This document shows, piece by piece, positions 1-64,000 of a stretch of DNA of 64,000 bases. How positions within the stretch are numbered: position 1 is the first letter of the stretch; each line of letters opens with the position of its first letter. Origin of the DNA: Rhizophagus irregularis. Lineage: Eukaryota. The DNA lies in the NCBI RefSeq assembly GCF_026210795.1, contig NC_089429.1:5890001-5954000 (forward strand). Direction: 5' to 3'. The notes below the pieces were generated by a model, which made no database searches, was not told the DNA's origin, and saw nothing but the letters and a program-made list of their open reading frames with translations. The position numbers and the translations under genes were made by a program.

Positions 1-2695
1 CTCGCTTTTATATCTCAGTAAGGGTGGTTTTTTTGACAGACATTTTTAGAGACATATGGAACATATGGCTGATTTTAATGTTATTATATAATGATGAAAT
101 CATCATCTTTTTTCGTTAATTTAGATATATGACAGGAATCCAATAATCTACTTTTTATTCTATGGGGTTTGCATCATGCACTATTTTCTTGTAAATATAA
201 TCTCCTTAAAAAATCTTCCCCAACTATACTAATTTAGGATTATTGACTAAACAAATGTTCACATGCTTTTAACTGATTTAACTTATCTTAAATGCATTAA
301 TGTATTTAATTAAGTGTAATAAAAGCGAAACAAGAGCATTACATTTGAATTTATTGTAATTATAGTTCGTAGCAATCACTTATACAAAATAATTTGATTT
401 TTTTAATAGAATTATTAGAAATCAAATAATGTTATTTTCAGAAATGTATAAAAACACCATAATATATACAAATAATAAATTAATCTATCTATTTTAATAA
501 TTAACCGTTTTATTGTTATTGGTCAATAGTCACATGAATGCACTTATGAAGGGTATTCCAATATACCCGAGACTCAGAATTGCTTGCACATGCAGAATAT
601 AGAAGGAGTGCACTTAGCTTTAAGTTCCAAGCTTGGGACCGGACTATGATGTGCATATAAAGAGGGAGTGCACTTATAGAGGATGCTATTATGGAGGTGT
701 TACTGTATATATAAATTCCGGCATTTGTAAAATTTACCAGAAATCTGTTATGTCATGTCCAAAAAATTTCTGAATTTAAAAAAATAACTGGATTTATTAG
801 AAATTTTTCAGAAAATCTGGCAAATTTTGAATAGATTTTGTACAATGACTCTACGCTATACCTTCAAGTACTAAACAAAATTTAAAAATTCTGTTTTTTG
901 TAAATATCTTATGATTTACCAATTCAATTTGAGCAATCATTTTTTTTTTTTATTTTGAAGAGCTCAATGAGAACTATCAAATAAAAAAAAGATTACTCAA
1001 ATCTGATCACTAAATCACAAAATAATTGCAAAATATTCTTCTAAATACTATACAATTCTATGAAATTTTTCAAGAAGGATACCATATATAGGGGGGTATA
1101 AAGATGTTAGCTATAATTCAAAAAAGTATCATAATATAAAATTTTTATATGCTATAATTAATTAAGGCTATAAAAATCTTATAGCCATAATTTAAAATTT
1201 TTTAAAAAATAATTAAGGCTAATATCTTTAAAGGGTACTATAACCCACGATATATGATATATTTTTATTTTTTTTTTATTTTTTTTTATTAATTATACTT
1301 AAAGGAATCACAATAATATATTAATACAAAGGAGAGATCAGATCTTTAAAAAATCCTAAACGATCGAAAAAATTGCTTACCCGCTGCTGACGTGCAATGG
1401 TAAATATATCCCATGAGTATTACACCATACTAAAAAAAGGAATCAGTAGTTAAGGACTCTGAACAATATATATAAAGGTAGGTTTTGAGTTTGTTTAGCC
1501 AACATATAAAAATTTTTCCTATGTGAGATTTATTATTGCTTATTTGATAACATAATTTTTAAATAGTCAGATATAATTATATGTAGCAAAGTATTAAATT
1601 ATTAATAGTCAGATATATATTTGCATAGCAGGATAGAATTTTTTAATATATGGCATAATTTCAGCCAGAATTAAAAGATTTGCAAAGAATTTCCTTTTTT
1701 GGAAATTTGAGCAATACAATTTTTTTAATTTCTCTAAAAAGTAACAGAAGATAAAATTTCCTTTTTTTAGTTTTGTGTAATATTGGTGACGAATAGGAGT
1801 AGGGTTACACAATTCAAATGACTTATTTATATGGTTAATCTAAACATAACGCCTACGTGATTGCAGTATTTTTTAATATATAGATAGATATATAGATATA
1901 TAATATAATATATCAGATATATTTACATTTTTCACATTAAAAAAAATTAATAAAATATGTAAACAAAGTTATAAATATGTTTGAGTAGAAAAAATTTACT
2001 ATTTTTAATACGAAAGAATAAGTTAATTGTATACGTAATACAGGAAACATTTTTAGACGTGATTGTGTAATGTGTTTTTGATAAAACAAATATGCGTCCA
2101 TATAACATTAAAATTATAAATCATATACGCATTTAAAAAATATATATTAAAAATGAGAGCAACAGGTGGGTGTGAAAGGAAAAATAAGTGGTTTTCTGTT
2201 TTTTTATAATTTTACACTATAATTTTAATTTTGTAATAATCAATAAAAGTTATTTCATTTTTACTTAGAAAATTTTTTAAAAATATTTTTTTTGACAAAT
2301 TTTACAGTAAATTTTAAAAATAAAAATTTCGCGTATTGGTGGCGTTACAAAAACATGAATAAATCCATAAATATCTATTCAATCATGATAAAAATTTATA
2401 TGTAAGTAGATTCGAACCTGCTGAACAACTTTACTTAAGAAGAAGGTTTTGGATGTTTTCTTTGACTAAAGTGCCTAAATTACGCTCTGAAGTTACAGAA
2501 CAGATATACGAAATATTTATAAGAAACATTTATAAGTTGTAATATTACAAAAAAATAATAATAGCTTTATCCATACATTATTTCAAAAATTTTTGTTTTT
2601 TTAGTTTTTTTTATATACATATTTTATAGAAAAGATTATATATAAATATAAATATGTCATAAAATAAATTGCTTAGCAGTATAAAAAATTTATAG

Positions 2696-3030
2696 CACTG
2701 GTCAAAATCGAGATTATCGGGTACATATCGGGTGTGCAATATGTGCCCGATATGTACAAGAAAGGAGGGTAATATACAACGTATACATACGTATCGGGTA
2801 TCTGATACGTGTGGTGTTTATGCGTAAATTTGGAGATATAGTAGAATATCGGACATACAGTATATGATACACTTATCAGATAACCGATATTCTTTCTATA
2901 ATAAATATCAGATAGATACCAGTCAGTGCTGATAGGTACCAAATACATGTCAGAAATGTGTCTGATAAATATCCGTATGTCAGTATTCGACATGTATAAA
3001 ATATATAATATATCAATGACGGTCATTGTA
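2696..3030 (+). mobile_element. Terminus of a CACTG-ended (CMC/EnSpm-type) DNA transposon with ATATCGG-rich subterminal repeats
   Basis: Starts CACTGGTCAAAA, the same terminus as the MITE at 5664-5958, and is followed by repeated ATATCGGG/CCGATAT motifs. No matching right end with a TSD was found. Confidence 0.6.
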
Positions 3031-3799
3031 TCCACACACCTAATTTAATATATAATAATATATCAATGACAATTATCGTTTAATACAGGATTTTATGATA
3101 TTTATCATAGTATTTTAGCAGTTCATTGTATATGGAATCAAATTAAATATAATATTTATTTATTAAAAAAATATTTTTTAAAATGTAAAAATTAATAGTC
3201 ATTTTTCATTATAGGTAGTTTTAATTTTTCTAGCGAATACCACTTTAAAACAATTTAATTTTTGCATCTTGTCGGGATCGAAACTGTTTTAGAAAAATTA
3301 TTAAATATATATTAAATATATAAAAATTTATTATTAATTTTCTTAAAATTAAAAAAAGCTTACCTTTTAGGAAGTTGATAGAAATTTTTTACTCTTCATT
3401 TTTTGAAATAATACTAGGGAAATGGTAAGTCTGAAGCGATAAGCCACGTGATCAGTATCTAGAACCCGTTCTCCAAAAGTAAATTTGCAAAGAAACTTTG
3501 ATTCTGACACCCAAGATCTATAAAAAAAATGTAATTTGGTATCCATTATCAATCACCAGAGGCCAGAATCTATTTGTTATAGAGAAAATAAATAAACTGT
3601 TAACAAAATCATTTTTTAGAAGCTCCCAAAAATACATTCAAAACTTACCCAGGTTCAAAATTCAGAATTCCGGGATCTATAAAAAAAATTGAAACGTTGT
3701 AAACGGTCGAATATCAAGCATGAAAAGATGATAAAATTCAATCACCAAATGCAATTGCCAAATATTAAGAACAAACAAATTGATTATGAATTGGCGTAG

Positions 3800-4775
3800 A
3801 TGGATAAATAATTAGCCGAAAAGGATAAACATTTAGGAAGAGTAATGATCTACATGATGTAATATTTATCAAATGATTGACAAAGAACCAATAGGATAAA
3901 TAGAGTCGATCAATTGCGGCTTAGCAATCTTTAACAATAAGAACGATTAGAAAGAATAATTATAAGCCACAAAAGATGGATTATAAGCAAAACACATGAA
4001 GCGGATTGAAAGAACATATAAAATAATGTTGGAAAGATTAAAGAACATAAAATAATATAAAAGATAATATAAAAAGATAATACAAAGATGCTATAAAAGA
4101 TAATATATATATATATATAAGATAGCATATTAAAAGACAGTGTATTTAAAATATAGATAGTATATTAGAAAGATAGTTCAAAGATAATATGTAAAAAGAA
4201 CATAAAAGATAGTATATAGATAGAATAGAAAGTAGCATAAAATTTGTATAAAAAGAGAACGGAATTCAAAATAATTCCACAGTTCTCATCCACAGAACTC
4301 AATAAAAATATAAGTTAAATTTAATTATTTGTTAATGAAGTATATTATTAATTAAAGGTAATAGGTTCGCCCTAAACTTTAATTAATGTTCGCTTAATTA
4401 ATTTTAATTGAATAACATGGAAATTTAAGATGAATTAAATATACACTTTTGAAAAGTAATAATTCGTAGCAAGAGCTATCGAAGTTTGAAATTAAAGGTA
4501 AAAGTGGATATAATTTGGGGAAAATTTAGAGAAGTTAATTTTATTTTATATCGTTTGATGTTTTATATTACTAACGCTATTTATGTCGTGAACCAAGAAT
4601 GTTGTTGTATATTGTTCGTTGATTATGTTGTTTGTTAATTATGTTGTTGATTAATCGCTCGTTCGTTTAATTGTTCGTTCGTTCGTTCATTTGTTCGTTC
4701 GACCATGAGAATGCCCGTTCGATGTGGCAACTCTGTAAATTGATGACAGAGGGAATTGGGAGATCTCAACGTTAA
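3800..4775. repeat. Dispersed repeat, homologous to 48570-50455 (unclassified mobile element remnant)
   Basis: Shared colinear blocks include AAAGGATAAAC..TTAGGA, AATGATCTACATGATGTAAT, GGCTTAGCAA, AGCCACAAAAGATGGAT, AAGGTAATAGGTTCGCCCTAAACTTT and GAGATCTCA. Confidence 0.8.
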
Positions 4776-5663
4776 TAAAGCAATTCTTTAATAAATATGC
4801 AGTTCTTTAATAAAATATAAAGCTTTAAAGTTTCAAAATATCGAAACTTACCATAATGCTATCTGTCACCCAAGGATAGAAGGCCAAAACCTACAAAAAA
4901 AAAGGAAATATTAGTAAAACGCTTCCTATAAGAAGTTCTGAAATATCGAAACTTACATATCGTTCGCCAAAAAATGAAGTCTGGAATCTACAAAAGTCAA
5001 AAAAAGAAATGTCAGCACATCTCTTAAAGTAAATTCCGAAACCTCAACTCAAAAAAATCAATGTACCATCATTATCCTAAAAGCTGTAACCTACAAAATC
5101 AAAATCAAAAAAAGGAGTCAGCACATTTCTTAAATTCAATTCCAAAATTTCACTCAAAAACAATAGCTTACCGCGTTTTAAAGGAGTTCAAAAATATGGA
5201 ACCTGCATAAATTAAAAAAAATGACAGTGCATTTCTTAAAGTCAGTACGTTTCTTGTAAGTAATGGCAAAATCATTCCCAACTTACCTCCAAAAGTCCTC
5301 GCCAGAACATAAAAAACAAAAAAGTACGCTCCTAGCTAACACTAGTGAATTCTCCAAATAAAACTAACTTCTGTTTTTTTTCTAACTCAGCCTTTCCAGT
5401 CTTGTTACTTCTGTAAAAAGAAAAAAAAAGGAACGTTAAGAACCATTCATTAAAATAAAAAAAAAATTAAAGAAAAAAAAGAAAAGAAAAACCTACCAAA
5501 ATAGCTTTTTTTTTCTTTGTACAACTTATTTGTTTTGATTATCAATGTGATAACGTGACGCTGGAGCTTATCAGTATACAGGTAAATCATCACATCTCAA
5601 TTAACCGATCGAGATAATTACGTATAATATAAGAACCAATTAAACTTCGACTCAAAGAACAAC

Positions 5664-5958
5664 CACTGGTCAAAAACCAATATATCGGGTAGCAGATATG
5701 TATCAGATATATACCCAATATGTGTAGTATTAATGCAGAAAATCGGGTACCCGATATGTGTAAGATATGTGTAAATATATATATTGTCTACATATCATTT
5801 ACATATCATATACATATCAGTACCCGATATGTATATGATATATATATTTACATATATCTTACACATATCGGGTACCCGATTTTCTGCATTAATACTACAC
5901 ATATCGGGTACATATCTGATACATATCTGCTACCCGATATATTGATTTTTGACCAGTG
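5664..5958. mobile_element. Palindromic CACTG-type (CMC/EnSpm) MITE, 295 bp
   Basis: Termini CACTGGTCAAAAA...TTTTTGACCAGTG. Nearly the whole element is a self-complementary fold-back. 3-bp TSD AAC at 5661-5663 and 5959-5961. Confidence 0.92.
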
Positions 5959-5959
5959 A

Positions 5960-6670
5960 ACGGGAAATTTTATACCACTACGGTAGAATCCTTCGCTACG
6001 CTCCGGACTAATTAAATTCCTTTGTAAACATTTACCCTCAGTTTCAATGAACTTGTGGTCGTAACTGAATTTGACATTTATATAGTCCACGTCAAATGGG
6101 CTTCAAGTGTATTTCTGTCAATACCAATTAATTGAAGATAAACTGATAAATTACTAACTTGTCACTTGATTAAGAAAGAATGTTAACTATTAAATAAAAC
6201 TCTAAATATATATATCAATAAAATAATTTTAATTTAACCTTAATTCAAAAATGTTATATATAGTGGTGACTGTGATGGATTTGATTGCAATGGCGACGGC
6301 GGATTTATAAGCGTTTGTCGCTCCCTAATCAAAATAATATTAATTAACACAGTAAACATTAAAAATTATAAAATAACTTACATCATAATCATGAAATCAT
6401 CTCTTTCATGAATAATTCTTACTTTAAAAGCTTAATTAAAATTTAATATTTTGTTTCGTGGTCCTATCAAAGTTTTTTATCTTTTACATAATTATAAAAC
6501 CTATCTCTATCTGTTTTGTCCTCAAAAATGTATAAAACCAAACCTTTAAATAATAATATAATTAGAATTACTATAAAATTAAATGATTTACATGTACTAT
6601 TTATTTTTTTTACTTAACCCCCATTCTTCTTAAGTTTGTTTAAATGAAAAATTCAGAATATTTCTAAGAA
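5960..6670 (-). pseudogene. Degenerate spliced RRM-like gene, homologue of 14040-15070
   Basis: Exon translations ..EWG|FGFIHF~EDKTDRDRFYNYVKDKK~LIGPRNKILNF, ..PSQSPLY~NIFELR and ..INVKFSYD..EGKCLQR match the 14040-15070 gene exon by exon. Contains frameshifts, and the MITE sits at its 3' end. Confidence 0.7.
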
Positions 6671-7783
6671 GAAATAAGGTAGTCTCCTGTGAAGGAAGGA
6701 AAAAAATAAGGTTGCTTCTTTTGAAGGAAGGAAAAATAGAAGGGAAAAATAAACTATATATATATATGTGTGACAAATCTATGTAACTTATAATTTTGAA
6801 TCTTTTTCAAATAAAACCTAAAGTCCTTACATGTACCAAAAAATCATATGATTAATCCATATGGTGACATTTTTTATTCTAAAATGAAAATATGTGTAAA
6901 AGTTAATAATAACTTTTGAAATATTATGCCTGTAAAGTTCTATATACCCATTTTGCTATGTGCGTGAAATTATGAAAAGGCTTAGTTAGTCCTTAAAAGA
7001 ACCAGAAGAAAAATCAAAAACTGAAAAGGTTGCGATGTAACTTATTCTTCTTCTAATGGCTTACGGTAGCTATATATATGTTGATAGTAAAAGCACGTGT
7101 TTTTGCAAATAAACAGAAAAACATCAAGTGTATGGGCGCATTGTCTAGGGCTTTCCTTTTTTGGTATAAATACATGTGTCCAAAAAATGCGATTTGCTAA
7201 TAAAAATGAATCACGCTAAGAAAAGAAGCCAAACTAAAATAAAAAGTCACGCTAGCTTGATATTGTTACCGATTACTCAAATAATCAGTGCGCAGTTTAA
7301 TGCCTATTGTGCTAAATAACCAGTGCTTTGGTGGCAATGATTATTACGAATTTTACAGTGCTTTTTTAATGCATTGATTTAACTTACTGATGAATTTAGA
7401 ATTGAGCACGAAGCACGAATTCAACATGAACGAAACGAGCAAAAGAACGAATTCAACACGAACAAAACGAGCAAAAGAAACTTAGAAATCAAATAATCAA
7501 ACAAATTTTTTTGCCCATGAGGTACAATCAGGGTGAAATAATCTTAAGAATATAAATTTAAAGCAAAAAATCTTCCTAATGATCCCAACCAAAAATGAAT
7601 ATACATTGCAAGTGTTTTTTCTATTTGTTTTTTATATCTTTTGAGCTAAAATTTTATATAATATTTATTCAGAAAATTTATTTCTTTATAAGGGCAGTGA
7701 CATACGTTAGTTTTTTACATTCCTTCCCACCCCTTAAAATATTAGATAATATATGTCACTATTATAAATCAAAAAAAAATATA

Positions 7784-9262
7784 TCATTTTGATTTTTTTG
7801 ATTTACGTTTTTTTGATTCTTTTTTATGATATTTTCTTTTCTTTCTCTTATGTTTTTTGGAACTTTCTACCCTGTTATTGTTGTTGTTATCAATATCAGG
7901 AGGATTGTTGTAATCATCATCATCATCCCCATTATAGCTATCATTTTCAGAATCCCAGTCATAAATCGGTACTTCAGTCGAGCGATTAAGCCTTTCAAGT
8001 GCTGCTTTATTTAGACACCAACTAGGTGCTCCATTTGGTGGCGTGCCAGTTTCTTGTACATTACCATCAATCCTTTTGTACTTTAAAGTTGTTTGCTTCG
8101 TTCTTAACAAATTGACCGTTGGATCGATTCTTTTATGTAATAAAAGACGAAGCTTAAAATATAAAATAAATAAAGAAATTATAAATTAAATTAATAATAA
8201 TATCCGTTTTTGATAAATGTGTGTGATAATTATATACACATTAAAAATTAGTAAAATAATGTAATATACATACTTCTGGGGAGCGCCACCATTTATCATA
8301 TATATATATAGACGTTGTTTTGGTTTTGACCGCTTCTTTTACAATTAACTCTTTTTCCAGCCACAACTCCAGATTATTAATGTCTATTTCGTCTGGATCA
8401 TCGCAAGGATCAAGTGGTTCTTTAATTTTTTCAACTACCGCCGGTATTGTGACTGGCCATTCGCCCTCGGGGTCTGTCTCTTCCCATTCTTCCAAATGGT
8501 ATGATGTTTCTTTCAATATGTTAATTAAATCTTTTTTAGGATACCTATTAATATAATTGTCATTGTTTTGAATAAGATAATTCGCTGCAACAACTCTTCT
8601 TTTCTTTTTCTATAATAACATTACAAATGTAAAAAAAAATATTATTAGTTATCTAATTATTGTTATCTAATTATTATTCCTTTTTTTTTGCTACTTACAT
8701 CCTGCATCTTTGAGTTTTTCGCAGTTCTTCTTTTGTTATTCTTTATTTTTTCTTCGCCTTGGATTCTAATATTATATTCTCGATGGCGGGAGTGCCAACG
8801 TCTATAAAGCATATCTAATAGTTCTTTATTTGTTACTTTATATCTTTTATCAACCAGTTTGCGAAGTGCTGGAAGTAGCTTCGTAACTATCTCATCTTTC
8901 TGTTCTGCCCAAGTAATCTTAATATCTATTTCAAATATGTCTTTTAAGTTAGAATCAACCCAAATAAACACCTCTTTCTATAAAATATATGTAAAAACAA
9001 ATAAATACACTAATAATAAAAAAAAATATTTATTCTAACAAATAAATATATAAATACTTGCTTTAAGTCTTTTGTAGGATCTTGAGTCTAAATACTTAAC
9101 AACTTTTTCTGAAGATGATGAACTTGCAGACTCTTCTTCAGAAGATGATGAACTTGCAGACTCTTCTTCGGAAGATGATGATGAGCTTACAAATTCATCA
9201 TCTTCAGATGATGAAGAATCAGTTCCACTGGTTGTATTTCTGTGCACGTTCTTTTTCGCCAT
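7784..9262 (-). CDS. Four-exon transposon-accessory protein (Ser/Glu-rich N-terminus, WRS..PP..APSW motif, Lys-rich tail)
   Basis: ORF pieces 9035-9262, 8663-8971, 8241-8516 and 7784-8110 are separated by AT-rich introns. The first donor is probably GC. One apparent 1-nt frameshift lies near 8600. Divergent from the transposase fragment at 9716. Confidence 0.6.
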
Positions 9263-9506
9263 TACTATCGATCCTACTAATTTATATAGGAATAATATAG
9301 GAATAAAAAGTTTTTACATAAAATGACTTAACTAATAGCTGTTATATTTAGCGCATATATAAAATGTTTTTTTACCTGGCACTTATTTGATTGTTATATA
9401 GGTTTGACTATATTTTGTACTCGATAAAAGTTTCGCTTCCTCCCAAAAAAGACGTACCCTTTTTAAATAAAAAAATGTGATCACATAAAACGCGTAAAAA
9501 ATAAAT

Positions 9507-9622
9507 GCAAGATCTTCAAAGCGCATTCGTGCGATTAGCAATAACTTTCAAAGCGCGTTTGTACGATTAACAAGATCTTTTAGAGCGCGTGTTAAAAAAT
9601 AAGCAAGATCTTAAAAGCGCGT
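9507..9622. promoter_or_regulatory. Four ~31 bp CAAGATCTT..AAAGCGCG repeats in a putative bidirectional promoter
   Basis: Repeats are directly visible between the divergent ATGs at 9262 (-) and 9716 (+). A regulatory role is inferred. Confidence 0.45.
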
Positions 9623-9715
9623 ATGACTAAAAAGGTAATTATATCGATTTCTTTCAACTCGCGTTTCTCTCTTTAAATAATTAGCTATTTTTAATAACAC
9701 ATAATTAGCAAACAA

Positions 9716-10250
9716 ATGAGTAATAATAATAATACCAAAAACTCTATAACTGATTTAATAAAGCCCAAAAAGAAGTATGTATATCCATGTCATTGTGTTC
9801 TTTGTAAAGGCGCAGAAGTTGATCCTCATACACAAGAGAAACATACAAGAGATAAAATTTTGTGGAGATCAGATGATGATGATTTAAGAAGAAATCAAAT
9901 AAATGCTATTGCAGCAAGAAAACAAAATAAACCTCATATTATCTTAGTTGAAAAAAACCTTGCGGGAGCCAGCTCAACTAAGAAACGCAAAAGAGACGAC
10001 AACCAGCAAATATCGCCCATTGAAAACTCAGCCGATTTAAGTATACCAAATGCATTTTTAAGTCCCATTATGTCATCATGTTTGGTTACACTAAAAAATC
10101 CACAACCGGATACTACATTAGATAACATGGTAAATGATGCATCAAAGTCCAAATCCTCATATTTTCATGATCTAGAACCTAACAATGAAAATAATAATGA
10201 GTATGATGATAATATTTGGGAAATGGAGTATGATGATGATATTAATAATA
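9716..10250 (+). pseudogene. 5' part of a probable EnSpm/CACTA-like transposase, truncated by the element starting at ~10251
   Basis: N-terminal PCHCVLC..VDPHTQEKH (CxCxxC..H) followed by an acidic stretch. The ORF tail (NILYRNLENL..) is read-through into the inserted terminus and recurs in ORF 43755-43964. Confidence 0.55.
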
Positions 10251-10354
10251 TACTTTACAGAAACCTTGAAAATTTGAGCGATGTTGAATTGATATGGATA
10301 CGATATAAATTTCATGTCATAATGGTATCAATTTCCGTGATGATATTGTTATAA

Positions 10355-10955
10355 TGTTGATTCGATATCGTTACTTCATCACCATAATTTATCGCGAAAA
10401 TATCGTGGCGATATCTATTTAAAAGAATATCAAATCGGCACAGTCTTGATATCATTACGATGTCAGTAATTTCAAAAAAAAAAGATGTAGTATTTTCGAT
10501 ATTGATTTGATATCGTCACTTCATCACCATAATTTATCACGAAAATATCGGGACAACATTTATTTAAAAGAATATCTGATCGGTATAGTCTTGATATCGT
10601 TACGATATTGTTAATTTCAGGGGAGAAAAAAGATGTATTTACGATATTGATATGATATCGTCACATTATCACCATAATTTATCGCGAAAATATCGTGACG
10701 ATATCTATTCAAAAGAATATCAAATCGGCACAGTCTTGATATCATTACGATATCAGTAATTTCAAAAAAAAAAGATGTAGTATTTGCGATATTGATTTGA
10801 TATCGTCACTTCATCCCCAATTTATCACCAAGATATCATGACAATATCTATTCAAAAATATCTAATCGGCACAGTCTTGATATCATTACGATGTCGGTAA
10901 TTTCAAATAAAAAAAAAAGTATTTACGATATTGATTTGATATTGTCACTTCATTG
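10355..10955. repeat. Left subterminal tandem array, ~145 bp x 4
   Basis: GATATCGTYACWT.ATCACCATAATTTATC-like motif recurs at 10364, 10509, 10654, 10799 and ~10938. Confidence 0.9.
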
Positions 10956-11689
10956 CCGCAACTCATTTGTGGTATCGCAACTCATCCGCAATACCGTAAA
11001 TATTAAACTTTATTTTTTTATAAATTAATAAAAAACTTTTAAATGTATAACGTGCTGTCATATTAATAAAATAAAATTCTGATATTTTATGCGATTTTGA
11101 GAAGCTATTACTGATAGAGTTGCGTTTTACCTTCTAATTTTAACATTGCATCCTTAAAACATACGAATATCGTCAAAAAATCCATGATTTCTCAATATTG
11201 ATTTTATTTGTGATTATCTAGAATTCAATTAAGTAATATTTTTAAGTAATATACATTAGTTATCTCAAAAAGTAACTTCTTCTTAATAGACTTAGAGAAT
11301 ACAATGTTGCAAAGCATCTTTTAACGCCAGATTGAGCTTGTGCATTCATACACCGTCATCCACCTTGTCTCCACGTACGATTTTAGACCTCCTCCTTGTA
11401 TATTTTTTAATTGAATAGCGCTTTAAGTAATGCCGCGCCTATAGCCGAATTTTTGAAAAATCTTGTGAGATTACATTTGCGCATTTAATCATGTCAGAAC
11501 TGATTAAATTAACGCAGCGCGCAATGCACCGTATATCGAGAATTGATGGATGATTTTGAGAGATAATTCGGCGGTGTGGTCCCATAGAGCTGATAAAATG
11601 ATCATGTGAATCTTAGAATAGATAACAAATAGAAGAAACAAAATTAAAATCAGAATATTAATAAAGAAATAATAATGAAATTTACCAAT

Positions 11690-11930
11690 CGTACAATTAG
11701 TTTCCTTAGCTAATTCATTATAGATTCGTAAATTTACACGAGCCAATTCAGCTTGTAATAACGTTCCACTTAAAATTTGTCGAGTTGGTAGTAGGTTGTA
11801 CGCTGGTTGTAAAGTTTTAATCATATCAATAAACCAAGGTTTTCAATAACACTAAATGGGATGCTACTCAATACTCATATCAAAAGCTTTAGTAACCGAA
11901 CGGTCAATAGCATCAAAATATCTCTTTTCC
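11690..11930 (-). pseudogene. Fragment of a hAT-like (DUF659-type) transposase; mirrored at ~42185-42425
   Basis: Translates as DAIDRSVTKAF..IPFSVIE~PWFIDMIKTLQPAYNLLPTRQILSGTLLQAE, with frameshifts. Confidence 0.6.
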
Positions 11931-12554
11931 AATTTGTTGTTTTTTTTGTTAAAATTTTGAATTGATGTATGTTCGTAATTTTGTCTTTGCTTTTATTTGG
12001 TGATTACCTCCAGTTTAATTAATCACGATATTGCAAATTAACTGTGATTAATTATGGTATTGCAGAATAATTGTAACGTTGCAGAATAAATGCGGTTGCG
12101 AAATTGCGAAAATTTAGACATCATAATTCGTAATGTTCGCAATATCATAACCGTCATCCTTAATTATAACAAAAAAAAAATTAATTTGCAAAAAATTAGA
12201 CTTTTGTTTATTTTATTACTAAAAGCATCATGTGGTATATTACAAAATTTCCTTGAATATTGAACTTCACGTGATATAAACCTACAATTAATCAAAAAAA
12301 ATCTTGATATCGCTAATATCGAAGCGGTATATCATGAAGACATCCCCATGGTTTTTTTTTTTGCTTTCCCTCCTACGTTCAAAAAAGATTTTTCAGAAAA
12401 ATTATAGATATTAAAAAATTGTTACGATGTGAAAACTGATAATTCCACGTGTATAAATATATATAATAATAAAAACATATAATACACAATATACCTTATT
12501 TCGCAATCGTGATTTTCTTTCATCATTACTACTCTCTTCATTATCAATGGAACG

Positions 12555-13850
12555 TCAGCGCCTATGTAATAGCGAGATAAGTCCAATGATCTTGCAACAT
12601 TTATTTTTTCAGCTACGAGCTGTCTTATCGTCTTTTTTTTAATTAAACATATAATCCAACAACATTTCGAAGAGCTTTTTTCATTTCTTCAGGTAATTCA
12701 TTTGAAACACACGTTAACCACTGACGAAATATAGCCAAAACTTCAAGGGGAAGATTGCGAAAATTAGCGCCAATACTACTACTATTTTGATACGCGCTAC
12801 CTATATTCAGCCACAATTCACTCCTCTTAAATTCCTAGCAGAATGGTCAAGATGCTGTACGAAGAAATAATGCTCTTAATTCAACGTATATGATGTTTGA
12901 TCCCCATTTGGGAGGGAACTATAACGTTGCTTTCTAATAATTCGCTCATCTATTTCTGACTTTATTCACTAGATCTTTGCTCTTGGGAAGGACTTCTGGG
13001 TAGTGACGGTCTTTAACAAAGTAACTCCAATTATTAATTAATAGTAGTTGTTCAAATTCGTCTCTATAATAAAAATTAAAATAGGTTCAAAATATATGAA
13101 TTATAAATATTACAGATTTATTATAATGATACGTAAATATATTTACCTTGGGAGTACGTGTTTGTGCATTTTCCAAACGCGGAGAACAATATGGAGAACT
13201 AGCCGGAGAAGATTCCATCGGAGTTGTTGATAATATAGGACTTTGGCTTTTCTTATATTGCCTTCCGGCAACCATATTGACGTATTCAGGAAAACAAGCC
13301 CAAACCGACTACTTAATTGCAAGATGATCTGACGCTTTACTCGTTATGTTCTCAATTCTTTCTTTTTTAACATTTCGTCTACAATTATTAGATAGATATC
13401 AAGGTAAGTGAATTATTCATATCATAAAAAGAAAGAATACTGAATATCAACTATAAGTCACCTATTTCTTTCTTGACCAATTTGAGGCGATGATAGATGA
13501 TAGAGCGATGATTGAGGTAGCGGCGACGATTGATACTCTTATAGCTATTGAGGTGTTGCGACCATTAAGGTTGAGATTGTTGAAGTTGTTGCGACCATTG
13601 AAGGTTGTTGAGGTTGTTGAGGTTGTTGAGGCCATTGAGATTGAGGTGGTTGCGGCCATTGAAATTGTTGAGGTTGAGATTGTTGAAATTGTTGAGGTTG
13701 TCGCGGCCACTGAAATAGAGTTTGGGGTTGAGATTGTTGCGGTTGTTGAGACTGAGGTTGTTGATATTGCGGTTGCGATGGCTGCCAATGTTTAATAAGC
13801 GAGCCTTTTTTACGAATTCCTTGTTCTTTATCAAAATCTTGAGAAGACAT
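12555..13850 (-). pseudogene. Q/P-rich spliced 'MSSQD..SLIKHW / ELRALFLRT' family gene, 3' exons decayed
   Basis: Starts MSSQDFDKEQGIRKKGSLIKHWQPSQP. A downstream exon reads FPPKWGSNIIYVELRALFLRT then hits stops. Paralogue of 19874-21672. Confidence 0.6.
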
Positions 13851-14039
13851 TTTAATGATAGTTAAAAAATGCAAGTCAAAAAAAAAACAAATATCTAAAT
13901 ATAAAAAAAAAAAGAAATAATTAATTGAATAAAAAAAAAAAATTTTTTTTATCCCTTTTTTTTTGCGTTGATCTTACCACATCATGATCGAAAAAAATTA
14001 ATTATTAGTTTTTAAATTATAAATTAAATTACAATTTTA

Positions 14040-15070
14040 CTAATTTAATATATAAACTTGCCTTTTGGGTAATTCCAGATTTAGAATAACTTCCTTGTCC
14101 GGAAAAACTGCTTCTCTTAATAGGCAATTGGATCCCTCAGGATCTTTTGGCAAATCGTACTCAAATTTGACAAATATGAGTTTCGTATTATTAATATTTA
14201 CATCAACAGAGAGATTTTTCACATTAAAAATAAAAATATCTACAATTAAACAGCTTTACCAAAAAAAAAGTAAATAAAATATTAATAAAAACAATTAATA
14301 TTAATATAAATAAACTAATATTAATACCTATTAATTTCGACTTCAAAAATATTGTAAGCTGGTAATTGTGATATTAATTTCGACTTCAAAAATATTGTAA
14401 GCTGGTAATTGTGATTGTGATGGTTGTGGTGATTGTGGTGGTGGGAGTTGTACCGGTGATGATTGTGGTGATTGTGGTGGTGGGAGTTGTAACGGTGATG
14501 ATTGTGGTGATGGTTGTGATAGGGGCGGCTGTACCGGGGATTGTAGTGATTGGTTTTGTGTATTCTAATTTTTTATAAAAAATTTTAATAAGTAATAATT
14601 CCTTCATTAATTTATATTTCATTAATGTAATAATAGTGCTTACAGATCGTCCATCATCATCGTCGTCATCATCATCATCATCATCATCATAATCATCATC
14701 ATCTCCTCCTTTTGGACGTGCTTCTGCGAACATGATTGTTTTACTTAGAGGTCCGATAAATTTTTTGTTTCTCACATAATTGTAAAATCTAGTTTTATCA
14801 TCATCATTTTCGAAGTGCACAAATCCATGCCTAAATATAACAAATGTTCATTTAATTAAATTATTAATTAAAAATTGTATATATTAATTATTTTATTTCA
14901 TTACCCCCAATCAGGATCCTTTCTGATATGTACAAAATTGTAAGAAAATCTATTCTTTAACCATCCCTTAACGTCTTTCGATTTTATCCCTTTTAACTCT
15001 TTCGTGTTCTTACCACCGAAGAAAACTGATAATTTATGATCACGACAACATTCATGTCTTTTCTTACCTA
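14040..15070 (-). CDS. Spliced RRM-like protein with poly-Asp and Q/P/S tracts and a possible HSP20-like C-terminal domain
   Basis: LSVFFGG (RNP2-like) ...DPDWG|HGFVHFENDDD (RNP1-like) across a GT-AG intron. Last exon reads KFEYDLPKD..AVFPDKEVILNLELPK. Start codon not located; a 42 bp internal duplication may disrupt it. Confidence 0.55.
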
Positions 15071-15234
15071 TATTATTATTAAATAAAATTAAAAATAATA
15101 AATTAATACTTTATATTAAAAAAAAGAAAAATGATTCATTCTTGATATATACTTTTTCATATAATATATTTGATTTCAATAAAGGAATATTAAATATCAT
15201 ATTTTAACAAAGGAATGGGAATGTTAAAGATGAA

Positions 15235-15410
15235 AGGAAACATATTTTAGCCTTTCGGGACGAAAGGAATCTTATTTTAGCCTTTCGTGACAAAAGGAAT
15301 CTTATTTTAGCCTTTTCGTGACAAAAGGAATATCGATTATTTTAACCAAGGATTTAGCCTTTCATGACGAAAGGAATATTTTAATTCAGCCTTTGTGACA
15401 AAGGAATAGC
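15235..15410. repeat. ~30 bp tandem repeat (TATTTTAGCCTTTCGTGACAAAAGGAATCT) x ~5 upstream of the RRM-like gene; mirrored at ~38710-38885
   Basis: Directly visible degenerate units. Confidence 0.8.
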
Positions 15411-15706
15411 AAGCAAATTTACTTACCCATTTTTCTTTGTTTACTAAATCTTACGAAACCCACATTCTTATTGTAATTCGAATGCAAAATTCGATAGATT
15501 TTATTGGTCAGTTAATGTTAATCATCATGTGAAATCAAATATTTTTTTTTTAGTCATACTCAAGTTTCACAAACCCAATTATATTGCACTATACGTCATA
15601 ATTACACATCTTAATTACAAAAAAACTTTTCGTGTCACTTATCAGTCCAATCAAAAATAAATAAACCGGATTTTGAACAGGCGTAACACGAGATTATATT
15701 TAAACG

Positions 15707-18150
15707 TAGGGATGTTAACGGTTCGGTCCATCTGGTTTTCGGTCCAAAAACTGGTGGTTTGAGTACAAAACCGAACCGTTATAGGTTTAGAACCGGAGTT
15801 TGAACCGAAGTTTGGACTGAAGTTTAGACCGAAGTTTAGACCGGATATTTATAGTATTTTATACAAAATTGTGTAATGCAGATCATGAATTTAAATATAT
15901 CGTATATCGTCAAAAAATTTTTTATTATAAGAAAAAAAATTACCAACAAAATTTCACATAATGTAAAAAAAAAGGAAAAAAAAAAGACATATTGCAAGTA
16001 TTGATTCAATTTTCCATTCTTTCTTTTTCTGATATCCAATTTTTCATGCATATAATTGCCCTTGCCGTTTCAGGATCTAACCTATTTCTAGTTTTTGAAA
16101 TAGTTAATCCCGAAATTGAAAATGCCCTTTCTGATGAAACCGACGTTGCTTGGATTGTTAAATAATCCTTAGCTATTTGAGATAGTACTGGGTAATCCTT
16201 TTCATAAGTTTTCCACCAAATTAAAGAACCTGTATTACTATCTACTGGAGAATTTAAGTATCGATCTAATTCATCATGCGATACTTCTTGACGAATATTA
16301 TTTGGATTAAGTAAATTAAGAAAATAATCACGAGATGATCATGCTGGTGCTGATGGTATGGTTTGATTATTTAAGGGTAAATATGACAAATATAATTCTT
16401 GTAATTTACTAATAATTTCAGTTATATCATTATGACTAAATAATGTGGTTTTGTAGCGTGGATCTAATATTGAAGAAGTAATGGAAGATTGATTCAAATA
16501 TTTGTCCCAATAGGCTTTCAATTTATTACAAATTGCTGATGCTATTGCCTTTTGTGTATGGTGATTTCCTCTTTGATAATGATCCAATTTTTTAAACATT
16601 CCATTAAAAACCAATCTTATATCACCTTGTGTAGGATTTTTTGATGATGATAATAAATTGGTTGCTTCATACATAGGTTCTAATACCTTTGCTAATTCCT
16701 GTAAAAAAAAATAATAATTAATAAATATATAATTATAAAATAAAATAAATAATAATTTATAAAATAAAAAATACCTTAATATATCGCCATTCAGATATTG
16801 TTGGAAATAAATCTCCAAGTTCTTCAACATTTGTTGTTGCAAGTAATTCTGAAACACCCTGCATTAAGATTTGTCTATTAATCATAAAATATGTGGAATT
16901 CCAGCGAATGTCTATATCTAAAATTGGTTTAAGAAATTTAACTTTTTTAAGGGTACAAATTTCTGATAATTTATCCAAAAATAATGGTGAATTCTTGATT
17001 TTAACAACAAATTGACGAAGTTTTTTGATTTCATTTCCAACATGACTCATTCCTGCTTTTACTGCTAAATTTATAATATGTGCAGCACATCTGTAATGAG
17101 TAAAAGCCATATTATTAAACTCCTGATCTAATTCAGTTGCTAGTTGATTACCACATGCTATCATGTTGCTTCCATTGTCTGTAGTTAATGCAAGAATATT
17201 ATTACTGATACTAAACTCTTCAAGAATTTGTAAAAGCTTGCTAGTAATTAACCCAGCTGTATGAGAACCATTTACAGGAATTAAATCAAGTAAGAGATTT
17301 TTTAATTCCCAATTGTTGTTAATATAATGCATTGTTACTCCAAGATAACAATCTTTTGAGATTTCTGAAGTCCAAATATCAGTAGTAAGAGAGATTTTTG
17401 AGTTAATTTGTGAGACTTCATTAATTAACACATTTTTTCTCATTTTATAATTTTCTATGAATTTTTCCTTTAAGGTTTGTCTGCAAGGTAAAATATAGTG
17501 GGGATTCAATTTATTAATTAATAATTTGAATTCAGGATTTTCAACAATGGTAAAAGGTTGCAAATCAGTTGCAACAAAATCAACCAAAGAATCTGTGATA
17601 GGTTTAGATTTTGATGGAGAGTAAGGTTTAAAACGTAAAGTAGTTTGGCGGGTTTCAGGTTTTTTATAATGTGATGGATGTTTTTTAGTTAAATGACGTC
17701 GAAGTGTAGATGTTGGATTACCAGGTGAATAAAGTTTTGCACACAAAATACACTTATAGTTTGTAATTAACCAACTTTCCTCATCTTGAATTTTTTGAAA
17801 AAACTCCCAAACATCTGCTGACAATTTCTTATTTATAATTCTTTCATCATCAGATGCTAAGGAATCATCTGATAAATTATTATCGTCATTTTCAAAAACT
17901 CCCGACATAGTTGTAATAATGCAAGGTGATATAAAAAAATGTAAGAATGTAAAATCCGTTATTCTTTTATTGTAAAAAGTTACGCGTGCAGATACACGTA
18001 ACCGTTAATTGAACCGATCTAAAACCGGTTCACTAAACCGGTTTCTATCGGTTCAGTCTCGGTTTGGTTTGACGTTTGAACTGAACTGAAACCGGTCCTA
18101 TGATCAAACTGCGGTTCGAACCATCCAATCATAAACTGTTAACATCCCTA
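15707..18150 (-). mobile_element. Full-length hAT transposon, 2444 bp
   Basis: TIR TAGGGATGTTAAC(G/A)GTT. Perfect 8-bp TSD TTTAAACG at 15699-15706 and 18151-18158. AACCG-rich subterminal repeats. Confidence 0.96.
16006..17908 (-). pseudogene. hAT transposase (BED zinc finger, DDE, C-terminal dimerisation domain) with one premature stop
   Basis: Motifs VWEFF..CILC..LRRHL..H, TTDIWT, TDNGSN, CAAHIINL, RWNST, LDPRYK, WWK..YPVLS, SVSSERAFS. Intron at 16699-16774. In-frame TGA at 16339-16341. Confidence 0.92.
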
Positions 18151-19873
18151 TTTAAACGGTACGGTAACACTATTGGCTTTAGCCTTTAAGCAATGTGACG
18201 AAAATTATACCCTACCTCCCGCTGTCAACACCTTCTTCACCAAGAATATTATATTCTTCGAGAGATGTGTTAATATCTATGACGAACAACAACTGGCTAA
18301 TTCCTTACAACCATCCAGTATAAAGAGGCCTGTAAAATTTGTAAGTATTTTGGCCATTCTGTAAAAAGTTGCCCCAATTTAAAATCGCAGTTTTGATGGG
18401 GTAATTATTGTATACGCTGCTGGAAAGCTGGGCACAACAGTAGTGAATGTAAAAATGAACTGGAGGTCGTGCCGTTCAACGAAGAGTTTCGTTCTCCAGA
18501 AGAAATTGTAAATTTTTTGATTTATAAATAGTTTATTTTTTTTAAAAAAAAATTTTGAAATTTTTTTTTTTCTTACAAAATTTACCATGAGTTGCTGGTA
18601 GCAGTGGCAAATTTCGAAAGTTTATCTGGGCCGTGGTGGCAGGGTGAACTTTTTTTTTTATACTTTTATTGTATGAAATATTTTTCAATTTTTACAACCT
18701 AATAAAGAGTTAACGGACATTTTTTGAATATCATCTTGAATGCCAAATTGATATGGTGATAATGTTAAATTCATATTGCAGAAAATATAAAAAAAAATTG
18801 TTCAATATGGAAGTCAGTAATTTGATGGATCAGTGATGTCAGAATCAACATCGGAAGTACATATTGAAAGATCACGTCGTATTTTGATAAATTTATTGAT
18901 GTCGCGACGTTATAACCAGAAGTACTTGGAAAATCACAGTTAACTGTGTAGAGGCTTCCATTAAACGAGAAAAATTTTTCATGTGCTGCGTCATTGCTCC
19001 TCTTCCAAATTAATGATTTCTGCTTGTCTGGTTGATTGAGATTGTTGTCTCCTCTTCAAAATGTGGACACCTGGGCAATATTGTAAACGAGGTAGTTGTT
19101 CATCCTCATAAGGATATTGCAATCGAAATGGTCTGTAATTACGTCCAAATTCAGGATAATATTGTGATTGAGGTTTATAAATGGATTGTTGTTGCCGTTG
19201 ATATTGCTGATGATGTTGTTGTAGATGTTGTTGGTGAAGTTGATGTTGATGTTGCTGTTGCTGTTTTTAAAAATAACCTTCACGATTAACTCAATTTAAT
19301 ATTTTATTATTGTATTATAAAATCCAATATACTAATAAAAATGATTTGATTTATTTTAAAAAAACACTGCATGATATCTTCGTGATATCGGTTTGTAATT
19401 GTAAAAAAATTATCTAAATGATATCGTCGTGATGTTTCATAATTGTACCAAAAAAAATCTAAATGATATCGCCGTGTTCGATTCAGTTAAAGAATGTGAA
19501 TGAATGTTCGTTAATTTTGGTTGCAAATTTGAAGTTTTATTTTGGCAATAATGTTATACAATAGAAATAAAAATGATAAAAAATATACTATCTACCCGTC
19601 TTCTTTTAGATTGTGAAAGTAAAAATATATATATATATATATATATATAGATACAAAGAAAAAAATTATTGTTGTAGTAACAATGATAATTATAATCATT
19701 TGACCTGGTTTTTAAAATGATGGTTTTTTACATAGAATTTTTTTTTTAAAAAAAAAAGAAAAATTTGTTTTATAAATTTACATACGAACCTCTCATCAAA
19801 CTTCAACACACGACCAGATACTTTACTTTTCTACGCTAAAAATTTAAATTGAAAAAAATCTACATAATATATA

Positions 19874-21672
19874 TTATTTTTTTCGCTTTTTAGTAGATTT
19901 CTTTGATTTCGGCTTTGGTTCATCCTCAGAGCTGGAATTTGAATCATCATCATCATTATTTTCAATTTCATACTTTGATAAATCAATCAAAGAACCAATA
20001 TTATATCCAGATAAATTGTTAAAAATATTATTAACCGTATAAAGGTTTCCGGTGTGAGTAAAAAAACGGTCACGTGCATCACTGTTATAAATTTCTAAAC
20101 AGTGGAATCCAACATGAATTAAATTTTTAAGCGAATTTTCATTTTCTTGAGATATCGGCTTGTCCGAAAATTTCAACCAAAGGTTGAATATTTCTTCAAT
20201 ATGACGACCTTTTAAGTACGGCTTGAAATCAAGACTTTCGTCTTTTTCTTTACGTTTTTGATAAGTTTCGTATCTAAGCTTGATGTTATCCCATAATGTA
20301 TTTCTCCAGTACGACCAGGTTTTACGAAAACTTTTTGCTACATTATGTAATATGTCAGGATGATCGTTCATAAAAGTTGGTAACAATGACGCTAAGAAAT
20401 CTTCTATAATTTGATTATTGTTGCTTTTATCTAAGTTTCTTGTTCTTAGGAATAATGATTTTAATTCGTTAATCACTATTATTCTTAACCACTTTGGGAT
20501 AGAGTTTTGCAACGATATAATATTAGAAATTCTCTTCTGGTTATATGATATATTTGTATCACGATCTGTGAACTTTTCAGGAGAATTTGCATAAGGGCAA
20601 ATCGATGTTGGATATCTTCGATTCTTGAGATAGAATTTTGGCAGCTGTAAGCCTGAGCTTAAGAGTTCTTCTTCCATATCATCCCTAATTTTTAAAGAAA
20701 ACATTGTTATATGAAGATTACAAGATGATAAATATGAAAAAAATATATTTGTTACATTGGATTCATCCGAGGGAGAGTTGAAGATGTAACAGAAGGTATA
20801 GCAATACCAAGAGAAGAAGTACTAGTACTACTTTGAGTTATAAGAGGAATTTCTTCCAAGGTATCCCTAATTTTAAAAAACATTATGTTAATATGAAGAT
20901 TATAAGATTATAAATATGAAAAAATCATATTCGTTACATTGAATCCGTCCGTGTGAGAGTTGGGGTTGTCATAATAGGTGTAGACGATGAGGAAGTGCGG
21001 CTTCGTTCTTCACTAGAACGCTTGCCTCTGTGGATCATCTGCTCGATTTGATCATGTAAATGTTCGAGGAGCGTCATGGCAAAGCGTTCTGCAATAGATT
21101 GTCGGACATAAACAGGATTAACGGCTCTGGACATGATGTCCTCGATTTGTAGAAATAGTGTAGCGAGTAAATTATCTATATGATAGAAATAACGTTACAA
21201 GTTATTGTTCTGTTATTGAAGATTTCTTCAAATACCGAATATTATAATAATACAGACCAATTTCTTCATCAGAAAGTAATTGTGTTGAAGGATGCTGCAA
21301 GTGTTGTGAGGAATACGAGGGGTATGGAAGCTGTTGTTGTGACGAGGGGTATGGAGACTGTTGTTGTGACGAGGGGTATGGAAGCTGTTGTTGTGACGAG
21401 GGGTATGGGTACAAGGGGTATGGAGAATGTTGCCGTGACGAAAAACGTTGAGAGGGATATGGATACTGTTGCTGTGACGAACGTAAGGAAGGTAAAAGTT
21501 GAGATGATTGAGATAAATATTGTTGTGACCATTGAGGTTGAGATTGCGATTGCGAAGGCGATTGCGAAGGCGATTGCGAAGGCGGTTGCGAAGGTTCCCA
21601 ATGCTTAATAAGAGAGCTCCGTCTATGACTTTCTTTTTCTTGTACAGGCTTATTACGATCTTGAGAAGACAT
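19874..21672 (-). CDS. Spliced 'MSSQD..SLIKHW / ELKSLFLRTRN' family protein, unknown function
   Basis: ORFs 21202-21672, 20934-21134, a short exon at ~20757-20866 and 19874-20686, with GT-AG boundaries. Q/P/S-rich N-terminus, helical core, acidic then Lys-rich tail. Confidence 0.7.
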
Positions 21673-22883
21673 TTTTTGATAATGGTTTCTATGAGTTAAA
21701 AAATGTGGGTCAAAAAATTTTTTTTCAATTGAATTTTTTTTTATTTAAATAATTTTAATCTTACCACATCATGATCGAGTAAAAATACGGTTAATTTCGA
21801 AAATAAAAATTATTTTTTGCCATTGATCTATTACATCGTGTAATACAGATTTTTTTAAGGGAAAAAAAATCTGATTAATTATTTAATATAATGATGGATA
21901 TTGTGATTAAATCATGAACAAGTAATTTTTTCATATCGTGATTATATTACTTTTTTTCCTTAAAAAAATCATACGGTACAATAAAAACAATGGAAAAAAG
22001 AATTTTTTTTTCTTTTTCGAAATTAAATAGATTAGATTGAGTCAATAATTAGACTTTTCTTTTTTTCGAAATTAATCTCATCATATGATTACGGATATTG
22101 TAATTAAATCATGATCGAGTAGAATCTTTTTTCAATTTTTCTTTTTTTTTCTTTGTGATCGAATAAAATTCCATATCGTGTTTATACACCTATTAGCAAA
22201 AAAACTTTTTTTTGCAAAAAAAAATTGTATTAATATTGGTTTCCTAATAACACTACGGGTTCCTTGAACCCTCTCAAGCATCTAAAGTTAAACTCTCTCA
22301 TAAACACAGAGAGCGCAACTTACCTTAATATGACATGAATACTAAATATGCTTAGTAGTGAGAACGAAAAATTAAATTTTGGGGATCAACAAACTGAAAT
22401 GGATTTTAACACATGAATCCTTCAGATGAAATTACTATGTTAGTAGAAAATTCAGGAGGTGGAAATAAACAGTATAATTATAATTTTGCTTCGCCACAAT
22501 AACTTTTTATGATGGTAACAATCGTTATATAATTTTGATTATTTTCTACGTGACCAAAATAAGTATATTGTCTTTTTAACAAAATTTTTTAAGATCATCA
22601 AAATATTATTTTGATATTAGCAACTGAATGTTGGAACACATGATCGGAAATCTGATTCTTCAATAATTTAAGTATAATACTTATACGAAAATTTATAGCA
22701 TATTTTTTTTATTTTATATTATAGTGTATTATAAGTTTATTATATTATTATTATCATAAAAAAAAATTGTGACCCGTCTTGCATAATTGCGCTTCTTCAC
22801 TCCAATGTAAATAAAATGTGATAAAAGATAATTTTTTTATTATAGTACCTAATATCATAAAAACGCTAACATTTTATTTATTA

Positions 22884-23480
22884 GGGATGATATTGAAAAA
22901 AGCTTGTTGAAGCTGGATTATCGTTACCATTAAAATATCTGGAAATTTGATCATTTTTCAAAATTTGATTTGACGAATCGTTCAAGTACATCGTTCCTAA
23001 ATAATGGCTTCAATTCGCCGAAAATTATCTTTCTAATCCACTTCGGTAGTGATTTGTACGACTCAAAAAGCAAACGTGCCATTTGAGCTTGAGTAATGCT
23101 GCCTGAATTGTGTGGATCGATGAATTCTTTTTAAGGATACGCTGACGTGTTACAAATTTATAATAATTTGCATAACGTCCTTTGGAAGAAATTAGTAGAA
23201 AGGTACATTAAATATAAAAATAGTAAAGAGAAGATTAAGCCGAATGTAAATCTAAAGAATCGACAAATTAAGGAAAATACTAACGGAGGAGAATGAGAGC
23301 GCACTTAAAATCTCATCATCTTTGGGTTTTATTGTATTGAGAATTTATAAGATGCGCACGACAAATTTTTCTCATTTTACGGAAGCCTTTTCACAGTTAC
23401 TTGTGATTTTCCAAGCTCTTCGAGATATAATATTGCGGCTTCTATGGATTTATCAAATTTTTATGTAGTCTTTAAATAAT
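22884..23480 (+). pseudogene. Decayed paralogue of the last exon of 19874-21672
   Basis: TTAG|GGATGATATTGAA reads DDIEK~LVEAGLSLPLKYL, versus DDMEEELLSSGLQLPKFYL in the paralogue; later IVPK*WLQ versus SIPKWLR. Confidence 0.4.
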
Positions 23481-23739
23481 AATAATCATACACGTGATAA
23501 TACAGTGGCCATAAGTCACACGCTCCTGGGTATAATTTCATGGGATGGTTTTTTCCCGAAGGGAAAAAACCCTGAACTACTGTAGTTACTGAAACAGGAA
23601 TTATACACGAGATCTTTACGTTGTACTAAACTAATTTTGACGACAGTACAATTGGACAATTTCCAAAATTGTTGAATCCCAATAATAAATAACATCTTTT
23701 TTCGATAAAAAAAAAAGGTAATTTTCTTTTCATTTAATA

Positions 23740-24300
23740 ATGGGAAAACCATCATTACATTCTAGGAAAACGGCCTGGCGTAGACAAAAAAAACGACAAT
23801 ATAAAAAATTTAAACAAAAAGAAATTGAAATATCTGATCTCCAGATACAGCTCCAGGATTTCCAAAAAGCTGTTGAGACAGCTGGTGAACAAGTGATTTC
23901 CAAGCTAGACAAAACTGAGCGTGAAAACGCAAATCTATTGAAGTGGATCGATATTTTTTCAAATCAAATCTCAAGTCAGGAAGAAGAGATATATAAGCTT
24001 GAATTAAAGAGTTATTTAGCACAATCATCATCGTCTCTGTCATCTCCACCACAGCCACCATCATCATCATCATCATCACAATTGTCACCGACATCTTTTA
24101 AAAGCATGGATGAGTACTTTAAACATAATCAAGTTAGTAATTTTTTAGGTATTGTGCAATTTTTAATGATTTTTATTTTTATAATTAATGAATTGTTCTC
24201 ATTTTTTAGTAAAAGAAATCTAGTAGTTCATTATTTTTTTTTACTATTCTCATTTTTTTTAAATAAAAGAAATTTTTGTAATATTGAAATAAATACATAA
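23740..24300 (+). CDS. Small basic/coiled-coil protein; true 3' end probably spliced near 24132
   Basis: Basic NLS-like N-terminus, heptad-like EIEISDLQIQLQDFQ.., and a Ser/Pro tail. The last ~55 codons look intronic. Confidence 0.55.
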   Translation: MGKPSLHSRKTAWRRQKKRQYKKFKQKEIEISDLQIQLQDFQKAVETAGEQVISKLDKTERENANLLKWIDIFSNQISSQEEEIYKLELKSYLAQSSSSLSSPPQPPSSSSSSQLSPTSFKSMDEYFKHNQVSNFLGIVQFLMIFIFIINELFSFFSKRNLVVHYFFLLFSFFLNKRNFCNIEINT

Positions 24301-24989
24301 AATAATCAAATTCGTATTAATAATATATCGTGTAAAATATGTTTTATTTGCCAGTAAATAATAAAAAAAAATATTTGTAAAGGTTTAACTGGGAAATTTT
24401 CGCCTATCAGGAGGATATGGGGAAATTTTCGCCCGCTAGAACTTTACGATAATAATCGCCATAAGGTATACATAGTAATCGAACCAGAGACCCGCTGCGA
24501 TGCGGATTTCCTATCTCAAACTACTCTACCACATGCGATTATCTGTTTAAGGGATATTTATTGATTACTCTTTATTACTAAATTACTGGATTATTGATTG
24601 TGCTATTCCCTAATAAGGTTTGTACGATCACTGTAAGACCTGTTATGTATGTATATATACATGTTAATTGTTACTGCGTTAAGAGATTGTTAATTTTTTT
24701 TTTATCAAAAATTAAATGAGAAAACGATTACAGTTATGATAATTGATGATTATAAGGTCAAGGTTACGATAAAAAAATAATTTTTAGAGAATGACATAAA
24801 TAACAGATTAATAGTTATATTTTAGCGTCAAATTGTGTTAGTGAAGTTATTACGACATTAACTTATTAACTTGTGAAGTCACATTCTATAAACTTTTAAA
24901 ACAATATGATATATTGTAATCTTTATTATAATAAAGGAATAAAAAACATATCAATGTTATCACGGTCTTTTATGTGATATGTACTGTAT

Positions 24990-26582
24990 TTATGAAAAAA
25001 GATGGAGTTTTAAAGAGCTAGCAATGTTTCTTCCGCTACAGGAAGGAATTTCTAGATCTTCTGTAATAACATCTAACTCCTTAACCTTTTCTTTGATATT
25101 TGCGCTTTCAGTTTCAACCCAGACTATTTTGAAGCATTTTCTGGAGAATTCTATTAATTTATCTAGTGAAGTTTCCGATAATTTTGTAAAATCGATGGCT
25201 GAAACGTATCGGCTTAAGATTCTCTTTAAAACCACCTCACGTGATATGAAGTTGTTTACTTCCTCGTCGGTAGGATCTGAACTTTCCGTATATTCACTTT
25301 AATAGAAAAAAATTTTAAATCATTAAATCATTGTAGTAAAAACAACATAACGATATGAACGTATCGATCACCTTTCTACAATTTGTCAAAATTCTTTTAC
25401 TAATGTTGAAAGTACATTTTTCAATTGATATCGATAGTCGGAAAATGATTTACGATATCGTTCGTTAATTGACTTCGCCACGCTTTGATAAGCATCATGC
25501 CCAAAAATTTTTTGTGTTATTTTATCAAACGCATGATCGGGCAGATTTCTAGTTCGCAAAAAAAGACATTTCATTTCTTCGTCAATAACACGATAATTAT
25601 CCTAAATAGTAATAATATCAATAATACATAATACATCAGTAATTCTGCTGTGTAATAACGATTGTTCTTAATTGGTAAGAATGTAACAACCAAAATAAGA
25701 AATGGACTTTACGTTGTCAGATGATGACGAAGTCGAGGTGGTTAGTGGCAAATTTGTTGATGGCTGCTTCGTCGAGGCATCAAGCATTTTGTTTGCCAAA
25801 TGTAGCACACTTGGATGTAAGACCAACCAATTGCAAATTTGCAATTGATTGGTCATTGCGCCAAACTGAACCGGAATTTCTTCTTCACTCTCTAGAAGTA
25901 ATATTAAATGAGAATAAAATTATATTCATTAATTATGTTCAGATTTTATGTTTTACCGCTTTCATCATTTTCATTTTCTTCTTGTTCTTTATCTTGCTCT
26001 CTCCTATCCCTCTCTCTCCTATCCCTCTCTCTCTCTCTCTTCTCTCTTTCTTTTTCTTTTTCTTCTTTCTTTCTTTTTCTTCTTTCTTTTCTTTTTCTTC
26101 TCTCTTTATCTCTCCTCTCCATCTCTTTCTTCTCATTTTCTCTTCTTTCTTTTTCAATATTTCTTTCTTCTTGCTCTGAAAGCATATCTTCATTATAACG
26201 AAGTAAATTTATTTTTAAATAAATTCGCAGAAATATCATTTCAATTGAATAATAAAACAATTATTATAAGGTATTTACCCAAAATAATTCTTTCAATATC
26301 ATCATCTTGTCTATTATTACCTTCTCCAATATCTACATCTTGTCCATGTAAATTATCTTGTTCATGTTCACTTCCTTCCTCTCTCCTTTCATCTCTTTCC
26401 TTATTATAATCACGTGAAGAGTTGGCAACATATGTACGAATAGTTTTTGTAGTCTTTGCAGCTTTTGTTGCCTTGTCTTTTAGGTATCATTATAATAGTA
26501 TTAGGCGCAATTACTATATAAAATTTCAAATCAAAAATATAATTTTATTACCTTTTCCTGTTACTCCTCTGCGTTTAGTCAT
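24990..26582 (-). pseudogene. Multi-exon accessory gene of the 'EMKCLFLRTRN' family with a long E/R/K charged tract, divergent from the transposase
   Basis: ATG at 26582 (MTKRRGVTGK|). Exons match ORFs 25946-26260, 25668-25856, 25386-25574 and 24990-25235. In-frame TGA at 25386 (KEF*QIVE). Confidence 0.65.
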
Positions 26583-26717
26583 GATAAACAAACAAGATGG
26601 TACTTATTGGTATTGTGCTAGTAGCAACGTAAAGAAATAGGTGATTCCTGACGAAACGAATACAGCATTATCTTTATTTATTTATAGAGATTTCTCCTAA
26701 TATTAAGAAAAAATTAC

Positions 26718-29700
26718 ATCGTGACCGCAGCACATAAAAGGAAATTGGGTTAGCATTCTCGAAAAAAACGTTCATGGTTACATTAAATCTTGGATAGTTG
26801 ATCGGAAGAATTTGTTAATGGTTACATCGATTCTTTATGAAGAAAATTTTGGGAAAATTTGATGTCTTAACGGTTACATGTAAAGAAATTATATATGAGT
26901 ATCGTAACCGTAGGACATAAACGGAAATTTGGCCAACAAAATTTTCAAATTATTGGAATAATTGATCGGGAAAATCCTTAATGGGTATATTAGCTCTTTG
27001 TCCGCAGAACATTAATGGTAATTTCGAGCAATATTAACGGTTACAAGTAAAGAAGCTATATATGAATATCGTGATCGCAGGACATAAACGGATTTTCGGG
27101 ATAATTGATCAGGAGAAAAAATTTGTTAATGGTTACATAATCAGGGTTGAAGAATTATACTGTACGTACTATATTATGCTGTCCTAATACTTAAATAGAG
27201 TACATTTTTTATATGTTTAATATATTATATATTTATTTTAATAATTAGGATTGATAATAAATTATTAACTATTCTTTTAATCTTAATAGAAAAAATATTA
27301 TATTAAATATTTAACAGTGCAATATTAATGGGCAATGGAAAAATTGCGGTTACATGTAAGGTGATCGCAGGACATAAAAGGAAATTTAGATTCAGATTTG
27401 GGGATAATAAAAATTATTAATGGTTACACATTGATTTTTTATCTGCAGCGCATTGATAGAATTCAGGGGTAATCTGAAAAATTTGACAGAAATATCGTGA
27501 TCGCAGGACATAAACAGAAATTTAGATCAAAAAATTGATCGGAAAAATATTTGTCAACAGTTCTGTTGATTCTTTATCTGCAAAAGATCTTTATCTGCAG
27601 CACATTGGTGGAATCTAGGGTAATGATCTGAAAAATTTGACATGAATATCGTAGTCGCAATAAATAAATAGAACTTTAGGTCAATAATTGATCGGAAAAA
27701 ATTATTAATGGTTACATTGATTTTTTATCTGCAGCGCATTGATAGAATTCAGGGTAATCTGAAAAATTTGACAGAAATATCGTGATCGCAGGACATAAAC
27801 GGATTTTCGGGATAATTGATCAGGAGAAAAAATTTGTTAATGGTTACATAATCAGGGTTGAAGAATTATACTGTACGTACTATATTATGCTGTCCTAATA
27901 CTTAAATAGAGTACATTTTTTATATGTTTAATATATTATATATTTATTTTAATAATTAGGATTGATAATAAATTATTAACTATTCTTTTAATCTTAATAG
28001 AAAAAATATTATATTAAATATTTAACAGTGCAATATTAGTGCAATGTATACAGTAAATTGATGAATTTTGGGCAATGGAAAAATTGCGGTTACATGTAAG
28101 GTGATTGCAGGACATGAACAGAAATTTAGATCAAAAAACTGATCGGAAAAAAATTTTGTCAACAGTTCTGTTGATTCTTTATCTGCAAAAGATCTTTATC
28201 TGCAGCACATTGGTGGAATCTAGGTAATGATCTGAAAAATTTGGCATGAATATCGTGGTCGCAATAAATAAATAGAAATTTAGATCAATAATTGATCGGA
28301 AAAAATTGTTAATGATTACATTGATTTTTATCTGCAGCGCATTGACAGAATTTGTTACATTAATTCTCTATCTCGGAATTATTTTAAAAAAAAACTTTTA
28401 CAAGTTGTTGACCCAAATTTCCTTTTATGTAGTGCAGTCAGCGATATCACAGTCGTAATATTATAAAAAAAATTACTTTGTACTTTTTTCCCAAAGAATT
28501 CAATTGATATTTTTTTAAAGTTTGACTGTCCATATCTTATCAGTTACATATAAAAATACCACATCTCAGATCAGAGTTTTTAGATTTCTAATAAAAAAAA
28601 GTTAGAAAGAAAATGTCCTCTCCCAAACCTAGTAGAGAAGAAACAGGTATAAAAAAAAAATACCTCATATTAATTCATTAAATAACGTATGATAATATTC
28701 ATATAATTTCTTTCATATATAGATAATACGATATTGATCTCGCTAGACGATCTAATAAAAGAACAAACCCGATTGAACGATCTTCGCCAAACCAACATTA
28801 AAAAGAAACGGCAACGTCCGTCTCGTAACAACCGAACGAAGACCATGGGAGACTGGGCTCAGATGGTGAAAAAAGTATGATCATTTGATTCTTTAATATT
28901 TTGTGATAATTTGAAATATTTAACACTTTAAAATTATTTGTTAGAATTGATATTGCCATTATATGAAGTTATATCTCATTACAATACCGCACAATATTAC
29001 TATATTCACCTTCTTTTCAATTTATTTCAATAAAAAAATAAATCTTATGTAATTTTATAATTGTATATATCCGTAAAGCTCACCACTAGTGATTTTATCA
29101 TAATAATTGATCGTAATAATTTAAAATCATAAAAATCAAAATTTCATATAAACCAGAACACGAATTGCTAACAATTTTTTTCTGATCATTTGTCTTGTCT
29201 AAATGTGCTGCGATCACGATATTCTTAAAATGTAATGTCAATTTTTCAGAAAAGCTTTGTTAACCCAATTTCCGTTATGTCCAGCAGCCTATATAAATTT
29301 CTTTACATGTAATCGTCAAAACATTAATCAAGAGCTTTGTTAACCCAAATTTCTATAGTTACGATGTTGTTCATTATATAATTCATTAACAATTAATGTA
29401 ACTAACTATTAACGAATTTTTTTTCTGATCAATTATCCCAAAATTTGATGATCTAAATTTCCGCTTATATCTTGCGGTCACAATATTCATATAAATTCCT
29501 TTATATATAACCGTTAAAGAAGTCAACTCATCAGATCATTGCCTCAAAATTTCGTCAATGCATTGTAAGTAAAGAACCAATGTAGCCATTAAGAAAATTT
29601 CCCGATCAATTCAAATTTCCGTTTATGTCCCGCGGTCACAATATTCATACAAAATTTCTTTGCACGTCAATTTTAGATCATTTTACCAAAATGTACTGTG

Positions 29701-30123
29701 GACAAAGAACTAACGAATGTAACCATTGACATTTTTTTCTGATCGATTTTCCCAAAATTTAAGAAATTAGTAATCTAAATTTCCGTTTATGTTCTGCAGT
29801 CACGCACGATATTCATACAAAATTTCTTTGCATGTAACTGTTGTTAACACGTCAATTTTAGATCATTTTCCCCAAGATTTCCATTAATGTACTGTGATCC
29901 AAGAACTAATGTAACCATTGACATTTTTTTTTCTCGAAATTTCGTGAAATTCGTAATATAAATTTCCGTTTATGTCCTGCAGTCACGATTTCATACAAAA
30001 TTTCTTTACATGTAACCAGATCATTGCCCAAAATTTCCGTTAATGCACCACGGACAAGGAACTAATGTAACCGTTAAGAAATTTGTTAACCCAAAATTTC
30101 CGTTTATGTGCTGCGGTCACGAT
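26718..30123. repeat. Bipartite inverted array of ATATCGTGAYCGCAGGACATAAACGGAAATTT-type units
   Basis: Forward units at ~26718-28330 and reverse units at ~28410-30123. The outermost 21 bp (ATCGTGACCGCAGCACATAAA) are perfect inverted copies. Includes a 711 bp offset duplication (27070 versus 27781). Confidence 0.88.
28613..28880 (+). CDS. Tiny spliced basic protein at the centre of the inverted array
   Basis: MSSPKPSREET|DNTILISLDDLIKEQTRLNDLRQTNIKKKRQRPSRNNRTKTMGDWAQMVKK with an in-frame GT-AG intron at 28647-28722. Confidence 0.4.
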
Positions 30124-30252
30124 ACTATGATATCCAATTGAAAATATTATAAAAGCAGTTAATGAATTAAATACACAAACGCGCATGGACATTTTTTAAA
30201 TTTATGATTTTATTTCATTTTATTATTCCTTATTATAATTATTGTCATAGCC

Positions 30253-33200
30253 ATGTTACGAAATAAACCTCGAAAAGCGAATATTGCTGCAATACCTTTT
30301 CGTATCCGTAATAATTTTAGAAGGTTGCCCAACAGATTTTTATTATCGGATAATGATGACAATGAAAAAATGGTACAAAAAGATTTTGAAGATGATAATA
30401 TTAGTGGCGAAGAGTATAATGAATATGGCGACGGAGATGATGATTTAGAACAACGAAGTGATGATGATCATATAGAACAGCGAAGCGATAATGGTGATGA
30501 TTTAGAACAACGAAGCAATGATGATCATTTAGAACAACGAAGCGATAATGATCATTTAGAACAACGAAACGATAATGATGATGATTTAGAACAACAAGCA
30601 ATAATGAAGAAGGTGATACCAACATGATTTCAACATCATCAGAGAATGAAACAGAAAGCGATTATATAATGTCCTTAGAAAGTGATGAAGATTATGAAAC
30701 AATGTCGTCAGATAATGAAGAAAGACATGATTCTGATATCTCAGAAGAAAAGCTATTCGTTGATGAAGCATTGGCTAAAGATAAGTTACCATCTTTTGAT
30801 GGTGATTTTGCTCCATATTTTCAAAATTTAACTACTGCTGCCTTATTTTGTTGGATTTATAAACATAATATTTCAACAAATGCATATGAAGATCTTGTTG
30901 ACATTATCATGAGACCAGAATTTAATAGAGATCATATTGTAAAGAATATTCGGAGATTTCGATCATGGAGGGAGCGTCTTCCTCTTCCCTCAATATCAGC
31001 AAAATCTATCTCAATTTCATCAAAAAAAACACCATCAACTTTAAAGGATTCAAAGATGGCATATCAACTTTCAATAAGTGATATCATTTGGAATGTTCTT
31101 AACAACCCATCACTATTAAAGGAAATGTATTTTGGTGCTGGTGTCGATTCAAAAACAAAATCCGAGTACTGGCATGGTACCTTATGGGTAGAGTCACCTC
31201 TTTTCGGTCAAGAACAATTAATGATATCAGGGGGTAATTATTTATTAAATGCAAGCTGATGGTAGAGAGGTGAAGCAATAAAGTACAAGAGACTAACACT
31301 TTTTTCATATGTATATAATAGAGATATACCAATGCGGCGATTTTGTTTACTATTACGATAATGAGCGAAAACTTGGCAGATTGAGAGCGATATTATTAAA
31401 TGAAGAGAACCAACAGTATCGGCTGAGAATCCAAAAAGTTCTAGATTATAGTGACTTGCCTGGAAATTTTAAGGGAGAATTAAGACAAAATCGCTCTCTT
31501 TCCGGAGAAGTTTGGTTACAAGATGAACCATTCTTGACAATAACAACATCACAAATTTCCGAAAAGGTTGCTGCAGATACACTACGAATTACTGAAATAC
31601 TTTATAAACATCATACACACTGGCGCATTCGTGATGCAACGTTCTCTTATCAACATCCTTCAGAATATATTTCCATAAGGCAGCCACCATCTCCAACAAT
31701 TCCGGTTTATAAGCTGTTTTTGGACATATACTACGATGATTTTGGAACATTTAGGAATGTTTATCATTCGTTAGGAGGTGTTTATGTGCAGTTTGGAAAT
31801 ATGCCTGCCCGTCAAAGAAAGTTGCTCAAAAATCACTTTGTTCTCGGGTTTGTTCCTTTCGGTGGTAATTTCAATGAATTCATGTTGCCATTCATTTCTG
31901 AAATGAAAGAATTCGAACAAGGAAAATTAATGGAAGTGAATGGCCAAGATGCTTGGGTGATAGCCGGTTTAGGTGTCGTAACTGCTGATTTACCACAAGG
32001 GAATGACATGTGTGGTGTATTACGACATAATGCCAATAAAGGTTGCCGCACTTGTACAGCCTCTCGAGAATCACTTACCAACTTCTCTCAGGATGTACCA
32101 GCAACATCAAGATATCATCACATCACTGACGATCAATTTAAAGAGATATTTGATGAACCTGCTACCACAAGGCAAAGACGACTTTGTACTGAGTTCGGAC
32201 TAAGAACAAGGCCTAGCATTTTGGATAGGCTGCTAAGAGAAAGGCATCTACAGACACCTCAAGATGTATATCATGCAACTGCTGGGAAGATTGGACGACT
32301 TCTTAAATTAACGTATGATCTTAGAATTTAATTAACTTTAGCTAGATATGTAACGAACAAAATCTTTTAATAAAGCTTTTTGATTTCCACAGGTGCGAAT
32401 TATTTTCACAAAAAGGAGAGGACGAGTTTATCAAAGCCTGGAAGAACTTAGAGAAACCAAAAAAATGGTCTCGTTTGCCAAATCCAATTAGCCACAATGC
32501 TAGTTTCATGATGTCTGACTATCTTAGGCTCGCTATGATAATGCCTTTTATACTTAATAGTTTTTTAGAATCATCAAGCTTAAAGGAAAATGAATCCAGA
32601 AGCATTCTGCGACGAATTCAAGAATCACGCATTAACATGGCGAAAAATGTAATAATTGCTTGTTGGGTATATGTAGCAAAAACAATGAGGATAGTTTTTG
32701 AAAGCAAGTTTACATTAGATTCGTATGACGAATTACAAAAATGCCTTGAAGAAGAAATGAAAATTCTTCCAAAGGTACAATTATTCATAATTCTTATATA
32801 ATTTTTTATTTTTTATTTATCAATATATAAAATATTATTTAATAATGTGGCTTTAGGTTTTCCCTGAATTTGCTAACTTACCAAACCTGCATATCAATAT
32901 CCACTTGCTGGTGCATGCAAGGACTTATGGTACTCTTATAAACACTCAAGTTGGTATCAAAGAGATGGTGCATCGGATCTTTAAAGCAATGGTACTACGA
33001 ACAAATTGCAAGAATGTCGAGCTAGACTTGTTAAAGCGGTATACTACGCTCTTTGCAATTCGTCATTTAGTAGATGGAGGCGCAGATCAAAGATTATCAC
33101 AACCTTGTAGAGGTTTCGCTACTATGTCCTCAAATTTTAGAAATTTATTGACTAATTGGTATATTACTGAAGACAAGGTATCAAATGAACAAGAACTGGA

Positions 33201-33821
33201 AGGAAATGAAGAAGGTTTGTATTACAATTTTATAATAATAATATTTCCGCAATTATTAACGTATTTTTATTTTATATAGCGATTTCATCTCCAGTGGATT
33301 TTATTACAAATATTATCTTAAAGAGGAGCTTATCCCGTCAGGATCGCGAAAATATCATGAAAAATTTGCCAAATTTCAAATCTGAGCTGCTTCTTTCATT
33401 TATGGACATTGGACAAAAGTCAGCTCTTATATATTCTCAAATGAGCTGGTATGAATTGGCGACATACACTATGGAAGAAAGCGATGGCGTATTTTCCAAA
33501 GTACATCTTCATATTGGTGACGTCGTAACAATACACGAGGAAGACAGTGGTGAATGTTATGCGATTATAAAAGGGATCTTCAAATACAAAGGCAATGATG
33601 ATAAATATTATGCCTTTATTACTATTGATTGGTTTGACAATATTAACAGAATTCACAACGTATTGAAATGTCCTCTTTTTCGCATTCAGACAAGCCAAGA
33701 CATTCGCTGGAGAAGAATCTTCCCGATATCAATAATTGACCACGTACAGAAAGTTCACTTTGTCTATGATACGAAAATTGATTTGTGGATAAAAAATAAT
33801 TATTATTTTACGGCTATATAG
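30253..33821 (+). CDS. CMC/EnSpm-like (Plavaka-related) DDE transposase with a BAH-like C-terminal region
   Basis: Motifs LDIYYDDFGTFRN..LGGVY..GNMP, TADLPQGN, GCRTC, DVYH, LPNLH..H, GIKEMVH. Introns 31234-31321, 32313-32392, 32775-32856 and 33215-33279 splice in frame. One -1 frameshift near 30597 in the DDLEQRS repeat. Confidence 0.8.
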
Positions 33822-34469
33822 CTTTATTATGCAGTACAATGATTCTTTTCGGTATATTTATTTATGATAACGTGATTTATTAAATAAATAAAGATAACGA
33901 TATCGTTACGATATCGTTTGATATCGTATTCATGAATTTATTAGGCACGTGACTTTGCAATTTTTATCCAATCAAATCATTGTTTGTTAGACATGTTAAA
34001 CATTCGCACGATTATGTTTACGTCTACATCTCTCTATTCAATTTTTTTAAATTTTTTTTTAATACCGAAAAACATTTTGACAGTTTTTGTTATCAACAGT
34101 ATAATTTATTCAAAAAAATATATTCATATTAACAATTACAGTCAGACCACTGTATATGCGCGTCTATTTTTATTCCGGCGTACGACAGGTACATATTCTG
34201 CTCTCGCTGGGTTATGTTAAACTATCTTTGACATTTATATAACGCGTCAAAAATAATTACGCGTTCAGTTTTAATAGTTTTTACCTTTTTATAATAATTT
34301 TTTTTTCATATCAATACCCAAAGAAAAAGAATAAAGGGAAAGAAGAAGAAAAAAGAAAAAAACCATTGTGAAAAAACGAAAAAGAGAAAACAAAGGAACG
34401 AAAAGAAAGAGAGATTATCCTGAAATTTTTTCACAAAAGGTACTACTGTACTTGGGGATCATTCGAGGG

Positions 34470-34712
34470 TTTTTTTTTGGCCGCTGATGAAATGCACCAT
34501 TTTTAAGACCTCTATATGGTAGGCCGTATCATGGAGGCAGGGTATGCACATAGCGAAAGCGCCGTACTCCTATGTAATACTTGGGATCTTGTGGTATCAG
34601 AAGGTAGTGGTGATGTATCATTGGTCATAGGCAGTTGGGTACTAATGGCTGACGACCTAAGGGACACTCTAATGAGGTAGGCCCCGCCGGATGAGCTCAA
34701 CCCACTTATTGC
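34470..34712 (-). other. GC-rich ~240 bp island ending in poly(A) on the minus strand; possible SINE-like insert
   Basis: Sharp GC rise, T9 tract at 34470-34478, no credible ORF, no clear TSD. Confidence 0.3.
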
Positions 34713-35134
34713 ATTTTTTGATTCTTAAGGTTGAAAATCTTGGTCAAGTGTTCTGAGACCAATTTTTATTTTAAAAAAAAATTTCGTTTGATTTCTATAA
34801 ATGCAGTACTTTAATTTATGCATCTTTTTTAGGATTAACAACCAGCATTTGCAATGACTTTAATAAATCTTAAGAACTATCATTTAATTAGGTTGGTTTG
34901 TATCTTCAACTCCTGTATTTTCTCATGGACAACTATATGTTGCATGTTCAAGAATAACATCAAGAAAAAATTTAAATAATTAAATTTTTACTTTATTTCA
35001 AGTTTAGGTTTTAACCATTAACTGCTAATGTAGTTAACAGGTGAATCCTAGTAGTATTTAATATTTGTGACGAAATCCGATAATGTTGTGCGTAACTACT
35101 CCATTATGTTATAACGATATCGTCACGTTGGTTT

Positions 35135-35570
35135 ATATTAACCATCCGGGGAGAGAGAGATGTGTCTAATTTACCAGGTACGATCGTATCTTTAATTTCG
35201 CAGAAACTTGCACCATAATCCGTGTACTTATTAATTTAACAATTGTCACAAAGTTTCGATACAATATTAGTGTCATAACAGTTAACCATCTGGAGAGAGA
35301 GAGATGTCTAATTTACCAGGTACTTATCTTTAATTTCGCAGAAACTTGCGTTGTATGTAATACAGACTCTTGTCAATTCAGTATTTGGTATAATATTAGT
35401 GTCTTATGTTAACCGTCGGAGAGAGAAGTAATTTACCAGGTGCGTCGTAATCAGGAAACTTACATCAATTCAACATTTATAATATTATTGTCATACCGAT
35501 ATTGTCGCATTGTTTTATGTTACTAGAGAGGGATGCGCCTACATAATTTACCAAGTACGATTAAACTTCG
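35135..35570. repeat. Degenerate ~130-145 bp tandem repeat x 4
   Basis: TTAACC..GGAGAGAGA..TAATTTACCAGGT units near 35138, 35282, 35409 and 35520. Confidence 0.75.
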
Positions 35571-35851
35571 CAATACTTATCAATTCAACAATTGTGAATC
35601 AATAATGACGGAACGTGACTACTTCAAGCTGTAATAACAATGATATCGATACGTTGTTTTTATTTTTCATTTTGACCATCATAATTGCATATTAATAATA
35701 TATACGGCATTATCAATTAATAAAAATTATTGAATGTACTAGTACCTACGGTTCACAATTTTTTCATGACCCAAAATTCTTGTCAAATATCATCTTGATA
35801 CTGTGTAAATGTCGTCCTGATATCTTAATAATATTTTTAAATGAAATAATA

Positions 35852-36420
35852 TTTTTAAATGATATCGTAACAGTACGGTTTGATAATTATATCGATACAT
35901 TTTCAACATCATCGCAACATCTTCACGATAACATCACGATTTTTAAATGATATCGTAACAGTACGGTTTGATAATTATATCGATACATTTTCAACATCAT
36001 CGCAACATCTTCACGATAACATCACGATTTTTAAATGATATCGTAACAATACGGTTTGATAATTATATCGATACATTTTCAACATCATCGCAACATCTTC
36101 ACGATAACATCACGATTTTTAAATGATATCGTAACAATACGGTTTGATAATCATAACGATACATTTTCAACATCATCGTAACATTTTCACGACGACATCA
36201 TGATTTTTTTGAAGATATCGCGACGATATAGTTATGATAGTCTTAACGATACCTTTCCAACATCTTCGCGATATTAAATTACGAAATCAATATGATATCG
36301 TTCTGATATCAAAATGTTACCGATTTTAATATCGCGAAGATGTTGGAAAGGTATCGTTAAGACTATCATAACTATATCGTCACGATATCTTCAAAAAAAT
36401 CATGATGTCGTCGTGAAGAT
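35852..36420. repeat. Right subterminal array: 88 bp x ~4.5 followed by a ~90 bp-arm hairpin
   Basis: GATATCG recurs at 35861, 35949, 36037, 36125 and 36214. 36186-36278 is inverted at ~36326-36417. Confidence 0.92.
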
Positions 36421-36472
36421 GTTGAAAATGTATCATTAAAATATTGTGGCAAATTTGAAGATTTCAGCAAAG

Positions 36473-38409
36473 TACTTTACGTTTTAAACCTTACTCTCCA
36501 TCAAAATCTAAACCTATCACAGATTCTTTGGTTGATTTTGTTGCAACTGATTTGCAACCTTTTACCATTGTTGAAAATCCTGAATTCAAATTATTAATTA
36601 ATAAATTGAATCCCCACTATATTTTACCTTGCAGACAAACCTTAAAGGAAAAATTCATAGAAAATTATAAAATGAGAAAAAATGTGTTAATTAATGAAGT
36701 CTCACAAATTAACTCAAAAATCTCTCTTACTACTGATATTTGGACTTCAGAAATCTCAAAAGATTGTTATCTTGGAGTAACAATGCATTATATTAACAAC
36801 AATTGGGAATTAAAAAATCTCTTACTTGATTTAATTCCTGTAAATGGTTCTCATACAGCTGGGTTAATTACTAGCAAGCTTTTACAAATTCTTGAAGAGT
36901 TTAGTATCAGTAATAATATTCTTGCATTAACTACAGACAATGGAAGCAACATGATAGCATGTGGTAATCAACTAGCAACTGAATTAGATCAGGAGTTTAA
37001 TAATATGGCTTTTACTCATTACAGATGTGCTGCACATATTATAAATTTAGCAGTAAAAGCAGGAATGAGTCATGTTGGAAATGAAATCAAAAAACTTCGT
37101 CAATTTGTTGTTAAAATCAAGAATTCACCATTATTTTTGGATAAATTATCAGAAATTTGTACCCTTAAAAAAGTTAAATTTCTTAAACCAATTTTAGATA
37201 TAGACATTCGCTGGAATTCCACATATTTTATGATTAATAGACAAATCTTAATGCAGGGTGTTTCAGAATTACTTGCAACAACAAATGTTGAAGAACTTGG
37301 AGATTTATTTCCAACAATATCTGAATGGCGATATATTAAGGTATTTTTTATTTTATAAATTATTATTTATTTTATTTTATAATTATATATTTATTAATTA
37401 TTATTTTTTTTTTACAGGAATTAGCAAAGGTATTAGAACCTATGTATGAAGCAACCAATTTATTATCATCATCAAAAAATCCTACACAAGGTGATATAAG
37501 ATTGGTTTTTAATGGAATGTTTAAAAAATTGGATCATTATCAAAGAGGAAATCACCATACACAAAAGGCAATAGCATCAGCAATTTGTAATAAATTGAAA
37601 GCCTATTGGGACAAATATTTGAATCAATCTTCCATTACTTCTTCAATATTAGATCCACGCTACAAAACCACATTATTTAGTCATAATGATATAACTGAAA
37701 TTATTAGTAAATTACAAGAATTATATTTGTCATATTTACCCTTAAATAATCAAACCATACCATCAGCACCAGCATGATCATCTCGTGATTATTTTCTTAA
37801 TTTACTTAATCCAAATAATATTCGTCAAGAAGTATCGCATGATGAATTAGATCGATACTTAAATTCTCCAGTAGATAGTAATACAGGTTCTTTAATTTGG
37901 TGGAAAACTTATGAAAAGGATTACCCAGTACTATCTCAAATAGCTAAGGATTATTTAACAATCCAAGCAACGTCGGTTTCATCAGAAAGGGCATTTTCAA
38001 TTTCGGGATTAACTATTTCAAAAACTAGAAATAGGTTAGATCCTGAAACGGCAAGGGCAATTATATGCATGAAAAATTGGATATCAGAAAAAGAAAGAAT
38101 GGAAAATTGAATCAATACTTGCAATATGTCTTTTTTTTTTCCTTTTTTTTTACATTATGTGAAATTTTGTTGGTAATTTTTTTTCTTATAATAAAAAATT
38201 TTTTGACGATATACGATATATTTAAATTCATGATCTGCATTACACAATTTTGTATAAAATACTATAAATATCCGGTCTAAACTTCGGTCTAAACTTCAGT
38301 CCAAACTTCGGTTCAAACTCTGGTTCTAAACCTATAACGGTTCGGTTTTGTACTCAAACCACCAGTTTTTGGACCGAAAACCAGATGGACCGAACCGTTA
38401 ACATCCCTA
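36473..38409 (+). mobile_element. 5'-truncated copy of the hAT element (lacks the BED finger and one TIR)
   Basis: Begins mid-gene. Intron at 37341-37417, same premature TGA at 37775, true stop at 38108-38110, TIR ends at 38409. Confidence 0.93.
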
Positions 38410-39046
38410 CGTTTAAATATAATCTCGTGTTACGCCTGTTCAAAATCCGGTTTATTTATTTTTGATTGGACTGATAAGTGACACGAAAAGTTTTTTTGTA
38501 ATTAAGATGTGTAATTATGACGTATAGTGCAATATAATTGGGTTTGTGAAACTTGAGTATGACTAAAAAAAAAATATTTGATTTCACATGATGATTAACA
38601 TTAACTGACCAATAAAATCTATCGAATTTTGCATTCGAATTACAATAAGAATGTGGGTTTCGTAAGATTTAGTAAACAAAGAAAAATGGGTAAGTAAATT
38701 TGCTTGCTATTCCTTTGTCACAAAGGCTGAATTAAAATATTCCTTTCGTCATGAAAGGCTAAATCCTTGGTTAAAATAATCGATATTCCTTTTGTCACGA
38801 AAGGCTAAAATAAGATTCCTTTTGTCACGAAAGGCTAAAATAAGATTCCTTTCGTCCCGAAAGGCTAAAATATGTTTCCTTTCATCTTTAACATTCCCAT
38901 TCCTTTGTTAAAATATGATATTTAATATTCCTTTATTGAAATCAAATATATTATATGAAAAAGTATATATCAAGAATGAATCATTTTTCTTTTTTTTAAT
39001 ATAAAGTATTAATTTATTATTTTTAATTTTATTTAATAATAATATA

Positions 39047-40075
39047 GGTAAGAAAAGACATGAATGTTGTCGTGATCATAAATTATCAGTTTTCTTCGGT
39101 GGTAAGAACACGAAAGAGTTAAAAGGGATAAAATCGAAAGACGTTAAGGGATGGTTAAAGAATAGATTTTCTTACAATTTTGTACATATCAGAAAGGATC
39201 CTGATTGGGGGTAATGAAATAAAATAATTAATATATACAATTTTTAATTAATAATTTAATTAAATGAACATTTGTTATATTTAGGCATGGATTTGTGCAC
39301 TTCGAAAATGATGATGATAAAACTAGATTTTACAATTATGTGAGAAACAAAAAATTTATCGGACCTCTAAGTAAAACAATCATGTTCGCAGAAGCACGTC
39401 CAAAAGGAGGAGATGATGATGATTATGATGATGATGATGATGATGATGACGACGATGATGATGGACGATCTGTAAGCACTATTATTACATTAATGAAATA
39501 TAAATTAATGAAGGAATTATTACTTATTAAAATTTTTTATAAAAAATTAGAATACACAAAACCAATCACTACAATCCCCGGTACAGCCGCCCCTATCACA
39601 ACCATCACCACAATCATCACCGTTACAACTCCCACCACCACAATCACCACAATCATCACCGGTACAACTCCCACCACCACAATCACCACAACCATCACAA
39701 TCACAATTACCAGCTTACAATATTTTTGAAGTCGAAATTAATATCACAATTACCAGCTTACAATATTTTTGAAGTCGAAATTAATAGGTATTAATATTAG
39801 TTTATTTATATTAATATTAATTGTTTTTATTAATATTTTATTTACTTTTTTTTTGGTAAAGCTGTTTAATTGTAGATATTTTTATTTTTAATGTGAAAAA
39901 TCTCTCTGTTGATGTAAATATTAATAATACGAAACTCATATTTGTCAAATTTGAGTACGATTTGCCAAAAGATCCTGAGGGATCCAATTGCCTATTAAGA
40001 GAAGCAGTTTTTCCGGACAAGGAAGTTATTCTAAATCTGGAATTACCCAAAAGGCAAGTTTATATATTAAATTAG
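39047..40075 (+). CDS. Second copy of the RRM-like gene
   Basis: Mirror of 14040-15070. Confidence 0.55.
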
Positions 40076-40263
40076 TAAAATTGTAATTTAATTTATAATT
40101 TAAAAACTAATAATTAATTTTTTTCGATCATGATGTGGTAAGATCAACGCAAAAAAAAGGGATAAAAAAAATTTTTTTTTTTTATTCAATTAATTATTTC
40201 TTTTTTTTTTTATATTTAGATATTTGTTTTTTTTTTGACTTGCATTTTTTAACTATCATTAAA

Positions 40264-41560
40264 ATGTCTTCTCAAGATTTTGATAAAGAACAAGGAATTC
40301 GTAAAAAAGGCTCGCTTATTAAACATTGGCAGCCATCGCAACCGCAATATCAACAACCTCAGTCTCAACAACCGCAACAATCTCAACCCCAAACTCTATT
40401 TCAGTGGCCGCGACAACCTCAACAATTTCAACAATCTCAACCTCAACAATTTCAATGGCCGCAACCACCTCAATCTCAATGGCCTCAACAACCTCAACAA
40501 CCTCAACAACCTTCAATGGTCGCAACAACTTCAACAATCTCAACCTTAATGGTCGCAACACCTCAATAGCTATAAGAGTATCAATCGTCGCCGCTACCTC
40601 AATCATCGCTCTATCATCTATCATCGCCTCAAATTGGTCAAGAAGAAATAGGTGACTTATAGTTGATATTCAGTATTCTTTCTTTTTATGATATGAATAA
40701 TTCACTTACCTTGATATCTATCTAATAATTGTAGACGAAATGTTAAAAAAGAAAGAATTGAGAACATAACGAGTAAAGCGTCAGATCATCTTGCAATTAA
40801 GTAGTCGGTTTGGGCTTGTTTTCCTGAATACGTCAATATGGTTGCCGGAAGGCAATATAAGAAAAGCCAAAGTCCTATATTATCAACAACTCCGATGGAA
40901 TCTTCTCCGGCTAGTTCTCCATATTGTTCTCCGCGTTTGGAAAATGCACAAACACGTACTCCCAAGGTAAATATATTTACGTATCATTATAATAAATCTG
41001 TAATATTTATAATTCATATATTTTGAACCTATTTTAATTTTTATTATAGAGACGAATTTGAACAACTACTATTAATTAATAATTGGAGTTACTTTGTTAA
41101 AGACCGTCACTACCCAGAAGTCCTTCCCAAGAGCAAAGATCTAGTGAATAAAGTCAGAAATAGATGAGCGAATTATTAGAAAGCAACGTTATAGTTCCCT
41201 CCCAAATGGGGATCAAACATCATATACGTTGAATTAAGAGCATTATTTCTTCGTACAGCATCTTGACCATTCTGCTAGGAATTTAAGAGGAGTGAATTGT
41301 GGCTGAATATAGGTAGCGCGTATCAAAATAGTAGTAGTATTGGCGCTAATTTTCGCAATCTTCCCCTTGAAGTTTTGGCTATATTTCGTCAGTGGTTAAC
41401 GTGTGTTTCAAATGAATTACCTGAAGAAATGAAAAAAGCTCTTCGAAATGTTGTTGGATTATATGTTTAATTAAAAAAAAGACGATAAGACAGCTCGTAG
41501 CTGAAAAAATAAATGTTGCAAGATCATTGGACTTATCTCGCTATTACATAGGCGCTGACG
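40264..41560 (+). pseudogene. Second copy of the Q/P-rich MSSQD family gene
   Basis: Mirror of 12555-13850. Confidence 0.6.
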
Positions 41561-43154
41561 TTCCATTGATAATGAAGAGAGTAGTAATGATGAAAGAAAA
41601 TCACGATTGCGAAATAAGGTATATTGTGTATTATATGTTTTTATTATTATATATATTTATACACGTGGAATTATCAGTTTTCACATCGTAACAATTTTTT
41701 AATATCTATAATTTTTCTGAAAAATCTTTTTTGAACGTAGGAGGGAAAGCAAAAAAAAAAACCATGGGGATGTCTTCATGATATACCGCTTCGATATTAG
41801 CGATATCAAGATTTTTTTTGATTAATTGTAGGTTTATATCACGTGAAGTTCAATATTCAAGGAAATTTTGTAATATACCACATGATGCTTTTAGTAATAA
41901 AATAAACAAAAGTCTAATTTTTTGCAAATTAATTTTTTTTTGTTATAATTAAGGATGACGGTTATGATATTGCGAACATTACGAATTATGATGTCTAAAT
42001 TTTCGCAATTTCGCAACCGCATTTATTCTGCAACGTTACAATTATTCTGCAATACCATAATTAATCACAGTTAATTTGCAATATCGTGATTAATTAAACT
42101 GGAGGTAATCACCAAATAAAAGCAAAGACAAAATTACGAACATACATCAATTCAAAATTTTAACAAAAAAAACAACAAATTGGAAAAGAGATATTTTGAT
42201 GCTATTGACCGTTCGGTTACTAAAGCTTTTGATATGAGTATTGAGTAGCATCCCATTTAGTGTTATTGAAAACCTTGGTTTATTGATATGATTAAAACTT
42301 TACAACCAGCGTACAACCTACTACCAACTCGACAAATTTTAAGTGGAACGTTATTACAAGCTGAATTGGCTCGTGTAAATTTACGAATCTATAATGAATT
42401 AGCTAAGGAAACTAATTGTACGATTGGTAAATTTCATTATTATTTCTTTATTAATATTCTGATTTTAATTTTGTTTCTTCTATTTGTTATCTATTCTAAG
42501 ATTCACATGATCATTTTATCAGCTTTATGGGACCACACCGCCGAATTATCTCTCAAAATCATCCATCAATTCTTGATATACGGTGCATTGCGCGCTGCGT
42601 TAATTTAATCAGTTCTGACATGATTAAATGCGCAAATGTAATCTCACAAGATTTTTCAAAAATTCGGCTATAGGCGCGGCATTACTTAAAGCGCTATTCA
42701 ATTAAAAAATATACAAGGAGGAGGTCTAAAATCGTACGTGGAGACAAGGTGGATGACGGTGTATGAATGCACAAGCTCAATCTGGCGTTAAAAGATGCTT
42801 TGCAACATTGTATTCTCTAAGTCTATTAAGAAGAAGTTACTTTTTGAGATAACTAATGTATATTACTTAAAAATATTACTTAATTGAATTCTAGATAATC
42901 ACAAATAAAATCAATATTGAGAAATCATGGATTTTTTGACGATATTCGTATGTTTTAAGGATGCAATGTTAAAATTAGAAGGTAAAACGCAACTCTATCA
43001 GTAATAGCTTCTCAAAATCGCATAAAATATCAGAATTTTATTTTATTAATATGACAGCACGTTATACATTTAAAAGTTTTTTATTAATTTGTAAAAAAAT
43101 AAAGTTTAATATTTACGGTATTGCGGATGAGTTGCAATACCACAAATGAGTTGC

Positions 43155-43755
43155 GGCAATGAAGTGACAATATCAAATCAATATCGTAAATACTTTTTTT
43201 TTTATTTGAAATTACCGACATCGTAATGATATCAAGACTGTGCCGATTAGATATTTTTGAATAGATATTGTCATGATATCTCGGCGATAAATTGGGGATG
43301 AAGTGACGATATCAAATCAATATCGCAAATACTACATCTTTTTTTTTGAAATTACTGACATCGTAATGATATCAAGACTGTGCCGATTTGATATTCTTTT
43401 GAATAGATATCATCACGATATTTTCGCGATAAATTATGGTGATAATGTGACGATATCATATCAATATCGTAAATACATCTTTTTTCTCCCTGAAATTAAC
43501 AATATCGTAACGATATCAAGACTATACCGATCAGATATTCTTTTAAATAAATGTTGTCCCGATATTTTCGCGATAAATTATGGTGATGAAGTGACGATAT
43601 CAAATCAATATCGAAAATACTACATCTTTTTTTTTGAAATTACTGACATCGTAATGATATCAAGACTGTGCCGATTTGATATTCTTTTAAATAGATATCG
43701 CCACGATATTTTCGCGATAAATTATGGTGATGAAGTAACGATATCGAATCAACAT
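43155..43755. repeat. Mirror of the 145 bp subterminal array
   Basis: Explains the repetitive spurious ORF 43303-43797. Confidence 0.9.
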
Positions 43756-43858
43756 TATAACAATATCATCACGGAAATTGATACCATTATGACATGAAAT
43801 TTATATCGTATCCATATCAATTCAACATCGCTCAAATTTTCAAGGTTTCTGTAAAGTA

Positions 43859-44560
43859 TATTCTCCCGATTGGCTTTGTCCACAATGCAACTCAGCTCCT
43901 GAAGATTTGAATCATCTTTGGACTTGTCCTTATATTCTTCCAGATTTAAATCCGTGTTTGACACATCGTTCTGAAATTATCAAATTCAGAGATTCCTGTT
44001 TATCTTCGTTCTCATCTCTGAAACCTCTGGATATTACCTTCCAAACTGGATTCTCTGCTCTAGATTGTTGGAACTATGAATCTCCTTCTCCGTCCTGTCT
44101 TTGGCTTACTAGAGGATTATTACCTGCGCATTTAACAGCATTTTTACATCAACAATTTCCTCTCTTTGTCATATATAAGATTATTTCTCCTCTTCTTAAT
44201 GACTTCCAAGTCGCACTTTATGGTGAGATTTGGTTGTGTTGGAATGTTCTTTTCCATGCTTGGGAGGAGTCACAGGGTATCTCGGCTGCTTCCAAATTAC
44301 GTGGCCTGTCTATAAATTTCTCTTCTTTTGCTACTTCTTCTTCACAAAAACACAACTCTTCTTTGGCGACAGTTTCTCAGGATTCCTGGATTTCTTGGAT
44401 ATCCTCTTCTATAATTCGGAGTGGATCATGGATCTCGCACTTGGATTTTCTGCGCCGCTTAACAGTTCAACCTCTTAGGATTTCTTTCTGGTAACGGACT
44501 GGATTTTTGGATGTTGAATAGTTGACTCACACTGGCCTTCGGGTAAAGTTGGGGTATGCG
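43859..44560 (+). mobile_element. 3' remnant of a non-LTR retrotransposon (C-terminal CCHC zinc knuckle region and 3' UTR)
   Basis: YSPDWLCPQCNSAPEDLNHLWTCP (Cx2C-x8-H-x3-C), then YGEIW..WE; ORF ends at 44494. Cut at its 5' side by the transposon terminus. Confidence 0.75.
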
Positions 44561-44750
44561 ATTCTGTAATAGTTTAGTTTTTCTTTGCTTTAATTTTATT
44601 TTAGTTTAGATTTCTTTACTTGTATGAGTCGTAAAGCTACTCTTTTTATTTTTTATTAGTTTATTTTCTTATTTTTGTAATATTGTTCGATTACGTTTTC
44701 AAAATTTAAAATATGAATAAAAGATAAAGTCATAAGACTGTTTGCACAGA

Positions 44751-45763
44751 AAAAGGATAAAACTAAGGGTTGGTCACCCTATCTCGGTGGTTAGTCACTG
44801 AGACCCTCATTAAGCCTGAGTATGGTGAGGTCACAGGTTCGATTCCCATGACCACAGAAATAAAAAGAATTTTACTGCAGACGCTACAACCAATAGCGTG
44901 AAGGTACAGGGATTAGTGTAGTTAGACTGCATCATGGTGAATTAGTGTGTACGGTTAGGCCGCACATTTCAACTAAGGGTCATGGTGTCCTTCTAACGTT
45001 CCCTATGAGGCCATTGGCATGTGCGCAGTCCTGTCCTTGAGGTCACTACTATACCTTGGGGGGCTTCCTGTCCGGGTGGTCACTCTATGATACCGCTTGG
45101 AGTCAGTAATGGCTAGATAGTCATCCTAGATGGTAAAGCTGAGGGTGCAATGTCTTAGTGGTAGTTAGACCTTCTGTTAGGTCTTAGACCAACCAAGGTG
45201 TTCGTGCACAGAACAGGTAGCACGGCTATGGGGTTCAATTCCCACTCTCCTTGGGTCCTGGTTGGTGATCCCTGGTGGTTGATACCCACCATAAGGGGTG
45301 ATCCTGGACAGATGCCTGCTACTTCCTGTCCGAGTGGTCACTACAAAGTATACCACTTTGGGGTAAACAACTGTACTATCGGTGCTAGGTAATCGCAGGC
45401 TGTAGTGGCGCTTTGAGTGAGACTTAGTACCTAAAATGGTAGTATGGAAGGGTACTAGATGGTTGATGTTACCTGTCGAAAGTCCTCCATGAAAGTAGAT
45501 GCTCTCTAAAGGTCGTTAAATAAATTGAGTATCAGTATCATGCAATGGGTATAGGATGAGTAGGCGATGTGTACCTAGCTTCAGATCAGCCTAAAATGGC
45601 CCGATGGGAGATGTCTTCTATAGTGGTGCTGTTACCTGAGGAATTAAATACTCGGTATAATGGTTGCCCATTGAAGATGATAGGACACAGACCCGAGATT
45701 AGTCTCATAAGAGGCAATGGGTGGTCTGGCCGTAAATACTTGCAAAGGAAAAGGATAAAACTA
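44751..45763 (+). ncRNA. GC-rich structured 1 kb element with two tRNA-like modules; candidate composite tRNA-derived SINE
   Basis: Flanking direct repeat AAAAGGATAAAACTA at 44751-44765 and 45749-45763. B-box-like GGTTCGATTCC (~44836) and GGTTCAATTCC (~45232). Three TCCTGT-hairpin modules. No credible ORF. Confidence 0.5.
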
Positions 45764-45799
45764 CCACCATTCGATTCGTCTCAGTGAGACGATTCTAAT

Positions 45800-47250
45800 A
45801 AGCTATGATATATCTTTGTACGATTATTAGATGCCAAGTTATTTAATATATTCTTTATATAACTGTGATTATAAATGGTTTTTTTTAATATAAGATTTTT
45901 GAGGATAGGTGTGATAGTGACTATAGATAGATTGTGACTATATAGGATAGATTTTAATAATAAAGTGTTTTGAACATTCAACTGGTGTGACTATATAGTA
46001 GAATGTGACTATAACGGGAGTGACTATAGAGGGAGTTGACTGTATAGCAGTACCAATCTAGAGTTTTGCCATCAATATTGTAAATTTTACCTATAAGATT
46101 GTTAAGATCGTCCCATTTTTCTAGGTAAATTACAAGTTTGCACTTTCTCTCTTCTGTTGTTATAACTTTAAAAGCTTTAAACCAGAAATCGCTATTAAAG
46201 TCCGATGGATTTGGTTTTGAAAAAACAGTATTGCAGCTGTCATTGAATCTGGGATATCATAGAGAACTGCTTGAAATCTCTCTCTTTCTTTTCTTTCATA
46301 GAGAAACCAGGTGGCAGGGAACCACCTCATTGGAATGTTCCTTAATGGTACTGTCCAGGCTCCACTATTTCATGTTTGCTTGCAAAGTTGGTTCATCTTC
46401 AATTTAAATCTAATGGTACTATATTTCTTTTACTAAGTAATCTTAATATTAATGGAGATAATTTTACTCCAGGCTTCCAGGTGATGTAATAACTCTATAT
46501 TTTTCAGGTTGAAGGAATATTGTATAGAATGATATCATTAATATTGGCTAACGCTAGTCCTGTTGGTTGATATCCTGTTATTATATACATCGCCTCTTCT
46601 TCTGTACCTTTACCATTTTTGGTTTTTTTCTCCTTTATAATACTGAAGTATTAGTTTTAGCTTAGATATAGATCTGCTCGCCTCTAAGTCCTCAAGGTTG
46701 CTTTATAAGAAAAGCTTTTTCTGTTCTAGGAAGGCTTTATTGATAAAAAAATCAGCTGTCTCAGCTTTTTGTTTAAGCTTTTTGTCCTTCTTACCATCTT
46801 ACGTTTTCGTCTAGAAGGCATTTGAGGTGGTGTGGTTATTTTCTTTGTGAGAGGTAATACAAGTTGTGATTAGTGCGATGTATTGTCAGAAATTACTATA
46901 TCTATAAAGTCTGAGTCTTCATCAGCTGAATCTGTGTCATTATGATCGAGTTCAAAACTCATATCATTCTTTTCTTGTTGATCCTGTTCTATCTGGAAAC
47001 TTCCAGCAATTTTCAAGTAAACATGTTGAAAGGCTGTAATTCCAGCACTAATAGAGAAGTTTTTGAAGAACATGAGTACACGATAAAAAATATTATTTTT
47101 TATATTGTCATCAGTGTTTGAGCTAGAGGTACTAGGCTCTTCTATAAAGGTCTTTAGTATAGTACTAAAGTCTTCTTGTAAAATGTCTAGCGTTACTTGT
47201 TTATATAGAAGTTTTTTTACTTCTTTTTCAACTTTGTCAGTATTGTTATC
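45800..47250 (-). pseudogene. Heavily decayed retroelement ORF1-like remnant
   Basis: Fragments such as IIITGYQP..INDIILYNIPST and an R/S-rich stretch near 46000; many stops. Confidence 0.4.
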
Positions 47251-48267
47251 CTGTCAACGATTAAAGCCGACTGAAAAACTTTAACGCTTTAACAGGTTAA
47301 CTGGAGTTTAACTTAATAGGAGAGTCTTAAGTTGATCACAAATAATCACGTGAAATAACGTTGGATGTTCAGTTAAAGAAAATAGGTTTTTATTAAAATA
47401 ATGTGAGATTTTGAATACAACGAAAAATATAGATAATCTCTTAGTTGCGAAATTAACTATCTTGAATTATACTACTGGGAATAATACTCTTTTCGTATAA
47501 CTCGAAAACTACAATACAATTTTTAACTAACTAACTGACCTCCCCTTCTACTTGGTAAAATCCTATTACTATTTATAATAAAATAAAAATCAAGAATATT
47601 TGATAAAATAAATAAAACAAATATAATAAATAAATAAAATAAATAAAATAAAATAAATATATCAAATAAATAAAATATAACAAATAAAATAAATAAAATA
47701 AATAAATCAAATATATCAAGAAAATCGAAAAAATCAAGGGATCTACGAAATGATCTACAAAATTGATCTACATAAAATTACTGCGCCACATTTCTATTTT
47801 AACAGTATAAATATCAACAGCTATGTCTATTACTGATATGGTTGTGAAGCTAAAATGTTGAACTCTTTAAAAATGTTGTTTGTTTCTTACTTGTGTCAAC
47901 TTTTCCTAAGTGCTTTTGTCGAAAAACTATTTCTGCTTTCTATGTAAAATTTTAAAAATGAGATCTATAAGAAAAAGTTCTTTCCTATATGATATATTAA
48001 TAAAATTATATATATTAATTATAAATTAAAATTTTGAACTAATAAATTTGAATTAAAATCTTTTTTTTTATTTAGTTTTTAAATAAAATTATCAAGTCTA
48101 ATTACTTATTCATTAACCATTTATTATATTATTTAATTATCTTTAAACATTAATTTAAAGTAATATCAGAAAAATTACTCTTTTTATAAAAAAATAAGTG
48201 ATAATTATATTGTTGTGATTTTCAAATTGGTGTGATCGGCAAATTTTTTTAATAAATATATATCAGC

Positions 48268-50455
48268 TGTGGAATTATTACGAAAAATGATCATGTGGAC
48301 ATATAAACTATAAATGTTATTTGATCTACACAATACTAAGCTAACACTGTATTATGTTTAAAAGATTTTTTACTGTTGTAAGCAGCCAAATACTAAGCAT
48401 AGATAAATAATATACCAAATAGATTAGATCACGTGATAAAAGTCATATGATAAAAGTCATGTGATATAGGGGAATGATAGTAAGTCACGTTGTAGCCATA
48501 GATACTGGAGTAATCGCATAATATGGAGGAATAATATGGAATAAAAGATCAAACGATAGAAAGTCACATGATGGGATAAAATTAACCGGAAAGGATAAAC
48601 TTTTAGGAGAAGGAATGATCTACATGATGTAATGTTTATTAAATGATTAACGGAGAACCAATAGATCAAGTGGGGAGTTGATCGATGTGGCTTAGCAACC
48701 AGTTTATCAAGTTCAACAATAGGAACAATTAGGAGGAGTAATCATAAGCCACAAATGGTAAATCATATAAAAAGGAAGGATAGCGAATTAAAGGAACAAA
48801 AAAAATAGGAACATGTAAAATATTGATGAACTGCAGCCGCAGTAGAAGAATAGCTGACGAGACGCAGTAGAAAAGATAAACAGCCACAAAAGATGGATCT
48901 TTACAATATAATATTTGAAAGATTATTTTATTTTAAAGAAAAGATAGCACAGCCACAAAAGATGGATCTTTACAATATAATATTTGAAAGATTATTTTAT
49001 TTTAAAGAAAAGATAGCACAGCCATAAAAGATGGATCTTTACGATATAATATTTGAAAGATTACTTTATTTTAAAGAAAAGATAGCACAGCCACAAAAGA
49101 TGGATTATATCTTTACAACATAATATGCGAAAGATTATTTTAAAGAAAAGATAGCATATTAAAATAGTATAACATATTAGAAAAGATAACATATAAAATA
49201 GCATATAAGATAGCGCATAAAAGATAACATATAAAATATTAGAAAGAAATAAGAAGTAGGAAAAGAAAGAATAAGAAAGTTGGTTTAAATAGGAGCGGAA
49301 TGGGAAGTGAATTCCACAGTCGTTAGATACGATGTAAAACTTTAAGTAAATTAGTTAATTGTGAATTTTATGAAGAAATAAAATACCCTTTGATATGAAA
49401 ATTAATTGTTTCGATTGTTTTTGTTACTATTTTCTTATGATGAAAAAGTAATTTTGTTTAATTAATTGTTAGTAAAGCGTAATGTTATTTTAAAGGTAAT
49501 AGGTTCGCCCTAAACTTTACTGTAATGTTCGCTTAATTAATTTTAATTGGACAAATTCATGGTGAATTTAATGTCATAACAAGAATTATGAAATGAATAA
49601 AATATAAACTTTTGTAAAGAGAACTATCGTATTTTGAAAGAAGATAATGGATGAAATATCATGGCGAGAGCTATCGCAATTTGAAAGTCAAGTAGTAATA
49701 AAACTAAACCAAGCAAGAATATTAATGTTTCGTGGAATACATAACAGAAGCAGGGAACGTTGTTTACCGCCGGGTGGCAGACGGGGGTGACAACGTGATA
49801 ATAGGTCACATAATATAATGTAATATTTAGATATAATATCTATTTATAGATTAAAGATGATGTAATATTTATCAAAAGAAAAAATAAAAGAAAAGAAAAG
49901 ACATAAGAAAGGAAAAGATAAAAGAAAAGAAAAGAATATTTTTAGAGTACTTTTATAATTTTAGGGTAGTAAAATTAAATTTCAAAATATATAAATATAA
50001 GTGGAATTCAATAGGGATTCTGCAGTTCAGTGTAACTCAATAAAATATTAATTATTAAAAGTTATTTTGAATATACTTATAGTTTACCTAAGTTTTAATT
50101 AATGTTTAATTCCATAATAATAATCACAAGAAGAAATAAATATACACTTTGTAAGAAGAATTATCAAAGGTTAGAAGTTGAAATAAATATATACTTCGTA
50201 ATGAGAGCTATTGAAGTTTGAAAATTATTAATAAAAAAGATAAAATATGGGGAAAAATTCAGAGAAGTTAATTTGTTTTATATCTCTTGATGTTTTGTAT
50301 TACTAATGTAATTTATTTTATGTGAAATGTTGTTATTTGTTGATCAAAATTGATCGTTTGATCGTTTATTCATTTGATCATTTATTTATGAGAATACCGA
50401 TTTGATGTGATAACTCTTTATATTGATGAAAGAGGAAATCAGGAGATCTCACTGT
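48268..50455. repeat. Dispersed repeat related to 3800-4775; 48268-49318 is bounded by TGTGGAATT..AATTCCACA
   Basis: Colinear similarity to 3800-4775; 9-bp inverted TG..CA ends but no TSD. Confidence 0.65.
48881..49156. repeat. 69 bp tandem repeat x 4
   Basis: CAGCCAYAAAAGATGGAT starts at 48881, 48950, 49019 and 49088. Confidence 0.93.
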
Positions 50456-50581
50456 TTATTTCATATTTTCGCTAGCGATATAACTTGGTAGTTTTGATTC
50501 CTACGATTTCTATAATTGATTTCTATAATTAATTTCCAACTTTATTTCATGTAATTCTTATTATTACATTAGTGGTTACTA

Positions 50582-50762
50582 CAGTCTACCCTTGATATAG
50601 CGAAAAAACCGTTCTGCACCTCAAATTCGTTATAGCAAGTTAACGAAGAATTTGAAGAATTTGATTGGTTACTTCGTTATAGCGAGGGAAAATTGACATA
50701 TTTTATTGGCTAAGCATCATGTGATTCGTTATATAAAAATTCGCTATAGGAAGGGTAAACTG
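50582..50762. mobile_element. Tc1/mariner-pogo-type MITE, 181 bp
   Basis: TIR CAGTCTACCCTTGATATAGCGAA / CAGTTTACCCTTCCTATAGCGAA, with TA on both sides. Confidence 0.85.
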
Positions 50763-51743
50763 TATATTAAAAAGTGATCAAAACAAAAAATAATTGACCA
50801 TTAATTATTAGAAATAACTTTTTGAATATAATTTGTATGAGGGTTTTGGTTATTTTCAGTTATTTTCAGTTTTTTCATTATAAATGATTAACAAATTACC
50901 TGATCACACTAATTTGAAAATCACAATAATGTTAATCCAATTAATTGCATTATAAATGAATATGCAATATTGTAAAATTCCTTAGCACTTTTTTAAAAAA
51001 AAATGGCAGGTATTCTATAAAAGAAGTAGGATTATTCTTCAATTAAAGATATGGTATAATATATAACTAATCCATTATAGCAATAGATAGCTTCAGATTC
51101 TGAAAAGAGCAAGGATACCCACCATTAATTCAGAATGATTAATTACTAAATGAATATTTTAAGATGATAAAAATAGAATTAGAAAAATGACAAGCTTAGA
51201 AAAGACTTCTTTAATAGTTTCTCTAGGTTAAGGTAATAATTTAATGATGGATTATTATACAAGGCTTAAATGTATTGTGATGATTTAAAAAATAAGTTTA
51301 TTCATGGATTGCCACATGCTTTATATCACCTTCCGATTATTTGCCAATCATATAGTAATTTAGTGATATGTGACTTTAAAGCTCTAGCTAAAATCATAGA
51401 AGTTAGACCAAAACTTGAAACTTTTATAGGTTATAGTTTAACTGTTTTAAAACTAATGGCCAAAATAATCTGAACTAATTTTAGGTAATCCACGAGTTAT
51501 GGCCAAATTAATATTTGCAATTATATTAATTAAATTGATATAATTTATGTAATAAATATAAATTTTCAAAGCATCATTTTTCAATCCATTTTGCATGAGC
51601 ATGGTTAAAGAAAAATTATTTTGGTTTTATACATAGTGGAATTTGCAAGAAAGTAGCTCAATAATCATGTTTTTTATGAGATAATATCGAATAGATAATT
51701 GAAATGATCGGCAAAATGATCGGCAATAATGTGATAATATGAG

Positions 51744-51957
51744 TAGTGTTTGGATCCGAAGCGGTTTTATCCGGTTTTTATCCGGTATCCGTTTCGGTTA
51801 AGTCAGGATGGAACTATCAGAATTACCAATTTTTTGATTCATAATATATTAAATATTCTGGTCGAAATTATAGTCTATTCAGAACTGAGATTTACAATCT
51901 TTTTTCGGCAATAATCTCATTTAAAATATTTAAGATTTTATCCGGATCAAAACACTA
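51744..51957. mobile_element. hAT-type MITE, 214 bp
   Basis: TIR TAGTGTTT(G/T)GATCCG; perfect 8-bp TSD AATATGAG. Confidence 0.92.
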
Positions 51958-52881
51958 AATATGAGGATGTCCGCCCTGCTAACAATAAAATGGAAGCTAG
52001 ATTATGTGGCATAGACCTTCTATTAGATGAATTACTGGAAGACTCAATGCCACTGGAAAAACTTGCCGGATAATTTATTTTTTGTTCGAAGCAAGATATA
52101 GCATATAGAATATATTACTAAAATAAATGGTAACCGATCAAAAGTATTCATCTGATAGCAGGAAATTATCAGATATACGGAGAAATTGGCCCGGATATTT
52201 GGATAGATGGCAAAATGCAGAAGTGTTTAGCGTGCTTTCCGGGAAAAAATAGGGTGCCAGAGAAAATTTGAATAATTATTATTCCCAACATAAAAAGCTT
52301 AAGAGAAGATAATATGATGAAAGAAAATTCTGTAGATGAATTGAATGTTGTCATTGTAACGAAGAACCCATAAATAGTTACATATTATTTAGTCTTGTAC
52401 GGGTGCTTTGAATTTGAAGTTCTTAATCTCATGATGTTCATAATCTATCTTTCTATCTTGCACTAATTGTGCAGTATCTGGATACTTCGGACGAATTCTG
52501 GATGTCCAGTATACCAGAACCCTAAAGTGTAACCCACGATTTCACGCTGCAGAGATTGTCTTTTTGTGAACCAAAGGTGTAAAAGATGCCCATAGGTCGA
52601 CAAACATGCTACAAAGGTTATATTACATAATTTTTTAACAAAACTATTAAAATCGATCAGTTCTAGGTAAAATGTTACAGTTCTGATCCAAATTTATCTG
52701 TTATGCTAAGATTCTATGCAAGTCACATTTTACGAAATAAGGCACGTTATACGTGACTAATCAAACATCATAAATTAAAAAAAAAAATAGCTTATATAAT
52801 TCGAGTTTTATTTATATGAGGAATAATATATTTATAATTCTGACTGAAAGAAAAATAAAAAAAAAATTCACGAAATAAATC

Positions 52882-55800
52882 TTAAGTGTTGCCAACCTTT
52901 GTTCTGAGTATGCTAATGATGTTATGATAATTTAAGTTTATGCAACAATTACGCCTCAATTCATCATAAGTTGCTGGTTTTTTATCCTTAATTTTTGCCA
53001 GATCTACATGCAATTTTTCAAAAAACCAGCACATTAAGTCATTAAAATAATGTATGCAGTGAGATTCAAATCTCCAATCTGAAAGATCAGCTTTCACTTG
53101 AGTCCATGTTTGCTCGGTCGTCTCACCACGACGAAAAAGATCATCCTCCTTCCAGTTATGACATTGCACTGCAACAAGATTATGCGAAGAATAATAATAC
53201 ATTCCTGTAAGACCTTCTGGTTGATGACTAGTATGATGTATTTTCGTTACGCCACTATTTATATGATGATCCCGAGAACCCCAGCAAAGGGCCCCGCATC
53301 TATAACATGCTTCCGTACACCCAAGCCTTTCCATTACTGATTTATCTCCGGACGGTTTTTGAAAAGGCTCTGATTTCGGATAGCGGCCATTCCCTTTGGT
53401 TCTAAGCTCCTCCTCGATAGTGCGATGAAATATTTTAAAATTTTCCTTTGTGAATGAGCTTTGAAGATTCAACTTGTAGTCTATCTTATCAACTTTTGTC
53501 ATATATTCATTTACAAATCTTTTGATTTCATCAAAACTTTTACAGTTACGAATATCTTGAAGAACTCGATCGAATTCTCCATTAAAAGTTTCATCGAATT
53601 TTTGTTTTGGATTTCCTACCACATAGCCATCAACTATACGTCTAAACCAGTCTTCTATACGTCGTTTTGGGCTTAAAAAATATTGTATAGCCTCTTCTTT
53701 ATCACCGGTTTGAACTTGTTCAGCTAATTTCTCAAAGTATTTGAGTCTAACTAACTCAGAGCTATTCAACCAATAAATATCACGTATCGCTTTTACTCGT
53801 TCTTCATTACCTGCTTTCATTGCCTTTTTATTAATAACCCTCAATAAATAATCCCCAGCGATATGGCCTTCAGAAATTAGTGTATGCCCGTATTGAAGCC
53901 GAGTATCAATTACTTTAAAATATTCCTCCTTCTTCTGGTCAAACATTCCAAGCGGAGTATTTTCTTTATTCCACTTTTCCTGTAAACTCTCAATTACTGG
54001 TTTAAAATTTAATAAAGCGTATAAGTGAACATTCCACTTGAAATCTGGCAAAAAAGTTACAGAAAGTTTCCTTGAAAAATCGGAGAGGATTTTGTCTACG
54101 TTCGCCTTGGCATCACGTATAATTCCGGTGTAATGTCGAGAATCTCTATTTACAAAGATCAAATCTGCTAAATTATCGAGTGTTCCCTGAAGTGAAAGGA
54201 TATGCACTTCCTCTGGATATCGTGAAATCATCATAAGTGTTTTATATGCATAACATTTGGATAAATCCGGAATAATTCCAGATTTGTAATCTTGACGAAG
54301 ATTTGCCGGCATAAACCCATATTCTCTTTCAAACTCCTCATTTATATATTCCGTTACAGGTATAACCTTATTTTTTAATACTATACGGCTCCTCAATAAG
54401 TTCCATATTTCTTTAACTTTTTCCTCACGTTGATGGCTAGACAGTCCTTCACTCGGAATGTTTCTTAGGATCACTTCTAATTGACTGTTGATGATTTCAA
54501 AAGAATCAGATGAAATTCCTTTTCGGATAAAGCCGGCCTCGAGCATTTGATTAAGTTTTGTGGATGAAGATTTACGATTAAGTTCGATATAATTCTCAAT
54601 CGTTTGCTTAGTTTCCATTTCACATTTATCGTTATTTTTATCTTTAAGATAATTTTCCAATGCAGTTCTTTCCTTTTTCGTTTTTTCGCATTCTACACAG
54701 TTAGCATTTTCGCAATCTGTAACATCTTTTACCCCTTTTTCGATCAGTTCCAAACATTCATTTCGGATTCGCGAATTTACGTTTGAGCTATCATCGGAAG
54801 TCCAATTCTGAAGTTTAGAACGAATTTTTTGCATGATCAATTCCTCATGTGTTAGGAACGCTCTGTCAATGGTTTCTTTCAATTTTGTGATTTGTTTACC
54901 AAGATCAATAAATTCATAAATTTCTCTGATATTTTTGAAACGAACTGCAAAGTCCTCATGAGAGACTGCACTCCAGTAATTTTGTGTTAACGAATACCAA
55001 TCTAAAAATTTGATTTTCCTTTGTGAATTCTTGCAATCGTCAATTATAGCGTTGTACAGATTGACAACATCCTCGTGATATTGCTCTGAAGGTGGAGCAT
55101 AAGCAGTCGCACCATTTTTAAATGGTCGAAATTGTTTAAGAAGTTGACCCTTCTTAATTCTTTCATCAAGAATTTGTAGGCATTCCGTATTGGAAATTCC
55201 CATTTCAATGTCTTGTTCTTCAGCTATTTTCAAAGCCGCTTGAAGGGCACCTCGAAACTTTTCTTCTGGTTCTGACAACCTTGATGCGTTTCGTTCAGAA
55301 ATATGTTGCACCATAAGAATATCAGGAGCTATTCCGGCCTTTTCAAGACGTGCCATCGTTACAATTGCTATCTGTAAAATCTCGGTCAAATCTCGCGTTG
55401 ATTCTCCGAGTACGTTAAGAATTGTTAAATTGCTTACACCCATTGCAAAAGTTGCTAATATTCGATCTTTCTTTTCCGAATTTGGATCGTCCATCTTTTC
55501 TGGTGCACCGAGACCTTCAGTATCAATCAGGATAATTGCGTCAATATTAAGTTGATCAGACAATTCTTTCTCCAAGAATAATAGTCGCATAAAAAGACCT
55601 CTAGTACAACGTCCAACTGAAACTGCAAATCTACATGCAAAAAGAGCGTTCAACAGGGTCGATTTTCCCGATGATTGTAAGCCAAGTATACTGATCACGA
55701 AAACTCTAAGATCGGGAAATTTGTTGCTAATATGCCCACAAATAGCCGAGAACCAAGCTTCAGATATAGTTCCAGCATCACCATCAAGTAATTCTATAGT

Positions 55801-57447
55801 GTGACCGCTAATTAGTAATTCGGCATAATATTCTGGTATTTTTAACCCAATTTCGTTATTTGGATCACTGACAGAATAAATTTGATATAATTGACCCAAT
55901 TCACGGAAAAAGTGTTCCATGCCCAAACTCATACTATCAACTTCCACCCAAATTTGTTCGATCTCTTCTCGAATTTTTTTCTCATTTTCCTGATTCCTAT
56001 TGACCAAACTGGATTTACGTAATTCTTCTCTTTTCAATACAGCCTGATTTCGAGCTTTAGAGGATTCTATCATAGAAAGCCTAGATACTTCTCTTTCAAG
56101 ATGCGCTAGGGCTCGTCTTCTTTTCCTGAGAGGTAATTTTAATATGTCTATGTATAAACGTATCAACAGTTGCAATTCTGTATTATTTTGCCAAATTTGC
56201 ATCCCATCATTCAACTGCTTTCTCTGAAGTTGCATAACCTCTAGCTTAATGTGACGGCAAGTTTTCTCTTTGACAAAGTCTATCAAAAGTTGCGACTCAT
56301 TAAACTCAATGCTCTTAGCCAATTGGAGTGAACTTCCCAGTCTTAACTCTTCAGCGTTGAAAAATAAAGAATCGAAACTTAAGGCTTCTTTAAACATCAT
56401 GCGAACTTTTTTCAACGTTTTATCCTTCATTAAAGACTTGATATCAATTGTGTATTTTTTTTTATCGGGGAATTTTCGATGATTCACACAACCGTATATC
56501 ACTTTTTTGGGATCAACTATGGCTTCGAATTCATCGATTTGATTTTGGGTGCATTCAGGCATTAAAAAAACCAAAAAGCCAGAAGAAAATTGATTTAAAT
56601 ACTTAATTTGATCCGGATAATCTAAGGCATCACCATGTAAATTTGCGAGCAATACAATTTCCTTTGCCCCTCCCTTGTAGTAATTTTCGAAAACATCGTT
56701 CCATAGACCCACTTCACAAGTTTCTTGAGTCAACCAAGTAAACTCGACACTTCCGCTGATCATATGTGGAACCCCATATTCTGCTCTTGGTTCGGAACAT
56801 GAAGAGAACATATAGTTTGAAGCCATCAACTGATTAAGAATGGTGCTTTTGCCCTGGGAATTCGTTCCAATCCGAATGGCAACAATTAACTTGAAAGGAT
56901 CATTAAAAAGGTGGTTTTCAATGATCGTTCCGGGACTTGTTTCCCACTTGATAACCGGACCAGTAAACAAAGGAAGCATAACTTTAAACCTCTTCTCTCT
57001 GTCTAATTCAGGCATTATCAAGGGAAATGTAATTGGGAATTGAGACAAGGTTCGAAAGATATCTTGAGCTACAGTACATTCAGCAGATGCAAGTAAACTA
57101 GCAATGCAATCAAACCGAGACAATTTGTTTTTCTTTTCATTTGGGGAAACATTTGTTTCATCCTTATCAGAAAATTCCTCATCAGAAATATCCGATGCGC
57201 CGTCATCTTCCTCGATCAAATTCTTGATATTTTCTGCTTTAAGAACTTGAGCTCCCCACATCTTTACTTTCTGTCGAATGTATGGAAGAACCGCAATTAC
57301 ACTCCCATCCATCTCATAAACTGATAATTTTGGAGGATGAAGAATTTTGCTGAGTTTAACATAATGGTAGGGTTCGATCAAAGTTATTTCTTCGCCTAGA
57401 ATCGAATGCCATTTTTCGCAAATTATTGTCACTTTATCAACAACCAT
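52882..57447 (-). CDS. Very large GTPase, VLIG/GVIN1- and URG4-like, 1521 aa
   Basis: Intact intronless ORF. Degenerate first P-loop IGTNSQGKSTILN..LANLHGDA. Second G domain SILGLQSSGKSTLLN..GRCTRG..DTEGL. C-terminal GCTEACYRCGALC..H..H..HQPEG motif. Confidence 0.88.
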   Translation of the reverse strand: MVVDKVTIICEKWHSILGEEITLIEPYHYVKLSKILHPPKLSVYEMDGSVIAVLPYIRQKVKMWGAQVLKAENIKNLIEEDDGASDISDEEFSDKDETNVSPNEKKNKLSRFDCIASLLASAECTVAQDIFRTLSQFPITFPLIMPELDREKRFKVMLPLFTGPVIKWETSPGTIIENHLFNDPFKLIVAIRIGTNSQGKSTILNQLMASNYMFSSCSEPRAEYGVPHMISGSVEFTWLTQETCEVGLWNDVFENYYKGGAKEIVLLANLHGDALDYPDQIKYLNQFSSGFLVFLMPECTQNQIDEFEAIVDPKKVIYGCVNHRKFPDKKKYTIDIKSLMKDKTLKKVRMMFKEALSFDSLFFNAEELRLGSSLQLAKSIEFNESQLLIDFVKEKTCRHIKLEVMQLQRKQLNDGMQIWQNNTELQLLIRLYIDILKLPLRKRRRALAHLEREVSRLSMIESSKARNQAVLKREELRKSSLVNRNQENEKKIREEIEQIWVEVDSMSLGMEHFFRELGQLYQIYSVSDPNNEIGLKIPEYYAELLISGHTIELLDGDAGTISEAWFSAICGHISNKFPDLRVFVISILGLQSSGKSTLLNALFACRFAVSVGRCTRGLFMRLLFLEKELSDQLNIDAIILIDTEGLGAPEKMDDPNSEKKDRILATFAMGVSNLTILNVLGESTRDLTEILQIAIVTMARLEKAGIAPDILMVQHISERNASRLSEPEEKFRGALQAALKIAEEQDIEMGISNTECLQILDERIKKGQLLKQFRPFKNGATAYAPPSEQYHEDVVNLYNAIIDDCKNSQRKIKFLDWYSLTQNYWSAVSHEDFAVRFKNIREIYEFIDLGKQITKLKETIDRAFLTHEELIMQKIRSKLQNWTSDDSSNVNSRIRNECLELIEKGVKDVTDCENANCVECEKTKKERTALENYLKDKNNDKCEMETKQTIENYIELNRKSSSTKLNQMLEAGFIRKGISSDSFEIINSQLEVILRNIPSEGLSSHQREEKVKEIWNLLRSRIVLKNKVIPVTEYINEEFEREYGFMPANLRQDYKSGIIPDLSKCYAYKTLMMISRYPEEVHILSLQGTLDNLADLIFVNRDSRHYTGIIRDAKANVDKILSDFSRKLSVTFLPDFKWNVHLYALLNFKPVIESLQEKWNKENTPLGMFDQKKEEYFKVIDTRLQYGHTLISEGHIAGDYLLRVINKKAMKAGNEERVKAIRDIYWLNSSELVRLKYFEKLAEQVQTGDKEEAIQYFLSPKRRIEDWFRRIVDGYVVGNPKQKFDETFNGEFDRVLQDIRNCKSFDEIKRFVNEYMTKVDKIDYKLNLQSSFTKENFKIFHRTIEEELRTKGNGRYPKSEPFQKPSGDKSVMERLGCTEACYRCGALCWGSRDHHINSGVTKIHHTSHQPEGLTGMYYYSSHNLVAVQCHNWKEDDLFRRGETTEQTWTQVKADLSDWRFESHCIHYFNDLMCWFFEKLHVDLAKIKDKKPATYDELRRNCCINLNYHNIISILRTKVGNT

Positions 57448-57612
57448 GACAGAATCAGGTGGAATTACATGATATGTAATTCACATATTTTATATATTTT
57501 ACACACGTTACAGCTGTTACGGGCGTACAAAGAAGTAAATTTTATGGCCGAGAACAGGCCTCCAAATTTTGTTTTACCCGTAAAGCCGTAATACGGTCAT
57601 ATAATAACAAAG

Positions 57613-57725
57613 ATAATAGATTCGGGAGCAGCAATAAGTGTAATGACAGAGAAACTAAGATTTACCAATAAAAGAGAGAAGCAACGTTACATGTACATTA
57701 GCAAATGGCATCATTAGGGAAAGTT
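57613..57725 (+). pseudogene. Retroviral-type aspartic protease fragment
   Basis: IIDSGAAISVMTEKL followed by a TLANG flap-like motif; isolated remnant. Confidence 0.55.
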
Positions 57726-58255
57726 AATTTAGTAAATTCCATGGAATTTCCATGAAAATTAAAAAAATAAAATTTTGGTAATGACTATCATAAAAATTTC
57801 ATAATTTGACCGAAGCCTGGCCGTTGAATCATTAAAAATTAATAAGGATAATTCAAAATCGTTGACTATTAGCTCTGGATTATGATTTTTGAACTATGTA
57901 CATATTAAATTTAATTACAAAATAGCCAATAGGAAAATGTAACACAGTAATTTCATGTAATGATCCCTCAATTTTTCAATTTTTTGATTTCTCCATTTCT
58001 TAATTTATTTTAATTTAATTTATTTAATTTATTTATTATTTGTATTTTATTTATTTTATTATTATTATTATTTTTTTAATTTTTTATAGATGCAATTTTG
58101 TTTTAATATTACTACGCTTACTTACATACATAAACTTAAAATAAGATAACAAATATATATAAGAACTAAGCATTATGAAACAAGACTACTTTTCTGAAGA
58201 AAAAGTTGACCTGTCACCTAAATGATCATATCACTGTTAAAAATGATGATATGGT

Positions 58256-58502
58256 TAAGGTTGCTTGTCTAAACCTCTTCAAAATCCTACGATTAGTTTC
58301 GTCAAAATTTTACTATAGATTTATTATAGTTTTGGCAGAGTTTCGGCAGTTTCGGCATTTATAATAAGTTTTGGCAGTTTCGCTTTTCTCCAAAGTTTTG
58401 CCAGTTTTTTAATATAACTTTAATATAGTTTCGGCAGAATTTCGCTTTTCGGCGAAACGCCATCTTGCCTAAACCCTAGGTTTCGGCAAAGAAGCAACCT
58501 TA
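58256..58502 (+). mobile_element. hAT-type MITE (TAAGGTTGC family), copy 1
   Basis: TIR TAAGGTTGC..GCAACCTTA; degenerate 8-bp TSD GATATGGT/GATATGCG; TTTCGGC repeats. Confidence 0.8.
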
Positions 58503-58929
58503 GATATGCGCGTTTAACAAGCGTCAATGAATAAAGAAATTTATTTTTATGCCGATCATTACTAAATATAGTTAGATTATTACTAAATAAAGTTAGATTA
58601 TTACTAAATTTGGTAATAAAGATGTTGATCATTTTATGTATTATAAATTAAATTAATATGATTGTTTAAAATCATTTTCACGTGATTAAAAATTCTGAAT
58701 TTTTCCCATTTACATATAAAATTATATAAATTAATATGAAAATACATCAACTTTAAATCTTAATAGCTCCTGAAATATGACAGTTATGGAAAAAATAATC
58801 CGATAATTTGAAAGAGAAGAACTTAAAGTATAATATTATCAGTTTATATTTTCAATTATCATAAAATTTTATTAAGTAGTTAACATTTTAAAATCACTAA
58901 TTTTATTTGATGCCTTTAGATGTTATGCA

Positions 58930-59900
58930 CTATACAACCAAAATTCTCAGGTAACTGTCAAGATCTGCCTAAAAATTTGCCCAATGACCACCCTAATGGA
59001 ATGCTAAATCATTCCATTTGTTCCAATTAATCTCATTATTAAAGTTTACTACATAAACATTATTATCCTCACGTTTCTTATTATTCAACTTCATTTTTTT
59101 CATTTTACTATTAATATTACATTTTTTCTTTTTTTCTACTTGTAATTCATTCCTATATTCCCAAATCAATATTTTAAAATCTAAAATTATTTTACTAATT
59201 ATTAGTTTTAACATTTTTTCCAATACCTTAGTTTGTATCTATTATTTTATATAACTTCAATAAATCAACCAATTGGTAACTCACTTGATTTTTTAATAAA
59301 AATGTAAAATCATATAAACTATTAAGATCCCATATATCTAATTCTTCGACTTTATGTTTAACTTATTATTAATGTCTGTTTTGAAATTTCAAAAATTATA
59401 TCTACTAAAAATAATTTAAATCCTTTAACTATAATATGCTGCACGATGTCATAAATTTTATTACATCTCTATAAATGTTTAATCATTTCTTCTTCTATAC
59501 CACAAAAATTACATTTTCAACTTTCATCATAAATATCCAGTTTCCGTTTTTTAAGATTTACATATGTTAGTAATTCATTATAACAGATTTTGATTCTAAA
59601 TGATTGTAGAAAATGATTCTCAAATAATGTATATGTTGATTTAAACAATTTAATTTCAAAGATATTTTCCAATCTATTAATTCCAATAATTCTGGTTGTC
59701 TATATATTTCATTTCTATTTAACCCTAAGAACTCATCTATAAACTGAATATCCTTAATTCCTTTTATCATTAGTATAGAATTATGTTTTACTAGCATATC
59801 TTGTTAGCAAATTGTATCATTATAGGATCCCGTTTACTTCTAATAGAGGTCACCATAAAATTTTTAAGATTTATATGTAAATTTACTTTACTTCAAATTT
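58930..59900 (-). pseudogene. Decayed 3' part of a non-LTR retrotransposon
   Basis: RKLDIYDES~KCNFCGIEEEMIKHL.RC zinc-knuckle remnant, LIWEYRNE, and terminal GGHWANF; many stops. Confidence 0.6.
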
Positions 59901-60591
59901 TCCTTCTACCAAGTAATTTTACTACCTTTCCAATTACATTTTTAAATCATATATATTTTTACTTTATAAGTTCAGTAACATTTATAATTATAGATTATAT
60001 AAAACATAATTTATTTTATATATTTAATACTTTTTATTTCTTTTAAAATTGGCCTAATTTTTAGATATAATTATTTTAAAAAAAAGTAAAAAAGTTTCTA
60101 TTTAAAATAAGTTCAAAATTGATCAATAATTACAAATATATATATTATTTTTTGACAAAAAAAAAATAATAAAAAATAACTTTAATTTATCTTACTTACC
60201 ACTCCCAACCACCCATCCTTTTCATTTTTTACTTTAAAAAGATAAATTTTATCAAAAATTAAATGTTTTTCAAGTATAGTTACTGCAGTTACGACAATTT
60301 TGACATTAATAATTTATACTACATATGATTTTTACATCAAAATATTGCAGTACATTTTATTTTGTATATATTTTTACAAACATTCTAGATATTAATAGCA
60401 TTTTATAATTTTTTATATTACACAAATATCTATAAAAAATTCTTTTTTACATAATTATTTTTTTAATTTCATGTGTTTGTGTAATAAATTTGTATGTGTC
60501 TGTATTTGTGTAATAAAATTTTACGTGTCTGTGTAATGAACTTATGCTAAAAATAAATAAATAAATATAATAAATTTACGTGTTTGTATAG

Positions 60592-60739
60592 CAAAAGTAT
60601 TAGACTTGATCCTTCTGAGGGTGTCATCTTGACCTGCTATATGCACGTTATCGATCACATAAATTTTACAATACTCTATGAATAGGATCGATAAAATGCA
60701 TGCAGAAGGGTCAAGTTAGCATCACGTCTGATACTTTTG
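60592..60739. mobile_element. Small TIR element
   Basis: CAAAAGTATTAGACTTGAT versus reverse-complemented end CAAAAGTATCAGACGTGAT; no clear TSD. Confidence 0.5.
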
Positions 60740-61368
60740 TGTTTGTGTAATAAAATTTTACGTGTCTGTGTAATTAATGGTGCTGCCTGAAACTAGAAAG
60801 TTTTGGTTACCTGACAAAACCAAAATGGTAAAACTAGTTTCAGAAAATTGGTCAATCCCGAAATTACTGAAATTATCCTAAATTACCAATATTACCCAAA
60901 ATTATTAAAACTGTTTTATAATTAAATAATTAATTCGTGATCCATCTTTGAATCAGTAAAAACTACTAATAAATTTTGGGGAACTGGCTTTACAAATCAA
61001 TTATCACTTAAATGGCTTTTGAGCTGATTTGCCCAGAATTTTTTTCTTTAAGTATCATATAATAATATTCTGGATATATTAAATGATAAATTTGCATCGT
61101 TAAATATTAATATCATAAGTTTGATCAACATATACTTGCCATTTAAGGCTACATTGTTATACAAATTAGCGATATTGCCTAAAAAGTAACCAGCCAAATT
61201 TGTATTATAACCCAACTGAAAAATAGTGTAACCAATTGCTTAAAACCAAGGGAATCAGGATTCATCAAATATTTTTATATTGAATGATTAGTTAAAAAAT
61301 TTTTTCTTTAGCGACACTGGATTCCGGCCTTTAAAAATGCCATAATTATTCAATATAAGAGGTGTGAC

Positions 61369-61613
61369 TAAGGTTGCTGGAGAAACTAGGGGGTTTTGGC
61401 AAGTTGGTGAAATGCTGAAATAGTAAAACTTTGCTGAAACTATATGAAAGCCTTATTAAAAAGTTGGTGAAACTCTGGAGAAAAGCGAAACCTGATAAAA
61501 TTTATTATAAATACCGAAACTGCCAAAACCTTGCCGAAACTATAATAAAACTATAGTAAAATTTTGGAGAAACTAATTGTAGAATTTTGGAGAGATTTAG
61601 GCAGGCAACCTTA
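61369..61613 (-). mobile_element. hAT-type MITE (TAAGGTTGC family), copy 2, inverted relative to copy 1
   Basis: Same TIR; 8-bp TSD GGTGTGAC/GGTGTAAC; over 110 bp similar to 58256-58370. Confidence 0.85.
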
Positions 61614-62059
61614 GGTGTAACAATCACAAAATTGATATTTTTTTATTAAAATGTTATTTATTTGCTGGTAAATAATTTATTTAAAGGTTATAAATAAGAA
61701 AAAACAAAAAAAAGTATTAAAATTATTTATTTCTATTAAACACAGGTCGTACTATATTTTGCTTATATTGAGCGATGTATCTAGTAATTTTGCAGTTCTT
61801 CTAAACTACTTTTCTCTAATAATTTGTAAGTTCATTTCACATTTCCTGTGTGCTATATCTATTGCTCTTATCTGAATTTCCCATTAAATTAATTTGCAAA
61901 ATAATTTTCCAAAATGTATTAGTAGATTTCATTAGTTTGAAAACGGATCACGAATTAATAATTTACTGACTTTATGATTTTTACAAAATAAAGCTTTATT
62001 TTATTTGAAATTTATCATGATAAATTATATTTATTAATTTATTCATTTATCATTTTCCA

Positions 62060-64000
62060 AAATTGCTAAATCAACATACCATATACTTCTGAAATTAAGC
62101 ACTTCTTTTGACCATAATACTGGCCAGTAACAGCATAACGTAGGCCAAAATTTTCATAATTCTGGCCAGAAGTGCTTATTTTCAAGATGTGCTTAATATC
62201 AGAAATATACGGTATTTTTCAATTAATACATATACATTATACTTTGGAATTTCAACTTCTTCAAAATATTCTTCATAACCACCTTCACCTTCATGATCAT
62301 CATTATCATTTTCAATTTCAAAAAATGCCGATTCATCAATTAATTTTTGAATATTATCATTATTTTGTCTTGAATTAGATTCAGCTAAACGCATATTATT
62401 ATTTTGATAAAAGTGTCGAATTTTGGCTATTAACTCAATCGTATTAGTATCCAAAGTCATCCTTTTTTTGTATAATCATCCTAATACAAAAAACATTTTT
62501 TCGTATGAAGCACTATGCGGTGTTACTGCAAATACTTTTAACTATATTTCTCCACTAATTAATTATGTTATATTTTGGCGAACGGACTAATTCACTATTT
62601 ATTATAAAATTACTATGAATTAATTACGTCTGTTAAAATACATTACATCTGTCAAAATAAATTTAATTAGTATTTTGTCATTTTGACGAAAAGTATACTT
62701 TTAACGTCAGATCTCTCAAAAAAGGAGGTTGATCTTCACATGATATCCACCATGTACAAGGTGTAACCCAATTTTTAACAAATGCTATTGAATAAGTACC
62801 TTGTTTAGCTTTAAAATTCAGCATTTGAGTAATTAATATTTTTTGGTCATCAATATTATATCCCATATTTTCCCATAACTTTTGCACATACTCTGAAATT
62901 TTCGTCCACATATTCTTTAATCCATTACCTAATAATAAATATTTTTTTTTTAAAAAAAAAAAAAATTATGTTTACCTTCAATATTTAATAATATTAAATA
63001 TTTACCTTGATAACCAGGATGAAGGAAATATGCTAATATATATGGCATAACATCAAAAGATTCTCAACGTTTATTGATAAAGTTTATTACATGATTTCGA
63101 AAATTAATTAAACCTCATTCAACTGGAATCTTCTTAATAATACTTGCTAGACGAATTAATGCAATAAAATAATCAGTAAAAGTAGTATTAGACGCTTCAA
63201 CAGACAAAATGGTCTTTTTTAGCAGCTCTAATACTTTTAATACTATATTAACGTCATAAAAAAATCCACGAGAGGTAATTATTTTTACTATATTTTCTTT
63301 AACAACATCCTTATGATTATCTGTGATCTATTAATTTATTTTAAAATATTTTAATTCTTTTTGCAAATTAATAAAAGATAAATTAATATTCTTAATTACC
63401 TTTTCTAATGCCAGTTTTAAACGTAAAACAGAATCTGCAGCATCAAACATTGTCATCCATTACATTTCAACCCAAATTTTAAGTCCTCCACTTTCAATAT
63501 TAAAATTTTTAGTGTACTTTACCAATAGAGCCTTTTCTTGGTGAGATTTGTTAAAAAATTTTACTATTTTGTTACATGATTTTAAAACTTTTTTCGGAAA
63601 ATTGTGTTCTATTTTTTTAAATGATATAATTAATATTTAATTATTAATAACAAGAATATTTAGCAAATTAATAAAATAGTTCAAAAAAATTAACAAGAAT
63701 TTACCAAATACATCTTTAGTGATTAAATTCACACAATGTGCAATGCAATGAATGTTAACAATAAATGGGTATTTTTCACTTATAATACTTTGAGCAAGAG
63801 CACAATTTGCAGCATTGTCTGTTACAATTGCTGCAAATTTATCGGGTCCAATTTTTTGAAGTACATCTTTGATTTCACTTGCTAAATTTTGGGCCATATG
63901 TTTTATGATTGAAAGATCTCAAAGTCGATATAAGAATTTGCACTGATCATAAGTCATTATTATGAAATTATAAATCAAGTGACCTGATGGGTTCATCCAC
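62060..64000 (-). pseudogene. Spliced DUF659-type hAT transposase pseudogene, running off the window
   Basis: IYNFII, KFAAIVTDNAAN, HCIAHCVNLITKD, AYFLHPGY, TWWISC and VTPHSASYE motifs, with stops and frameshifts. Confidence 0.85.

Follow-up and report, generated by a model that had tools for sequence, protein, structure and literature searches.

A 26-kb transposon of Rhizophagus irregularis with its right end joined to an inverted partial copy of itself

The stretch of Rhizophagus irregularis DNA analysed here (64,000 nucleotides, hereafter the window) harbors a complete DNA transposon, E, whose right end is joined at a TA dinucleotide to hAT coding sequence within an inverted copy of E's own left part. 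Judged from the sequence, the chances are about even that the locus arose by transposase-driven self-insertion followed by homologous exchange with a second, older copy. The class of rearrangement is already known, and has long been so from maize.

Layout of the locus

In the assembly, self-BLAST aligns positions 10247-17647 with 43862-36468 on the minus strand over 7,402 columns at 99.74% identity, with 11 mismatches and 8 gaps. One mismatch, at 17643, lies beyond the junction, so that the arms themselves differ by 10 substitutions and 8 single-base indels. This is the 7.4-kb near-identical inverted duplication, joined at the transposon's right end, that an earlier note on this DNA had described. 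The arms, 99.7% identical to each other, are inverted around the spacer (Table 1), with arm B including the hAT's 3' portion, up to about 38409, and reaching a left end at 43856. The two left ends point outward (on the 10253 side and at 43856), again as the note had it, and the right end at 36472 and the left end at 43856 both face right, forming a directly oriented right/left pair. All three junctions in the assembly are exact element ends, each found at a TA. Inversion of the spacer by recombination between the arms is plausible, and passages of PMC3239180 report such inversion between two inverted Ds elements in rice.

Table 1. Features of the E locus, in window coordinates
Feature	Coordinates	Strand	Remarks
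EnSpm/CACTA (Tnp2-type) transposase gene, 5' part; host target 1	9716..10252	+	Cut at left end 1
TA target dinucleotide, left end 1	10251..10252		Relatives have variable dinucleotides ahead of CTTT
Arm A	10251..17642	+	7,392 bp; 9/10 substitutions against arm B in outer ~1.35 kb
Complete DNA transposon E, CMCT clade	10253..36472	+	26,220 bp; ends CTTT..AAAG, from metagenome relatives
Left subterminal tandem array	10354..10953		145-bp unit, 4.2 copies, CpG-rich
Diverged-to-near-identical transition, inferred exchange/conversion boundary	11588..15794		Last outer substitution 11587, next 15795
Nested hAT transposon, intact	15707..18150	-	2,444 bp; BED finger and hAT RNase H
Intact target site AAAG-TA-GTTT	17636..17647		Best right-end/TA/left-end junction mimic within E
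Spacer (remainder of E)	17643..36472	+	18,830 bp; predicted invertible
Accessory ORF, internal	19874..20821	-	Without Pfam match
Transposase gene of E	30253..33821	+	Multi-exon; encodes DDE, C(2)C and H(3)H motifs and a BAH domain at the C-terminus
Right subterminal repeats	35851..36423		88-bp tandem array and palindrome
Arm B	36473..43858	-	7,386 bp; E's left part, copied in inverted orientation
TA at putative self-insertion junction	36473..36474		E's right end joined to hAT coding sequence
TA and LINE ORF2 3' end; host target 2	43857..44494	+	Cut at left end 2

The outer flanks are unrelated, as the earlier note held, with an EnSpm transposase gene on the left and LINE ORF2 on the right. The EnSpm N-terminus matches the protein P0121 at 96%; P0121 reads on through DDDINNI into DQEE, and the ORF in the window breaks off at DDDINNI. 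A relative, P0123, matches PF02992 above the cut-off. The C-terminus of the LINE ORF2 reaches up to 89% with RT/RNase H proteins (72 homologues). Since Leu precedes the first Tyr in all 31 LINE homologues with a searchable motif, the TA at left end 2 is compatible with LINE sequence, and host homologues continue through the TA at both left ends. A single insertion with giant terminal inverted repeats (TIRs), which the earlier note had also set aside, is ruled out by these two different targets.

Ends and transposase of E

The termini of E are defined by its relatives. All 20 AT-rich metagenome loci match starting at CTTT, one further locus, L013 (45% GC), having been dropped as a chance match. 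Their 13 distinct flanks (L001 is without one) end in TA (6), TT (2), AA (2), AT (2) or AC (1). A terminus TACTTT is ruled out by the same relatives, in which the match begins at CTTT and the preceding dinucleotide varies. The target duplication of 2 bp is read from short relatives, E's own flanks being rearranged; it is perfect in four of six distinct short two-ended relatives and not perfect in the other two. Homologues of the accessory ORF lie close to CTTT left ends in three metagenome loci (L001, L011 and L018). Transposase was sought in 24 terminus-matching loci and was present in none; the terminus pattern was found at 0 loci in viral contigs and at 3 in prokaryotic genomes, all 3 without a transposase match.

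The transposase of E is a member of a multi-copy Rhizophagus family, and its gene has one frame break near 30595, which is absent from all four other samples. Across 50 aligned relatives, D465/D466 are conserved in 46-47, D549 in 49, C568 in 46, C571 in 44, H796 and H800 in 47, and E820 in 38 (11 gaps), the catalytic role of these DDE, C(2)C and H(3)H residues being assigned by motif. The transposase profile matches the EnSpm Tnp2 core weakly (E=7e-4, probability 26%), and Foldseek returns RAG1 at E about 3e-3 and TM 0.13-0.15, the model used being of low confidence (mean pLDDT 51). A sequence search of the PDB with the profile gave nothing meaningful. None of the 50 relatives reaches the cut-off for PF18759 (Plavaka), the one that scores having 25.1 bits against a required 26.3.

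As set out in passages of PMC12730594, the CMCT clade encompasses EnSpm/CACTA, Mirage, Chapaev, Transib, Plavaka and ESTA, along with Lanisha. E shares with the clade its DDE, C(2)C and H(3-4)H motifs and its subterminal repeats; the 2-bp target duplication of E's relatives falls within the published range of 2-5 bp, and at 26 kb E can be set beside fungal members of about 30 kb (Table S1 of that paper). The termini differ. Most members described there carry CA..TG ends, EnSpm has CAC..GTG, PlavakaA TGT..ACA and PlavakaB CATCA..TGATG, all unlike the CTTT..AAAG of E; ESTA has an obligate TA target duplication, whereas in the E family TA is preferred (6/13 distinct flanks) and not obligatory. 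Set against these published descriptions, E's termini tentatively appear to fit no CMCT lineage compared. A literature search combining "CTTT", "2-bp TSD" and "EnSpm" found no paper. Abundant and recently expanded Plavaka/CMC families are reported from R. irregularis in passages of PMC11075540 and PMC8647823, which concern the same species group and, like E, CMC-type elements; those passages are silent on termini, target duplication, size and self-insertion. Compared by description only, E's family may already be among those libraries.

The junction within the nested hAT

The nested hAT has the TIR TAGGGATGTTAAC and an 8-bp duplication, TTTAAACG. The right terminus of E, reading ..TTTCAGCAAAG-TA, stops at 36474 and is followed directly by inverted hAT coding sequence. 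The precise abutment described in the earlier note is thereby borne out, with a correction to the terminus itself: the TA is host target, and the element proper ends at AAAG. The TA at 36473-4 corresponds to the hAT's own TA at 17641-2, and a right end joined precisely at a TA inside a copy of the same element is as expected under the self-insertion or alternative transposition that the note had proposed. A solo hAT as target is ruled out, as arm B extends beyond the hAT and the adjoining duplication as far as a full left end.

The site to which the right end is joined resembles E's own ends. Of its 13 bases, 12 agree with a right-TA-left junction, making it the top 13-mer on both strands of E; CTTTRC follows TA at only 2 of 5,072 TA sites, and when 5,071 TA sites are ranked by gapped similarity to the TIR, the site shares first place. 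AAC stands directly ahead of the target dinucleotide in 4 of 13 natural flanks. The resemblance to E's ends fits microhomology or cryptic-end models.

Divergence along the arms

The 10 arm substitutions are all transitions, and the 8 single-base indels all lie in homopolymer runs. With T/A taken as derived, each arm carries five derived substitutions, and 7 of the 10 fall at CpG. The clustering of substitutions in the outer 1.35 kb has p=1.4e-4 when weighted by CpG content; the inner 6 kb holds one where 18.5 would be expected. The outer arm region also shows 9 differences against 4.1 predicted from the body rate (P=0.026), a rate that rests on at least 13 body differences and is a lower bound, and this excess indicates that the mutation rate is uneven. 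Indel differences are spread over the whole arm length, so the two arms do not represent a single consensus entered in duplicate.

With nine of the ten substitutions in the outer 1.35 kb and a single one in the inner 6 kb, the outer ends likely stem from two older, separate insertions, the inner part having been copied recently. More broadly, the clustering suggests that a second, older insertion was joined by homology, that gene conversion took place later, or that the assembly switched between copies. The adjacent deletion by transposase that the earlier note had added to self-insertion fares less well, as it predicts arms of a single age, but the substitutions are concentrated in the outer ends.

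Reads from other samples

Read mapping covered 28001-37300 in 4 of 24 runs. In these four other samples the body of the element is present at 65-500x, while the depth on the hAT side is at most about 1-3% of this, a pattern seen in all four, which indicates that both hAT and junction are particular to the source lineage. No 36474 junction at element depth was seen among the matches listed for the four runs; since each sample has at least 13 fixed differences from the window's element, the missing junction does not refute the structure. A sequence-word search of the runs with 35600-45500 gave 20 samples holding 0.75-0.78 of the words and none near 1.0. The non-hAT share of this interval is about 0.80, so these 20 samples likely carry the element, together with a large share of the flank on the LINE side, without the hAT. 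Compared with each of the four mapped samples, the assembly shows single-base indels, for example at 30595 and 34453, that resemble an uncorrected long-read consensus, and its repeat resolution may for this reason be imperfect.

Proposed origin and alternatives

In the proposed sequence of events, two copies of E would have inserted independently, one into an EnSpm gene and one into a LINE, and both would have aged by C>T change. The hAT would then have entered one of these old copies. Transposase would next have joined a right end to the TA in the hAT of a sister or neighbouring copy in inverted orientation, either by nested insertion or by hybrid-end/sister-chromatid transposition. Finally, an exchange between 11588 and about 15,700 (arm A numbering) would have linked this new arrangement to the remaining old left end, and would have deleted or relocated the DNA between the two. 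In no genome was a separate full-length copy observed at either of the two target sites. The incoming flank could be the EnSpm or the LINE side, and the two cases would be interchanged by an inversion of the spacer. The product would be a complete element together with a right/left pair in direct orientation (36472, 43856); with active transposase, this pair is predicted to favour further breakage or rearrangement. Homologous exchange with a second copy, in place of an adjacent deletion made by the transposase, is the best reading of the final step.

An assembly chimera is a less likely alternative, in which a nested element in the LINE and an ordinary copy in the EnSpm gene occupy separate loci and the assembly switches between them inside the 26-kb repeat; the self-insertion would then be real and the "deletion" would not. 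The repeat is long, the family is multi-copy, residual indels are present in the assembly, and the step in divergence near 11.6 kb is the expected trace of such a switch. However, flank-anchored reads would be expected to hold that copy's alleles for more than 1.35 kb, and independent indels separate the arms along their length.

It is rather improbable that the self-insertion and a transposase-made adjacent deletion are both old, with gene conversion during spacer flipping having recently homogenised the inner arms. Such a course would account for three junctions that are all exact ends at TA and for derived changes in the outer part of both arms, and inverted copies do recombine in rice according to passages of PMC3239180; yet the conversion would have to span 4-6 kb and the hAT would have to match the outer divergence in age, whereas the hAT is nearly absent from all four other samples.

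More doubtful still is that the hAT site served as a cryptic end or as microhomology, with transposase cutting or pairing at AAAG-TA, a mimic of a right end, or a break annealing at CAAA-x-TA; in the cryptic-end version, a 7.4-kb unit from left end to cryptic end would have been moved or copied beside the true right end. The 12-of-13 junction match and the high rank of the site among the TAs of E speak for this, but the pattern was picked after the junction was known, normal target preference, as seen in the AAC of natural flanks, may explain part of the likeness, and the LINE flank would still require a second step. A foldback or amplification chimera alone is ruled out, as it would yield an inverted EnSpm flank instead of the LINE and no CpG differences.

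Relation to maize Ac/Ds and significance

In maize, double Ds and sesqui-Ds are further structures produced by Ac/Ds alternative transposition, and directly oriented 5'/3' end pairs, as in chromosome-breaking Ds pairs, are linked to sister-chromatid transposition. The E locus and the maize systems have in common an element end joined into or beside its own copy, inverted partial copies, and a 5'/3' end pair in direct orientation; inverted copies are seen to recombine in Ds and are predicted to do so in E. The assembly has the arrangement of a double-Ds-like structure, with an end inside an inverted copy of its own element and with left and right ends directly oriented. E differs in its CMCT-clade rather than hAT transposase, its 26-kb length and its fungal host, in outer flanks that represent two different targets, and in signs of a second, older copy; an excision footprint or reciprocal product is not seen within the window, the partner junctions lying outside it. 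For paired inverted Ds in rice, passages of PMC3239180 describe both alternative transposition and homologous recombination, and composite insertions with inverted fractured Ac are described in passages of 10.1101/2020.01.07.897926. A literature search for "sesqui-Ds" found no paper, and one for Rhizophagus with inverted duplication gave no title on such a structure among the matches listed.

Transposable elements have been proposed as a source of variation in arbuscular mycorrhizal fungi, and single events are rarely resolved. The analysis defines ends and a target duplication for an abundant Rhizophagus transposase family that databases describe only as "BAH domain-containing protein". If real, the locus would represent alternative transposition and copy-to-copy recombination operating in an arbuscular mycorrhizal fungus, and it would be a testable and possibly unstable one that combines an invertible spacer with two ends in direct orientation. 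As a speculative and rather unlikely extension, E may stand for an undescribed CMCT lineage of 24-26 kb, with accessory genes and CTTT..AAAG ends, that moves within and between Rhizophagus species, targets mimics of its own end junction, and builds double-Ds-like chromosome breakers and L-L macro-transposons. If true, such a junction-mimic-targeting lineage would offer a concrete origin for structural variation in a fungus that has long been regarded as clonal.

Structure of the inverted duplication

Within the window, 10247-17647 aligns in inverted orientation with 43862-36468 over 7,402 columns, at 99.74% identity, so that the near-identical inverted 7.4 kb duplication described in an earlier note is present in the assembly. 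Exact identity of the two arms, A and B, begins with a shared AATA at 10247 and ends at 17642. Across this stretch the arms are separated by 10 substitutions, all of them transitions, and by 8 single-base indels, which lie in homopolymer runs. The window's protein homologues point to Rhizophagus and, on the basis of the assembled sequence, the rearranged structure is real at the assembly level.

Features of the window, with coordinates and strands
Feature	Position	Strand	Remarks
MITE-like imperfect palindrome	5664-5958		295 bp; starts CACTGG, ends CCAGTG
Transposon E	10253-36472		26,220 bp
Arm A	10251-17642	+	7,392 bp
Nested hAT	15707-18150		own TIRs and 8-bp duplication
Spacer between arms			18,830 bp
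Internal ORF of E	19874-20821	-	no Pfam match
Exact direct repeat	27065-27327 and 27776-28038		263 bp; repeat-rich stretch upstream of the E transposase
E transposase gene	30253-33821	+	homologues in a large Rhizophagus family
Arm B	36473-43858	-	7,386 bp
GC-richer stretch	44700-45800		directly past LINE 3' end; 40% in 44001-46000 bin
URGCP-like very large GTPase ORF	52882-57480	-	1,532 codons
Fragments resembling a second, degenerate hAT-type transposase	62182-63918	-	judged by eye

Termini and junctions

A scan of metagenome contigs with a terminus pattern gave 21 loci, 20 of them AT-rich; L013 was removed as a chance match. The dinucleotide before CTTT in 13 distinct flanks is TA in six, TT, AA and AT in two each, and AC in one. 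Because it varies among these relatives, the element starts at CTTT and TA is host DNA, which gives E its limits. Both ends of short elements are found in eight loci (six distinct), with left-type sequence at each end, and therefore relatives appear able to use left-left pairs. Four of the six distinct elements are flanked by a perfect 2-bp duplication (TT, TA, TA, TA), and two are not. These non-autonomous relatives (L002, L003, L004, L005, L014, L016, L017 and L020) are 60-279 bp long with left-type TIRs, most of them bearing 2-bp duplications.

Left end 1 (10253) interrupts a gene for an EnSpm transposase. Where its closest homologue has DDDINNI|DQEE, the window's copy ends after the Ile codon ATA, inside which the TA lies. 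Left end 2 (43856) interrupts LINE ORF2, in which Leu precedes the first Tyr in all 31 homologues with the searchable motif (72 found), which a codon with TA as its last two bases would allow. The right end (36472) is joined at a TA of the nested hAT, the intact form of which in arm A is AAAG-TA-GTTT. As read from the sequence, all three junctions are exact element ends at a host TA, as joining by a transposase with a 2-bp stagger would leave. This bears out the precise joining of the right terminus into the hAT of the inverted copy. The outer targets, an EnSpm gene and LINE ORF2, are unrelated, and thus the 33.6-kb unit was not inserted as one piece; that this is no simple insertion also stands.

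Mosaic divergence of the arms

Nine of the ten substitutions fall within 10539-11587 and the other at 15795, a clustering with p=1.9e-6 when weighted by length and p=1.4e-4 when weighted by CpG content. Five are derived in each arm, with T/A assumed to be derived. For two independently aged copies diverging at the element-body rate, about 18.5 differences would be expected in the inner 6 kb, where one is observed (P=1.7e-7), and 4.1 in the outer part, where there are nine. Read most simply, the outer arm ends represent two older, separate insertions, and the inner 6 kb is a recent copy made once the hAT was in place. The mosaic is new relative to the earlier account; an adjacent deletion made by the transposase does not predict this concentration of substitutions.

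Mechanism

The course ranked likeliest, and itself evenly balanced, is self-insertion by the transposase followed by homologous exchange with a second old copy. The transposase would place a right end, in inverted orientation, inside the hAT of another copy, either a sister or a neighbour; homologous exchange of the new arm with the second old copy would then link this structure to the remaining flank. Comparable structures in Ac/Ds include double Ds and sesqui-Ds. With two inverted Ds elements in rice, both alternative transposition and homologous recombination are reported, 11% of rearrangements being inversions via the latter (PMC3239180). Sister-chromatid transposition has been described as producing inverted fractured Ac copies (10.1101/2020.01.07.897926).

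Twenty runs from eight studies contain 0.75-0.78 of the words of 35600-45500, and four runs were compared over 28001-37300. Depth in the E body is about 65, 110, 220 and 450-500x, and in all four falls to under 1% across 36681-36990 and 1-3% across 36991-37300; the nested hAT and, at element depth, the 36474 junction are absent from their elements in this interval. At least 13 fixed sites separate the four runs from the window, those listed being C>T or G>A on the window's side and 6 of them at CpG, as do single-base indels, including a transposase frame break near 30595, which suggest uncorrected long-read errors in the window. Given these differences, the runs are likely not from the source isolate, and are uninformative for or against the junction. 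Most R. irregularis TE loci carry high CG methylation (PMC8647823).

Among the rivals, an assembly switch between real loci leads and is unlikely. Two transposase steps with gene conversion afterwards come next and are also improbable. Most doubtful is use of the hAT site as a cryptic end or microhomology: the target is the best right-TA-left junction mimic in all of E (12/13 bases) and ties first among 5,071 TA sites, but the pattern is post hoc and its AAC part also occurs in 4/13 natural flanks.

The E family

Those transposase exons that align without gaps are 94-100% identical to a large R. irregularis/R. clarus family with the database label 'BAH domain-containing protein'. Across 50 aligned members the D, D, E residues are retained, as are C(2)C and H(3)H; these motifs are given for the CMCT clade (PMC12730594). 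The profile weakly matches the EnSpm core (E=7e-4), and just one of the 50 registers against Pfam Plavaka, with a score below the cut-off. A low-confidence predicted structure (mean pLDDT 51) has BAH domains among its matches (E=4e-5), together with a weak match to RAG1 (E about 3e-3). Subterminal arrays occur at both ends of E, and its termini match none given for EnSpm, PlavakaA or PlavakaB in PMC12730594, including Table S1. Transposases P0217 (labelled R. clarus) and P0005 (labelled R. irregularis) are 98.3% identical over 906 gap-free residues, a likeness that may reflect horizontal transfer.

In the metagenome loci L001, L011 and L018, homologues of the internal ORF stand next to a CTTT left end, and this ORF is probably an accessory gene conserved in the family. 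Relics lie near 12.7, 18.9 and 23.0-23.4 kb. Two similar Q/P/S-rich genes starting MSSQD, at ~13850 (-) and ~21672 (-), suggest internal duplication.

Consequences

Recombination between the arms is predicted to be able to invert the spacer, its sole effect being to swap the arm bearing the full element. The right end and left end 2 face the same direction; in Ac/Ds such a pair is a substrate for sister-chromatid transposition, which is a predicted consequence here also. The two outward left ends might, by prediction, mobilise 33.6 kb as a unit. This kind of rearrangement has long been known in maize, and here the example is fungal and 26 kb. The less ordinary part is the E family, which, as judged from sequence, combines CMCT-like catalytic motifs, termini unlike those of the described lineages compared, a probable conserved accessory gene, and copies labelled R. 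clarus and R. irregularis whose proteins are 98% identical.

What the first reader, a model, noticed from the sequence alone, without database searches (positions are those of the whole stretch)
10251..36474. Candidate giant (~26 kb) cargo-carrying CMC-like transposon with non-canonical termini
Seen: two imperfect ~25 bp inverted termini, each backed by a different GATATC/CpG-rich tandem array (145 bp and 88 bp units) and each placed exactly where an unrelated gene is cut. Between them lie one DDE transposase, several spliced non-transposase genes or pseudogenes and a nested hAT. Established: CACTA/EnSpm elements have short TIRs plus subterminal repeats and can capture genes. Inference: this is one mobile unit, a DDE-driven analogue of the large fungal cargo elements, with its own accessory gene set.
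Basis: partly seen in the sequence, partly recalled or inferred. Interest (0 to 1): 0.85.

Follow-up and report, generated by a model that had tools for sequence, protein, structure and literature searches.

The report
26-kb RAG-like transposon of mycorrhizal fungus
This is a 26-kilobase stretch of mycorrhizal-fungus DNA with matching inverted ends and an intact enzyme gene predicted to resemble the immune system's RAG1, likely one jumping element that carries mostly copies of its own helper gene and smaller parasites, and here it is fused to an inverted partial second copy of itself.

Summary
The element is real; the Starship comparison is overstated. Matching ~26-bp inverted ends (21 of 26 columns) bound 26.2 kb of Rhizophagus DNA. 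The transposase is intact (1084 aa; the frameshift is contradicted by 4 of 4 read sets) and is a CMCT-clade DDE enzyme, predicted RAG1-like with two BAH domains. Relatives at about 50% identity share the same ends; one is a complete 7.9-kb element. In public R. irregularis annotations the inner genes B1, C and transposase recur at neighbouring locus tags on several contigs, and the left 7.4 kb occurs at two insertion sites in this window. The cargo is mostly paralogues and pseudogenes of the element's own second gene plus nested transposons; no host-function gene was identified. A 24.4-kb cargo-carrying Plavaka is already described. New here: CTTT..AAAG ends with a likely TA target, matching no described CMCT lineage I could test.

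The parts
9716..10250 (+). Host site of copy A: 5' part of a canonical CACTA/EnSpm (Transposase_21) gene, cut at the left end
   Evidence: P0121 96% over 178 aa and continues; P0123 has PF02992 and PF13960
10251..10276 (+). Left terminus of copy A: TA (likely target) then inverted repeat starting CTTTAC at 10253
10357..10953 (.). Left subterminal tandem array, 145 bp x4.2, GATATC/CpG-rich
11290..12000 (-). Degenerate gene remnant, hAT-like by eye (recalled motifs); no clear Pfam hit
   Evidence: the ORF 11504-11824 is on 13 Logan contigs
12500..13850 (-). B2: pseudogene of the ORF2/B family with Q-rich N-terminus
   Evidence: tblastn P0158, E 8.7e-8 at 13150-13359
14690..15060 (-). Small spliced gene, RRM-like by eye (recalled pattern); not confirmed
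   Evidence: Pfam gave no hit for either exon
15707..18150 (-). Nested hAT transposon: 13-bp perfect TIR, 8-bp target duplication, BED finger, one in-frame stop
17635..17647 (.). TA site inside the hAT that resembles both element ends; the same site in the second copy is where the right end is joined
18873..18995 (-). B3: C-terminal fragment of the ORF2/B family
   Evidence: E 1.7e-12
19874..21672 (-). B1: intact 4-exon gene, 524 aa, distant paralogue of ORF2; multicopy annotated gene in R. irregularis
22954..23476 (.). B4: broken ORF2/B-family copy, pieces on opposite strands
   Evidence: E 6.3e-9, 0.004, 1.2e-10
23740..24135 (+). Gene C: about 130 aa, basic N-terminus, no known family; travels with B1 and the transposase
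24990..26582 (-). ORF2: the family's conserved second gene, 6 exons, 383 codons, one in-frame stop in this copy
26700..30150 (.). Degenerate repeat field in both orientations around a small spliced gene (28614 to about 29000); shared with L001, L004, L007
30253..33821 (+). Transposase, 5 exons, 1084 aa, D466/D550/E821 with C(2)C, D(2)H and H(3)H; predicted RAG1-like core and two BAH domains
34860..35051 (+). Probable Helitron 3' remnant (helicase motif and CTAG end, recalled features)
35851..36208 (.). Right subterminal tandem array, 88 bp x4.1, followed by a 99-bp-arm inverted repeat (36180-36423)
36450..36474 (-). Right terminus of copy A: inverted repeat ending AAAG at 36472, then TA
36473..43858 (-). 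Copy B: inverted, truncated second copy holding the left 7.4 kb (left end, array, B2, RRM-like gene, 3' two thirds of the hAT)
   Evidence: 99.74%, 11 substitutions, 8 one-base gaps
43859..44494 (+). Host site of copy B: 3' part of an ORF cut just before a CxxC..H..C motif, LINE-like by recall; no Pfam support

Best explanation
The stretch 10253-36472 has matching inverted ends and an intact DDE transposase gene and is likely one cut-and-paste transposon of the CMCT (EnSpm/Plavaka/Transib) clade that grew from a two-gene core by duplicating its own second gene and collecting nested transposons, and whose right end was likely joined by the transposase to a TA inside a second, inverted copy. Shown: ends, arrays, gene content, intact frame, the 7.4-kb inverted copy, shared ends and second gene in relatives, recurrence of B1, C and transposase at neighbouring locus tags. 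Inferred mechanism: the transposase pairs the CTTT..AAAG ends, cuts them RAG/Transib-style and inserts into TA, duplicating it; ORF2-family proteins would bind the subterminal repeats as TnpA does in En/Spm (by analogy only); the predicted BAH domains would read chromatin marks and could bias insertion towards other transposons. Two copies existed, and one single-ended transposition (adjacent deletion) would have removed the DNA between them, leaving L-R joined to an inverted left part.
For: Ends: 3 exact motif hits against 0.03 expected, none further between them. The same ends occur in 3 of 32 related loci: L013 (both ends, 7.9 kb apart, transposase 50% identical), L017 and L027 (right ends). 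TA stands directly outside CTTT at 6 of 7 ends, and the one empty site known base by base (intact hAT, 17641-17642) is TA. Enzyme: 4 of 4 runs carry the base missing at 30595; the spliced frame is then 1084 aa without a stop, the length of the annotated P0316. D466 is kept in 30 of 31 rows, D550 in 31 of 31, E821 in 16 of the 16 rows that reach it. Best structural match RAG1 (Foldseek E 5.8e-8; Z 17.0, rmsd 4.0, 396 aligned), BAH at Z 10.8 and 9.7; profile match to a Transposase_21 family at probability 92.5. One unit: in one annotation (OCT59 tags) 3 of 7 near-identical transposase tags seen have a B1 tag within 5, and 4 of 4 gene C tags seen lie within 2 of a B1 tag, against 0.02 and 0.01 pairs expected; the order B1-C-transposase matches the window at 012169/012170/012172 and 007753/007755/007757. 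One gene C protein is identical on 14 contigs. Joint: run X1 holds one contig from 36388 to 36502 across the right end into the hAT, and also the intact hAT. The joined site begins TACTTTAC, as only 2 of 5072 directional TA sites in the element begin TACTTT[AG]C.
Against: No locus shows both ends around these genes with a target duplication; this copy's flanks do not match each other. The link from the left 7.4 kb to the B1-transposase block rests on this window alone: of 17 other window ORFs looked up, 16 were absent from the collection and 1 had only unnamed members. 4 of 7 transposase tags and 3 of 9 B1 tags had no near-identical partner among the members listed (15 shown per cluster). L013's right end reads AT|CTTT, and its flanks also fit a 2-4 bp duplication (TG, TGT or ATGT), so TA is not proven. 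X1's contig reaches only 28 letters past the end, under the tool's 31-letter rule for a bridge, and X1 may be close to the window's source. ORF2 in this copy has an in-frame stop. The B-domain model was poor (pLDDT 55, best Z 6.2), so DNA binding by ORF2 is unsupported. L030 has a 99.4% identical transposase but only 74-82% identical 3' DNA, and B1 and C had no R. clarus members among those listed although the transposase has many: the 26-kb layout is one subfamily's, not the family's.
Confidence: 0.72

Rival explanations
1. Same element, but the window's layout is an assembly chimera or an ectopic crossover: the left flank comes from one 26-kb copy and the right flank from another that had simply inserted into a third copy's hAT.
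For: The repeat is longer than most long reads; the arms differ by 8 one-base gaps and the window has a one-base error at 30595, as long-read assemblies do; the element is multicopy.
Against: All three joints fall exactly at termini. In X1 the contig through the right end does not break at 36474, as it would if that run held several right-end flanks (inference from de Bruijn contigs); this rival needs at least three right-end flanks.
Confidence: 0.12
2. A true Starship-like vehicle: the DDE element captures and spreads host genes that matter to the fungus.
For: B1 is intact and C recurs nearly unchanged in many annotated copies; an RRM-like gene and a small spliced gene have no clear link to the core.
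Against: B1-B4 are homologous to ORF2, which lies upstream of the transposase in 5 of 11 loci examined; most copies are broken; no inner gene other than the hAT reached a Pfam cut-off; 26 kb is near the 24.4-kb Plavaka and 16-20-kb En/Spm already described.
Confidence: 0.08
3. The two ends belong to different units: a 7.4-kb non-autonomous piece bounded by the left end and the TIR-like site at 17640, and a separate autonomous element ending at 36472 whose own left end has decayed.
For: 10253-17640 is itself bounded by TA|CTTTAC ... GTAAAG|TA and is exactly the duplicated piece; no evidence outside the window ties it to the transposase block.
Against: The site lies mid-gene in a hAT that continues intact to 18150 with both target duplications; no other end-like motif lies between 10251 and 36474; B2 left of the hAT and B1, B3, B4 right of it are one family.
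Confidence: 0.08

Closest known systems
Plavaka (CMCT clade; Kojima 2025, PMC12730594; reported as prevalent in R. irregularis, PMC11075540)
   Same: Fungal CMCT transposase with C(2)C and H(3-4)H motifs; can be large and carry an extra gene (PlavakaB-1_GyCo 24,396 nt with a TET/JBP gene); two distant relatives give sub-threshold PF18759 hits.
   Different: Termini are TGT..ACA (A) or CATCA..TGATG (B) there, CTTT..AAAG (or TACTTT..AAAGTA) here; no PF18759 hit for P0009; no TET/JBP gene found.
ESTA (EnSpm-like with TA TSDs; PMC12730594)
   Same: CMCT clade, RAG1-like transposase, TA target duplication, 12-14 kb families with an extra gene.
   Different: All 5 ESTA consensus starts I saw begin CAC; described from rust fungi; here CTTT, Glomeromycota, two predicted BAH domains.
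CACTA/En-Spm (Transposase_21)
   Same: Short TIRs plus subterminal repeats, a second gene, homologous catalytic core; 16-20 kb families with 4-5 ORFs in Chondrus (PMC6431247).
   Different: No CAC termini, no PF02992 hit, separated from the neighbouring CACTA family by a long branch.
Lanisha (moss; PMC8245031)
   Same: Listed in the CMCT clade.
   Different: Its termini, target and protein could not be read; membership is open.
Starships (PMC9156397, search listing; summary passage in PMC13465315)
   Same: Large fungal element with several inner genes and nested transposons, variable between copies.
   Different: Tyrosine recombinase (DUF3435) and host-function cargo there; DDE enzyme and mostly self-derived paralogues here.
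RAG1/Transib
   Same: Best structural match of the predicted model.
   Different: About 10% identity; no RAG2 partner seen; BAH domains instead.

Membership tests
CMCT clade (Kojima 2025) | DDE triad with C(2)C and H(3-4)H motifs between second D and E | tested here: met
   D466, D550, C569/C572, D642/H645, H797/H801, E821
CMCT clade (Kojima 2025) | RAG1-like transposase structure | tested here: met
   predicted model: Foldseek E 5.8e-8, Z 17.0
CMCT clade (Kojima 2025) | 5'-CA..TG-3' termini in most cases | tested here: not met
   all 7 ends start CTTT inside (T)A; the paper says 'in most cases'
CMCT clade (Kojima 2025) | 2-5 bp target-site duplication | tested here: inconclusive
   TA at 6 of 7 ends and at the one known empty site, but no matched pair of flanks
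CACTA/EnSpm | CAC..GTG termini and Transposase_21 domain | tested here: not met
   relative P0101 reaches only E 0.069
CACTA/EnSpm | Subterminal repeats and a second gene | tested here: met
   L027 also has a 74-bp array, L013 has none
Plavaka | Termini TGT..ACA or CATCA..TGATG | tested here: not met
Plavaka | PF18759 above cut-off | tested here: not met
   none for P0009; 25.1 bits (cut-off 26.3) for P0115, 17.1 for P0300
Plavaka / ESTA / Lanisha / Mirage | Transposase falls in that clade in a tree with references | not testable with these tools
   no reference proteins were held; the tree has only Transposase_21 as outgroup
ESTA | TA target duplication | tested here: inconclusive
   as above
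ESTA | CAC termini (seen in the supplement rows) | tested here: not met
   5 of 5 ESTA starts seen are CAC; here CTTT
Starship | DUF3435 tyrosine-recombinase captain at the 5' end | tested here: not met
   no such hit among the ORFs scanned; the element's enzyme is DDE
Starship | Cargo of host-function genes | tested here: inconclusive
   5 gene bodies are ORF2-family; C, the RRM-like and the small gene are unassigned

The most novel reading that the evidence does not exclude
An undescribed lineage of RAG1-like transposons (Glomeromycota and more distant eukaryotes) with CTTT..AAAG ends and two BAH chromatin readers, whose transposase also acts at cryptic end-like sites and so makes programmed-looking deletions and inverted duplications between copies; its 26-kb form is the source of multicopy, strain-variable 'genes' in arbuscular mycorrhizal fungi and has moved recently between Rhizophagus species.
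Probability: 0.3. Interest if true: 0.72.

Novelty: new variant of a known kind. Interest (0 to 1): 0.5.

Why it matters
Two-thirds of R. irregularis transposable elements are unclassified (abstract of PMC11075540). This element gives one abundant family defined ends, a two-gene core and a 26-kb form, and shows that at least two multicopy 'hypothetical proteins' in public annotations (B1 and C) likely ride inside it. It offers a concrete route to structural variation in this symbiont: single-ended transposition between copies. A RAG1-like transposase with predicted BAH domains makes chromatin-guided targeting testable. It does not, on present evidence, give these fungi a Starship equivalent.

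Tried and rejected
No whole genome was held, so the ends could not be searched genome-wide. The left-end 24-mer found 0 matches in prokaryote genome contigs. A degenerate end pattern gave 60 viral loci, 0 of 60 with blastn similarity to the window: chance. Depth was not used as copy number. Reading 10251-43858 as one element with 7.4-kb TIRs was rejected: its two flanks are different genes. A profile search of PDB sequences gave 1 weak unrelated hit. The B-domain fold search was uninformative. The protein atlas did not complete. One search was a self-comparison with no information. Earlier findings of the scan: none in 3 look-ups. OCT59_010432 next to B1 tag 010437 was dropped from the pair count because it is a 54-57% transposase of another subfamily. 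Literature: 7 searches found no description of this element; the search for BAH domain + transposase + Rhizophagus + DNA transposon returned 0 papers. Repbase, the curated library of PMC11075540, Iyer et al. 2014 and the Lanisha report were not seen and may hold it.
Full report
Setting. The window is AT-rich eukaryotic DNA with spliced genes. The transposase exon at 31324-32310 is 98-100% identical to annotated proteins of Rhizophagus irregularis and R. clarus (185 hits among 2086 candidates, 120 listed). No whole genome was held, so evidence from outside the window comes from protein clusters, 32 metagenome loci and four sets of run contigs.

The observation. The two termini exist and agree at 21 of 26 columns. 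Their shared motif occurs 3 times in the window against 0.03 expected in 30 shuffles; with one mismatch 4 against 0.63, the fourth at 61427, outside the element. The 145-bp and 88-bp arrays are as described and are GATATC- and CpG-rich. The left end cuts a CACTA transposase gene of another family: P0121 is 96% identical over the 178 residues and continues past the cut, and its relatives carry PF02992 and PF13960.

10247-17647 is repeated in inverted form at 36468-43862, 99.74% identical over 7402 columns. The third motif hit, at 43858, is a second left end, inserted in a different ORF (LINE-like by recalled motif; Pfam gave no support). The 'unrelated gene' at the right end is the nested hAT of this second copy. 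The layout is: CACTA 5' half, copy A (left to right end), copy B's left 7.4 kb inverted, LINE-like 3' part. None of the three flanks is the other half of another, so no target duplication pair is seen. Reading the whole 33.6 kb as one element with giant TIRs fails for the same reason.

Ends and target. The intact hAT shows the empty site of the right-end joint: TA at 17641-17642. The CACTA reading frame also fits TA being host sequence (codon for the Ile of NNI). Among 32 related loci, 3 reach an end: L013 has both, 7.9 kb apart; L017 and L027 have right ends. TA stands outside CTTT at 6 of 7 ends. The exception, L013's right end, lacks one base, and its flanks would also fit a 2-4 bp duplication. 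I therefore take CTTT..AAAG with a TA target as likely, not shown.

The enzyme. The window's frameshift is contradicted by 4 of 4 runs, which carry one more base after 30595. The five-exon frame is then 1084 aa without a stop, as in the annotated P0316. D466, D550, E821, C(2)C, D(2)H and H(3)H are conserved across 31 aligned proteins (30, 31 and 16 of 16 covering rows for the triad) and align to a Transposase_21 family at probability 92.5. The AlphaFold model of P0009 (pLDDT 74.5) matches RAG1 best, then Transib (Z 9.9) and P element (Z 9.8), with BAH-like domains at about 296-433 and 912-1076. Pfam has no family above cut-off for it. 1593 representatives at 50% clustering match at E up to 0.001, including full-length proteins at about 30% identity. 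In a 34-row tree these and the Rhizophagus-type proteins stand apart from the 3 CACTA rows (100/100), but the tree has no Plavaka, ESTA, Lanisha or Mirage reference.

The inner genes. ORF2 (26582-24990) has homologues upstream of the transposase in 5 of 11 loci examined (L004, L007, L013, L017, L025); the other six hold little or no upstream DNA. It lies head to head with the transposase in the window, L004, L013 and L025, and on the same strand in L007 and L017. L013 consists of just these two genes, so they are the core. A profile built from the four relatives' ORF2 finds B1 at E 3.5e-6 among 1323 window segments (best reversed control E 0.1). A profile of 32 B1 homologues finds fragments B3 and B4 and, weakly, ORF2 (E 0.006); tblastn finds pseudogene B2. 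B1 is intact (524 aa); ORF2 and the hAT each carry one in-frame stop in this copy. The hAT has 13-bp TIRs and an 8-bp duplication. Gene C, an RRM-like gene (by eye only), a small spliced gene, a hAT-like remnant and a probable Helitron end complete the list. The B domain's fold is unresolved.

Do they move together? Locus tags run along contigs (established practice; the listed contig lengths agree within each pair). Among OCT59 tags seen, 3 of 7 near-identical transposases have B1 within 5 tags, on three different contigs; 4 of 4 C tags lie within 2 of B1; two loci show B1-C-transposase in the window's order. Chance expectation is 0.01-0.02 pairs (assuming 30,000 genes). Other annotations give RhiirA5_429858/429862 on one 16,325-bp contig, GBC40026/GBC40028, GBC29368/GBC29371 and GBC44817/GBC44821, the first of that last pair on a 26,406-bp contig. 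Only 15 members per cluster are listed, so unpaired tags (4 of 7 transposases, 3 of 9 B1) are not absences. Of 17 other window ORFs looked up, 16 were not in the collection and 1 had only unnamed members, so the left third is tied to the rest only by this window, by the matching ends and by B2 belonging to the same family.

The joint. Run X1 has one contig from 36388 to 36502 across the right end into the hAT, and a loose end at 36468 that is the intact hAT. The overlap is 28 letters, under the tool's 31-letter rule, but ends 30 letters after the last base that tells joint from intact hAT, where a 31-mer contig must end (inference). X1 shares three variants with the window and differs at five C>T or G>A sites where the other three runs agree with the window, so it is related but not identical. 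In X10 the contig stops 2 letters past the end without matching the hAT; no record at the end is listed for X8 or X9. The joined site resembles both ends (CAAAcTA on one side, TACTTTAC on the other); only 2 of 5072 directional TA sites in the element begin TACTTT[AG]C. Insertion of a free right end next to a bound end-like site, RAG-style joining of a true and a cryptic end, and microhomology repair after a transposase cut all fit; the data do not separate them. Either order of events (A in the CACTA gene then a right-end deletion, or A in copy B then a left-end deletion) needs two insertions and one deletion.

Comparison with print. Kojima 2025 (PMC12730594; abstract, passages, sections 16 and 34, supplement rows cut at 400 letters) defines the CMCT clade, Plavaka A/B and ESTA and lists a 24,396-nt Plavaka with a TET/JBP gene. 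PMC11075540 (passages) reports Plavaka as prevalent in R. irregularis by profile search, with no termini in the passages seen. PMC6431247 (passages) cites 16-20 kb En/Spm families. PMC8245031 and its preprint (passages) name Lanisha without details; supplements could not be read. PMC5751038, PMC13519894, PMC11952901 and PMC13465315 were seen as passages; PMC9156397 as a search listing only. Seven searches found no description of this element; Repbase was not available.

Verdict. A real, recently mobile, large CMCT transposon with termini that fit no lineage I could test; best called a new variant of a known kind. The cargo is mostly self-derived, and the locus is a two-copy rearrangement. Interest 0.5.

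Noticed in passing
window 31324-32310: The transposase exon is 98-99% identical between R. irregularis and many R. clarus copies, while B1 and C had no R. clarus members among those listed. This may mean recent transfer between species and a different gene load; background divergence was not measured.
   Followed up: no
L030:1-1803 and 1804-2911: Transposase 99.4% identical to the window up to the stop codon, then only 74-82% identical patches: modules appear to be exchanged between subfamilies.
   Followed up: partly
window 28533-28952; L001:286-607; L004:896-1286: The small gene inside the two-way repeat field is inverted in L001 but not in L004 relative to the transposase; ORF2 also changes orientation between loci. 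The field may act as an invertible segment.
   Followed up: partly
window 10250, 36473, 43859; L013:1-116: All three insertion sites in the window are in other transposon genes (one by recall); L013's left flank reads like a kinase gene fragment (recalled motif).
   Followed up: no
window 31189, 31271, 31593, 32996; stops at 25386-25388 and 16339-16341: The window copy has T where all 4 runs have C at four transposase sites, and TGA stops in ORF2 and the hAT: C-to-T decay or base-calling error.
   Followed up: partly
GBC28166, GBC28169, GBC28172: Gene C accessions lie on both sides of a transposase accession, a hint of another rearranged or tandem copy.
   Followed up: no
window 58256-61613: A separate 3.4-kb element with about 250-bp inverted ends (80% identity), no long ORF inside; probably a decayed non-autonomous DNA transposon.
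   Followed up: no
window 52882-57480 (-): Single-exon 1532-aa URGCP/very-large-GTPase-like gene (PF25683 E 3.9e-65), outside the element.
   Followed up: no
window 5664-5958 and 7784-8977: A 133-bp-arm palindrome, and a spliced gene head to head with the cut CACTA transposase, probably that element's own second gene.
   Followed up: no
window 3802-4584 and 48574-50316: Degenerate direct repeats (74-84%) on both sides of the whole structure, with a 69-bp array at 48869-49142; perhaps an older element family.
   Followed up: no
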